A stretch of 64,000 nt of DNA from Eledone cirrhosa (Eukaryota). Within the stretch, counting starts at the first letter, position 1; each line of letters opens with the position of its first letter. This document shows positions 1 through 64,000 of the stretch, one piece after another. Under the pieces are notes generated by a model, which searched no databases, was not told the DNA's origin, and was given only the letters and a program-made list of their open reading frames with translations. Position numbers and translations under genes: made by a program. The stretch covers positions 132,866,001 through 132,930,000 of the forward strand of contig OZ024741.1 in assembly GCA_964016885.1 (NCBI GenBank). The letters are read 5' to 3'.

Positions 1-803
1 TTCTACCTTTACTTCGTACGAACTTTCATGTAGCTTGTTTTAGATCTTTTAGAGTTAGCATTAGTATATATTTTTCTCGGGACTCAGAATTATTATCTCG
101 TATTAGTTCACTTTGCTGCACTGGGTGGTGGCTGGAATTGTGCCCGGGATGGAAACCTTTATTGTCTATTTCGTGGTAGTCTCTTTAGTATTTTGGCCTT
201 TGTTGACCCGTCACCGTATCATTTACGTACTTATACCTCTTAAAAGGGTCCTCGCCTTTTTCGTCCCACCTAGTTCTTTTACTTATTTCGTTATTTCTTT
301 ATTTCTTTCTTTACTTCTTTCTTTCTTTATTTATTTATTTATTCCAGACTAACAATAGCTAGAGACCTAGGTCGTAGAATTTAATTTACTTTACTTCTTT
401 CTTTACACTCATTTGTTTTTCTTTACACTTATTTGCTTTTCTTCACTCTTTCCTATATATTTCTACCCCCCATTGTTCTACCTACCGTTCCGACTTCCTC
501 CCCCTCCCCCTCCCTTGTATCTTCTTTGACCTCATGCCCAGCTGTAGCTGGCACTACAAACGCTTGATTGGGGCTACTCCACCCCCTCCCCTCTTTCTCC
601 TACTGGCTGGTTTAGCCACCATCTCCCCTACTAATTTGCAACCACAGAATTACTACTGATTTTTGACAATCACTTTGACCATATATGGAATTACCCCTTG
701 AGAAGATCGGCTATTTAAATACCAGGATAAATTTTCATTTAGTCCAGAATTAGCCGTCGAAACGGCTTGAGCTCAGCTGTCGGGGTCTTACTGGTTCCTA
801 TTA
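1..803 (+). mobile_element. 3' part of a putative Penelope-like (PLE) or retrozyme-like element, pyrimidine-rich, ending in a hammerhead ribozyme and abutting a (TA)n array
   Basis: Non-coding C/T-rich tract leads into a hammerhead fold (693-786). Its last ~60 bp recur at 1229-1344 in both orientations. A terminal repeat with a hammerhead plus an inverted partial copy is the known PLE pLTR arrangement. No RT or GIY-YIG ORF is visible in the window. Confidence 0.55.
693..786 (+). ncRNA. Type I hammerhead ribozyme, U3-A8 core variant
   Basis: Stem I ACCCC (693-697)/GGGGT (782-786); core TTGAGAA (698-704); stem II GATCGGCTA (705-713)/TAGCCGTC (751-758); GAAA (759-762); stem III CGGCT/AGCTG; GTC triplet with predicted cleavage after C781. 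Confidence 0.75.
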
Positions 804-844
804 TATATACATATATATATATACATATATATATATACATATAC

Positions 845-877
<33 letters not shown>

Positions 878-938
878 CACATATATACATATATATACAT
901 ATATATATATATATATACATATATACATATACATATAC

Positions 939-989
<51 letters not shown>

Positions 990-1002
990 CATATATATAT
1001 AC

Positions 1003-1033
<31 letters not shown>

Positions 1034-1073
1034 CATATATATATATACATATATATATATACATATATATACA

Positions 1074-1143
<70 letters not shown>

Positions 1144-1148
1144 CATAT

Positions 1149-1344
1149 ATAACGAAGGAAATGTGGTAAGGAACCAGGTGGACCATAACGCACCAAAGTA
1201 CTCAATACTTGAGGTAGTAGAGTGGGTAATAGGAACCAGTAAGACCCCGACAGCTGAGCTCAAGCCGTTTCGACGGCTAATTCTGTCCAGAATTAGCCGT
1301 CGAAACGGCTTGAGCTCAGCTGTCGGGGTCTTACTGGTTCCTAT
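1149..1344. repeat. Inverted plus direct partial copies of the 3' end of the element at 1-803, forming a perfect 57-bp-arm palindrome
   Basis: Arm 1229-1285 is the reverse complement of arm 1288-1344, with a 2-nt spacer TC. The right arm equals 745-801. Confidence 0.9.
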
Positions 1345-1348
1345 ATAC

Positions 1349-1411
<63 letters not shown>

Positions 1412-1475
1412 CATATACATATATATATATATATACATATATAAGATCAAAAGATGGTTAAAGGAGTTCCATGTA

Positions 1476-1542
1476 TTTTATTATGCGCATTTCAAAAGCA
1501 AACATCATCATGCAATAATATTTGTGTTTTCATCAGATAAAA
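1476..1542 (-). ncRNA. Minimal type I hammerhead ribozyme with palindromic stem III
   Basis: Minus strand reads TTTTAT CTGATGA [AAACACAAATATTAT...ATGATGTTTGCTTTT] GAAA TGCGCA TA ATAAAA: canonical core, 6-bp stem I, palindromic TGCGCA. It lies in a ~300-bp insert (1443-1737) between TA arrays. Confidence 0.65.
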
Positions 1543-1842
1543 CAGGAGAACATGATATGAAGGCTAAAAAACACTTGTGGATAGTGCAGTTTTAAATCAA
1601 CATTAATCTTATATTATGTATACTCTAGTCCTACAAACTGTAGAGTGCTTATTATGTATACTCTAGTCCTACAAACTGTAGAGTGCTTCTTATCCGATAT
1701 CTGCATTGCTTTATTGTACTACAATAAAACTCACCTCCTACATATATATACATATATATATACATATATATATATACATATATATATATACATATATATA
1801 TATACATATATATATATACATATATAAATATATATATATATA

Positions 1843-2165
1843 TATTGTTATACTTTGGGAGGGTTATGTTGCCAATAAGAAACACATGCACCAGTTGCTT
1901 TCACAGTTGTTTCACAGAAACAAGATGGCGTAGGACAGAACAACGAAGAGGCACAAAAACAAAGAAAAGAATCCCCAGTCACTGAAGAAGTCACAGAATG
2001 TGTGACGAAAGAACTTTGACAATATATAAACAACCATCTGGTTGTGGAACCAACCAACCAACCGGAAATTTATAAATTTATAAATTTATTATAATAAATT
2101 GAAGTGAAAGCAACGAGTGCGTGTGTTTCTTATTGGCAACATGACCCTCCCAAAGTATAACAATA
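1843..2165 (+). mobile_element. Short PLE-like element with ~60-bp inverted ends and an internal minimal hammerhead fold (1978-2020)
   Basis: 1843-1904 is an imperfect reverse complement of 2104-2165. Internally GTCA CTGAAGAA GTCACA gaatg TGTGAC GAAA GAAC TT TGAC. TA arrays flank both sides. A homologous copy lies at 38463-38725. Confidence 0.6.
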
Positions 2166-2190
2166 TATATATATACATATATATATATAC

Positions 2191-2257
<67 letters not shown>

Positions 2258-2414
2258 CATATATATATATACATATACATATACATATATATATATATAC
2301 ATATATATATACATATACATTATTATATACATATATACATATACATTTATATATACATATACATATACATTATTATATACATATACATATATACATATAC
2401 ATTTATATATACAT

Positions 2415-2465
<51 letters not shown>

Positions 2466-2546
2466 CATATATACATATATACATATATATATATATATAC
2501 ATATATACATATATATATATATATACATATATACATACATATATAC

Positions 2547-2619
<73 letters not shown>

Positions 2620-2620
2620 T

Positions 2621-2880
2621 GAAGGGGCATGGCTTAGTGGTTAAAGCATTGGGCTTGCAATCGAAAGGTTGTGAGTTCAATTCTCGGGCCGGGTGATGTG
2701 TTATTTCATTGAACAAGACACTTTATTTCACGTTGCTCAGCTCTAGAAATGAGTACCGGCCTGCCCGCCCAGCCAGTGGGATGGCGTTATCTTATGGCTA
2801 AAACAGCACGACATGCTGTGACCAGCGGCGCCAATTGACGCCCGATAGACTGGTCGGTCAAGGTGATCAAGGTGATATAC
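2621..2880 (+). mobile_element. tRNA-derived SINE, CORE-like family. Further copies at ~7505-7700 (+), 17666-17960 (+), 24477-24800 (+), 27095-27270 (+), 28290-28525 (-), 30980-31225 (-), 41844-41990 (+), 42155-42460 (+), 48820-49035 (-), 49610-49770 (+)
   Basis: A box TGGCTTAGTGG and B box GAGTTCAATTC, followed by a (cc)TTGAGCAAGACACTTTATTTCAC-like block resembling the CORE domain; recurs many times. Confidence 0.75.
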
Positions 2881-3882
2881 ACACGCACATATGTATGTAT
2901 ATATAAACACACACACACCTCTATATATATATATACATACACACACATATGTATGTGAAGTGTAGTGATCTACATAATGAAAGCACCCAGTACACGCTGT
3001 AATGTGCTTGGTGATAGGAAGGGCATCCAGCCATAGAAAGCCTGCCAAACAAGGGGTTGAGAGGACCCTACAGTTTGTGTCAAAAGACACAACTTCTCTT
3101 GTGCATTTGATTGACTGTATGACTGTATGTAAGCAAAATACAGACTCTCGGATGTCTTGGAGGCCAGTACCCCTGTCCAACACTTGCTAGCAGGGAAAGT
3201 GGACATTTAACGATGCTGATAATATACATATCCTCACCATCTAATAGTTATTTCATTATCAAGATATTATTTGTAACACAATTCATGAAAAAGTTCTTTA
3301 ATCAAATTATTTTGGAAGATTTTAATTTAATAAGGAACCCATTAAAATTCTGTCCAACAGGACCTGCTGGAAGATGTGTCTGAGGACTCTGCCTACACAA
3401 CCCTTCCAGGATGAGGAGGGGTAGGATAGTGAGGAGACCCATTAAGATAGTTGATTTTATTTCATGGAATCAAAGGCAGTATTGAGTGTGTTAATATCAA
3501 AAGGGTTAATAAATGTCACAATAATCGTTTCTCCTTGACAAACTTGGAAATTTATAGTTTTAAAGATAACTCACTTCATTGGTACAGGAATACTTATTTG
3601 CAATGAGCTATGAAAAAAAGAGAAGAAAGGACTGAACTGATGCTATATTCGACCCATAACCTTTAACTTAGCTATGATCCAGTTGATCAGTCATTCATTC
3701 ATTTAGTATGCCTTGTCATTTCAGAACAGGAAAACAGGAAATTTCTTATTCTTAATCCAATCAAAGTCCTTGTAACCTTTATCAATGTTCTGATATTTTC
3801 TACATCCCTCACTACATTAAAATAAAATAAAAAGTAAAACTACAAAATAATATTGCTCACATTGTGGTAAAAACTAGAAGTG

Positions 3883-4200
3883 GTGGTGGATTGGCAGGAT
3901 TATTAGTGTTACAGATAAAATACACTGCAGTATTTTGACATGGTCCTTACTGTTACAGATAAAATACACTGCAGTATTTTGATATGGTCCTTACTGTTAC
4001 AGATGAAATACGCTGCAGTATTTTGATACGGTCCTTAGTGTTGCAAATAAAATATACTGCAGTATTCTGATACAGTCCTTAGTGTTCTGGTTTCACATCT
4101 TGTGGAGGTCAAATTTGCCTTTCAACCTTCCAGTAAAATACTGTGGTTCTATATAATCGACTTTCCCCTTCCCCTTAAGATTGTTGACCTGGTGCCTAAA
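3883..4200 (+). mobile_element. tRNA-derived SINE (Meta/MESC-like domain family) with an internal 4 x 44-bp tandem expansion (3907-4082)
   Basis: Head GGTGGATTGGCAG; unit starts at 3907, 3951, 3995, 4039; then a degenerate B box, GAGGTCAAATTTGCCTTTCAACC and the family tail. Confidence 0.7.
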
Positions 4201-4602
4201 TTATGGTCAAAATTCTTTCTGAATGTAGCCTAGTTACTACAACAGTGTTTCCTAAAATGGGTCTTGTGAAAAGATTTGGTGGTTCCATAAGATAAGATGT
4301 CTTAATAAAATTTAATAAAAACATTTTTTTTAATATGGACAAATTCCTTCTCTAGAATAATTTAGGTTCCAAAATTTGAAATTTATTTGCTTTTATTATG
4401 AAAAGCTGCCAATAAAATAAAATAACTGAATAAATTGGGTAATTTACTGGTAAAGGCAGGAAAAAAAAGTGAACAGAGATGCTTGCAGGCAATGAAACCA
4501 GGCATCTGCTGTATGCTGGACAGCTACAATAGACATTACACTAAAATGACTGAGCCAACTTTTTATTACTTAAATAGAAATGTAAATAAATTGATTATAG
4601 TC

Positions 4603-7393
4603 AATGGGTAGATAAGGTAATTGACGTAAATAGAGTGAATGACACAATAATCAAAATAAGACTAGTTCTAAATAGAACTACTGTGACAATAATATCCGCT
4701 TATGCACCCCAATCTGGTCTAGCTGACGTTATAAAGGACAGGTTCTATGACTCGCTAATGCGCACTACCTCCCAAATAACTGACAGCGACTACTTAATTA
4801 TTGCTGGCGACCTAAACGGTCACATTGGACAACATAGTGATGGCTATCATGGAATCCATGGAGGCTATGGGTTTGGAAATAGAAATGAGAAAGGTTTCAG
4901 AATCCTGGAATTCTGTGACGCAAATAACCTAACTATCTGTAACACAAACTTCAAAAACCGAGAAAACCACTTGATCACCTATAGATCAAGGGAACACGCC
5001 AGCCAGATAGATTATATCCTTACTAGAAGACGTGACAAAGTGTCTGTTGTAAACACTAAATCCCTCCCCCATGAAGAATGCACCTCCCAACATGGCCTAG
5101 TAGTTAGTGACCTCATAGTCAGTAATAGACGTACTCGACGGCAGAGGACTACCTTGAGGAGAAGAATATGGAAGTTGAAGGACCCCATAGCCAGTGACAA
5201 ATTTAAAAGCTTATTACTTGATGCCTTTGACAATAAGGAAGAGCAATTAGAGACGTGCAATATTAAATGAAGAGAATAAATGGGAAAAAGATAGTCTGCC
5301 CCAAATCGATCCAATAGAAGGACCAGCAGTGCAAGTTAAAGTAGTATAATAAGTAAGGCAATCAAAGATATAAAGACAGGCAAGGCAGCTGGGCCTTCGG
5401 AGATAGTTGCTGAGATGTTGAAGGTATCTGGAATGGTGAGACATACTATGGTCACCCGTATAGTAAACCAAGTAATACAGAATGGGGTCATACCAAAAAA
5501 CTGGCGTAGCAGCATCATCATTAACTGCTACAAGGGTAAAGGGGATGCTCTAGATAGGGGAAACTATAGAGGCATTAAATTAGTTGACCAGGTCATGAAG
5601 GTCACAGAAAGAGTTATAGCGCAACTAATCAGAGAGCGAATTGATCTAGATGAAATGCAGTTTGGGTTTGTGTCTGGTAAAAGTACCACAGACACTCTTT
5701 TCCTTGTACGACAACTACAGGAGAAGTACTTAGCTAAAAGTAAACTCCTCTACTTAGTTTTGTAGACCTGGAGAAAGCCTTTGACAGAGTCCCCCGCTCC
5801 ATTATCTGGTGAGCTCTTAGAAAACTAGGTGTAGATGAATGGCTTGTGAGAGCTATACAAGCTATGTATAAAGAAACAGTCAGTAAGGTTAGAATTAACC
5901 ATGAATATTGTGAAGAATTTAATGTAAAAGTTGGTGTTCATCGAGGCTCTGTCCTTAGCCCCCTCCTATTTATTATTGCCCTTCAGGCTATAACAGAGGA
6001 GTTCAAGACCGGCTGCCCATGGGAACTTCTATACGCAGATGATCTAACTCTCATAGCTGAATCTATGGCGGAACTAGAGAAATTCCAAACATGGAAGCAT
6101 GGCCTAGAATCAAAAAACCTTAAAGTTAACGTGTCTAAGACTAAAGTTCTAGTTTGTAGAAAGGAAAATATGGCACAGGTGCCATCAGGGAAATGGCCAT
6201 GCTCAGTTTGTAGGAAAGGAGTAGGCAGAAATTCCATTTTATGTCCTAAATGAGTATGGGTACATAAAAGATGTAGTGGGATCACAGGTAAACTATCTAA
6301 GAACGTAGATTTTATATGTGGCCGATGTTCAGATGCAATAAGTAGCAAGTGCCCACAGGATACTAGTTCCTTCTATAGAAATAGTGGACTCTTTCCGTTA
6401 CCTGGGTGACAAAATCAGCAGTGGTGGAGGGTGCTCTGAAATTACAGTAGCCAAAGTCAGAACGTGATGGAAAAAGTTCAGAGAGCTTATACTGCTGTTG
6501 GCCACAAAAGGTTTCTCTCTAAAAATGAAAGGCAGATTGTATGATGCATGTATACAAACAGCAATGTTACATGGCAGTGTGACATGGGCATTGCGTGCAG
6601 AGGACCTGCGTAGACTGGAAAGGAATGAAGCATGCATGCTTCATTGGATGTGTAATAGTAATATACGTGAACGGCAAAGCATAAATGAACTAAGTGAGAA
6701 ATTAGTAATAAGAGGGATCAGATGCTGTTTACTTGAGAGAGGACTACGTTGGTATGGTCACGTGATGCGCATGAAAGACGACAGCTGTATAAAGAAGTGC
6801 AGGGCGATCAAAATTGATGGAAGTTAAGGAGTAGGTAGACCCAGAAAAACCTGGAACGATTTGATAAATTCCGACCTTACACACTTGCACCTCTCTAAGA
6901 CAATGTCACTGGACCGAGATCTTTGGCACTACGCAGTAATACAGAAGACCCGCCTTGCCTATGTACAAAGCGAAGCCTACAGTCAGTAGGCATCTCTTAA
7001 CCAAATATACACTCCAATCCACTACCCCTACTCTATCCTCTAACTTTAAAGTTGGTACCACAACCCCTACTCTATCCTCTCTCTTTAAAGTTGGTACCAC
7101 AACATTCAGTCCTAATAAATGAGATAATGAGATCAAGATCATGTAGGTGTCACAACAAAAAAAAACACACAGTCCACGCTGTAATGTGGCCATGTAGGTA
7201 ACACGGTAAAAAGGTCCCACTCCACACTGTAAATGTGGTTGGTGTTAGGAAGGGCATCCAGCCGTAGAAAACCTGCCAGATAGTCCTATATGAACGAGAC
7301 ACGATCACCCGCCCAACCCTACCTCAAGTGGGACAACTCCCGTCTAACCCATGCTAGTGTGGAAGATGGACATTAAACGAAGATGATGATGAT
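4603..7393 (+). mobile_element. RTE-clade LINE copy 1, older and diverged, 5'-truncated, internally deleted, pseudogenised
   Basis: ORF pieces 4635-5270 (AYAPQ, GDLNGH, IDYIL endonuclease motifs), 5415-5765 (NYRGIKL, QFGF), 5846-6253 (GSVLSPLLF, YADD) and 6498-6827 (LRWYGHVMR). 3' UTR contains GGAAGGGCATCCAGCCGTAGAAA and ends in a (GAT)n tail. Confidence 0.95.
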
Positions 7394-7929
7394 GTATGAA
7401 TTCAGACAGCTTTTCATAATAAAATCAAATAAATTTCAATTTCTTTGTAAATGTATCAGTTAATTTTTCTTTCCCTTAATGTCTGATTAAAATTAGGGTG
7501 AAAGCATCACATGGCTTAATGGTTAGACAATTGCATTCACAATCGTGAAGTTGTGAGTTTGATTCCCAGACTTTATTTCATGTTGCTTTTTCTACCAGGA
7601 GTTGTGACTGGTAGATCATATCAGCAATGGAAAGACTAATGGAATCAGTTTCCTTGGTCTGATTGGAAAAGTTCCACCCCACTGTGATTTTGTCGATTGT
7701 TTTAAAAAAAAAAAAAAAAAAAAAAATTAGGGTGATGGGGATTGTCTGTAAAATATATACGAATAGGCAGACTAATATTTAGAAAATTGCTTCAGGGTTC
7801 CATGACAAAATAAATTTGGAATGTACTACTCAACAATAATAACCAGGCAATGATTATCAATCAATACAAGAGCATCATCAGCATACTTATTTCTACTTTA
7901 CAGAGTAGCATAGGTTGAAGCGACCTCCT

Positions 7930-8215
7930 CTTACTCATACATTCCATATTTGGCATGATTTCTATGGCTGGATACTCTTCCTAAGACCAATTGCATTACA
8001 GAGATTTTCATGGCACCAACACTATAACTTTACAGAGTGGACTGGGAGCCCTTTATCATGGAACAAGCATTACCACTTTACAGAGTGAACTGGGTACCTT
8101 TATCGTGGAACCAAAACTACAACTTTACTGGGTATATTGGGTTCCCTTTATCGTGGCACCAACATTACCACTTTACACAGTATACTATGTGCATTTCATT
8201 GTGGTACTAACATTA
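7930..8215 (-). repeat. RTE 3'-UTR-derived fragment with tandem ~41-bp module (CCACTTTACAGAGTGGACTGGGT-like units)
   Basis: About 4-5 diverged units; the same module occurs in the LINE 3' UTR at 53101-53180 and at 62361-62590. Confidence 0.65.
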
Positions 8216-9574
8216 GAGAGGTTGTCACATGCTTGTCCAGACTGAAGAGTCTTCCCAGATCCTAGATTTAAAGATTTAAGTCTGATCCCTTATTCACTTG
8301 ACTTCATCTAATCTCAGAAACTACTCCAATCATTATTTAATCACCTTCATCGTCATAATTTTATGTCGGTTTTTCTGGGGTTTTCCAGCACAGCATCCCT
8401 CCACTCCTTTTCATCTCTTCTATGATCTTCAATGATTTTGGATCAGCTCTTATAACTTCTGCCTGTTTTTCTTGGTCTTCCTCTACTGCGGCTATCAAGG
8501 TCCTGCTTCTTTCCTACGCACTATGACTTTGGTTTTGCAAAGTTTACTCAAAGCCCTTTTGATTCTAATTTCTGTTGACATCTTTTAGAGCAAGTGCAGA
8601 TTAAGAAAAATACATTCCTTTTAATATTAAGTGATAAGTACAGTTTTTAGTGTTGAAAGCATTGTTTTGGAATATTGAATGATTCAACGGTGTACAATGT
8701 GTGAGAATACAATATGGTTTTATTTCCTTGACCATCTCTCATTTTATCTTTCCTGTCTAGCATCAAAGAGACAGTATTTCAATTATTACTTTTCAAACAA
8801 TTATTGTTTAAAATTAGTGGTGAAATCTTGGTTTTCCAAGGTAAGAATCATTAAATTCCAGTTAATAAAACATGTAAATTATCCAGAGATCAAGATGGAT
8901 AGGTAGATGCTTATGGTTTACAGTCATCAGTATAGTAGTAGCTATTTCTATTATAATTCAATCAACCACTTTATCAATGACCATCGAAAACAAAAACATC
9001 ATTGTTATACTGTCCATTTTCTCCATGATGCGTTGACTGAACTGATCTGCAATACAACATATGTTCCTGAGACTTGATGCCATGTTATTAAAATAGCAAA
9101 TCCTAATGTTCTACTGTCTGAATTAACTACTTCACATGTCTCATAATAGCCTGTCAATGAATGAAAAGAGAATCTTCGTAATATTAATTGATATCTATTG
9201 GACAATACGCTCTCTCATCTACGTGTTTCATGTATATGTGAGAAAGAATTCACTTTTATATACTTTATACAGCTGCAAATCAAAATTTTATTATAATAAG
9301 TAATTATATTTTATTTCTAAGTTTTGTCATGAAGAGCACTCAACTATAAAATATTGCCACAAAAAAGGGCCCCATGATGTGCATGAAGCCTGTCAGGGGC
9401 CTACATGGCTAAACCCTGCTCTAGCTGGGAAAAATAACCTTTAAATGCTTGTTAGTTTAGTGCTAATTTTGATCCAAATCAGATGATGTCTAAGTCTGAA
9501 AGATGATAAAATATAGTTGAATGTAATTTGATAGAATTAGAATTATTACCAAGATTTTCCTCTTTGTTCTTTAA

Positions 9575-10190
9575 CCTTGTCGTGTCATGTTCCCGCTATA
9601 GTGGTAATAGCCTAAACATAATCTCTACCGGATTCCTGTTAAAGTGGTAATGAACAGCACACGTAGAAATAGAAGCTAAAACACTAAAAATATACAACCG
9701 ATCATGTTTCAGCTTTCTGTTTATGACTCATTGTTAATGGCATCCCCTGTAGCTATTGTTTACTTTTGTTTTTAATCAAGAAAAAATAGATTTTTATTTT
9801 TGCGATAAAATGAGTGCGTGATGAACCAGCACTTTGTCTGATAAACGAGCAAGGCCTAAACTCTATATTGGAGGAAATTACTGATGATATTTATTCTATG
9901 GACGAAGGTGAACAAGAATTTCAATAAATGAGTGATTCAGGCATTGAAACTTATGAAAGTGGTAAGGAAAATAGTGATTCGGTTGAACAAATTCAATGTG
10001 GCCCTCACACAGCTGATACTGGTAGGGGTGGTGATTATGTAAATTTAGAAAAAGGATGGATAGACACAATTATTGTGCCATTAGTTTGCCTGCAATTATT
10101 ACTCTTGAGCTGTGTATGCAACTATTTATTTTTTGCTCAGGATCCCAGGTGGAGGATCAAGTTTGATACAGGGGCCCAGGTCTGAGAGGG
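9575..10190 (+). mobile_element. Possible internally deleted piggyBac-like element
   Basis: Bounded by TTAA|CCTT (9571) and AGGG|TTAA (10191). Contains a degenerate acidic (D/E/S-rich) reading frame like a piggyBac transposase N-terminus. TIR match is weak. Confidence 0.35.
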
Positions 10191-10308
10191 TTAACATTTT
10201 TAATGCTGTTGTTGTTACAGCTCACAGTAGCAAAAGTTTTGTGAACCTTGTATGAAGTTGAATCTCATAGAAGGTTAAGGGCTCAAATAACTAGCCAAAT
10301 TTACTTAC

Positions 10309-10464
10309 CTACAGCCTTCCGAACAATGTTTTCACTTTTTTTTTTTTTTTTCCATTTCCAAGGTTTAAATATTTTCCCTAGGGCTGCAAATTTACTTTTC
10401 CGTTCTGGCGGTGGAGTTTTGGGACCTAAGGAACTGGTTTTCATTTCTCCATTTTTTCTCTTAT
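10309..10464 (-). CDS. Phactr: Internal coding exon of a phosphatase and actin regulator (PHACTR family), N-terminal conserved basic motif
   Basis: Encodes (D)[51 protein letters not shown], matching the PHACTR signature TPP.RK.K...LG.IFKPWKW+KKK. Acceptor TTTCATTTTGTTTTAG| and donor AG|GTAAGT; 156 nt, phase 1-1. Confidence 0.92.
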
Positions 10465-10649
10465 CTAAAACAAAATGAAAAACAACAAATGTTAAATTCA
10501 TTAAACAAGATCATCTTCACCAAAGAGTTGCAACTTCTTGATCCTTGCTCTATAAATTGGAAATGATAATTTTATATATGTTTATTGCATCCTCTGTATA
10601 AGCTATTGTTATGGAGCAGGATGTTATATTGTTGTGTTTACAGTGAACC

Positions 10650-10850
10650 GACTGGTATATGGTATGGACCTGTAACTCATAAGGGAGTCGTAAGGCTCTT
10701 TAGACCTGGTGGAGCCCATTTCCTCTTCCGGTCTGAATACAGAAGATTTCTTCCAGGGAAGGATAACGAGTGAGAGAATGGAAGTGAGAAAGATATATAG
10801 AGGAAGAATCAACCCCAGTACTAGACTGGTACTTTTTTTTATTGACCCCA
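10650..10850 (-). mobile_element. Long-tailed Meta/MESC-like SINE subfamily. Other copies at ~11412-11665 (+), 17995-18275 (+), 36541-36865 (+), 39230-39497 (-), 57990-58200 (-), 62985-63310 (-)
   Basis: All share GTACCAGTC..GTACT, a CT-rich linker, CTTCTCTGGAAGAAATCTGCTG..., GATGGGCTCTGCCAGG and CCTACAACTCC blocks. Confidence 0.75.
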
Positions 10851-11089
10851 ATAATCATTTCAAATATTCAAATCCAAGTTTGTAAAAAGCTGTTTAATTT
10901 GGTTGATATATTTGAGTACAACTCCTGAAGTGTAAAATTGAACCATTGAAATTAGCATGTCATAAAATTTTTTACAAGGAACATTTAATAACCAAAATCA
11001 TTATATTGTTAAGTGCACTAATTGTTTGTTTTTTTAAATTAGCTATTTGTTTGAAGATAATTGAATATCCTGTTAATTTGAACAACTTG

Positions 11090-11410
11090 AGTAATGTTAC
11101 TCGATAGAGTGCGTAGCTCGGAGATCAGAGTCACTCCAGGTAGAGCCACTACTTCTCCGAACTGAGAGATCACAGCTCCGATACTATGGGCATGTGGTTA
11201 GAATGTCTCAGGAAAGAATTGCTGCACAGATTTTATGGGCAAAACCAACTGGTAGGAGACCCAAGGGTAGACTACAAGTAAGATGGTTGGATAATATCCA
11301 TGAGCTCAGCTGGTTGCGCTTGAGGATCCAGCCAGATTAATTGGAGATGGTTGCTTCTGACATGACCCATGGAAAAAGTGTGTAAGGACTCAGCCCCTAT
11401 AACACTCTCA
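11090..11410 (+). mobile_element. 3' fragment of a second RTE-like LINE family. Related pieces at ~25120-25300 (-) and 59590-59910 (+)
   Basis: Reads YYGHVVRMSQERIAAQILWAKPTGRRPKGRLQVRWLDNI, a typical RTE C-terminus; three homologous pieces in the window. Confidence 0.7.
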
Positions 11411-11501
11411 TGAGGTCAAATTTGCCTTTAATCTTTTCTTGGTCAATGTAGTAGTAGTTTAGTATTGGGGTTGATTCTTCCTCTATATATCTATATTGCT
11501 T

Positions 11502-11552
<51 letters not shown>

Positions 11553-12459
11553 CTTCTCTGGAAAAAAATTGACTGTGTTCCAACGTAGAAAGAGATGGGC
11601 TCTGCCAGGTTTAAAATACCCAATGACTGTGCTCCTACAACTCCATTGGGACTTAAATGGCCCTTTGTTATTAAGAGCCAGACATTGAAGCTACTCCACA
11701 TAAAATTCAAAACCAAAGAAAAAAACCTGCATTGAATAATAAAATAGTTAAATTCATATATTCTTGCAATAATTACAATTATCTATACTCAGCTACAAAT
11801 GTTTCTTTTGATTGAAAAGGTTTGCAAACCTTGCAACAATTGAGGGTCAGAAGCTTTTTTAGTAAGCTAAGACAGTATCTAATAATTATTATTGCCTGAG
11901 GAAGGTATGAGTATGGCATAATTCTATTATTGTTAATCTATAAAGTTAGTAACATGGTGTCTATGAATAATAATAATAATAATAAATTTAAATCATTTTA
12001 ATAAAGATAGCTGTATCATGGAGAGAGAGTGGAGAGGGGGGGGGGGGGGGTAAACAAAGAAACAATTGTTTTACGAAGCATAGCATTGAACAAATTTAAA
12101 TTTTGAAAATCTGCTAGCTTATTCTAGGTTGCTACTACACAAGTTTAACTATAATATAGTAAAATAAGTTGGAGACGGAAGTGAATTTGTATCTACCATT
12201 TACTGAACTGCTGTGTCACCATTAAATATTTCAACAGGTGACTGTCCACCTTTTGCCTTCCCTGTGGTTTTATATGCCCAACTAGTTTGACTATTTTAGG
12301 GTTAAACTTGAGCGGTAGCAGCTTACAGTAAGCTATTTCCAATATGTATATATGACTATGACAATGATATATATGTGTGTATATATACATATATATATAT
12401 ATGTGTGTGTGTGTGTGTCTGTGTGAGTCTGTGTGTACACATATATATATGTGTGTATA

Positions 12460-12941
12460 TCTATATATATATAAAGTTGTATTCCTGTCTGTTTGTTTGT
12501 TCATGAACAACTCCTATGGTTTTGGAGATAGACCCCCATAACCATATATATTCTGAAACTACATTGCCCAGGGTACTTGGATAAGTATATTTCATTTTAA
12601 TCAAAGGGTTCCCCGAAGCCACAAATCCCCGCTGAAAATTTTTTCCCTTCGATTTATATGAAATTTAAACCATAGGTAAATGACAAGATATGATGCCTAT
12701 TCACAAAAGTTTTGAATTGATATTTTGAAAAAAATTATTTACAAGAAACAAAATAAGAATAAGATTTAATAATGTAATTTTGATTTGATATATTACAAAA
12801 AATGTTTTCCAATTTTTCATTGAATAATATTGACATGCAGAGTTTTTCTCCATAAATTATATCACTGATTTAAAATCAATCATCATTTTCTTACAAAAAA
12901 GAAATGTGTGAAACGCAGCAAGGTGCAGGTAATTCGGCTAG
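12460..12941 (+). mobile_element. Non-autonomous Helitron
   Basis: A|TCTATATATATAAAG 5' end, (GTTT/GTCT)n near the 5' end, imperfect GC-rich subterminal hairpin, and CTAG|T 3' end at 12938-12942. Confidence 0.7.
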
Positions 12942-12982
12942 TATATATATCATCATCATCATCATCATCATCATCATGACGA

Positions 12983-13025
<43 letters not shown>

Positions 13026-13383
13026 GAAAAAACGAAGTTTTGTTTAGATGTTTTTATTATCGACCTGTTAAGTACGTTTCACAAATGATTGGCTCAAGGT
13101 TACCCTGGTGATTCAACAAAACACAGAGTATATACATCCTGCCCTGCCTGCACATCGAGTGCTCATATTGGTACCACCACCAATTATAATTCACTGAATT
13201 ATCTATACTATATATATATATATATGAGGAGCAGTGATGTCACATGAGCAAGATTAGAAGAGGGCATCTAGCTGTAGTAACCAAGCCAGAAACAGTTCTG
13301 TATACAGTCACTTAATCTCACAATGAGACAACCTCTCTAAACCATGCTAACCTGGAAAATGGATGTTTCACCACCACCACTGC

Positions 13384-15560
13384 TTGTACCCATGAGAGGT
13401 CGGGTACTCTGTATTACTGCGTGACACCAGAGGTCACGGTCGTGTGTCATCGCCTTTGAGAGGTGTAATTGTGTAAGGTCGGCTTTTATCACCTCATCCC
13501 AGGTCATCTTGGGTCTCCCCACTCCGCGGTTTCCATCGACTTCTAGTGTTCTGCACCTTTTTATGCAGCTGTCATCCTTCATACGCATCACATGTCCATA
13601 CCAACGCAACCGCCTCTCCTGCACACAGCATTTGATTCCTCTTATGCTCAGTCTCTCTCTCTCAATTCATTTATGCTTTGTCGTTCGCGTATATTACTAT
13701 TACACATCCATCGGAGCATGCAGGCTTCGTTTCTCTCTAATCTACGTAAGTCTTCCACCTTCAGCGCCCAGGTCTCACTACCATGCAACATCGCTGTTCG
13801 GATACACGCATCATACAGTCTGCCTTTCATTTTGAGGGAGAAGCCTTTTGCAGCTAGCAGTGGTAGTAGTTCCCTAAACCTCTTCCATCCCGTTCTTACC
13901 CTAGTTATTGTACTTTCTGAACACCCACCTCCGCTGCTAATTCGGTCACCTAGGTAGCAGAAGCTGTCTACAGAGCCCTCTCAGAGATTGGTGGTACTTG
14001 TTTCCTGTGGCTGTTTGCTGCTTGCTGTCCCAGCACAGCTGCTGCATGTGAAGCCTACATTCTTAATTAAGCTTCCTGAGATCCCGCTACATCTCTTGTG
14101 CATTTGGGGCAGAGAATGGAGTTCCTACCTACACCTTTCCTACATACTGAGCAAGGCCATTTCCCTGAGGGTATCTGGGTTCTGTCTTCTCGTCTACTTA
14201 CAAGGACCTTAGTCTTTGTCATGTTGACTTTGAGACCCTTTCTTTCTAGTCCCTGCTTCCAAGTTTGGAATTTATTCTCTAGTTCTACCATAGATTCAGC
14301 TATGCGAGGTCATCAGCATACAGGAGTTCCCATGGGCATCCGGTCTTAAACTCCTCCGTTATTGTCTGCAGGACTATGATGAACGGGGGGGGGGGGGCTA
14401 AGAACAGAGCCCTGGTGGACCCCAACCTGTACGCTAAATTCCTCGCTATACTCATTGCTAATCCTAACTTTGTTGACTTAGCTAAGTATACTTGTCGCCT
14501 AGCTTCCCTCTTGGTCTCTATGTAATGTACCCTGCTTCCCCCATTCTTCCATTCTTTCCATGCCTGTCTCTTGGCCTTAACTGCCTCATCTACCTTATTG
14601 TTCCACCACCAAGTCACTCTCCTCCTGCTTGTGGTCTTACTCCAGCCACAGACCTCATCCGTCGCCTCTAGTAAGTTATTTTTTAGGAACTCCCAGTTCT
14701 CTTCTACATTGAATGTCTCTATCTGTTCTTCTTTACTGTCGTAGGCGTTGAGTAAAATATCTTTAAATCTGTTACTGGTTGAGGGGTCTTTCAGCTTCCA
14801 GATCTTTCTTCTCCAGGTTGGCCTCTGTTTCCAGGTTCGTCTAGTTCTAACTGTGAGGTCGCTGACAACTAAGCTATGTTGGGATGTACATTCCTTACTA
14901 GGGAAGGCTTTTGTGTTTACGATCGTCCATCTGTCACGTCCTCTGATGAGGATAAAATCTATCTGACTAGAATGCTCCCCTGATCTATAGGTGATCACGT
15001 GGTTGTCGGGTTTTTTGAAGTTTGTGTTACTTATCGACATGTCATTGGCGTCGCAGAATTCTAGAAGTCTGAATCCTTCCTCATTTCTTGTGCCAACCCC
15101 ATGGCGTCCATGGACTCTATTGAAACCGTCGCAGTGTTTACCTACATGTCCGTTAAAATCTCCTGCGATGATTAGGAAGTCATTGTCGTTTGTTAGAGCA
15201 GTAGTGTGCATTAGGGACTCGTAAAACCTATCCTTAAGTTCGTCTGGCAAACCCGATTGGGGTGCGTAAGCTGATATTATTGTGGTAATTGTTTTATTCA
15301 GGACTAGTCTGAGTTTAATGATTCTTGCATTTACCCTGTACACTGAGATTACTTTATCTACCCACTTGTCAGCTAGTAGTATACCTACACCACCCATCCC
15401 ATCGTCATTTCCCACCCAGAAAAATTTGTAGCACCGACTTTTTCCTACAAGGACTCTAGCAGACTCTCCTCTCCATCTAGTCTCTTGTACACAGCATACA
15501 TCAATTTCCTTTCTCTCTAGCATTTCTACGATTTCTCCTGCTCTTCCTTTCATTGTGCTG
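13384..15560 (-). mobile_element. RTE-clade LINE copy 2, young, highly similar to copy 3, with multiple internal deletions
   Basis: ORF 14300-15553 carries a complete EN (CVQETRW, AYAPQ, GDFNGH, IDFIL) joined to RT remnants (YADD). C-terminal ORFs at 13337-14291. 3' UTR missing. Confidence 0.95.
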
Positions 15561-15884
15561 GAGTTTTGATGATATATATAATAATGGAAAAAGCATAAGC
15601 ATATATATATATATATACATATACATGCACAATTGTATGTTTATACAGACATGAACATATGATACCAGGAGGTTATAGCAAAGCCTTGACAGCAAGATGA
15701 CCTCTTCTGTCACCAAATGCTATATATAACATACCAAGTCAAGTGTTTTCATCAAAATACCAACACTATAGTTGGTTTGGAATGCTGGAAACGTTGCGCT
15801 CTCTCTCTCTCCTACACACTTGATGTGTATCATTACACCATTTTCTATGAATGGAGAGGGTACCACAGACAAAGTTGATACTTA

Positions 15885-16049
15885 CCATATTTCCCGGCAC
15901 CGAAGACGCTTCATCCCCAAGGACACACCCTAATTTTGACAACCAAAATTTTGAAAAAAAATAAACAACCTTCGGCCTCCAGGACGCATGGTAGATTTTT
16001 GAGACTTATTTTAGGGAAAAAGTAGCGTCTTCTACACCAGGAAATACAG
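15885..16049. mobile_element. Tc1/mariner-pogo-type MITE
   Basis: TA|CCATATTTCCCGGCACCGAAGACGCT ... AGCGTCTTCTACACCAGGAAATACAG|TA: ~26-bp imperfect TIRs with TA TSD. Confidence 0.75.
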
Positions 16050-19000
16050 TAATTGAAGAGGTTGTTCTCTTTCCCTCTATCACTTACTGTCCCCCCCCCC
16101 ATCTCTCTCATTCCTCCTCTCCCTCTCTCTCACACACACAGGCACATGTGCAATGTGTATCATCATCAATATTTTATACCATTTTCTATGGTTGGAGAGG
16201 TCACCACAGGCAAAGCCAAGTGAGTATTTAATCCCAGATCTACTGATCTCCCAGGTGGGTTGGCTACTCAACATCATCATCATTTTACGTCTGCTTTTCC
16301 CTGCTTGCACCTTACACTGCACTCTACAGAGAGGTTGATAGCTCTGATTAAGTACTGAATTGGTGTTTGGTAAACTAACTCTTGCTAGCAGGGAAAACAG
16401 ACATTAACCCTTTATCATTTACATTACTCTATATATACTATTGTATTTTCACGGTAAAGGCTTTATCTTACATAATTATCTCACATAATATCGAATTTTG
16501 TTGTCATTTATTTTGAGAACAATACCTTAACATCAATATGAGTGGCCAATTACGGCCAGTTTGAACAGTAAGAGATGAGAGAATTCTGGCTGGATAAGGC
16601 CAGTTTAAATGCTAAACAGTTAAATTATGATGGTGATGAACACAATCAGATGTATTTTTGTTTGTTTGTTTGTTTGTTTTTTTTTTCATTTTATTTGTTT
16701 TTTTTATTTTTTTTAAATTCTCTCTGAATGAATTATTTAGATTTTCTCTACAGATATTTCTGCATAGTAGTGAAGTGTGTCATACCAACATTATTGACGA
16801 TTTCCACATTTACCTTTGGCATACATCTTCCCTCACAACTTTCTATCAACAACTAATATCTATGCATTTCAATTGATACACTGTTCCCATTACATTAAAA
16901 CAAAGAAAGAAAAGAAAGATGATATATGGAAAATAGAGAGGGTTATATTAAAAGGTAACTTGCATGATGCTATATGGTTACCTAAATGCTGGATTTTGAA
17001 TTAAGAAATAACTAATTCAGTTTTAATGTTACTGTATTGGAATAGGTAGAGGGGTCTGTTTGAAAAATAGATTTCATGCTGTAAAAATTGTCAATGGGCC
17101 TGCAACCTATCTTGGGAGGCGTGGGATGGACGCACAAAGATTACGTATCCTGAGGTCCCAAAAAAGGTTTGGAAGGGAGCAAGGTATAACAATTGGAATC
17201 GGTCTTGAAAGTGTTTGTTTTTGTTTTGATGTTTAGTGTACTGAAAGCAAAAGTGAACTACAGTTGTGTAGGTAACTGATTAATTGAAGTATTCTGCTTT
17301 GTACAGGACTACAACTGATTGCGCCAATCAAGGGCAACTCTAAGTGCTTTCACTTGAGCTGCTAAATAAAGCAGCTAAATCTCTCTCAAAATCCGACACA
17401 TCACATTTTATTTTATATTTCTTTCATTATTTAATATTGTAGCAGAGAAATTTCCTGGCTAAGTTTGGAAATGAAGACACTAGTTAGGATGCTGTTTACA
17501 TACAACAGTATAATGGCTTGTTGGATGAATATTGGCCTAAATCCAATGTGGATTCTACTGCAGTGCAAATTCACAGTAGACATGGTCCATAATTAGGAAC
17601 AAGAGTGGTTCAATTAGCAATGGAAAACATTACTGTGATGTTCATTGATCTTACAAAAGAAGTGTGAAGGTACGTGGCTTAGTTGCTAAGGCGTTCAGCT
17701 CATGATCATAAAGTCATGAGTTTGATTTCCAACAGCACATTATGCCCTTGAGCAAGATACTCTATTTCACCTTATTCCAGTTCAATTAGCTGGCAAAAAT
17801 TAGTTGTACCTTTAATTGAAAGGGGACAGCTTTGTCACATGTTGTGCCACACTGAATCTCCCTGAGAACTACATTAAGAACTACATTCTGAAAATGATCA
17901 TCCACTTGCACATTAATTTCATGAGTAGGCTTTTTCATTGGTCATTAAAAGGGAACACCCTTTGATCAATAAATAAACTATCAGTTCAAGACAGTAGATT
18001 GGTGGAATTTTTAGAGTATTCTGCCAAGATCAACTTTGCCTTTCATTCATTCAAGGTCGATAAAAAAAAAAAAAGTACCAGGCTAGTACTGCGGCCGCTT
18101 CTTCCCATATATCTCTTTCTCACATCCTTTCTCTCATTTATATCCTTCTCTGGAAGAAATCTGCTGTGTTCAGGCCTGGAGAGGAGATGGGCTCTGCCAG
18201 GTATAAAAATGCCCTAAGAAATGCTGTATGTCAATATCGTGCTCCTACAACTCCCTCAGAAGTTACGGTTCCATATATACATGACGTGATGTCTTGTGGA
18301 GTTTCTTTTGGCCCTTTATATTCTGAGTTCACCCATGATTCACTGGTGCCAAGCTCTATCAGTTTTTGACTTTCCCTTGAATAACATTGGTAGCGCTGAG
18401 TGGGGAGAATTGCATATATGGGTGACTGCTGGTCTTCGACAAAACAACTTACCCAGGCGTGTGTCTGGGAGAGAAACTTTCCAGATGCAAACCCATAGTC
18501 AACCATAATTAAATGGGGCCCCTAAAATTATAGTAGTAAGAGTAATAGTAATTGTAATATCACCTATAGCAGTGATACATAACTAAAGATTGTGTGTTTG
18601 TATTTTCATGCGCCAATATCAAACAAAAACCTTAATTCCTCCCCAGAATCTTTCTTCATTTGGAGTAAGACCATGTAGGTAAAAAAAAAGAAATTTTTTT
18701 TGTTAGAAATTTCAAAATATCATCACCACAATGCAGGTGTCTCTACTTCCTTTTTTTATAGTTATCTGCATTCTGGCAACTATATTTTCAAAGTTCTCAA
18801 TGTTTTGTAAGTTAACCAAATGTTTCATATTTTTTTTGTGTGTGTGTTTATTTTGAATGTCAGAATATGAAGAAAACAATGCAAGCTAGATGTGTCTACC
18901 ATATCAGATGACAATCAGTTAATAATTACATATCGTATATGATAATTATTGATCAAGAAACTAATATATCAGTGTAGCTACAATAAACTACAGGAGCAGA

Positions 19001-19465
19001 GCATCACAGGAACAACAACAAAAAAACATACTACTTAGTCATTTAAAGATGTTATCTCGTTCTCATTGCCTTTCTTTTTCTAATGACATCTAATAATATT
19101 GTCTAATGACATATTTTCTACTGAGATAAAACAGTTGTATCCAATATGACAAGCAGAAATCAGTAAGGAGGAGGAGGGGTGAAGGTTATAATGATAAATA
19201 CTAAGTAGGGAGAAAGAAATTAAGAATGACATGTTATTGTTAGCAGAGTTCAAGGGAAGATTAAATATTGCAAGAGATAAGATGATAATTTCTCAGAAAC
19301 TATAAACCTCATCTTTAGAGATGAAAACAGATTTTAAAATAATATTTAATTACCTTATTTCTAATTAATAACACTGTCTATAATTTTCAAATCCTTTTGA
19401 GAATAATCAAGAACTTGGAGGGATTTAGTAATATAATTGACTTTTTCATTTTTAAGCTGGTGTTT

Positions 19466-19666
19466 TGGGCAGTATCGATAGAGTGTTGGACAACATGCTT
19501 TGCAGTATATAGCCACTTCCCTTTACATCAAATCAAGCAGAGGTTAGCTTTGTATTTCATTCTTACGGGGTAACTGAAATAAAGTACCAGTAAGGCACTA
19601 GGGTCAATTTAATTGACTCTCCTCTCCCCAAAATTGTTGGCTTTGTGCCTAAATCAGAAACCTTTA
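19466..19666 (+). mobile_element. Meta/MESC-like SINE inserted with a 14-bp TSD into a piggyBac-type MITE (~19350-19816)
   Basis: TTAAGCTGGTGTTT at both 19452-19465 and 19667-19680; flanks match the MITE family seen at 21472-21952. Confidence 0.75.
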
Positions 19667-20163
19667 TTAAGCTGGTGTTTGAAACATAATTTAACAAAGG
19701 TTCATCCACAGAATTATGATGGAAAGTTTTTAGATAAGTATAAATACTTTAAACTAAACAACTTTGTGCCACAGAACCAGGTGTGGTTTCAGATGGTTTC
19801 ACATAAAAAGGGTTAATAATTTACATTATGTTTCGATAAATTGTTATTCATAGTTTAGAAATAAAAGTTCTTGGTTTGAATCCTGTCTGGTATTATTATA
19901 TATACATCAGATATGTAATTTAGGCACAAGGCCAGCAAATTAGTGAGAAGGGCAAAGTTAATCAAATCAACCCCAATATTTGATTGGTACAAATACTGCA
20001 ATAGCATTTTATACAACACTCTACCAATTCTGCCAATCCATCAGTTTTTTAAACAAATATTAACAACATTTGTTATCTCTAAAAGATGAAGTTAATAGTC
20101 AATTGTCTATAAATAGCTGATCTCTCAAACCTTTACAAATTGTTGAAGGGATAAAGTTAATAC

Positions 20164-20430
20164 TAAGAATGGTGTGCTCATGTGCAGAGATGCCATAAAA
20201 TAGCTTATAAAATAGGGTGAAGACAAAGACAGAAAAGGAAGTTGCTATTGGCCGCTAAAAGGAATCGACTTTGTATCTGGGAGATGCAAGGTTTGATTCT
20301 TCATTTTCATGTTTGAGGGTTTTCACCCTATTTTATAAGCTGTGAGGTTTGATTCCTCATAGCAGCTAATGGCAACTTCTTTTTATAAGCTATTTTATGG
20401 CATCTCAGCACATAAGCACACCACTCTTTA
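20164..20430. mobile_element. Foldback/MITE-like element with ~45-bp TIRs and internal inverted repeats
   Basis: AAGAATGGTGTGCTCATGTGCAGAGATGCCATAAAATAGCTTATAAAA versus TTTTATAAGCTATTTTATGGCATCTCAGCACATAAGCACACCACTCTT. Confidence 0.7.
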
Positions 20431-20675
20431 TATAATCTTATTATCATCATCTCTTGTGAGTCATTTAGACATTTACTAAAAATGTTTTAGTAAATAATAC
20501 CTGATAAATGGATGAATGAAACAAGTAAAGTCGAAAAAGGAGATATAAAGAGAGGGAAGGGAGATATAAACAGGGGAAAGAGGGCTTCTTGTTGAATTGC
20601 ATTCAAAGAGTTAAGTCATCTGGCATAATAACGAAGCAACATGCCAGTGCAAGGGAGAAGAAGATACACACTTAC

Positions 20676-20714
20676 CGAAAGGACGGATATCAATAAGTTG
20701 GCACTCATGGTTAT
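20676..20714 (-). CDS. Candidate 39-nt Phactr cassette exon, (D)NHECQLIDIRPF
   Basis: Minus strand reads ATTTTAATTTCTGTAG|ATAACCATGAGTGCCAACTTATTGATATCCGTCCTTTCG|GTAAGT. Good acceptor and donor; open in phase 1-1, matching the 10309-10464 exon. No homology support. Confidence 0.5.
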
Positions 20715-21471
20715 CTACAGAAATTAAAATAGTTCTGGCTATGTATTCACTATAATGATCAGTTTATGGCAGTAAGGCAGTTTGAAACTATTTACATGAT
20801 GGTTCAACATACAAATAGATTGCACAAATTAAGATGACTCTTACTCTCATGTTTCATATCTTATCTCAAACCTTATTAGCAAAATTTACATATTAAATTA
20901 AAAACTAAAAATACATGAATATATATAGCTTATAGGTCACCATTACCACCCAAGCCATTTCCTGCGCCAAAAACTGGTAACAACATTAGATAAGACGTAT
21001 CAGAGACCAAGGAAGATCTGGGCTGAAGTTCTGAGAACTGATTCCAAATTGCTAAAGCTCTCAGAGAAGATGAAGAAAAACTGCAACAAATGAAGGGATG
21101 CTGTGCTGGAAAAGACCTGTCCAACCCATGTAAGCATGAACAAAATGGATGTAAAACAATGATGATGAGAGAGAGAGGGAGGGGGCATTTAGTGTTTTTG
21201 TTTTCATCTAATGAGTTAAAAATTAATAAAATTGCTTTGTGTAAAAGTTCTATTAAATATAAAAATCTGAAATTTGCAATAAATTTCATCTGTCCATTTC
21301 ATGTAAACCACTGAGACAGATAAAAGGTTCTTAATGGTGAAAAACTATCAGCAGTTATAGCAACTAATCATTGATTTAACACCAATCAATGATAAAGTAA
21401 TAACATCTGATAATTCTTAATTCTTCAGCATTCAGTGAGTATTTACAAGTACATTATTGAAATTTGTTTAA

Positions 21472-21952
21472 CCCTTTTGTTACTATATTTCTAATAAAAA
21501 CACTGCCTATAATTTTGAAATTCTTTTGAAAATAAATAAGAATTTGGAGGGTTTTCATAATATAACTAATTTCTCCTTATTAAGCTGATGTTTGGAACAT
21601 AACTTAACCCTTTAGCATTTACATTACACTATATATACTATTGCATTTTCACGGTAAAGGCTTTATACTTACATAATTATCTCACATAATATCGAATCTA
21701 TGTAATTTTGATGTTATTTATTTTGAGAACTATACCTTAACATCAGTATGAGTGGCCAGTTACGGCCAGTTTGAACAGAAAGAGGTGAGAGAATTCTGGC
21801 CAGATACGGCCGGTTTAAATGCTAAAGGGTTAAGAATGGTTCTTAAATAAAATTATAATGGAAAGTTTTTTCTAGATAAACAAACACTTTAAAATAAACA
21901 ACTTTCTTATGGTAGAACTAGGGGTGTCTCAAGTGGTTTGGTATCAAGAGGG
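21472..21952. mobile_element. piggyBac-type MITE family B carrying a nested MITE. Other copies at ~26522-26963, 30620-30846, 48030-48270, 58655-58897, 63470-63664
   Basis: TTAA|CCCTTTTGTTAC ... GTATCAAGAGGG|TTAA; internal sequence shared among the listed copies. Confidence 0.75.
21608..21829. mobile_element. piggyBac-type MITE family A. Other copies at ~16408-16620, 44997-45206, 61790-61974
   Basis: TTAA|CCCTTTAGCATTTA ... TAAATGCTAAAGGG|TTAA: perfect 14-bp TIR with TTAA TSD. Confidence 0.85.
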
Positions 21953-22149
21953 TTAAACCTAATTATCACAAGTTCTCTTTGCAATATTTAAAATAAATTT
22001 TTTTTTTAAATTTTTAAAAACGTACATAAAATAAAATCATACCAAAGTCACAAAGTTGCATAAAATAGATATAGAAACAAAATGAAAAAGGTACCTAAGG
22101 CAATAACACCTGTAAAGTGTGTGGATGAATTTACGGAAACTATTAGATT

Positions 22150-22327
22150 ATAATGATTATGGTGGTGGTGGTAATGATGATGATGGTGGTGGTGATCTTG
22201 ATGATGGGGATTTTAGTGGTAGTCGTGATGGTGTTGATTATGACAGTGGTGGTGATGGTGTTGATTGTGATTGTGGTGATGTTCAAGACAGTGTTGATTA
22301 TGGTAATGTTGATGATGGTGATAATGA
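22150..22327. repeat. Degenerate (GAT/GGT)n low-complexity tract
   Basis: Directly visible. Confidence 0.85.
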
Positions 22328-22680
22328 GTTTTATTCTTTAAAGTATGAAAAGGGAACATTTGCTATATAAAACACAAGTGTAAGTATGCTGCTTCAGGAC
22401 ACCAGCATGGCTGTCAAGAAACAAACAGCATTTTATGCATTTAAGCCTTTCCATAAGATGGCAAAATGGTAAAGTCACTGAAGCATTGGATTAAAAATGC
22501 TTCAGTATTAGTTCCAGATCACTGCACTCTAAGTTCAAATCTCAGGGAGGCCAACTTGGTCTTTCATCCTTTTGAGGTCAATAAAGTGCTAGTCCAGTAC
22601 TGGAATTAGTTAGTTATGTCTGTCTGTCTCTCTGTCTCTCTCTCTCTCATTAGAAAGATAATGATGAACATGATATAGAG

Positions 22681-22866
22681 CAGGCATGTCAAACTGAGGG
22701 TCCCCCGAGGGTCACACACGACAACTAATTGTGCACATTACAACTAATTGTTTTATTTTATATTATGAAGATAAAACATGCTCGTGCTATAAAAACCTTT
22801 GTGCAGGCTGCAGGTATTCTTGTAAAGGGCCGCATGTGGCCGCGAACCATATGTTTGACATGCCTG
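22681..22866. mobile_element. hAT-superfamily MITE (186 bp)
   Basis: TIR CAGGCATGTCAAAC/GTTTGACATGCCTG; perfect 8-bp TSD ATATAGAG (22673-22680 and 22867-22874). Confidence 0.9.
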
Positions 22867-25800
22867 ATATAGAGAACCAGCTTTTGTAGATGGTGATTTA
22901 GCAATAAATCTAATATAATTATTACAACTGAGATCTTTAGAAAAAGTTAAAGTTAAAATACAAAAATGGCAGACATGTCTTTAGACTGAACAGAATAAAT
23001 ATAAAAGATGCATCTATACAAACACATGTTAAGACGAACAGAATAGAGAAAGAAAATTATAATTCTGGACTTGAATATGGCTTTTTGAACTCAATACTAA
23101 AACCAATTTGTGATTGGAAAACACAATACATAATTAACATTATCTTGTTAATTTCATTAAAACAAAATCTAGTAACTTGGCAAATTAAACAAAGCATTTC
23201 ATTATTACTATAGCCATCACTCAATGAAGTATGACTTGGTGCTATGCACCATACTTTCATTAAGGGTCTTAGGTGACCAAACAGTCACAAGTAGACACAG
23301 ACACCCTCTTGATCCAATGGAACTTCTAAGATGTCACAGCACTGGGCTGGTACTTTCTTTATCAAACCGAAAAGGATGAAAGGTGACGTAGACCTCAGTG
23401 GTACTTGAACTTAGAACTAAGAGACCCAGAACAAATATCCAACATGACAAGTGTGTCACCAGTCATTGTCAAAGCTTTAAACTTTGTAATCTTTTTACCC
23501 ATTCCTTTGCATGAATTGCATTTGATATATGAATTGCTATAAATTTTGACAGTATAGATTCACTGGTTTCTTTTAAGAAATTTTTTTAGACAGGGGCAAT
23601 GAACCAGTGTTTTATATTCTCTGAATCTGAGAAGCATTTGTAATGTAATGACTATTTTTAACATTCTATGAATGTTTTAAATCTTTTAGCCATCATTTAC
23701 CATACAACGTGCATGTATTATTTGACACAAACATGTAAAACATACTGCACAAAATTAGATTTAGAACTACACAAGCATTGTCCCTGTGTTATTGTTTAGC
23801 TCATGGTCTATCCAGAGTAAGCAGATTAAAGGGTTCCCACAACACCATCCCATTATTCCTTTCAGTTATATATAGTAAAATAATTTCAAATAGGCAATGC
23901 AACCATGTAGAGGCTATCTCATTGGATCAACATCCAATATGGTAGGTTGAATGATTTCCAGTGTACTAGATTATTGTTGATTAGAGTCCTTTGATGATAA
24001 AATTTAATAGATATTCTCTACAGAGTAAACATATTCTCAAAGACATCATTGCTAAACCAAAGCATTGATTAGAGAAATTCTCTTTTTAACACGTCAATTC
24101 CTTCATTTCCCCAGTAGCAATCATGTATTTTGTATAAAATATCTTCAAGCTGTTGTTCTATTCTCTCCAGTTAGGCTGGAGTTTGAATACAAAAAACATT
24201 TATATGAATCAATGGCTAATGTTAAAAATGAACAATTGTCATTGGATTCCAAATATAACACTTGCTGTAGTTGTCTTTCAATATAATCAGTAGGAGATAT
24301 TGTTAATATGCAGACAATAAACAGTTTGAGATTAATGCTAAGTTTAACTGCAACATTATATAATGGAAGTAAATGAAATATACTGCCTGATATATTCTTC
24401 TTTTATTTTGCACTTAATACTGAATAAAATATATTTATACATTATAATATATCTGTTCAGAATAAACTGAGAAATAAATGGCAACATAGCAAAATGGTTA
24501 GAAAGTTTTCTTCGCATTCATTGGGTCCCAGGTTTGATCCCACTGTGTGACATCTTGGGCAAATGTAATTTACTACAGCCTCGGGTCAATGCATGCCTTA
24601 TAAGTGAAATTGGATAGATGGAAACAGTTTGGAAACCTGTCGGGTGAATTGTACCTGTAATTCAAAGGACCAGTCTAGTCACACACTATGCCATGCTGAA
24701 TGTCACTGAGAAATTACACTAAGGGTATATGTTAATTTTACGAGTAGACTGTTCCATTAATCAAACAACTGGAACATTCATCATCAAAACTGATGATGGT
24801 TCAGTGAATTGAAAGTTAAAAGACATGGGGTTTTTTTTTAAAGTTGAAATTTTGTTCCTTTTTTTTTTTTTTAATAGAATTTCAACTGAAGAGAAATGGT
24901 AACAGCCATAGGCTTTTCAAAGCATCCTACACTGACACATTGAGATATGAAAAGCAACATATCCCCTAATCTCTTCATTTTTAAACTGATTGTCATAGTT
25001 ATGTTGTTATCTAACTCCAGGTCAATCCTAATCAATCAGACCTATAATCAAAAGCATTACAGCTATGACCATCTCTGATCCCTACCATTCATATCTAATG
25101 CTATTCAATGTGTATCCTTCCTTCTTCTTCGCCCATTTATTCCTGGGAGGTTTGAGGGGCTGGATCCCCAAGTGAGACCAACCAAGCTCATGGATGTTAT
25201 CCAACCATCTTGCTCAGATTCTACCCCTGGGTCTCCTGGAAGTTGGTTATGCCCATAAAATCTGTACAGCGATTTTATAGGCAAAACCAACCTTCCCTTT
25301 TTAGAAACAAACAGTTTTGTATTGTCAAACACAAACTGAAGTTTGAATTTACATTAAATATGGTAGTTAGACATGTTTAATGAATATTGCACTAAAGTGA
25401 CACAGCTTTATTTCTTTTTAAGTACGTTTTTCCTTAAGGGCATCGCTTGAATGGGTGTACATATCTGAATAGTTACGATATTATCTGAAACAGGTGTTAA
25501 CAGGATTTCCTAACATTAATTTCTCAATTATATAAGAAGGAATTTGAAAGTAAATACAATAAAATTATCTACAGGTGTTATGCTGTAGCATTAATGATAA
25601 CAACAACAAAAATTCCTTTGACTATGTTGTTGGGGGTATTAACATCCTGTAATGGTTTTAAAAAATATTTCAAAACCAGTTTGTTAATTCAAATGTTTAT
25701 AATATCTTTACTAGTGTGCAGATTGTTGTGAAAATTTACAGTATTAAGGTAAAGGCTTTATTTTTTAATGTGATGTAGTTATAGTGCTGTTTTGTACTTT

Positions 25801-27533
25801 TCAAATGAATTGAGACATTTCTTTCAGTTCTTTATATTCTGAGTTCAAATTCATGATTATTTTCAAAATTATTTGAAAATCATAGACAGAGTCTTTTGTT
25901 AGAAATATGGTATTGGTTCCTGATTTAGGCATATAGTCAACAACTTTTGGGGAGAGGAAAGTCGATTAAATTGACTCCAGTCTGTGTTACTGGTGCTTTA
26001 TTTTATTGACCCTGTAAGGATGAAAGGCAAAGTTAACCTCAGTGTGATTTGAACTCAGGATGTAAAGGGCTGTAACGATGTTGCAAAGCATGATGTCTAA
26101 TGCTTTGCTATTTTCTGCCCTTCTTGTATCTAATATTGAGATTTCATTCTAAGGACTCTGCCAATCCAATATGATAATGAAAGGCTTAAGAGAAAAGATA
26201 CTTCATAGTTATTTTTATGAATAGAAGAATGGTAGATGTTGAAGCTTGAGCAGGAGGAAGTTTGAACAATATTCTGAAGCAGACATGAACCTTATATTGT
26301 TGACGATAAAGGAATATTTGAATATTGCCCCCAGACACCTGGACACAACAAACAGAGATTAACATAACAATGACATAATTGTGGCATCAACAAAGAGTTT
26401 TATATAAATCTAACTTCCAACAATGCTGTTGACTCCCTCAGCTTAATCATTGGAATGCACTCAGTGTTTGTCTAAGAACTTTGAATAATTTCTGTTTCTA
26501 CACTGAATATTTTTATCAATTTTAACCTTTTTGATACAAAACTATCTGAAACATCATGGTTTCTACAATACAAAAATATTTAAACAACATTATATGAAAT
26601 GATTTGGAGCATTGAGTGTGTAAATATTTCATAAAATTGTAAGGAACTCGAACACAGAAATAGCTGTAAAACAGTTGGCTGCTATGATGATCACAGCAAA
26701 GAGTCGGATTAAATAAAACACCTTAATTTCTGCAGTCACGTTCCCTACAATTTTAGGACAAAAATATGTTTTAAAGTGCTTATATTTATCTAAAAAACCT
26801 TACATCATAATTTCACATAAGAACCTTCATGTCTCATTCAGAAAATAAATAATGAAAACTAGTAGGTTATTTTACTTAATTCTTTCAAATTAATGGTTAT
26901 TTTCAAAATGATTTGAAAACCATATGAAGTGTCTTTTATTAGAAATATAGTAATGAAAGGATTAAGACAAGTAAAGCTGTAGCCACTGAAACATGAGTGC
27001 TATATAATGTATGTTTTTATATAACAATTTCGAAAGAGGACATTGAATTGGAAGGTAAAATTATTTTCCATGACAAATAAGAGTGATAATTGGATTCACA
27101 ATTGTGAGATTGTGAGTTCAATTCCCGAGCTGAGCGATGCATTATGTCCTTCAGCAAGACACTTTTTTTCAGGTTGATCCTTCTGCAGGAGTTGTGACTG
27201 GTAGATAGTATTAGCAATTAAAAGATTTAAAAGACTAATGGAAACATTATTTCCTTGGTCCAATCTTGCTGATTCGGATAATTTTTTTTTTTTTTTTTTT
27301 TTAAATTAGTAATCTTTTATTACCAAGCCATCTGAAATTGCCATTGGTTCTATAATACAAAACTGTTTATTTAAAGTGTTTATCATCATCATTATCTTGA
27401 ATCACTTTCATATGTTAGTAATCAACAAAGTTGATGCAAATCATTAATTTATCAAAATGAAAATTTCCCAGTTTGTACAATTGATTGTTCATATATCTGG
27501 TAATTTTGGTTGGTTGGTGTGTGTGTGTGTGTG

Positions 27534-27601
<68 letters not shown>

Positions 27602-28552
27602 TATACATCCTCTATTATATGTTCCTGTTATACATATTTCAAAGACATCAAAATGATTGCACAATAACCCTTTGACATGTTCTTTCCAAACAGGTACAAA
27701 GTTGCAGTGTTTTTGTTTTTGATATGTTATTGAAGGATAAAAGCAAAGTTGGCCTCAGTGGGATTTGAACTTTGGAGTGCAGAGAGCATTCTATCTGAAG
27801 TTCTAACACCTTAGCCAATTCACCACCTCACTGCCTTGTAACAACCTTTAGACTGGAGTATAGAGTATGTCACTCCCTCTCCTTCATTTTCTTTCATTGC
27901 TTAATTTCTTTCTTTTTTTTTTATCCTTTTACTTCTCTTTCTTTTGTGCTTCTTTATTGCTATTTATATTGAATAATTATTATCACATTTTCTCTTCATT
28001 TTAATAAACTTGTTAAAGCATAGTTGTATACGATATAAAAGTCAAATTTGCATTGATACATATTTCAGAAAATATATTTCCAACTAGGTTTTTAGGTTAG
28101 ACTCATGAAATAAACAGGTCCTATCAGTTTCAAAAGAGTTTTAAAAAATTTTAATGTGATGCAGTTTCATGTGGTACAGGATGTTAGAAGTTAAAAGAAA
28201 GGGGAAACAATAAATTGGGTATCTAGTGAACATTTAAATCTATCAAAAAATATCTTATTCAAATTGATTTATCGAATCGATTGACAAGATCCCAGACCTC
28301 ATTCGCTTACCAAGTGGGGTGGACCTTGTCAAATTAGACCAAGGAAACAATGCTTCCATTGGTCTTTCCAATTGTAGAAACTATCTCCCAATCACAATTC
28401 CGGACAGAAGGAGCAGCATGAAATAAAGTGTCTTGCTCAAGGACATAACACATCGCTCTGTCTGGGAACACACAACCTCACAATTGTGTATCCAATTCCC
28501 TAACAACTAAGCCATGTACCTTCTATTCAAATTAACCAAAACATACTTGTAA

Positions 28553-29125
28553 TCTATATATAATATAAAAGAGCTTTATTGGCTGGTTGGTTGGTTAAAT
28601 CACACGAAAACTACACACACACACTCAAATACATACACACAAATACATACACACACATCTAAAGAGAGAGACACAGAGGGAGAGGCAGAAAGAGAGAGAT
28701 AGGCCGTTATACAGAGAGAGATACAATTAAAGTGTTAGATATTCAGAGAGAGAGAGTAATGTCCCACGAAAGTCTAGAAATGGCTTAAACTATAGATCCT
28801 TTGATCTATAGGAAGGTTTAACAATATTGCGTTAGCTTTTATAAATTCGTTTTACAGTCTTTGATTTTACAGAACAAAGAAAAATTGATACTATTTGAAA
28901 TTAATCTACCCTCCAGCTTTTATCCATATACTACTTACAGACCGTACTAACGAAGCTAAACACTTCAGAAGCAATGATATGCAGTATATTGCTGTGTTTC
29001 AGATGACATCCTTTGGAGCTGAAAAAGATCATACTGGCTATGGTTATTTCACATTTAAAATCCAAGGCCAGTGGTACCGTTTAATTGGAAGTTTACTCCC
29101 CCAGCCTAATAAGGAAGTTTTATGA
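28553..29125 (+). mobile_element. Helitron 5' portion with a degenerate Rep/Helicase fragment
   Basis: 5' end A|TCTATATATAATATAAAA. ORF 28895-29125 contains AKHFRSN..QY..VFQMTSFGA and FKIQGQWYRLIGSLLP, conserved motifs of the Helitron RepHel N-terminal region. Confidence 0.8.
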
Positions 29126-31226
29126 TTGTTTCTTTTGTCTCTCTCTCTCACACACACACAGACATGCATTACATTCTCACCTCATACCAGACAACACATC
29201 CAATCATCATCATTTTATAATAATTGAAGGGTTAAAGAGAGAGAAAGGGCTGGTATGGTTACCTCTATTATCCTAACATGAAAGTTATAACAAATGAAAT
29301 TATCTGCTAACATAACACATTCATGAAGTGGAGGGAATGGTAAGCTATTTCCATGGCAACAACTTGTCAAAAGAGTGTGACTAGTTGGATTTAAAAAGGA
29401 AACATTTTTTTCTTCAGAAATAGATTTTTATATGACTACAAGATCTCTCTCTCACACACACACACACACACAATGAAGGTTCTGTGTCATACCTGAGACC
29501 CTGATGCATAGATATTGCTAATAGTTCATCAGCAAAAAGTCACAGCTGATAAAGCAATCTGTTCAAACTACATGTTATATGAGCCTGACCAAACCCATGG
29601 GAAATCTATTACATATGTTCTATTAATAGATTATGGATAAACAAAACACTTCCTCAGTGTCCTTTGGAGTGGTAATTCTACTACTGCTACAACCAGTCAC
29701 ACCTCTGACTCCAACAAGAGTCTTGTGTTCTATTGAAAGAAACATTGTAAAATGGGACCCTATCTACAATGTATATAAAAACAAACAAAAAATATGACAG
29801 CAATGGTTGAAATGCCTTTTGACTATAGGTCTACTTGAGCAGGGGTTTGCTTGAGCAGGGGTTTGCTTCAGCAGAGGTTTGATTGATCAGGTGTTTGCTT
29901 GATCAGAGTTGAAGTAGAGATAAACAAAATAATGATAAAAACAAAAAAAACAATTGGTTGCAGCAGCATGCTTTCATGCTAGAGGGCTGGAGGTGGGGGG
30001 CTTCAGAACAATCTACATGGACAAGGAACATATTTCCACCTAACTTGACTTTGCCTTTCAACCTGCTGAGATCGATATAATCGACAAAAAGAATCCTTCA
30101 TGAAGAAATGGAAGTTGTTAGAACATTTAGACAAAATGTCTTGTGGTGTTTATTCTAGTTCTCTACACTGCTGAGTTCAAATTACACAAATGTCAACTTT
30201 GTTTATCATCCAATCAAGTGCCAAAGTGAATTGTATGAGCTTGACGTGACCATATGACCTGTCTAGCCTCAGAACATGACAAACATAGAAAATGATGATA
30301 ATGATTACATCCAATACAGAAATGACTCAGCCAATTGTCACCTAAGAATTACACCTTACCAACTGAAGGATACAGTGGATAATGTATTCCTAGATACACT
30401 ATGCCTGAAAAACGATGGCATGGTCATGACTGGAATTCCTTTGCTCATAGCCTGCTTAACAAGAGGCAACACGTGATTAAACAATGACATGTAAAACAAC
30501 TTTAGGCTTGATATTTTCAGATATATTTCCCTGCCTTCTCATTCCATGTGCATGGATACACACATGTAGACACATGTGCATGAAAACATGATTTGTAGTA
30601 TTATATGCACTCAAATACTGTTTAGCCCTTTTGTTATCAAATTACCCTGGGGCTGACAATACAAAACTGCTTTAAAGTATTTATATTTATCTAAAAGAAC
30701 CTTTGTTAAGTTATGTTTAAAACACCAATTTAATAGCGAGAAAGTTAATTATATTACTAAATCACTCCAAATTCTTAACTATTTTCAAAATTATTTGAAA
30801 ATTATACGTAATTTCTTTCATTAGGAATATGGAAATGAAACGGTTACATTTTAGAGAATGTTTAAACTTAAAGAAGTTTTAAGAAATAACAATCAGTTAA
30901 AGATAATTCGTTATTTAAACAGAAATATGAACATGTGTAGGTATATTGGACTTCCATCTGTTCCTACAAGGGTTCTAGTTCTAGGGACAACCTACTTGCA
31001 AAATAAATGTGCAAGTGACTGAACATTCTACAGACGTGGGCACCCTTAACATAGTTTTCAAGAAGATTCAGCATCACATAGTGGTCCTTTGAATATCAAA
31101 TACAACAGAAGGGACTGGAGCAATATGAAATAAAGTACCTTGCTGAAGGACATAATATCCCACTAGGAATCAAATTCATGACCTTACGATTGAGAGCCAA
31201 ACACGCCAACCACCACAATACTTCAT

Positions 31227-31257
<31 letters not shown>

Positions 31258-31519
31258 GTATGTGTGTGAGGGTGGTGGGTGTAGGTGTGGGTGTGTGTGT
31301 AGACTAGTTTATATAATAAATTCAAGAGACAGATCATGACAGAGTGACAGATCCTGATAGAGTGACAGATCCTGGCAGAGAGACCGGACACAAACCACTA
31401 TCAGTCTATAGATAGATTGTATATTAGTGATGACTCATTTAATACAATAAAAATATCAAATTATAGAATTTTTCATGAGAGTTCCTGGAGTTTAGGCCAG
31501 GAAAACTAAAGCATTTGAC

Positions 31520-32100
31520 AGTAATTCTTCCAGCTTTTTACATTCTGAGGTCAAATCTTGCTAAGGTCAACTTTGCTTTTCCTCCCTCTGATAGTTGTTG
31601 AAATAAAATACCAGTAAAGTATTGGGTTGATTTAATCAACTATTCTTCTCATTCATGTTATGATTTTATGTCTGTGTAGAAATTATTATTATTATTATTA
31701 AGGGCGGTGGATTGGCAGTATCGGTAAGGGTTGGACGCCATGCTTTGAAGCATAGAGTTACCTCCCTTTATGATCTGAGTTCAAATCCCGCCGAGGTTAA
31801 CTTTGCCTTTAATCCTTACGGGGTCGATAAAATAAAGTACCAGTAATGCACTGGGATAATTGCTGGCCTTGTGCCAAAAGTAGAAACAATTATTATTATT
31901 ATTAGCAGTATTTAGTTGTGGCCCTTTACGTTCTGGAGTTCAAATCCCACCGATGTTAGCTTTGCCTTTTACCCTTCCATAGTTAATAAAATAAAGTACC
32001 AGTAATGCACTGAGTCAATTTAATAAATATACCCTAACCAGAAAAAAATAAATTACTGGCCTTGTGCCTAAATTAAAACACATCATCATCATCATTATTG
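31520..32100 (+). mobile_element. Chain of three head-to-tail Meta/MESC-like SINEs joined through (ATT)n tails
   Basis: Three repeats of GTTCAAATC..GAGGT(C/T)AACTTTGCCTTT..AAAATAAAGTACCAGT, each ending in ATT/ATC repeats. The middle copy (31701-31900) is complete. Confidence 0.85.
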
Positions 32101-33675
32101 TTATTATATAAGTTATTTACTATAATAAGCCATTACAGACAAACGCACACATAAGAATTAGGAAGATTATTTAGTAATTTAAAAAGTAATATAGCAGTTT
32201 TCAAAACATCAGTAATGAAATCAATGATAGTAATATTAATGAAATTATTGTGTACAGTGCTCAGGTGCACTACAACTCATCAAAGGTGCATGTATAGTAC
32301 ATAGAATAATGTACAAATGTCAGGAAAATGAACAGTGTATGAGTCATGAAATACATGATAATCAAATGTGGTGTTATTTTACTACATTACAATGGGACAA
32401 ACCAAGAAGAGGAATTGACAGAGTCATTAGGGAGTCAAATCAAAGATGCCTGGATATTTTTTTGAGCTCATAGTGCTCTGAGTTCAAATCCCACCAAGAT
32501 CAATTTTGCCTTTCAGCCTTTCGAGGATGATAAACAAAGTACCAGTCCAGTCAATACTTGGGGTCAATTCTTCCCTTCTTTCTTTCTCTCTCATTATCTG
32601 GTGCTAGAAAGAGCATCCTGCTGTAGAAACCCTGCCAGAATGAAATATATGGGCAAGACACTATCACCTGACCTGTCCAACCTCAGAACATGACAGCCCA
32701 TCTAACCCATGCAAAGTATGGAAAATAAACATAAAATGATGATGATGGTAATGATAAAATCGGCTGTGATACAAGCTGAAATAAAAGAACCCATTAGCTT
32801 TAATGGGAGACTTAAAAAAAAAAGATTTGTATTGACCGTATTTTTAGCCCTGACAACATTGAGTTAAAACACATGACACTAGTTATTACTGATGCTGCTT
32901 GTTTTCACTGTGGGACAGTAGTGTAGTTGGCATTCATTTTATCAGTACAAGATAGTAGTAGTGTGTACACTGCATAACATTGCTATGCCAGGACAAATGT
33001 CCCACGTAGTAAGCTAGGACAGTGCCACCCACATACTTGTCGAACTCATCAGCTGCAGATATAAGTAGACACATCACTATTGACAATCTATTCTTTTATT
33101 ATTGGAAACAGTTGTTTTTTTTATTTAAATAGAAATATTAACAAGAGGAAAGATATTGAAATAATGTTTTCGATATTGAAATAATAATGTTTTCAATATT
33201 GAAATAATGCTGTCAAGAATAAAGATATTGAAATAATAATGTTGATAATTTAAAATCAAAGTGCAGAGTGTAAGATATGTATACAAATATGTATGTATAC
33301 ACACACGCACATGCAGATACACATGTATGCATATGTACATGCAGACACACATATATATGCATATACTCATAGATACACACATGTATGCCTATGTCCATGA
33401 ACACATATAGGCATGACCCCTCCCCCCTCTCACACAAACATTATCCACATACATGACCCTGCACATCATCATCATCATCACCGTTTTACGTCCGTTCTTC
33501 CACGTTAGCATGGGTTAGACGGGTTGTCCTGTTGTGAAACACATATATACCTCCATACACACATATATACATATACATGTATATGTATACATATATGCAT
33601 GTAAATACATATGCACATGTGCACATGCATGTACATCAATATACACACAGATACATATATATGCATACATATATA

Positions 33676-33715
<40 letters not shown>

Positions 33716-34499
33716 TACACATGCATGCACACTAGAATTTTCAAGTAAATAAGCAAAATATCTAACCTGAGACTGGTAGGAATACAAGATACTTTGTCTT
33801 GTACAATTCCATATTGGCAAGTGTTAAACAATATTTATACTCCATCAAAACATTGTCCATTTTCCTGTGTACATGTTGCATGGAGACAGTTTAGTTGGGT
33901 GAGGTGTGTTTGTGGACGTTAAACAAAGATGAAGATGCTGATTGTATGTATGTACGTGTACACATACGTGTGCATGTATGAGTGTGTAAAATATTATATA
34001 CAAATATGTGTTTGTGTTTATGTGTATGCATGTGTTTGCATGCATGTGTTATGTGTTTGGACGTTAATGATGAAGATGCTGAGTATGTATATATGTACGT
34101 ATGTACGAATGTATGAGTGTGTAAAATATTATATATAAATATGTGTGGACTTTAAACAATGATGAAGATGTTGATAATAAGTATGTAAGCATGTATGTGT
34201 AAAATATATATAGATATATAGATATATATGTGTGCATGCGTGTGAGTGAGTATGAAAAGAAACAAGTCCCAGAGTAAATGTTGATCACAGTGCTATTGAG
34301 AATGATCAATTACAAAGAAGCAGGAAAGAAGGAATGAGAGAGAGAGAGAGAGAAAGAGACTGAGCACGTGCATGAGTGTGTGTATATGTGTATACTATTG
34401 TAGTAATGATACCAATGTGAGAGAACAGTGTTTACATAGAGACGGTAGCAGAATCAATGATTAAATACAACCAGTGGATCCAGAACATGATTGTTCTTT

Positions 34500-35490
34500 G
34501 ATTAGATAAATGATATTTTCTCTTGGCCACTAGGATAGATCATATTGTCCCTTGGCCGATAAGATAGATCATATTGCCCCTCAGCCAGTAAGATAGATCA
34601 TATTTTTTCTGGGGCCAGTAAGATACATCATATTGTTCTCTCAGCCAGCAAGATACATCATATTGTTCTCTCGGCCAATAAGATACATCATATTGTTCTC
34701 TTGGCCAGTAAGATACATCATATATTGTCTCTCAGACAGTAAGATAGATAATATGTTCTCTCGGCCAGTAAGATAGATCATATTCTCGCTCGGCTAATAA
34801 TATCTCTCAGCCAGTAAGATAGATCATATCCTCGCTCAGCCAGTAAAATTGTCTCTCAGCCAGTAATATTGTTTCTCAGCCAGTAAGATAGATCATATTC
34901 TCACTCGGCTAATAATACTGTCTCTCAACCAGTAAGATAGATCATATTCTCGCTCAGCCAATAATACTGTCTCTCAGCCAGTAAGATAGATCATATTCTC
35001 GCTCAGCCAATAATACTGTCTCTCAACCAGTAAGATAGATCATATTCTCGCTCAGCCAATAATACTGTCTTTCAACCAGTAAGATAGATCATATTCTCGC
35101 TCAGCCAATAATACTGTCTCTCAACCAGTAAGATAGATCATATTCTCGCTCAGCCAATAATACTGTCTCTCAACTAGTAAGATAGATCATATTCTCGCTC
35201 AGCCAATAATACTGTCTCTCAGCCAGTAAGATAGATCATATTCTCGCTCAGCCAATAATACTGTCTCTCAACCAGTAAGATAGATCATATTCTCGCTCAG
35301 CCAATAATACTGTCTCTCAACCAGTAAGATAGATCATATTCTCGCTCAGCCAATAATACTGTCTCTCAACCAGTAAGATAGATCATTTTCTCGCTCAGCC
35401 AGTAATATCATCTCTCAGCCAGCTCAATCATATTTTCTCTCGACCAGTAATATCGCCTCTAGGCCAGTAATATAGCCTCTAGGCCGGTAA
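34500..35490. repeat. Minisatellite: ~30-bp units grading into a homogeneous 49-bp (30+19) higher-order repeat
   Basis: Period 30 at about 34560-34740; period 49 (AGTAAGATAGATCATATTCTCGCTCAGCCAATAATACTGTCTCTCAACC) at about 34880-35400; about 19-20-bp units at the right edge. Confidence 0.92.
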
Positions 35491-35679
35491 ATAGTAAATA
35501 AATAATTAAAAGAATTTTCATTAATTTTCTTGGAATTAAGTATTTTTGCTTCTGAACTGAATATTATTATTAAACAACTGTGGGGCTATTTACAATTTAT
35601 CAGCATGTTATCTGTCAATGCCTGATAGTTTATCAGAAGAGATGGAGCAACAGCATCAAAAGTAACATAAGAATCAGCA

Positions 35680-36430
35680 ATGGTAGTGACACTGATGGTT
35701 GTAGTAATAGTAGTAGGGGTGGTGGTGGTGGTGGTGATAGTAGTAGTAATGTTGGTGGTGGTGGTGGTTACAGAACTAACAGCAGTAGTAGTTGCACACA
35801 TAAGGCTTTAGAAGCAGTAGTAGTAGTGGTGGTAGTAGTAGTAGTAGTAGTAGTAATAGTAATGATAGTAGTAGTAGTTGCACACATAACACTATAGAAG
35901 CAGTAGCTTTAATAACATCCAGCTACACACATGTGATCAATAAATCAATGCTGAGAATGTGGAGTGACAGTGGTGGTGGTGGTGGTTGATTCTTGTGATG
36001 GCAGTGATGGTGGTAATAGAGAAGAAGTAGTTGGAAGTGGTGGTGGTGGTGGTGGTGGTGGTGGTGGTGGTGGCGGTGGCTGGTGGCGGTGGTGGTGGTG
36101 GTGGTGGTGGTGGTGGTGGCGGCGGTGGCTGGTGGCGGGTGGCGGTGGTGGTGGTGGCGGCGGTGACGGTGGTAGTGGTGGTGGTGGTGGTGGTGGTGGT
36201 GGCTGGTGTTAGTGATGGCAGTGATGGTGGTAATGGAGAAGAAGTAGTTGGAAATGGTGGTGGTGGTGGTGATAATGGAGAAGATGTAGTTGGAAGTGGT
36301 GTTGGTGTTAGTGGTAATGATGGTAGTAGTGGTGGTGAAAAAGGAGTTGGAAGGGATGTTAGTTGGTGGTGGTGGTGGTAATGGAGAAGAAGTTGTTGGT
36401 TGGTGTTAGTTGTGTTGGTGGTGATGCTGA
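35680..36430. repeat. (GGT)n/(AGT)n trinucleotide low-complexity region
   Basis: Directly visible; explains the poly-G/V/W/T ORFs. Confidence 0.92.
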
Positions 36431-36999
36431 TGAAGAGTCTAGTGTAATTTCATATAAGTAAGCTGATAGAGAAGGATAACTTATATACACAATGTTCATC
36501 CTACATTTTTTCATTAGTTGACTGTATTCTCTCACATGAGAAGGTGGCAAATTGGCCGAGTCGTTAGGCCTCATATATAAAATGACTGATATATTTGTTC
36601 CAGTTCACTGCACTCTGTCTGAATTCAAATCCTGCTGAAATCAACTTTGCTCTTTCTTCATCCTTACAAGGTTGATAAATAAAGAACCAGTCCAGAACTA
36701 GAGTCAATTCTTCCTCTACCTCCCCTCACTGTCACACTCACTCACTCTGGAAGAAATCAGCTGTGTACAGACCTGGAAAGGATGGGTTCTGCCAGATTTA
36801 AAATACCCAAGACATGCTATGTGTCAGGATGGCACCCATTTTACTCCATCGGGTGTTAAGGGTCTTTTTCTTTACCTTCTTTCTTTTATTCTTTCAGATG
36901 AAAAGCAAATAAGTGGACAATATGTTTAGGTGCCTGTGCACACTTGTGTGCACAGGCATGTTCACATGCATTATGTTTATTATTACATTTTCTGATAAG

Positions 37000-37790
37000 G
37001 AGGTGGATTGACAGTATCGGCAGAGCATCAAACAACATGCTTTGCAGCATATGATACGTCCCTTTACATTCTGATTTCAAATCCTGCCAAGGTTAGCTTT
37101 GCCTTTCAAAGTACCAGTTGATAAATTAAAGTACCAGTAATGCACCAGGGTCGTTTTAATCAACTTTCCTCTGCCCCAAGATTATAGGCCATGTGCCTAA
37201 ATCAGAAACCATTATTACATACTTGAGGCATCTAATTATGATAGTTTACCTTCTAGGTTCAAATTCCACCAAGGTCAACTTTGCCTGTTATTCTTGTAGG
37301 GTGAATATAATAAAGTAGCAGTCATGTACTGAGGATTAATGTAATCCACTTCCCTTCCCCTCTCCTCTCAAATTGCTGGCTTTGTGCCTGAATTTTTATT
37401 TTATGCACAAGGTCAGCAATTATGAGAAGTTAGGAGAGTGGATTAAATCAACCCCAGTGCTTGACCAGTACATTATTCTATTGATCTCGAAAGGATGAAA
37501 GGCAAAGTTGAGCTTGGCTGGAATTCAACACAAAACAAAGAGACAGAAAAAATACCACAAAGCACTTCATCTAACATCCAAATAATAGCACAAGGTCAAC
37601 AATTTGGGAAGAGGGGAAAGTTGATTAAATCAACCCCAGTGCATAAATGGTGCTTTATTTTATTGAACCCATAAAGATGAAAAGCAAAGCTAATGTCAGC
37701 TGATTTGAACTCAGAACGTAAAAGGCCAAAATTATATGCCACAAAGCATGTTGTCCAATGCTCTACCAATACTGACAATCCAACCAAATA
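37000..37790. mobile_element. Cluster of four Meta/MESC-like SINEs, two plus then two minus
   Basis: Plus copies at ~37000-37215 and 37255-37392; minus copies at ~37404-37580 and 37589-37790 (GATGAAAGGCAAAG, GATTTGAACTC). Confidence 0.8.
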
Positions 37791-38009
37791 TTAACAATAA
37801 TAAAATAAACTATTTTATAATTAGAATTGTTAATTTAGAATCAGAACACTTACTATTTTATATTTTACACTTTTAACAATTACTTCTTTTTTTTAATTAA
37901 AAACAAATAATGTGTTCTTTCAACCAGAGCCATGTCCACTTTGAATTTCCACAGTTAGTATTGGGGCAGATGAAGTGTCAATAAGTATTAGGACAGGAGG
38001 AGCGTCAAT

Positions 38010-38250
38010 GAATTAATTGTCATTACTACCACAGTTGAACATTCCTGACAAAGCCTCTCCACAATTCATGATTTTCCATTGCTCTTGGCAACTGCTACCT
38101 ACTGAGGTTTGTATCGTCTGAGAGTGGATAGATGAATGTTCAAGCAGGTCTTCCTCTACTGGGTCTGCCATGAGTTGGTTCTCACAATAGTAGCTTGTGT
38201 GTAACTTCTTGCTTACATATCCAGCAATGTCTTGCAAAATCTAAACATCT
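38010..38250 (-). mobile_element. 3' fragment of a third RTE-like family; homologue at ~45960-46210 (+), preceded by a 3 x 44-bp tandem repeat at 45826-45957
   Basis: Shared AGTAGAGGAAGACCTGCTTGAACATTCATC...TGAATTGTGGAGA...TTTGTCAGGAATGTT; RGRP-type LINE C-terminus. Confidence 0.65.
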
Positions 38251-38462
38251 TTGAACAATTGTAGTTGTTATCTTATAGTTTAGGTCAATGATATAAATAC
38301 TGGGGCAGAAGGAGAATCAATGGATTAACTACACTTTAGGTTAATAATATACCCTATATACTCAGATATAAGTCAATCTGAATATAAGCCCACTATATCA
38401 TATCTGAGAAATGGGAAAAATCTAAACCCCATTTATAAGTCAAGGCAGCTAATTAACACAAT

Positions 38463-38725
38463 ATAGTTATACTTTGGGAGGGCCATGCTGCCAATCAAAA
38501 CACACACCTGTTGGTTTTCACTTCAATTTATTATAAATTTCTAGTTGGTTGGTTGGTTCAATAAGATAACCGGATGGTTGTTTATATATTGTCAAAGCTC
38601 TTTCGTCACACATTCTCTGGCCTCCTCAGTGACTGGGCTTTAATTTTGTGTCTCCCCTTTGTTCTGTCTTACACCATCTAGTTTTTGTGTGTTGTGCACT
38701 TGGCTTGCACATGCGTTACATCCAG
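38463..38725 (-). mobile_element. Second copy of the 1843-2165 PLE-like family, with a hammerhead fold at 38591-38633
   Basis: Minus strand reads GTCA CTGAGGAG GCCAGA gaatg TGTGAC GAAA GAGC TT TGAC (stem II partly decayed). Shares the end TATACTTTGGGAGGG; adjacent to (GT)n/(TA)n. Confidence 0.6.
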
Positions 38726-38761
38726 GTGTGTGTGTGTGTTTTTATTTATTTATTTATGTGT

Positions 38762-38793
<32 letters not shown>

Positions 38794-41700
38794 CAGAAAG
38801 TTATTGACTCAATTTATTCAGTTATTCAGTTAATTAGTAGTTCTAGTCACCTGACTAGAAGCACCGTTTTCTTACAAGTCTGTATTGTCTTTAAGCAAAA
38901 ACCTTTATCAAATGGGATACATCAATGAAATATGTAGCATGTTACTCCAAAACACAACCACTTGAATATCTGTTAACATTTGAAGCCAATTACAGGTTGT
39001 GCACGCATGTGTGTGCATACACACACAAAGCGAATACATTCGTCTTAAATTCAATTTGTTCTGTTCCTGAGAAATGAATGAAATAAGTTGATGCCTCAAG
39101 CTTAAAATAACCTTCAAATGTAAACCCTGGAATATAAGTCCAATCATACACAACCTTAACGTCAGTCTAAATCAACACGAGTATAAATGATTCTATGCAG
39201 GGTCCTGTAATTCCAGAGGAAATTATAAGGGTGCCGCATTGAAATACTGCATTTCTAGGGCAGTTTTTAAACCTGGCAGCATCCATTCCTCACCAGCAGA
39301 TTTCTTCCAGAGAAGGATAGAGAGAATGGAAGTGAGAAAGAGATATAGAGGAAGAATTGACACCAGTACAAGACTGGTACTTTTTTATCAACCTTGAATC
39401 GCTGAAAGACAAAGTTGAACTCGGAGAGCAGAGAGCTGAAATGAATACTGCAAAGCATTCTATCCGATGTTCTAACAACTCTCCAATTCGTTACCATAAA
39501 TGATTAAATTTGGTCTAAGAACAGAAAAGAAACTAGTTTTAGATGTTAAACTAAACAACAGACAAGTATGACCATATTTCAATCAGGGTTTTAAGTGCCC
39601 ATCAAATCATAGCAATAAGAGACACCCTCTCAGGTGCCCATGCAATCATGAGCAAACAGAAACACCTTCTCAACTTTCACTCCTTTGTTCCAAGAGAACA
39701 ACCAATATGTGACAGTCGGAAGAAAAAAAGGACCATACCAACACTGGGCTGGTTCTCTCTTTACCAAATCTGAAAGGATGAAAGGCAACTTAGACCTTAG
39801 TGGGTTTTAACTCACAAGATAGAAAGCTAGAAGAAATATCCAACACTAACAATGCTGCCAAATCAACTGACTTAACTTAAATGTTAGGATGTCTCAAACA
39901 TGTCTTCACATAGAGCCAATGTGAGGCATGATGCCCATGTTGGGCTACTAAAAACATAACCATGTGCTCAAATACTACTATACCCACTGTTGTACCCCTG
40001 CACAAAACACATAACCATTAGGCCCAATGTAAATAAGGAAGCGACAGTTGGGTTAGTGGCTATAAGTAAGAGAGAGGGTGAGCACTTTGACAATAGTTGT
40101 AATTCAAAAAGCCAGTCTTGTTACACTCAGTGTCATTCTGATATTGTCAGTCTTAGGACTATGTTAAAAGTACAAGCATATATGGCATACACATCATCAT
40201 CACTATTTTACATCCCTTTTCATACTAGCATGGGTTCAATGAGTTGTGACGTTCTGAGATTTCACAAGTCAGAATACGACATGTTGTTCATGTTTTATTT
40301 TAATATGGTCTCTACAACTGGATACCTTCCATAACACCAACACCACCACTTTACAGTGTTACACTATAATTCAATAAATAGGTAGCTCTATTGATTGAAC
40401 AACTGAAAATACTTATCTGCAAAACTGATGATTTCCTCAGCCGGATACCGTTCGTAACACCAACCAATTTACAGAGTGCACTGGGTGCATTTTATCATGA
40501 CACCAAAACCACCACTTTACAGTGTTACACTATAATTCAATAAAGAGGTAGCTCAGTTGATTGAACAACAGAAAATACTTCTTTACAAAACTGATGCAGT
40601 TACTGTTACTTTACATACGAGAAAAACAAGTCAATATCACTGAAATTTTTTTTTAGGTCTTAGATATTTTGTGAGATAAATTCCAAACATTGATTTCTTA
40701 CATAGACACATAGCTTCAAATTAGTCTATTATATTGACACCAATATTTCACTGGTATTACATTTTACCCTATCCCACCTCTCTCAGAAAGATACATGCGA
40801 AGTATTATACATTGAGATGCTACTTTGGATGGAGAATACTTTATATTCTACAGACAAAATAAATGAAAATCGATGAAAGAGTGTTTGTTAACTTAATAAT
40901 ACCCATAAATATATTAAGTGATACTGACTCTCCATCAAAGTAGAGAATAAAAATAGTTATATCACTCTAAAGAGCCACATATTAAGAAAAGATATATATG
41001 GATGCTAATACTAAACTTTGGTCAAATAGCCACTTTTCAAGAATAATTTTCCTTTCTTTTGACAAAGAATAAAGCTGTATTTTCTAAAGAGTTCTTTAAA
41101 GAAGAAACTTGTATTTTGTTTTGTTTTGTTTTGTTTTGTTTTACCCCCCACCGCTCAAAAAAAGAAAAAAATGAAAATGTACTCTAATGATATAATATAC
41201 AAGAGAAAAAATACTACTGCTGAAAGCTATTAAGGATGAGTTGTTGAAGTAATTCTAGGAATAAAAGATTTCTTTTGCTTAAACACAATAGATTTCTGTA
41301 GAGGATATACACAACAGTTGATACCAACCTCATTATATTACTGGTACTTATTTCAGATACACACAAAAAAGAAAGGCAACAATTGTTCCTGGAAAGATCT
41401 GATCCTCCAACAAGTCAGATAGAAAATTATACATTATAAGGCCAACTAACCCAGTTTTTTTAACACAGTATTAACAATAGTGTCCATTAAAGTAATTCTA
41501 TGAATGCTTACACGTTGGAGAAAGAGTGGGGCTTAAATGGTTGGAGAGAAAAGTCTGCTGAATAGTGTGATCTTAGCCATTTATATCATATATTTACTAT
41601 AAAATAGCTTTGTAATAAAATATACTCAGCAAATGCTACTACAAAAAAGAATATTTATGGAGTCAATAATTAGCTTATGCTCTAGAAAGGAGTTCTCCAC

Positions 41701-42903
41701 CCCAGGAAAGCATGAGAAAGCATGGAAAAGCAGATGTATGATGAGGAGGATAATGATGATTACAGCAAAGTATACATAAGAAATAGTGTGCAATAATAAT
41801 TTGGGTTACATATATAATATCAGTTTATGAAGGAGATTATGTGAAGGTGTGCAGTCTAGTGGTTAGGGCATTGGTCATATGATCCTAAGATCTTTGGTTT
41901 GATCCTGGGAGAAAGTAACACATTGTGACCTTGAGCAAGACACTTCATATTGCTCCAACTGTCTCAGCTGAAAAGAATGAGTAACAGCATTAGCTGAGGG
42001 TCAATCACTTGACTCAATATGAACCTAGGATAAGCTCTTGGCTCCATATGAAGCTGAGATAAGCTATGACCTATTAACCTTCTAGGCTCAAGAAAGACTT
42101 GATTAAACATATCAGAGAAATGATGCATGTGAATATAAAGAAATAGTGGACACAACATGGCCGAATGGTTAGGAAGTTTTCTTTGCGATAATTGGGTCCC
42201 AGCTTTGACCCACTGTGTGGAATCTTAGGTAAGTGTTATTTACCATAACCTCAGGTCAACCCAAGCCCTGTGAGTGAAACTGGGTAGATGGAATTAATAC
42301 AGAAGTCTATCAAACGGACTGTATCCATAGTTCAAAAAGCTAGCCTTGTCACACACTGTGTTATGGTGAATTTCCAAGGGAATTATGTTAAGAGTACACA
42401 TGTCTGTGGAATATTCAGCCACTTACATATTAATTCATGTGTACACTGTTCTGTTAATCGTATTTATCACACTTTATCACTATCCATTTTAAAAAATACA
42501 CAAAAATATTGAATGCAGAATGTTAGGTTCTTACACAATTATAGTGCCCCTTTCATTGTCATCAGCTAACTATACTACCTGACGGCAATAAATTGCCCAA
42601 ATAAGGACAAAAACAAAGTAAAGAACAAAAAAGAAAAAAAAAATGAAAAATTAAATTAGTGCAAGGACAAATTCTTAAAAGAAAGTTATGGGAAAGTTAG
42701 TTGAGTTTAGTTCGCAGCTAAAGCTAAATACGCTTGTCAACTTGGCAAGAATAATAGCTCCTTGACCAAAGGTTATGCTAACTGAAAATATTGTCAGCAG
42801 ATGAAAAGAATAAGAATGGACTTCTAAGGATGTAAATTCTATAGGACAAAAAATACACTTGAAGAAGCTAAGATTAACACAAACAACACATAATCAACAC
42901 ACA

Positions 42904-42955
<52 letters not shown>

Positions 42956-43089
42956 TTTATAATGATCTATTTTTAGAAAAGTTGAGTGGATATGTATTTA
43001 TTGAACATTTAGAAATTTCAAGGGATTTTTTTTTTTTTTTTTAAGGAATGAAAAATAGTCAAACAAATTGGGCACAACAGTTCCTGAAC

Positions 43090-43143
<54 letters not shown>

Positions 43144-43243
43144 CGATGATGCCAACTTTCACTGTTCAGGAGCTGTTATACCAAATTTTTTTAGACTATT
43201 TTTTTATACTCTCTCCCTCCTACCAGGGAAAGCAGACATTAAG

Positions 43244-44216
43244 TGATCATCATCATCATCACTGTTTTACATCCATTCTTCCATGCTAGCATGGCTTAGA
43301 CGGGTTGTCCTGTTGTGGGCAGTGCCCGGTCGGCTGACCTTGTCTTGCTCATACGGGAACTGATTTTGGCTCGATTTCTACAGCGGATGCCCTTCCTAAC
43401 ACCAACCTCATTTACAGTGAGTGGTGGGTGCTTTTTTTCCATGGCTCCTACACAACCACTTTACAGTGTGGGCTGGGTGCTTTTTTGCTCCACAACCACT
43501 TTTCAGTGCGATGGGGTGGGGGCATATTGTCAATATGCTTCAGCCTCGGCTTGTACCCGTGGGAAGTCGGGTCTTCTGTATTACTGTGTGACGCCAGAGG
43601 TCACAGTCCTGCGTCATCTCCTTTGAGAGGTGTAATTGGGTAAGGTCGGCTTTTGTCACCTCATCCCAGGTCTTCTTGGGTCTCCCCACTCTGCGGCTTC
43701 CATCGACTTCTAGTGCTCTGCACCTTTGTATGCAGCTGTCATCCTTCATACGCATTAAATGGCCATACCAACGTAACCTCCTTTCTTGCACACAGCATTT
43801 GATTCCTCTTATGCTCAGTCTCTCTCTCTCAATTCGTTTATGCTTTGCCATTTGCATATATTACTATCACACATCCATCGGAGCATGCAAGCTTCATTTT
43901 TTTCTATTCTATGCAAGTCTTCTACACACAACTCCCAGGTCTCACTACCATGTAACATTGCTGTTCGTATGCACGCATCATACAGTCTGCCTTTCATTTT
44001 GAGGGAAAAGCCTTTTGCAGCTAGCAGTGGTAGTAGCTCCCTGAACTTCTTCCATCTCGTTCTTACCTTGGCTACTGTACTTTCCGAACACCCACCTCCA
44101 CTGCTAATTCGGTCACCTAGGTAACAGAAGCTGTCTACTGTTTCTACAGAGCCCTCCCAGAGTTTGGTGGTGTTTGTTTCCTGTGGCCAATTGTTGCTTG
44201 CTGTCCCGATGCAGCT
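43244..44216 (-). mobile_element. RTE-clade LINE copy 4, 3' ~1 kb with 3' UTR and (GAT)n tail
   Basis: Minus-strand ORFs 43815-44231 and 43540-43857 (FCYLGD, LRWYGHLMR) closely match copy 3. Confidence 0.93.
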
Positions 44217-44754
44217 CCACTGGGAGGTCAACTGGGAAGCTCATGATTATCTCATTCTTCGACAGCAAGAGCATCATCTACATCAACTGGGTCCCCCACG
44301 GCCAGACAGTCAACAAAAAGTAGAGGCTTTGAGGTAGTTCATTGCAAGAGACCAGAACTCTTCAAGTCTGGTCAGTGGCACCTGCACCAGGACAATGCCC
44401 CCTGCTACAAATCCACCCTGGTGACTAACTACTTGGCTGATATGGAGATCAAGACTATCCCTCAGTCCAGGCTTAGCCCCATGCGACTTCTGGATGTTCC
44501 TGGAGTTGATGGAGAAACTCAGGAGTATCCGCTTTGAGGATGTGGAGGGGATGAAGGAGGCTGTGACAAATGCCCTGAACACCTTCACTTTGGAGGACTA
44601 CAAGGGGACCTTCCAGAAGTGACTGGAGTACTACAACAACTTCATTGAAGTTGGGGGCATCCTACTTTGAAGGAGACTAGAGAGTTTTGCATTGATCTGA
44701 GTTAAATAAATGTCTCTCCGATAAAAGTCCTCAAAACCTCTTGAGTGTACCTCG
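44217..44754 (+). pseudogene. Mariner transposase relic (C-terminal half) with right TIR
   Basis: Reads HLHQDNAP and LSPGLAPCDFWMF...RFEDVEGMKEAV, matching the mariner HDNA and YSPDLAP.DF motifs; in-frame stop and frameshifts; ends ...GTGTACCTCG|TA. Confidence 0.85.
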
Positions 44755-47182
44755 TATATAATAATTTCTGTCACAATATAATATATAGAAGGTAACCTTC
44801 TAATATATAAATAACAATTATTTCAAATTCATCTGTACCTCTGTCAGTTGTTTTGAAAATCCAGAGACGAAGGAAGTAAAACTGGACACTACTTTCCTAA
44901 TTATTTACAATCTTTTCTCTAAACCAGATATTTCTACAATTACAACTCAACCATCTGTCCTGTCTGATTTTTAACAATACAAGAAAGAAATTTTAACCGT
45001 TTAGTGTTCAAACCGGCCAGAATTCTCTACCTCTTTCTGTTGAAACTGGCTGTAACTGGTCGTTCAAACTGATGTTAAGGTATTGTTCTCAAAATAAATA
45101 CCTTCAAAATCTCATAGATTCGATATTATGTGAGATAATTATGTGAGGTAAAGCCTTTACCATGAAAATATAACAGTATAAATAGAGTAATGTGAATGCT
45201 AAAGAGTTAAACAAGTTCTGTTGGTAGAAATGTCACAGCTATGTCATAGTGAAATCAAACCTATTCTCACTCAATAGAGAGATTAACTGCCAACATTTAA
45301 TGTAATATGTGGGTGTCACAATAAAAACAAGTTACAATGACGGAAAAAAATGTGTCTAAGGAAAGAGACATTGTAAATATTTTTTTGTAAGACTGTTTCT
45401 ATTGACAATATCTTTTTAATGTAACCTGTTGCTATGGAGATCATTTAGTACAATGGTTGCAAGGACTGGCAATCAAATTTGTTCGTGAAATAAACATATT
45501 ACTTTATATGAAGTATTGTATGATATATGGTTATTATGATTGTTTGGGGAAACTGATACAATGCAAATTAGAAATACATAGGTAAAAACAATAAAATAAG
45601 GAAAATATAACAGAACAACACTTTTTAACTATATTTGATTATATCTCGTGGATTGGACTATTTTTTCAAAAGAAAGGAAATGGGGTGTGATGTTCACAGC
45701 AAGATATTGTTACCAATTGTCCCAATGACATTTATTTCAAAATATCTGAAAATTTTAGAATACACAAGTTAAAACAACAATTTCTGATACTTATGTTTGA
45801 TGGCAAAGCACAAAAGATAAAATTAACACTCACTCTTGGTACTTTGCAAATGAAGTGAGGATACAGCTTACACTCACTCTTGGTACTTTGCAAATGAAGT
45901 GAGGATACAGCTAACACTCATTCTTGGTACCTTGCAAATAAAGTGAGGATACAGCTGGGTGATTTGCTAATACCTTCGCCAAGCACTACAGAATGATTTT
46001 AGCCTAATACTATAAACAAATTAAATACTTGGTGCTACTATTGTGGGAAGCAACTCGTAAGAGACACAGTAGAGGAAGACCTGCTTGAACATTCATCGAT
46101 CAACTCTCAGATGAAACAAATCTCAGCAGGGAACAGTTGTCAAAAACAATAGAAAATTGTGAATTGTGGAGACTTTGTCAGGAATGTTTGACTGTGGTCA
46201 CAATGATGATATACAGTAAACCAACTACATTTCCATTGTACCTATTTTATACAGCTATATAACAGATACAAAATTATATATATTGAATAAACTGAGGAAT
46301 AGCAATTCAATGTAAAAGATACAAAAGGTCACCACTTCTATAACCTAGTTGAGAGCACCATGATATTTATGCATATTTATTTCAAGAGGCTAACATGGCT
46401 GTAAGTTGGATTTGCAATCACATGATTCTAGGTAGGAATCCACTATGGGAAGTGTCTTCTATCATAGCTTCAGATTGACCAATGTTTTGTAAGATGAATT
46501 TTGTAGGTAGAAATTGTGCAGAAACCTGAGAAAATATGTAAGTGTATGTACATGTGTGTGTGTGTGTGCTTTGTAGACAGAAATTGTGCAAAAACCTGTC
46601 AAATATGTAAGTGTATGAACATGTGTGTGTGTGTTCATGTATGTATGTGTACATCTTTTTGTGGAAGTGAATTTTTCAACAAAAGATGTAAACATTAGTG
46701 AGAAAACTGATAAAGCAGTGCATTTGAACAGTAATATGCTGCCCTATTTATTCCCTGTGAGTTACACAGATACTTCCTCATTTCATCACTGTAAATGCAA
46801 TGAACTAATGATATTGTTTACAAAACCTGATATAATTATTTTTGAAAAAAAAAATATATATATATATAGAGAGAGAGAGAGGGATATATATATATATATA
46901 TAGTACCATAGAACAACCACTATTATAGACACCATATATATTTCCGTGGGTACTTAGTACCTACTGGAATATCTATACCATTTATCTGAATTCTCCTTAA
47001 TGTAGAGAAAAAAATGTATCATGCTGCTATTTCTAGCAACATGAAATATCAACGAGTCTATAATTCCCGCTTTTTCTAACGGCCCATTTGTGTGTGGGTC
47101 ATTTTAACGGCTGGATTCATTCACTGGGCAGAAAGCGATACATCTACATCTACGTGGATTTATATCTAGTAGGTTTGGAAAA

Positions 47183-47262
47183 GCTATCTGAAGAGCTATA
47201 TCTTTCCATTGGAAATTCTCTGAATTTCCAATCTTTTGATAAGCGAAACCGTCGGTCATGGC
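47183..47262 (+). ncRNA. Type I hammerhead ribozyme with canonical core, within a PLE-like fragment (~46903-47337) between TA arrays
   Basis: Stem I GCTAT/ATGGC; CTGAAGA (47188-47194); stem II GCT..AGC extended by a perfect 11-bp hairpin ATTGGAAATTC/GAATTTCCAAT; GAAA (47245-47248); stem III CC-GTC-GG; GTC triplet with predicted cleavage after C47257. Confidence 0.75.
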
Positions 47263-47459
47263 ATTAGAAGAGGTAAATATTTAAATCGTATTTTAATTTA
47301 TTTAAAAGATTGTTTAATGTTTACTTGTTCCACTCGTATATATATATATATATATATAAGCGATGAAATGCCTACGACGGTTGGAAGGCCACTGATGAAG
47401 GACAAACTTTTTCATATGTAACCCATTTGCAACGCCGCAGCTCCATTATTATCATATTT

Positions 47460-47502
<43 letters not shown>

Positions 47503-50002
47503 CTCTTTATCCCTTTCATTGCAACCTCTACACTTCAGTTGTCAGAGCAAGTGTTTTATCTTCAATAGCACAACTTGTCTGCACTGAATATATCCTATTT
47601 ATTCTAGGCAATGTTATATTTAACATTTTCACAATCTTAAAACAATCCACATACTCAGACACTTGCTTACTACAACTAGACAAGTTGAATATTTATGACA
47701 TTAACTTTTAACCGATTGTACCACATGAAATCACATTAGCAAAGCATTTTTCAAAAATACAAAACAAAATAACTGCATCACATTAAAAATTGAAGACTTT
47801 ATTCTAATATTGCAAATTTTCACAACATTCTATCTAATAGTAAAGATACTATGAACATTTGAATTAACAAACCCATTTTTAGATATTTTCTGCTAAATTA
47901 TTATAGGATATTAATAAGATAAGAAATGAAAAATAAAATATCTAAAAAGTGAAACATATTTGTAAAGTGTGATTTTTACTAACTAATCAATGGATAGAAA
48001 TGTATATGAATAGATTCTCTTTCTCTCTCAACCCTTTCATTGCCATATTTCTAATAAAGGACGACTGCCTTTGGTTTTGAAAATAATCAAGAATTTGTAG
48101 GGATTTAGTAATATAACTATCTCTCTCATTAATTTGGTGTTTGGAACCCAACTTAATAAAAGTTCTTATGTAAAATTATGATGGTAGGTTTTAAAATAAA
48201 TATAAATATTTTACAAAAAACAGTTTTATATCACAAAACCCGGTTACATATCAAAATGATAAAAGTTAATAAATTACACAGGATATCAAATAGGAATGGC
48301 TATATTATAACAACAAAATGAAAAACTGTAAATCTATTACAGCCTTTATGTACACGACTTTCAAATATTTTTGAATTGTTCACATAAAACATAACAGTCA
48401 TGAAACTAAAACTTTAAATCTCCAACACTGAGTTATTTAATATTGAGTAATGTTGACCACATAACATAAATCAACCAGATAAGGATGTGGTGGGGTACAT
48501 GGTACTGGGGTGGTGATGGTAATGGCGGTGTTGTAATGGTGGTAATGAGTATTGGAAGACTTTCTTTTGTGGGTGAATATATGTTAAAATAAGTATATGT
48601 CTATGCCTATTTAGCGAAGCCAACTTCATTCCTCTAGTCAAGCTAAGAGCTAAAGTTTCATACTTCATATTTAAACAATCCAAGAATGAAATAAGATGCA
48701 CCAATTAGAAATTATTTAACGAATAATAATATTGCCCAGTCCCACACCTCTATTGAGATATTGAGCATATTCTGTTGATAAATATACAAAAATATCAGCA
48801 TAGGAAACAACTGACAAAATACCAGACCTCATTTGGTTACCAAGTTGGGTGGAATTCATCAAATGTTTCCATTGGCTTTTTCATTGCTGATACTATCTAC
48901 CAGTCACAGCTGGAAGAAAGAGCAACAAGAAATAAAGTGCCTTGATCAAGGACATAATGTATCGCCTGATTCAGGAATTGAACTCGCATCCTCATGATTG
49001 TGAATCCAACTCCCTAACCACAAAGCCCCATACCATCATTTGTTAGTGTAACCCAGTGAAAACATATACTTATCATTAAGAAATAATTCAGGTAAGAAGT
49101 TCAATATATAAAGGAAGCAGTTGTGCCATCAATCTTTGGGTTTTATCAAAGACACATAAATGGCTCCTTTCTTTAAATACAATATAAAAAAAATAATGGT
49201 TTCTGATATTTTTTTTAGTGGGTTGCGGGGAGGGGGTAAATCGACCCCAGTGCATTATTGGTACTTTAGTTTATCGACCCCACTCAAATCCCACCTCAGT
49301 GGGATTTGAACTAAATACAAAATAGAGATAATGAAATAATAAATATAAAAAATAATTATTAAAAAAATAAACCCAACTATTTATGAAAAGAAAAATGAGC
49401 TTTAGCAGTTCTTAACATATTAGAACTAGTCAATTTAGATTTGTTAAGATACATTAGCCTAGTTGCCTACACCCATAGCAATGAAACATTCATATAATGG
49501 AAATAAATACATATTTATTAGTCATTTAAAAAAGTAATGGCTTTAGTTTGTCATATCCACAACACAGTTATCAAAACATAATTTGATAGATTTAGAGATC
49601 ATATAGATGCAGGCATTGCTGTGTGGTTGACAAGTTTGCTCTGCAGCTGAATAGCTTCGGATTCAGTGAAACTGTGTGGCACATTGGAAAAGTGTCTTTT
49701 AAAAAAGCCTCAGACTGACTAATGTCTTGTGAGTGAATTTTGTAGGCAAAAACTGTGAAGAAGCTTGATATGTATGTGTATCATCATCATCATTGCTAGC
49801 ATGGGTTAGACGGGTTTGTCCTATTTAGAGACAAGTTGGGTCAGGTGACCGTGTCTTGCTCATATAGCACTGTTTCTGGCTTGTTTCCTACGAATAATGG
49901 ATGCCCTTCCTAACAGCAACTACATTTACAGTGTGTGTGTATATATATATATATATTCATTATGGCTAAATAGTGATTCTTGTTACTCTGGAGTTTCACC
50001 TG

Positions 50003-53000
50003 CGTACACAATGTAGGCTCAATGAAAGGAAGAGCAGGAGAAATCGTAGAAATGCTAGAGCGAAAGGAAGTTGATGTATGCTGTGTGCAAGAGACTAGAT
50101 GGAGAGGAGAGTCTGCTAGAGTCCTTGTAGGAAAAAGTCAGTGCTACAAATTATTCTGAGTGGGAAATGACGATGGGATGGGTGGTGTAGGTATACTATT
50201 AGCTGACAAGTGGGTAGATAAAGTAATCTCAGTGTACAGGGTAAATGCAAGAATCATTAAACTCAGACTAGTCCTGAATAAGACAATTACCACAATAATA
50301 TCAGCTTACGCACCCCAATCGGGGCTGCCAGACGAACTTAAGGATAGGTTTTACGAGTCCCTAATACACACTACTGCTCTAACAGACGACAAGGACTTCC
50401 TAATCATCGCAGGAGATTTTAACGGACACGTAGGTAAACACTGCGACAGCTTCAATAGAGTACATGGAGGCCATGGAGTTGGCACAAGGAATGAGGAAGG
50501 ATTCAGACTTCTAGAATTCTGCGACGCCAATGACATGTCGATATGTAACACAAACTTTAAAAAACCCGACAACCACCTGATCACTTATAGATCAGGGGAG
50601 CACTCTAGTCAGTTAGATTTTATCCTCATCAGAGGACGTGACAGATGGACGGTCGTAAACACAAAGGCCTTCCCTAGTGAGGAATGTACATCCCAACATA
50701 GCTTAGTTGTCAGCGACCTTACGGTCAGAACTAGACGAGCCCTGAAACAGAGGCCAACCTGGAGAAGAAAGATCTGGAAGCTGAAAGTCCCCTCAACCAG
50801 TAACAGATTTAAAAATATTTTACTCAACGCCTACGACAGTAAAGAAGAACAGATAGAGACATTTAATGTAGAAGAGAACTGGGAGTTCCTAAAAAATAAT
50901 TTACTAGAGGCGACGGACGAGGTCTGTGGCTGGAGTAAGACCTCAAGCAGGAGGAGAGTGACTTGGTGGTGGAACAATAAGGTAGATGAAGCAGTCAAGG
51001 CCAAGAGACAGGCATGGAAAGAATGGAATAATGGGGGGAGCAGGGTACATTACATAGAGACCAAGAGGGAAGCTAGGCGACAAGTATACTTAGCTAGGAG
51101 GGAAGCAGAGGATAGAAAATTCAAGCATGTTTTACAACGTGAGGACCAGAAACTGGAGGTATTCAAGATTGCGAGGCAGTGTGTCAGAGATAGTTGTGAT
51201 GTCATTGGAGAGAAGTGTATCCGGAATGATAAAGGTGAGCTTGCCCTCACAAGTGCTGAGAAGAAAGATGCATGGAAGAGTCATTATGATAGATTACTAA
51301 ATGAGGAGAATGCATGGGAAGAAGAGACCCTACCCCAAGTAGACCCTATAGAGGGACCAGCAGTACAAGTCAGCGGCAGCGTAGTAAGTAAGGCAATCAG
51401 AGATATGAAGATGGGGAAGGCAACCGGTCCATCGGGTATAGCTGCCGAGATGCTGAAGGCATCTGGGTCTGTAGGTCACACTATAACCACACGTATCGTT
51501 AACCAGGTAATACTAGAAGGGGCCATACCAAAAGATTGGTGCAGTAGCATCATTGTCAACTGCTACAAAGGCAAAGGTGACGCACTAGATAGAGGAAACT
51601 TTAGAGGTATAAAGTTGATGGACCAGGTCATGAAAGTAACAGAAAGAGTTATAGCACAGCTGATTAGGGACCGGGTGAATATAGACGAGATGCAATTTGG
51701 GTTTGTACCAGGAAGAGGCACCACTGATGCCCTCTTCCTTGTGAGGCAATTACAGGAAAAGTACCTAGCTAAAAGTAAGCCACTCTACTTGGCATTTGTC
51801 GACCTTGAGAAAGCCTTTGACAGAGTTCCACGTGCTGTAATCTGGTGGGCTCTTAGAAAACTAGGAGTAGATGAATGGCTTGTGAAAGCGGTACAAGCCA
51901 TGTATAGGGGAGCAGTCAGCAAAGTTAGGATTAGCAATGAGTATAGCGAGGAATTTAGCGTACAGGTTGGGGTCCACCAGGGCTCTGTTCTTAGCCCCCC
52001 CCCCCCCCCCCCCTGTTCATCATAGTCCTGCAGGCAATAACGGAGGAATTTAAGACCGGATGCCCATGGGAACCCCTGTATGCTGATGACCTCGCACTCA
52101 TAGCTGAATCTATGATAGAACTAGAGAATAAATTCCAAACCTGGAAGCAGGGACTAGAGAGAAAGGGTCTCAAAGTCAACATGACAAAGACTAAGGTCCT
52201 TGTAAGTAGACGAGAAAACAGAACCCAGATTCCCTCAGGGAAATGGCCTTGCTCAGTATGTAGGAAAGGTGTAGGTAGGAACTCCATTCTCTGCCCCAAA
52301 TGCAAACAATGGGTACACAAGAGATGTAGCGGGATCTCAGGAAGCTTAATTAAGAATGTAGGATTCACATGCAGCAGCTGTGCTGAAACAGCAAGCAGCA
52401 AACAGCCACAGGAAACAAGTACCACCAATCTCTGGGAAGGCCCTGTAGAAACGGTAGACAGCTTCTGCTACCTAGGTGACCGAATTAGCAACGGAGGTGG
52501 GTGTTCAGAAAGTACAATAACTAGGGTAAGAACGGGATGGAAGAGGTTTAGGGAACTACTACCACTGCTAGCTGCAAAAGGCTTCTCCCTCAGAATGAAA
52601 GGCAGACTGTATGATGCGTGTATCCGAACAGCGATGTTGCATGGTAGTGAGACCTGGGCGCTGAAGGTGGAAGACTTACGTAGATTAGAGAGAAACGAAG
52701 CCTGCATGCTCCGATGGATGTGTAACAGTAATATACGTGAACGACAAAGCATAAATGAATTGAGAGAGAGACTGAGCATAAGAGGAATCAAATGCTGTGT
52801 GCAGGAGAGGCGGTTGCGCTGGTATGGACATGTGATGCGTATGAAGGATGACAGCTGCATAAAAAAGTGCAGAGCACTAGAAATTGATGGAAACCGCGGA
52901 GTGGGGAGACCCAAGATGACCTGGGATGAGGTGATAAAAGCCGACCTTACCCAATTACACCTCTCAAAGACAATGACACACGACCGTGACTTCTGGCGTC

Positions 53001-53350
53001 ACGCAGTAATACAGAGTACCCGACCTCCCATGGGTACATGCTGAAGCATATAAACAATATGCCCCCACACCCCCCACCGCAAGGTGGTCGTGGAGGTGCC
53101 ACGGCAAAAAAGCACCCAGCCCACACTGTAAAGTGGACGTGTAGGCCCCACGAAAAAGCACCCAGCACTCACTGTAAATGAGGTTGGTGTTAGGAAGGGC
53201 ATCCAGCTGTAGAAATCAAGCCAGATCAGTTCCTGTATGAGCAAGGCATGGTCAGCCGACCAGACACTGCACACAACAGGACAACCCGTCTAACCCATGC
53301 TAGCGTGGAAGAACGGACGTAAAACGGTGATGATGATGATGATGATGATG
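50003..53350 (+). mobile_element. RTE-clade LINE copy 3, near full-length single ORF (AP endonuclease + RT + PHD-type finger), two visible lesions
   Basis: ATG at 50022; TGA at 50157-50159 (TGG in copy 2); ORF 50160-52025; C19 run at 51995-52013 causing a frameshift; YADD at about 52079; ORF to 53044; 3' UTR and (GAT)n tail to 53350. Confidence 0.97.
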
Positions 53351-53617
53351 ACACACAGGGTCATCAGATTTGTGTGTGTGAGGATGAAACTCAAAGGCTC
53401 ACCATTTAGCTATAATAAATGAATATTTAAACTCTACTTTGTTATCGAGTACTCTTTTCTCTCTACCGATGATGTTGACCAGTTCTCCTTTTCGGGTAGT
53501 ATTTTCGATGCTGTGCTTGTTCAGGATATGTTACAGGTTTGTGTGGCTGGCCGTAGTTTAAAAGTGCACCAAACTCTATAATCTGACAAGCGATTGCAGT
53601 ACTCTTAGAGTTTGCAA

Positions 53618-53673
<56 letters not shown>

Positions 53674-54394
53674 GTGGGTGGATGTGTGGTGTGAGAGAGA
53701 GAGAGAGAGAAAAAAAAGAGAAAGGGAGGCTGTTGAGTAATACTAATTATTACTATTGGTGAAATCAGTTTTAGCATTCAATACATTTACATAAATCAGA
53801 TACTTGGTATATAAAAGTGGAGGTTGATACCATCAACCATTTGTAATTGACATAAGTTGCTGAGTGTTTATATCAAGAATAAGAAATCAAAGTTTCAGTA
53901 TATGATATTGTATTTGTAATGACCTGTAACACATGTTCCACAAATGAACTGCTCTAAGCTACATGGAATATGGCAGTATGTAACAGTTCCATAACTAGCA
54001 GCTCCATTCTGCTTCAATTTGCTAATCAGACGAGCTGCAAAAAACCTACTAAATAGCAGACTTGAACGTGCATAAGTAGGCATAAGATCTCAAATACATT
54101 TTCTTACTATAGACCCAACTAGCATACAATTTGATCCAGTAACCAATCCATATAAACATATATAAACCTAATCTTATAGACGGAATCATTTGTTTGTCGC
54201 ATCCCTCAAGTAGATATTGACGCCAATAAATAGACAAATTCATCCTTTATCTGAATGGCCATAAAACACTAAATTTGACAGCAGATACACTGACCTAATA
54301 AAATGTCTTTATTAGAATAGCCATAAGCACCAAAACACAGCTGTGAATAGATAGCACCAAACTCAGAGCTTTTCATTAAACTACCAGGACAAAT

Positions 54395-54466
54395 AGCCAT
54401 TGGTCACTATTTCCAACCAATCCTCAGCCAATCAAATCGACATTGCATAGCCACACCTAGTGGACA
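54395..54466. promoter_or_regulatory. Cluster of CCAAT boxes plus a CTCF-like motif in non-repetitive sequence
   Basis: ATTGG (~54399), CCAAT (~54417, ~54428); minus strand TGTCCACTAGGTGTGGCTA (54448-54466) resembles the CTCF consensus. Motif match only. Confidence 0.3.
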
Positions 54467-54792
54467 AACTTACTTGCCACCCCACTAGACACAACTAGAC
54501 ATAAACACTACTGCCATGATATCAATGATTCCTCTGGTAAACCTTTTTTGTATATGCATGCATTTTTCTATTCTATCTTCTCCTCCTTCTCCTAACAACA
54601 CACCTAGTTTTGTTATATGGTCCCAGGTTTATTTCAAGTCTTTATTCTGTTTTGACAATTTGATGTGCGAAGGTAATTTTACCATAATGGAATCCGATTT
54701 ATCCCAATATAATATCGGGGTTAGTGCTTTCTAGATGTAATACCTTCTTATATTAATGAAATATATATAAACATTATGCAATAAATGCTTAC

Positions 54793-54829
54793 CTACTTGT
54801 ACAGTGAATGGTGTATTCATGTAATTCAT
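54793..54829 (-). CDS. Candidate first coding exon of a Phactr isoform, MNYMNTPFTVQV(D)
   Basis: Minus strand reads TAG ACA ATG AAT TAC ATG AAT ACA CCA TTC ACT GTA CAA GTA G|GTAAGC: upstream in-frame stop, A at -3, strong donor, phase 1 compatible with the downstream exons. Upstream sequence is non-repetitive and relatively CpG-containing. No homology support. Confidence 0.4.
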
Positions 54830-57414
54830 TGTCTAATTACAATTACTCCATGAATTATCAATTGCAGTACCTTCTGAAGATCACCCTACGAACAACTTTG
54901 AGCGGTAACACATATGTTGAGTCAGAAATAACTGTATGCTGTGACAGTCCACAATCGACGTTACTAAGATTCATAGACTCCAATAACAAACCGATTACTA
55001 ATATGCCTTATAATGTGTGTGTGTGCGTGCGCACACACACACTAGTTGAATGACCTGACGTTGCTCGGGTTACTACTGTTCTTATTCAGATTAGTAATTA
55101 ATAATATGAAGATATTTTTTTTTTCTCATAATTATTTCAAAATATCTATATTTTATAAAAAAGAATATCAAAATTGTAATGATAATAAAATTTAGAATGA
55201 AAACCTGTCAACATTGAAGCACGTCAGGTAAACAATATTCAATGTATAATTTTTTGTTGGTGTCGAAATGAATAAATTGTTGCTGCTTCCAACTCGTGAG
55301 CAACCAATAGAGTTGACCGTAGGAGAAACATGTAGTAGAGAGATCAAGTCCAACTACCTTGAGGGATTGAAATAACAAAACTTAGTTTGACTGGAAACTG
55401 AAGCCTCTTAAATTCAAATGGAACAGCTGTAGATATGAGAGGAATTTTTAGAATAAAAACTTCTTTTTTTTCAATATTGTAAAGAAATAAGTATCAACAT
55501 CCAAAAGAAATATATATCAGCATCTATTTTTGAATGCAGTGTAAATTAACCAAATATAAGTAAATGTATTAACTGTTAATTTAATGATAGGATAATATAA
55601 ATATAAACGAACAGACACACATACACTCACACAAACATACACTTATAAAAAACACACACAGACATACATTCATACAGTTTTTCGTTATGTCAGTTGTCAC
55701 AGAAATGTATGCATACTCACACACACATACACTCACACACATACTTGTCAGTATATGTATGTGTAGATGTGTGCGTGTTTAATTCTCTGTATCTGATTAA
55801 ATATTTACGTGAAGATGTGTGTGAATGTATCTTACAAAGGCCTAACGTATGTAACAAACGCGCAAAAACACACAGACACATATACACCCATATACAAAAT
55901 GTGACGTCGTCATCGTGTTATAAAATGCCCGTTTACTTATAGTTGACTATAGTAAAATATTTTAAATAAAATGTTATATTGTTTTAATCCAAATGAAAAT
56001 AAAAATTGCATGTTAATCCCTTGTAAAATTTTATTCGATTTGGTCGAGCCGTTTGAGAATACATAAGGAAAAGACAGACAGACAGACAGACAGAAAGACA
56101 AAGAATTTTTTTATGTGTGTGCATGTGTGTGTAAATAAATAATTATATATATATATATATGGTAGTGATGCTGCCAAAATACGCCAAACTCACATTGTAA
56201 AATGGTAGTGTTGATGCCATAATTAAATACATCCAGCTCACACTATGAAGTGATCGTTCTGAAATCACAATAAAAAGCACTAAGTCCGCCCTGCCAGGTG
56301 ATAGTGATGATGCTATGATAAAGTACATCCAATACACACTAGGAAGTTGTTAGGAAGGGCATCCAGCCATAAAAACCAAGCCAAAATGTAATGCATGAGC
56401 AAGATGCAGTCATTTGACATGGCTGGCCTGGCCTCAAAATGTGACGACTCAGCTAACCCATGCAAGCATGAAAAATAGCTGTAAAATAGAAATAGTTATG
56501 ACAGCAAACATCCTGGCAGTGAATGTTGGTGGTGGTGGTAACAGAACTGATAAACTTAAGTGATTCTAACAGATAAACAACAGACATGAACAACTGTTGT
56601 TTACTAATACAGATCAATTGAAGAAAACGTTTTTTAACATCAAGCAGATTGATATTTGAAGGATTTTTTGTTTGTTTGTTTGTTTTTTGTTGTTTTTTCA
56701 TCAAATGGCTTTTCAACATAATGTCAAAAAACATATAAATGCTATAATTTAAAATAGTCTAAGATATTTTTGCTTTATTTAAGAGCTATGTAACATTTTG
56801 ATATTGTTCACCTTTCTTGAACGTTATCATATCAATCATATACCTCACCAACCATGTCACGCACACACACACACAGCAACAACAAAATAAGACCTCTGAA
56901 AATCTATTAAGATCTGTTTTTACTGATTGGCAAAGGTTAAATCAATATCATTACATCAACATAAATTTCATGCAAGTTATGGATTTTTCTGAGGAGGGGG
57001 GGAGGGTATTCTTTTTAATTTTGTCAACAAGTACCACACACTATGCTGCAGATACTGACACAGTGGTGCATCTACTGATTCAGAAGATTTGGCACAATAC
57101 CAACAATTTGTAGGCATGGGAAAACTGATTATATCTACCCCAGTTCTTTACTGGTACTTAATTTTATTGATCTCGGAAAAATGAAAGGCAAAGTTGGCCA
57201 CAAAGGGATTTGAACTATAAACATATAGAGCCAGACCTAATATCGTAATAACATTTTATCTGATACTCTATTAAAACACTCCGACAAAAGACTGCCCTGC
57301 TGGACCCTGCACATAAATTCAGGAGAGCAGTCTATTTAAGGTCCTTGTTGAGACCCAACAGGCAACAGAAGATCAAGTAATTATATTTACTGCGCAAACC
57401 ATACATAATGAAAA

Positions 57415-57815
57415 TAATCGTTTCTGATTTAGGCACACGGCCATCAATTTTGAGGGAGGGGAAAGTCAATTAAATCAACCCAGTGCATTACTGGTACTTT
57501 ATTCAGCCTGTAAGAAAGCAAAGCTAACTACAGCGAAATTTGAACACAAAATGTAAAGGGACATTATGCTGCAAAACATGTCCGACGCTCTACTGATACT
57601 GCCAATCCACCACCCTAATAATAATAATTGTTTTTACTTTAGGCACAAGGCCAGCAATTACCCAGTACATTACTGGTACTTTATTTTATCGACCCCGTAA
57701 GGATGAAAGGCAAAGTTAACCTCGGCGGGATTTGAACTCAGATCATAAAGGGACGTAACTCTATGCTTCAAAGCATGGTGTCCGACTCTCTACCGATACT
57801 GCCAATCCACCGCCA
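57415..57815 (-). mobile_element. Two tandem Meta/MESC-like SINEs; 57625-57815 is nearly identical to 31701-31900
   Basis: Direct comparison of the two copies shows few substitutions, including the same shortened tail. Confidence 0.85.
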
Positions 57816-58323
57816 ATCCACTCTCTGCCGATGCTGCTAATTAATAATAATAATTTCAAACAAAGAAAGGCACTGGGAATAGGGTTCACATGCTTTCAAC
57901 AAAATGGAACTCTGCTAAAGGCTTTGAACAGAATTCCTAAATTAATCAAACCTGCTAACATTACTTGGTAATTTAACTTACAAAAATATATACCATATGT
58001 ATGGTCCCATAACTCCTGATGGAGTTGTAGGGGCACCGTATTGACATACAGCGTTTCTAGAGCATTTTAAAAAATCTGGCAGAGCCCACCTTCTCTCCAG
58101 GTTTGAACCCAGCAAATTTCTTCCAGAGAAGGATAAAGAGAGTGAGAGAACGGAAGTGAAAAGGAGATAGACTGGTATTGCTCTTTTTATCAACCTCGGA
58201 TTTACCATATAAAGAGAATAAAAAGGAATTTTTTGTATAGCATGCAAAGCACAGTTTCTCAAATGGCTATAAGTAAATGTAGATTATAAAAATAATAAAA
58301 AAACTCAATGTCCTTTCTCATTG

Positions 58324-58510
58324 GCTTTTGTGCTGGTTGCCATTGAGATCTCTAATGTCCTTAGACTCTGGACTGATGTTTTCCCCAGCAAAATCAGGGG
58401 AAATGCATCTTGCTTGATGAAGTGATGAAGGCGTCCTATGAGGTGGAATGGCTAATGCAGCAGCTGTTGCTGGCTTTTCTCTGTAGTAATGCTTTCGCTA
58501 TCTTGTCTGT
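58324..58510 (+). mobile_element. Possible decayed C-terminus of a restriction-like-endonuclease (CRE-like) non-LTR retrotransposon
   Basis: Reads AFVLVAIEISNVL and, after a frameshift, EVEWLMQQLLLAFLCSNAFAILS, resembling FVP.A.ET.G and WL.QR.S.A..RGNA..IL. Confidence 0.4.
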
Positions 58511-59039
58511 GGGGTGCAGCTGAGATGTACCTCCCAGCCAAAGGTGTAAAGTTTGTCCCCTCAATTTACCTATTCCTTTTTTATTTAATACTTTTCTTTT
58601 TCACATCTCACGCTTTGTTTTGTTCCTCTTTTTCTCTTTTCCTGTTTATTATTTACCCCTTTCGATACCAAATCACCTGAAACCGCACCTGGTTCTACAA
58701 GACGAAACCATTTATTTTGAAATAACCTTCCATGATAATTTTACAGAAGAACCTTTGTTAAGTTATGTTCCAAACACCAGTTTAATAATGAGAAAGTTAA
58801 TTGTTACATTACTAAATCATTCCAAATTCTTTATTTTCAGAATTATTTGAAAACCATAGGTAGTGTTTTTCAATAGGATTATAACAACGAAAGGGTTTTT
58901 ATATATAAAGGGTTAGTTAGTTATCATTTTACGTCTGCTTTTCCCTGCTTGCAAGGGTGGGACTATAAAGGGTGTTTATTTATATATATCATCATCATTT
59001 TACGTCCACTTTTCCCTGCTTGCAAGGGTGGGACAGGAA

Positions 59040-59084
<45 letters not shown>

Positions 59085-62000
59085 ACACCATAAATTTGCT
59101 TTGTTATTCAAATTCAACTTGGTGCCAACATGGAAAGAAAATAATTCCACAGCATGACACCAACCATAATGCTGCTACTACTGCTGCTGATGTGGATGAT
59201 GATTGCTTCATGTCAACTTTTCTTTCAATATTCATTGAAATAAACTAAAAATACTTTAAGGATGATATAATGCTATTGACAGGTCTTCTGATTGAAAATT
59301 TCTGATAAGTCAAAAAAATTCTGTAGAAGAATTCAATATTTAGCCTGTGTTAACTAAAGCAAATTTAGAAATGCATTCTCTATTTGTAAGACAACTTGAT
59401 GTGATTATGCCAAGTTTAAAAGCAGTTATTCAAAACAGATTAATTTGACAACATTAAGTTAAGTTTGGTTCAGAAATCAGCATTTTTAAGGAATAAAATA
59501 GATAAATGAAAATTTTTCAAACAATTTTCCACAGTTATCAAAAACTTTATCATGACTGTAGAATAAATAAAGATGAGTTAAATATATAAAAGCCTTTGGT
59601 CTTCCTTTGCTGTAGGTAGAGCTACTTCTCCAAATTGAGAGATCACAGCTCTGATTACTATGGATATGTTTCAGAATGTTTCAGGAAAGAATTGATGGAT
59701 AGGTTTTACAGGCAAAATCAACTGGCAGGAAACCCAGGGGTAGACCCTAAGCAAGATGGTTGAATAACATCCATGAGCTTGGCTGGTCTCACTTGGGGAT
59801 TCAGCCAAATCAATTGGAGACAGTCGCTTCTGATAAGACCAGCTGGTTTGAGGATTCTGCCTCCACGACCCTCCCAGAAATGTGGGCAAAGAAGAAGAAA
59901 AAGAAGAATAAGTAAAATAAGTAAACAAAATTTATAAAGAATCTATCTAAATCCCCACATATTTGCAACCCTTCTTATATCCATTCTTACTCTCTATGAG
60001 CAGCTGCTCATAGGGTAAGGTAGGATCATATCAATAACTAACAACCCCTTCTAGTGTTGGTGTCACAACAAAATGTAAAATGTACCCAGTACATTCTGCA
60101 AAATGGTTGGTGCTAAGAAGGGCATCCAGCTGTAGAAACCATGCCAAAATGAAACACATGGGCAAGATGTGGTCATCTGACCTATCTAATCTAAGAAGGG
60201 GACAACCTGTCCAACCCAGGTTAACTTGGTAAATAGATGTAAAATGGTAAGGATGATGATGATATCTGAAACTAGGGTACTATAATGTAGAACCAATAAG
60301 ATTATTCCCTTATTTTTTTGTAATGGCAAGGGGTTTGGTACCAAACCCCTTTAGGTTTCTCATGTTTTGAGGGGGGTAAAGTTATAAATAAATATATTGA
60401 GAAAGGTGAGAATTTAATCAATTACCTTATTTTAACAAACAGGCTTGTTACATCAAGAAAAATAGAATTAGTATTATAAGAGTTGTCTCACTCAGATTAA
60501 TTATTCATGACTGGTATTAAATTTGTCAGGCCAGGCTTCTGTCTGTCACAGGTACCATGTAACCCAATACAACCCGCTTCATGGTTACGTGGTCGGTGAC
60601 TAAACCGGCTTTCCCACCAAACCCTGATCTGGTGAGGAGAGTGTAAGTAGAATCTCAGCAGCACAAAATACAAGAGCTGTTAAAAGATCGGATGAACTCC
60701 TCAGAATCAACAGCCAACAGTTGATTAAATAACATCACCAACTCACAATTGGCCAAGTATAATGAGTATGGCTACACTCCTGAAGACATGACCAAAACGA
60801 AACAGAAGCGGTGGAGGTCAACAAAAGAGGGTTCCTCCAACAAAAGGGAGAAAGTCCTGGATTGAATTGGTATTAAATTTAATACATGTGATCGTAAAAA
60901 TTTACAATAAACATCAATATTATTTTAGCTTTTGTTTTGTTTTTAATTTTTTTTACCATCATCATCATTATTATAAACATCAACAACATTCAGCATTTGT
61001 TTTCCCCACTACCAAGGTTAAGACAAGGTTGTCACAAACCAAGTCAGTACTTTATGGGAACCAAAATACTCATTAAAGCATTTGATTTAGTAAATTCTGT
61101 GATAATAGAAAATATTCACAAAAAAACCTTGTTTGATAGTATTTCAACATAGAAATCCTTTCAAAATATTTTGAAAAATTACATATTCATTCATTCCAAT
61201 AGACGTTTAAGTGACACAAAACAATTATCTGCAACATTCATGACATAAATCACATCTTAATTATCTCTTTCCTAAAATAACTTTAAAGAAAAAGAAACCA
61301 AAATAAAAGTAAATAAGAATCTGTTCTAAAATAAAAACAACATTGTGGGGCACAAAACAACATACTTAAAGTTTGATAATTTATTTTTTTTATTGAATTA
61401 ATCAAAAGGAAATTTTAATAGCTTCAAGACCTTTTTTACTTTTTTTTTTTACTGCTTAGTCAGGGAAAGAAAGGCATTACTCATGAATTTTTTATTTCTT
61501 CATGGCCTACTAAACTTGTGTGAGTAGCAAAGGAAGTTATCCTCAAACCAGAAGCCTGACCTAAATGTTTGCAACATAGTGCACTCTGCTAAAGGCACCC
61601 CAAGAAAAACCAGGTGGTGGTGTTAAGACAAATGACAGATAAAATCAACCACCCAAAAATTGTAACCATAGAAATCCATTAATATTTACATTTTAACCAC
61701 GACTTGCATTAGATATTTTCTGAGGTTAGAAGAAAAAAAATCGTAAATTATTGAGATGCTTCAAAGATGAGCAAAGTAATCGGTTGAACATTTCTCTCAC
61801 CTCTTTGTTCAAACCGACTGTAACTGGCCACTCATACTGATGTTAAGGTATTGTTCTCAAAATAAATAATATCAAAACCTCATAGATTCGATATTATGTG
61901 AGATAATTATGTGAGGTAAAGCCTTTTATGTCAAAATACAATAGTAAATATAGAGTAATGTGAAGGCTAAAGGGTTAAATATTTATCCCAGTTCTAAATT

Positions 62001-62360
62001 CACTGTATTCTGAAAAGGAAAGACAAAATACTGGTCTGCTTGATCAGAGTTCACCTATGACTAAACAACAACAAAAGCAGCTAATTTTGTACTGGTAGGC
62101 ACAATTGATATTTGATAAATTCAATATTTGTTTACAGCAGAATGATACATAGGACATCAATGGAAGCTACTTAGTAATCAAAGTAATTGATAAGTTGTTG
62201 AATAAATAAAGAGCAAAATCTAATGCTGTTGTTTTTGTAATAATTGATTAATGGTTTGATATCAATCTAGAGGTGCTGGCAGGAGCAGAAAGTTGATAAT
62301 GGAAAGAGATGTTCAAATACAGTAGAAAATAAAACAATAGAAAATTAATCAAATAAATAA

Positions 62361-62720
62361 TGACACAACAAGAAATGCCCAGTCCCCCACTTAACGTGGT
62401 CGTGCTGGTAACATGACAAAAAGCACCCAGTCCGCCCTGTAAGGTGGCCAGGCTGGTGACATGACAAAAAGCACCCAGTCCGCCATGTAAGCTGGTCATG
62501 CTGGTGACACAACAAAAAGCACCCAATCTACCCAGTCAAGTGGTCGCTTAGGTGCCACAATAAAAAAGCAACCAGTCCACACTGTTGTAACAGGATTGGT
62601 CTTAAGAAGAACATCAAACCTTAGAATCCAAACCAAAATACAGATCCATATGAGCATAACGTGGTTACTTGACCTGAATTGTCTTATGAGGCAACAGGTT
62701 GAACCCATAATGGATATTAA

Positions 62721-62760
<40 letters not shown>
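62361..62760 (+). repeat. RTE-tail-derived element with ~5 tandem ~50-bp 3'-UTR modules and a (GAT)n tail
   Basis: Repeated GCTGGTGACATGACAAAAAGCACCCAGTCCGCCCTGTAAG units, then GGATATTAAATGATGATG. Confidence 0.7.
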
Positions 62761-62761
<1 letters not shown>

Positions 62762-64000
62762 GCCACCCCCTAAAAAAGGAAAAGAAAATTGCCTCATGTG
62801 TCCACCTTCCATGCTGGCATGGGTTGGATAGGTTGTCATGGTCTAAGATTAGACAGACCAAAGTGATCTCAATTTCCTCATATGTTCCACATTGGGCATG
62901 ATGTTCACAGCTGGATACCTATCCTAAAAGAAATCACTTTACAGTTTCCTGCAATATAGGGCATTAAGAGTTAAACATAGAGTGTAGATGGTATGGTATG
63001 GACCCATAACTCCTGAGGGAGTCATAAAGATGCTGTATTGACATACAGCATTTTGGGGGCATTTTTTAAAACCTGATGGAGCCCATCTCTGCAAGTCTAA
63101 ACATGGCAGATTTCTTCCAGACAAGAATAGAAAGTGAGAGAGAGGAAGTTAGAAAGAGATATAGAGGAAGAATCAATCTCAGTGCTAGACTGGTACATTT
63201 TTATTGACCACAAATGGATGAAAGGCAAAGTTGACCGTGGCAGGATTTGAACTCAGAGAGCAGAGAACCGGAACAAATGCTATAAATCATTCAATCCGAT
63301 GTTCTAAAGAGTGAAGATAGCCAGACCAAATATTGCAAGACATTTCATTCAACTGCGCAATTTGACAATGGGTAGTAATTTATGTTGTCTACTACCAAAT
63401 AATTTGACCACTGAATGAATACCTTAACTTTTTTTGTGGCTGTATTTATAATGAAATATACTCTCTTTCAATTAGTTAATGCAAAATTTTGAAGGATTTA
63501 CTCAAATGATTGATTGTTTTGTACCTAAAACAATAACTTAACATATCGTTCTTGTATAATATCATATTGGAAGTTATAAATTTATATCACAATCATTAGA
63601 AATAGGTGGTTTTCTTTCATAGAACCAGGGTTGGTTTTGGATGGGCTGGTATCAAAAGGGTTAAACAGGAAACGGTGATAAAAATTTAAGAAAAACAATT
63701 CCCAGATATTTCTAATACATTCAAATTTCTTTATCAGAATATGTATTAAAAGTGATATAAGCTATGAATTATAAGAATAGTTCTCTAATAACTATTCTTT
63801 TATTGAACAGGGTTATGCCACTATGGCCATGCTGGGGCACCAACTTCAAGAAGTATTTTTTTTTTTAGTTGATTATACTAATTTCAGTCCATATTTTCTT
63901 GGCTTGATAAAAATAAGACAAAGTTGACATGATAGTAAAATACTACAACCTATTTTTTTATGATGCTGTACATGCACACATACGCACATGACTGATTGTT

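Follow-up and report, generated by a model that had tools for sequence, protein, structure and literature searches.

The 64,000-nucleotide stretch of Eledone cirrhosa DNA analysed here (the window) raises the question of what kind of element left the short inserts with hammerhead ribozyme motifs beside its TA microsatellites, and whether these arrays are the target or the product of insertion. The inserts are probably truncated on their 5' side and represent the terminal parts (pLTR stubs) of four Penelope-like element (PLE) families unrelated to one another, copied into TA microsatellites that already existed.

Hammerhead motifs and chance level

The original prediction had placed five complete hammerheads in the window, and a descriptor search located all five type I topologies (H1 to H5). 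The core tested was C3UGANGA9 or its U3-A8 covariant, together with GAAA, UH and three stems in type I order. H1, H2, H3 and H5 have all of these parts in order; H4 requires stem II to be relaxed to one contiguous pair and is thus an incomplete fold, a copy of H3 that has decayed. Descriptors for type II and type III hammerheads gave 0 matches in the window.

The chance level was taken from 200 block-wise dinucleotide shuffles, with descriptors that were fixed after the motifs were known. The descriptor with a canonical core and a compact stem III has 3 matches in the window versus a mean of 0.01-0.02 per shuffle, and 0/200 shuffles reach 3. When core variants were admitted (U3-A8 also allowed), as the original prediction had proposed, there were 5 matches versus 0.23-0.30 per shuffle (0/200 reach 5). 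One of these 5, an AT-rich match at 61369-61424, is probably due to chance; the matches of loose descriptors at 24786, 54383 and 61369, the stems of which are long or AT-only, were discarded on the same ground. The observed count was attained by none of the 200 shuffles in each of six descriptor settings.

This result makes it extremely improbable that the motifs are accidents of AT-rich, palindrome-prone DNA, as do the core conserved in both copies of family C despite 75% overall identity and a compensatory change in stem I of family D. Accidental matches would be in keeping with the Rfam search, in which the hammerhead family is absent among 72 matches at E<=1, with the one probable chance match of the descriptor itself, and with weak fold z-scores in four of the five motifs (-0.96 for H1 and H3). 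H5 is the sole motif that folds better than its own shuffles, with z = -3.0 (-2.1 for the reverse strand). At minimum energy, H2 and H4 adopt folds other than the hammerhead, and H1 forms all three stems.

Inserts of families A and B

Insert A1 (1..801, + strand) is pyrimidine-rich, contains no long frame in six-frame translation, runs to the window edge on its 5' side and abuts a TA array; it is likely a PLE 3' region/pLTR. Its type I hammerhead H1 (693..786, +) has the core TTGAGAA (U3-A8) rather than CTGANGA, a stem I of 5 bp, a stem II of 8 bp with a bulged U, and a stem III of 6 bp around the palindrome GAGCUC; the predicted cut falls after C781 (GUC). Two further pieces lie head-to-head at 1152-1344. 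A2 (1152..1285, - strand) is an inverted, 5'-truncated copy that includes the 3' half of the hammerhead and is identical to 745-801 at 57/57 positions, and A3 (1285..1344, +) is a direct 5'-truncated copy, identical to 742-801 at 60/60 positions. All three pieces are mutually 100% identical. Alignment reveals a tail of ~77 nt on A2 (1152-1228) that A1 and A3 lack; thus, one arm only is tailed.

Family A might be read as a young, still mobile, TA-targeting PLE whose U3-A8 hammerhead, with its full stem III, cuts efficiently as a monomer, in contrast to the minimal motifs usual in animal PLEs, which act only as dimers; this is rather unlikely. On the same reading, family A itself, or B and D as its relatives with unusually long arms, might be mobilised in the form of dedicated non-autonomous RNAs. 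If it were true, family A would offer a live system for asking what purpose the ribozyme of PLEs serves.

Insert B (1444..1741, - strand) has an array on both sides and an internal 38-bp tandem at 1612-1693. It carries H2 (1474..1544, -), a type I hammerhead with the core CTGATGA; the original prediction, counting fewer pairs in stem I, gave the limits of this motif as 1476-1542. Stem I has 8 bp, stem II has a weak A-U base, and stem III is the palindrome AUGCGCAU (dimer type), which gives a self-duplex of -10.5 kcal/mol and no hairpin in the monomer. The predicted cut is at 1482 (AUA). No inverted arm of insert B was found, and the support for B as a putative hammerhead element is the motif alone.

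Insert C and its two copies

C1 (1913..2162, + strand) is a direct, 5'-truncated copy that stops at an array. It is preceded by an inverted arm (1846..1904, -), a head-to-head copy of its last 59 nt that matches 2104-2162 at 55/59 positions, and the junction of this arm carries a short duplication. The second copy, C2 (38466..38768, - strand), has no inverted arm; its homology to C1 covers 38466-38689, with 75% identity over 254 columns and a common 3' end. The minimal hammerhead H3 (1978..2020, +) of C1 has an extra nucleotide after A9, G10.1-C11.1, and stems II, I and III of 6, 4 and 2 bp, with a predicted cut after 2016. H4 (38591..38633, -) repeats this motif, except that its stem II contains two mismatches; these two differences between C1 and C2 disrupt pairs. 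Loop II contains an ATG in both copies, the frame of which closes after 31 codons in C2 and is frameshifted in C1.

The 59-nt inverted ends of C1 and the TA on its flanks could also be those of a MITE, that is, a DNA transposon that targets TA, ends in terminal inverted repeats of 59 bp and bears a hammerhead by accident. We regard this as very improbable. C2 has exactly the same 3' end but unrelated 5' sequence, so that the inverted repeats occur in one of two copies, and the short duplication at the junction of C1 is typical of a template switch.

Insert D in public reads

Insert D (46903..47336, + strand) is flanked by TA runs, and public reads identify it as a dispersed repeat, deepest in its 3' part. 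The depth in run X1 is 7.4 in the unique flank, 860-8,200 over 46903-47199 and 15,000-44,000 over 47200-47334, depth not being equal to copy number; the raw reads of run X21 number 0 in the flank and 30-2,035 across the insert. The comparison of reads over the insert left out the TA runs, and 16 matching runs with a share of <=0.07 were left out of the evidence. No RNA run is among those listed for 46660-47460; run X15, RNA by guess, provides 12 short pieces that leave the hammerhead core beyond 47187 uncovered.

H5 (47183..47262, +) is a type I hammerhead with a canonical core, a stem I of 5 bp, a long stem II hairpin and a near-palindromic stem III, ACCGUCGGU; the predicted cut follows C47257 (GUC). 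Two changes, A>G at 47186 and T>C at 47259, convert an A-U pair of stem I to G-C. They occur together in one X4 contig, and each is found in about half of the X21 reads spanning that position. Other differences in the motif are 47260 G>A, a one-sided change in stem I, and 47257 C>A, which is tolerated at H17; none of the 40 differences listed for the insert, which has 86 more beyond this listing, falls in the core or GAAA. Common changes at 47195-47200, taken alone, would break stem II of the H5 in the window, and they have no matching partner changes among the differences listed. On stem covariation, to which the original prediction had looked, the differences listed for D include one compensatory change in stem I, and the two copies of C show two pair-breaking differences in stem II.

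D2 (47359..47458, +) is a separate repeat of ~100 nt and very high depth between TA runs. It has CTGATGA but no downstream GAAA, which places it outside the hammerhead descriptors, and the 0 matches to the type II and type III descriptors indicate that, by that criterion, it is not a permuted hammerhead. With CTGATGA alone, D2 could fit the Naiad clade.

Probable relationship to Penelope-like elements

The claim that the repeat families are four and unrelated stood in part. C1 and C2 are one family, and the remaining pairs among 56 comparisons align only as short matches taken as chance (14-15 nt between A and C, 21 nt between C2 and D2; 1/100 shuffles each). Repeat status is demonstrated for A (three local pieces), C (two copies) and D (public reads), whereas B is present once in the window. 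By eye, A and D resemble each other in an 11-mer at the 3' end, which was unremarkable in the shuffle comparison.

The inserts show the anatomy of PLEs, with the hammerhead near the 3' end in the position of a pLTR. The 3' end is fixed and the 5' truncation variable among A1, A2 and A3 and between C1 and C2, and the depth gradient of D is in keeping with this. Head-to-head inverted, 5'-truncated copies are seen in A2/A3 and C1 (1846-2162), and not in B, C2 or D. As had been claimed, the inserts are non-coding, no coding frame having been found in any. A Pfam search of 149 of the 250 non-LINE frames (those >=64 aa) found no match to a reverse transcriptase (RT) or GIY-YIG domain, and the LINE, which served as a control, matched RVT_1 and Exo_endo_phos_2. 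Weak matches below the cut-off (TMEM175, TPR_Vps41, DUF918 and Transposase_1) were rejected, none being of PLE type. The named relatives of the LINE include proteins of Hydractinia, Gordionus and Branchiostoma (42-52%), and the SINEs, LINEs and microsatellites taken together give an octopus-like picture. A missing RT/GIY-YIG frame is what stubs are expected to show; because none was found, membership in the PLEs is assigned on the non-coding anatomy, and both the clade and the question of autonomy are matters of inference. The TA target suggests a parent of the Neptune type, a guess to which we give an even chance; Neptune elements are recognised by a CX2-5CxxC linker between RT and EN and by RT phylogeny. 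Scans of metagenomes with the patterns of families A and C returned 0 matches each.

The original prediction had called the elements non-autonomous. Dedicated non-autonomous elements, i.e., SINE-like or solo-retrozyme units derived from the pLTR, with short masters of their own and moved in trans by a PLE protein, would use the same machinery on another template; they are possible, though clearly less probable than truncated ends, and could be the right account of some of the four. No insert retains a coding remnant, even over the 800 nt of A, but long non-coding 3' regions would likewise yield ORF-free stubs. Over 46903-46983, the 5' edge of insert D, depth peaks a second time, as it might in such units; the depth of D nevertheless rises towards the 3' end, as truncation predicts. 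Parts of 10.64898/2026.07.22.740005 argue for pLTR-derived units, and passages of PMC3846280 treat trans-mobilisation by pLTRs; the 5' ends are, however, unequal among A1, A2 and A3 and between C1 and C2. Non-autonomy is thus unproven: 5'-truncated stubs of full-length PLEs fit equally, and the depth gradient of D favours them.

The original prediction had also invoked retrozymes. In the strict sense, these are non-LTR units of 150-450 bp, released from tandem transcripts by self-cleavage and then circularised and inserted anew. Although the type I hammerheads and the 250-430 bp inserts lie within the size range of the retrozymes described in the relevant part of PMC7229834, this origin is improbable: no head-to-tail tandem of any insert, with or without a hammerhead, occurs within the window, no joints on the stretch of D are among the read matches listed, H3 is a minimal motif of the PLE type, and the inverted arms and the tail are PLE marks.

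TA arrays as target or product

Each of the five predicted cut sites has a TA-rich array no more than 200 nt away, compared with 12.3% of non-array positions, which bears out the tie between PLE-type hammerheads of unrelated families and TA arrays; the five sites make up only three independent clusters. Eight of nine insert 3' ends, D2 counted, sit directly against TA or TACA runs. That the inserts are bordered by arrays is correct on both sides for H2, H3 and H5. H1 has an array at its 3' end only, and the 3' end of C2, which carries H4, meets TATAT and no array; the array, (TA)12 at 38769-38793, lies ~80 nt past the 5' end of the homology.

Four (TA)n arrays with CA interruptions separate the inserts at 802..1151 (26 C, 0 G on the + strand), 1342..1443, 1742..1845 and 2163..2611, all of the same polarity and together containing 75 C and 0 G on the + strand. 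The arrays at 802-1151 and 1344-1443 each lie between two insert 3' ends on opposite strands, and their two halves contain 15/11 and 3/4 C, respectively, with 0 G throughout. Since the polarity is constant whichever way the inserts face, the arrays at 802-2611 were most likely targets and not products. The argument applies to CA-interrupted arrays, not to pure (TA)n runs. An RT related to telomerase could in principle make or extend TA/CA arrays at the 3' end of its element, which would account for 3' ends that directly abut arrays; PLE RTs are sister to those of telomerase according to a portion of PMC8557442. Tails made by the element should, however, flip polarity in mid-array, and both halves of 802-1151 and 1344-1443 contain C only. 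Array making is accordingly very improbable, and the "microsatellite-extending" of the original prediction is not supported, 3' ends entering these C-only arrays from both strands. Array polarity offers a cheap general way to tell target from product for microsatellite-linked elements.

Proposed mechanism

A GIY-YIG endonuclease encoded by the element would, from known PLE biology, nick AT-rich or (TA)n DNA. The RT would prime at the nick and begin copying at either of two internal positions in the element RNA, giving ends with or without the tail; it would usually halt after 60-450 nt and sometimes fold back or switch template, which would generate the inverted arm. The hammerhead would be copied because it lies about 15-140 nt from that 3' end; the distance from its 3' limit to the array junction is 15 nt in A, 30 in B, 142 in C1 and 74 in D. 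The four arrays at 802-2611 may be parts of a single long (TA)nCA array that successive insertions divided. In a tandem parent transcript, cleavage by H2, H3/H4 and H5 would require dimer formation or the assistance of a protein; a monomeric H1 could already adopt the fold. Stubs that stand alone in the genome are in all likelihood inactive.

Comparison with known systems

Hammerheads at PLE ends, the inverted and tailed structure and the microsatellite bias are already published in parts of PMC4209133, PMC8557442 and PMC3846280. Among the papers listed, none has hammerheads in the repeats of cephalopods as its subject, subscription papers, Repbase and Dfam being outside the scope, and these PLE families may be undescribed. 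The value of the result is mainly for annotation: short islands in the TA arrays of this genome are probably ends of several PLE families, and hammerhead descriptors find such islands where Rfam finds none. That they would be masked as simple repeats, as had been supposed, is doubtful, because TRF reports the arrays and not the inserts and because the annotation of Octopus vulgaris names PLE families (31 recently active Penelope-like families, as given in a section of PMC13282606).

Short, non-coding units with type I hammerheads are shared with the animal non-LTR retrozymes in the portions of Cervera and De la Pena 2020 (PMC7229834) and Li et al. 2026 (10.64898/2026.07.22.740005) that describe them, the latter arguing for their derivation from pLTRs; retrozymes are defined there by head-to-tail tandems and circular RNAs, and the window has no such tandem. 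The minimal hammerheads of metazoan PLEs in the relevant part of Cervera and De la Pena 2014 (PMC4209133) are, as here, of type I with a helix I of 4-5 bp. H3 and H4 share with them the extra nucleotide after A9 as well as G10.1-C11.1; H2 and H5 share the palindromic stem III that points to dimers, and the U3-A8 core covariant of H1 is a variant published there. A difference from the minimal form lies in the stem II arms of H1, H2 and H5, which measure 36-54 nt, and the 6-bp stem III of H1, foldable in the monomer, is unusual for a metazoan PLE and nearer to the fungal and protist PLEs of that account. The same pages report many unrelated families per genome, mostly as single motifs in truncated copies, which is likewise the case here; the present families differ in being known without a link to an ORF.

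The EN+ PLE units in passages of Arkhipova et al. 2013 (PMC3846280) and Craig et al. 2021 (PMC8557442) likewise have 5' truncation and a head-to-head inverted copy. The layout of A2/A3 matches the description in PMC3846280, an inverted pLTR plus an optional tail on one inverted copy, and Fig. 2 of PMC8557442, although the tail of ~77 nt in family A compares with 30-40 nt in the described elements. Target duplication is not discernible inside microsatellites in the latter account, nor is it in the TA arrays here. A (TA)n/microsatellite bias is described there for Neptune and Naiad PLEs; since Naiads, as characterised in that part of the paper, lack canonical hammerheads, families A-D are not Naiad-like on that feature. 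In the Poseidon element PAc of Anolis, whose hammerhead is protein-assisted and dispensable for insertion in the relevant sections of Frangieh et al. 2024 (PMC11167929), the ORF begins in stem II; family C differs, its loop II containing an ATG whose frame is only 31 codons long in C2 and shifted in C1. The nicking of AT-rich DNA by PAc and its internal initiation at two sites, which makes the tail, supply the mechanism proposed here.

Hammerhead motifs and their predicted folds

A type I descriptor with the canonical core recovers three of the five hammerhead motifs, namely H2 (1474-1544, minus strand), H3 (1978-2020, plus strand), and H5 (47183-47262, plus strand), together with two loose matches. 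With descriptors tuned with the motifs already in view, a compact stem III gives H2, H3, and H5 only, compared with 0.01-0.02 matches per shuffle (0/200 block-wise dinucleotide shuffles reach 3), and three widened settings give 4-5 matches in the window, compared with shuffle means of 0.23-0.31 (count reached by 0/200 shuffles). One widened-descriptor match, at 61369, is AT-only and probably arose by chance. The canonical-core descriptor misses H1 (693-786) because this motif has the core TTGAGAA, a U3-A8 covariant known from the hammerheads of Schistosoma Penelope-like elements (PLEs) (PMC4209133); once this core is allowed, the stems of H1 are 5, 8, and 6 bp. H4 (38591-38633, minus strand) is accepted only when stem II is relaxed to one contiguous pair. 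The original prediction of five complete hammerheads thus holds for H1, H2, H3, and H5 and, for H4, only in this relaxed form. No hammerhead model is present among the 72 Rfam matches to the window at E ≤ 1.

H5 is the sole motif more stable than its own shuffles (z = -3.0; reverse strand, -2.1). The lowest-energy fold of H1 is a hammerhead, yet its z-score is -0.96; the best fold of H3 contains stems I and II (z = -0.96), and those of H2 and H4 are not hammerheads. The stem III self-duplex energies are -10.5, -11.3, -3.3, and +1.4 kcal/mol for H2, H5, H4, and H3, respectively, none of which has a monomer hairpin; such a hairpin is found in H1 only (-4.9 kcal/mol). From these predicted energies, H2 and H5 look dimer-dependent, H3 and H4 look like minimal hammerheads, and H1 looks monomer-capable.

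Anatomy of the inserts

The motifs lie in four insert families (A to D), which are unrelated as proposed: no pair aligns beyond short chance-level matches in 56 comparisons. In family A (H1), 742-801 is repeated unchanged at 1285-1344 (60/60), and an inverted copy at 1229-1285 (57/57) continues for approximately 77 nt (1152-1228) that are absent from both direct copies. This head-to-head inverted copy with a one-arm tail is the arrangement of PLE end repeats described in PMC3846280 and PMC8557442, although the tail is longer than the 30-40 nt given there. The family C copies, C1 (H3; 1913-2162) and C2 (H4; 38466-38689, minus strand), are 75% identical and have a common 3' end. C1 is preceded by an inverted copy of its own last 59 nt (55/59 identical), whereas C2 is not, which fits PLE inversion rather than a MITE. 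Insert B (H2; 1444-1741, minus strand) and insert D (H5; 46903-47336) each have one copy in the window, the repeat status of D coming from reads. None of the inserts contains a long coding frame, and no PLE domain was found in the 149 of 250 non-LINE frames of the window that were searched.

TA arrays

All five predicted cut sites, which form three clusters, have a TA-rich array no more than 200 nt away, compared with 12.3% of non-array positions, and eight of the nine listed insert 3' ends adjoin TA or TACA runs. The claimed tie to TA arrays is supported within the window and is looser at the 3' end of C2, which meets TATAT only. The four arrays in 802-2611 contain 75 C and no G on the plus strand, in both halves of each, and insert 3' ends point into them from both strands; the arrays at 802-1151 and 1344-1443 each lie between two opposed 3' ends. 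Since element-made arrays would flip polarity, these arrays were most likely not made by the elements, and the notion of microsatellite-extending elements is not supported. Most simply, repeated insertions would have broken up a single old (TA)nCA array.

Reads matching insert D and its neighbors

The region 46660-47460 was compared with 4 of 23 listed sequencing runs. In contigs of run X1, the unique flank has a depth of 7.4, compared with 860-8,200 at 46903-47199 and 15,000-44,000 at 47200-47334; raw reads of run X21 give a depth of 0 for the flank and 30-2,035 for insert D. Although depth over the insert is not equal to copy number, D is plainly a dispersed repeat bounded by TA runs, with short 3' pieces being the commonest. 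The comparison was limited to sequence outside the TA runs and, for other copies of D, to the insert itself.

No change in CTGAAGA or GAAA of H5 was found among 40 of the 126 differences. Together, 47186 A>G and 47259 T>C convert a stem I A-U pair to G-C; both occur in one contig of run X4 (depth 5.75, 47183-47318), and in minus-strand X21 reads they are seen in 43/88 and 31/73, respectively. Further, 47260 G>A changes U-G to U-A, 47223 A>G changes U-A to U-G, and 47257 C>A leaves the cut triplet valid. In stem II, changes are common at 47195-47200, with no partner changes matched to them. Approximately 2,700 X21 reads, a figure that may be inflated by reduced-representation sampling, match only about 47181-47219, the 5' half of H5; they differ from H5 at 47186, 47195-47197, and 47200 and diverge from the window on either side of this stretch. 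This suggests a probable, more abundant sister hammerhead family having just the ribozyme 5' half in common with D.

Next to D, an approximately 100-nt repeat (D2, 47359-47458) lies between two TA runs; its X1 depth of 69,000-215,000 is far above that of D, and it is also present in X4 and X21. D2 contains CTGATGA without a downstream GAAA; it could represent the 3' terminus of a TA-targeting element, Naiad-like or of some other very abundant kind. A separate depth peak covers the 5' edge of D (46903-46983) and has loose ends at 46925 and 46962; it may represent either a fragment of a different repeat or a tail attached to D.

Genomic setting

The window has a GC content of 35.6% and abundant TA, CA, and trinucleotide arrays, and its overall repeat content looks octopus-like. 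A broken AP-endonuclease/RT LINE is present in four copies (4590-6960, 13337-15640, 43540-44240, and 50017-53047), and its named relatives include marine animal proteins (42-52% identity); the family is fairly young, given that 14479-15558 and 50017-51096 agree at 96%. A SINE-like repeat with a tRNA head (2618-2875; Rfam tRNA match of 31.1 bits at 2626-2691) adjoins the right edge of the TA array ending the 802-2611 cluster, with more copies near 7510, 27099, 28411, and 48920. A composite minisatellite (34504-35494) consists of related units of 30, 46, 49, and 20 bp, with 11.7 copies at 95% in the 49-bp part. An AT-rich island of 137 nt (42956-43092), flanked by two TA arrays and without a hammerhead match, is possibly another short insert.

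Proposed origin and relation to known elements

By analogy with PLE work, an endonuclease would nick AT-rich DNA, reverse transcription would start within the RNA at one of two sites, giving a tail or no tail, and it would halt early, sometimes folding back. For the anole PLE, cleavage by the hammerhead is protein-dependent and dispensable for insertion in vitro (PMC11167929). The putative 5'-truncated stubs in the window are therefore most likely inert passengers whose tandem parents lie elsewhere. Because the 5' ends vary, we favor full-length PLEs as the putative parents over short non-autonomous masters. Neptune and Naiad PLEs are reported to favor microsatellites, and Naiads are described as being without canonical hammerheads (PMC8557442); Neptune-type parents are thus our leading guess for families A to D.

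An ATG is located in hammerhead loop II of both family C copies (1998-2000 and its C2 counterpart), and the C2 frame from it runs for 31 codons before a stop; for comparison, stem II is where the ORF of the anole PLE begins (PMC11167929). In an annotation of Octopus vulgaris, 31 Penelope-like families are listed as recently active, with no reference to ribozymes (PMC13282606). PLE-end hammerheads, the U3-A8 core, inverted and tail units, and TA bias are already published, as are families of solitary hammerhead motifs within truncated copies. The set of families A to D may be new, as may the long stem II arms in H1, H2, and H5 and the monomer-type predicted fold of H1 within the apparently young family A.
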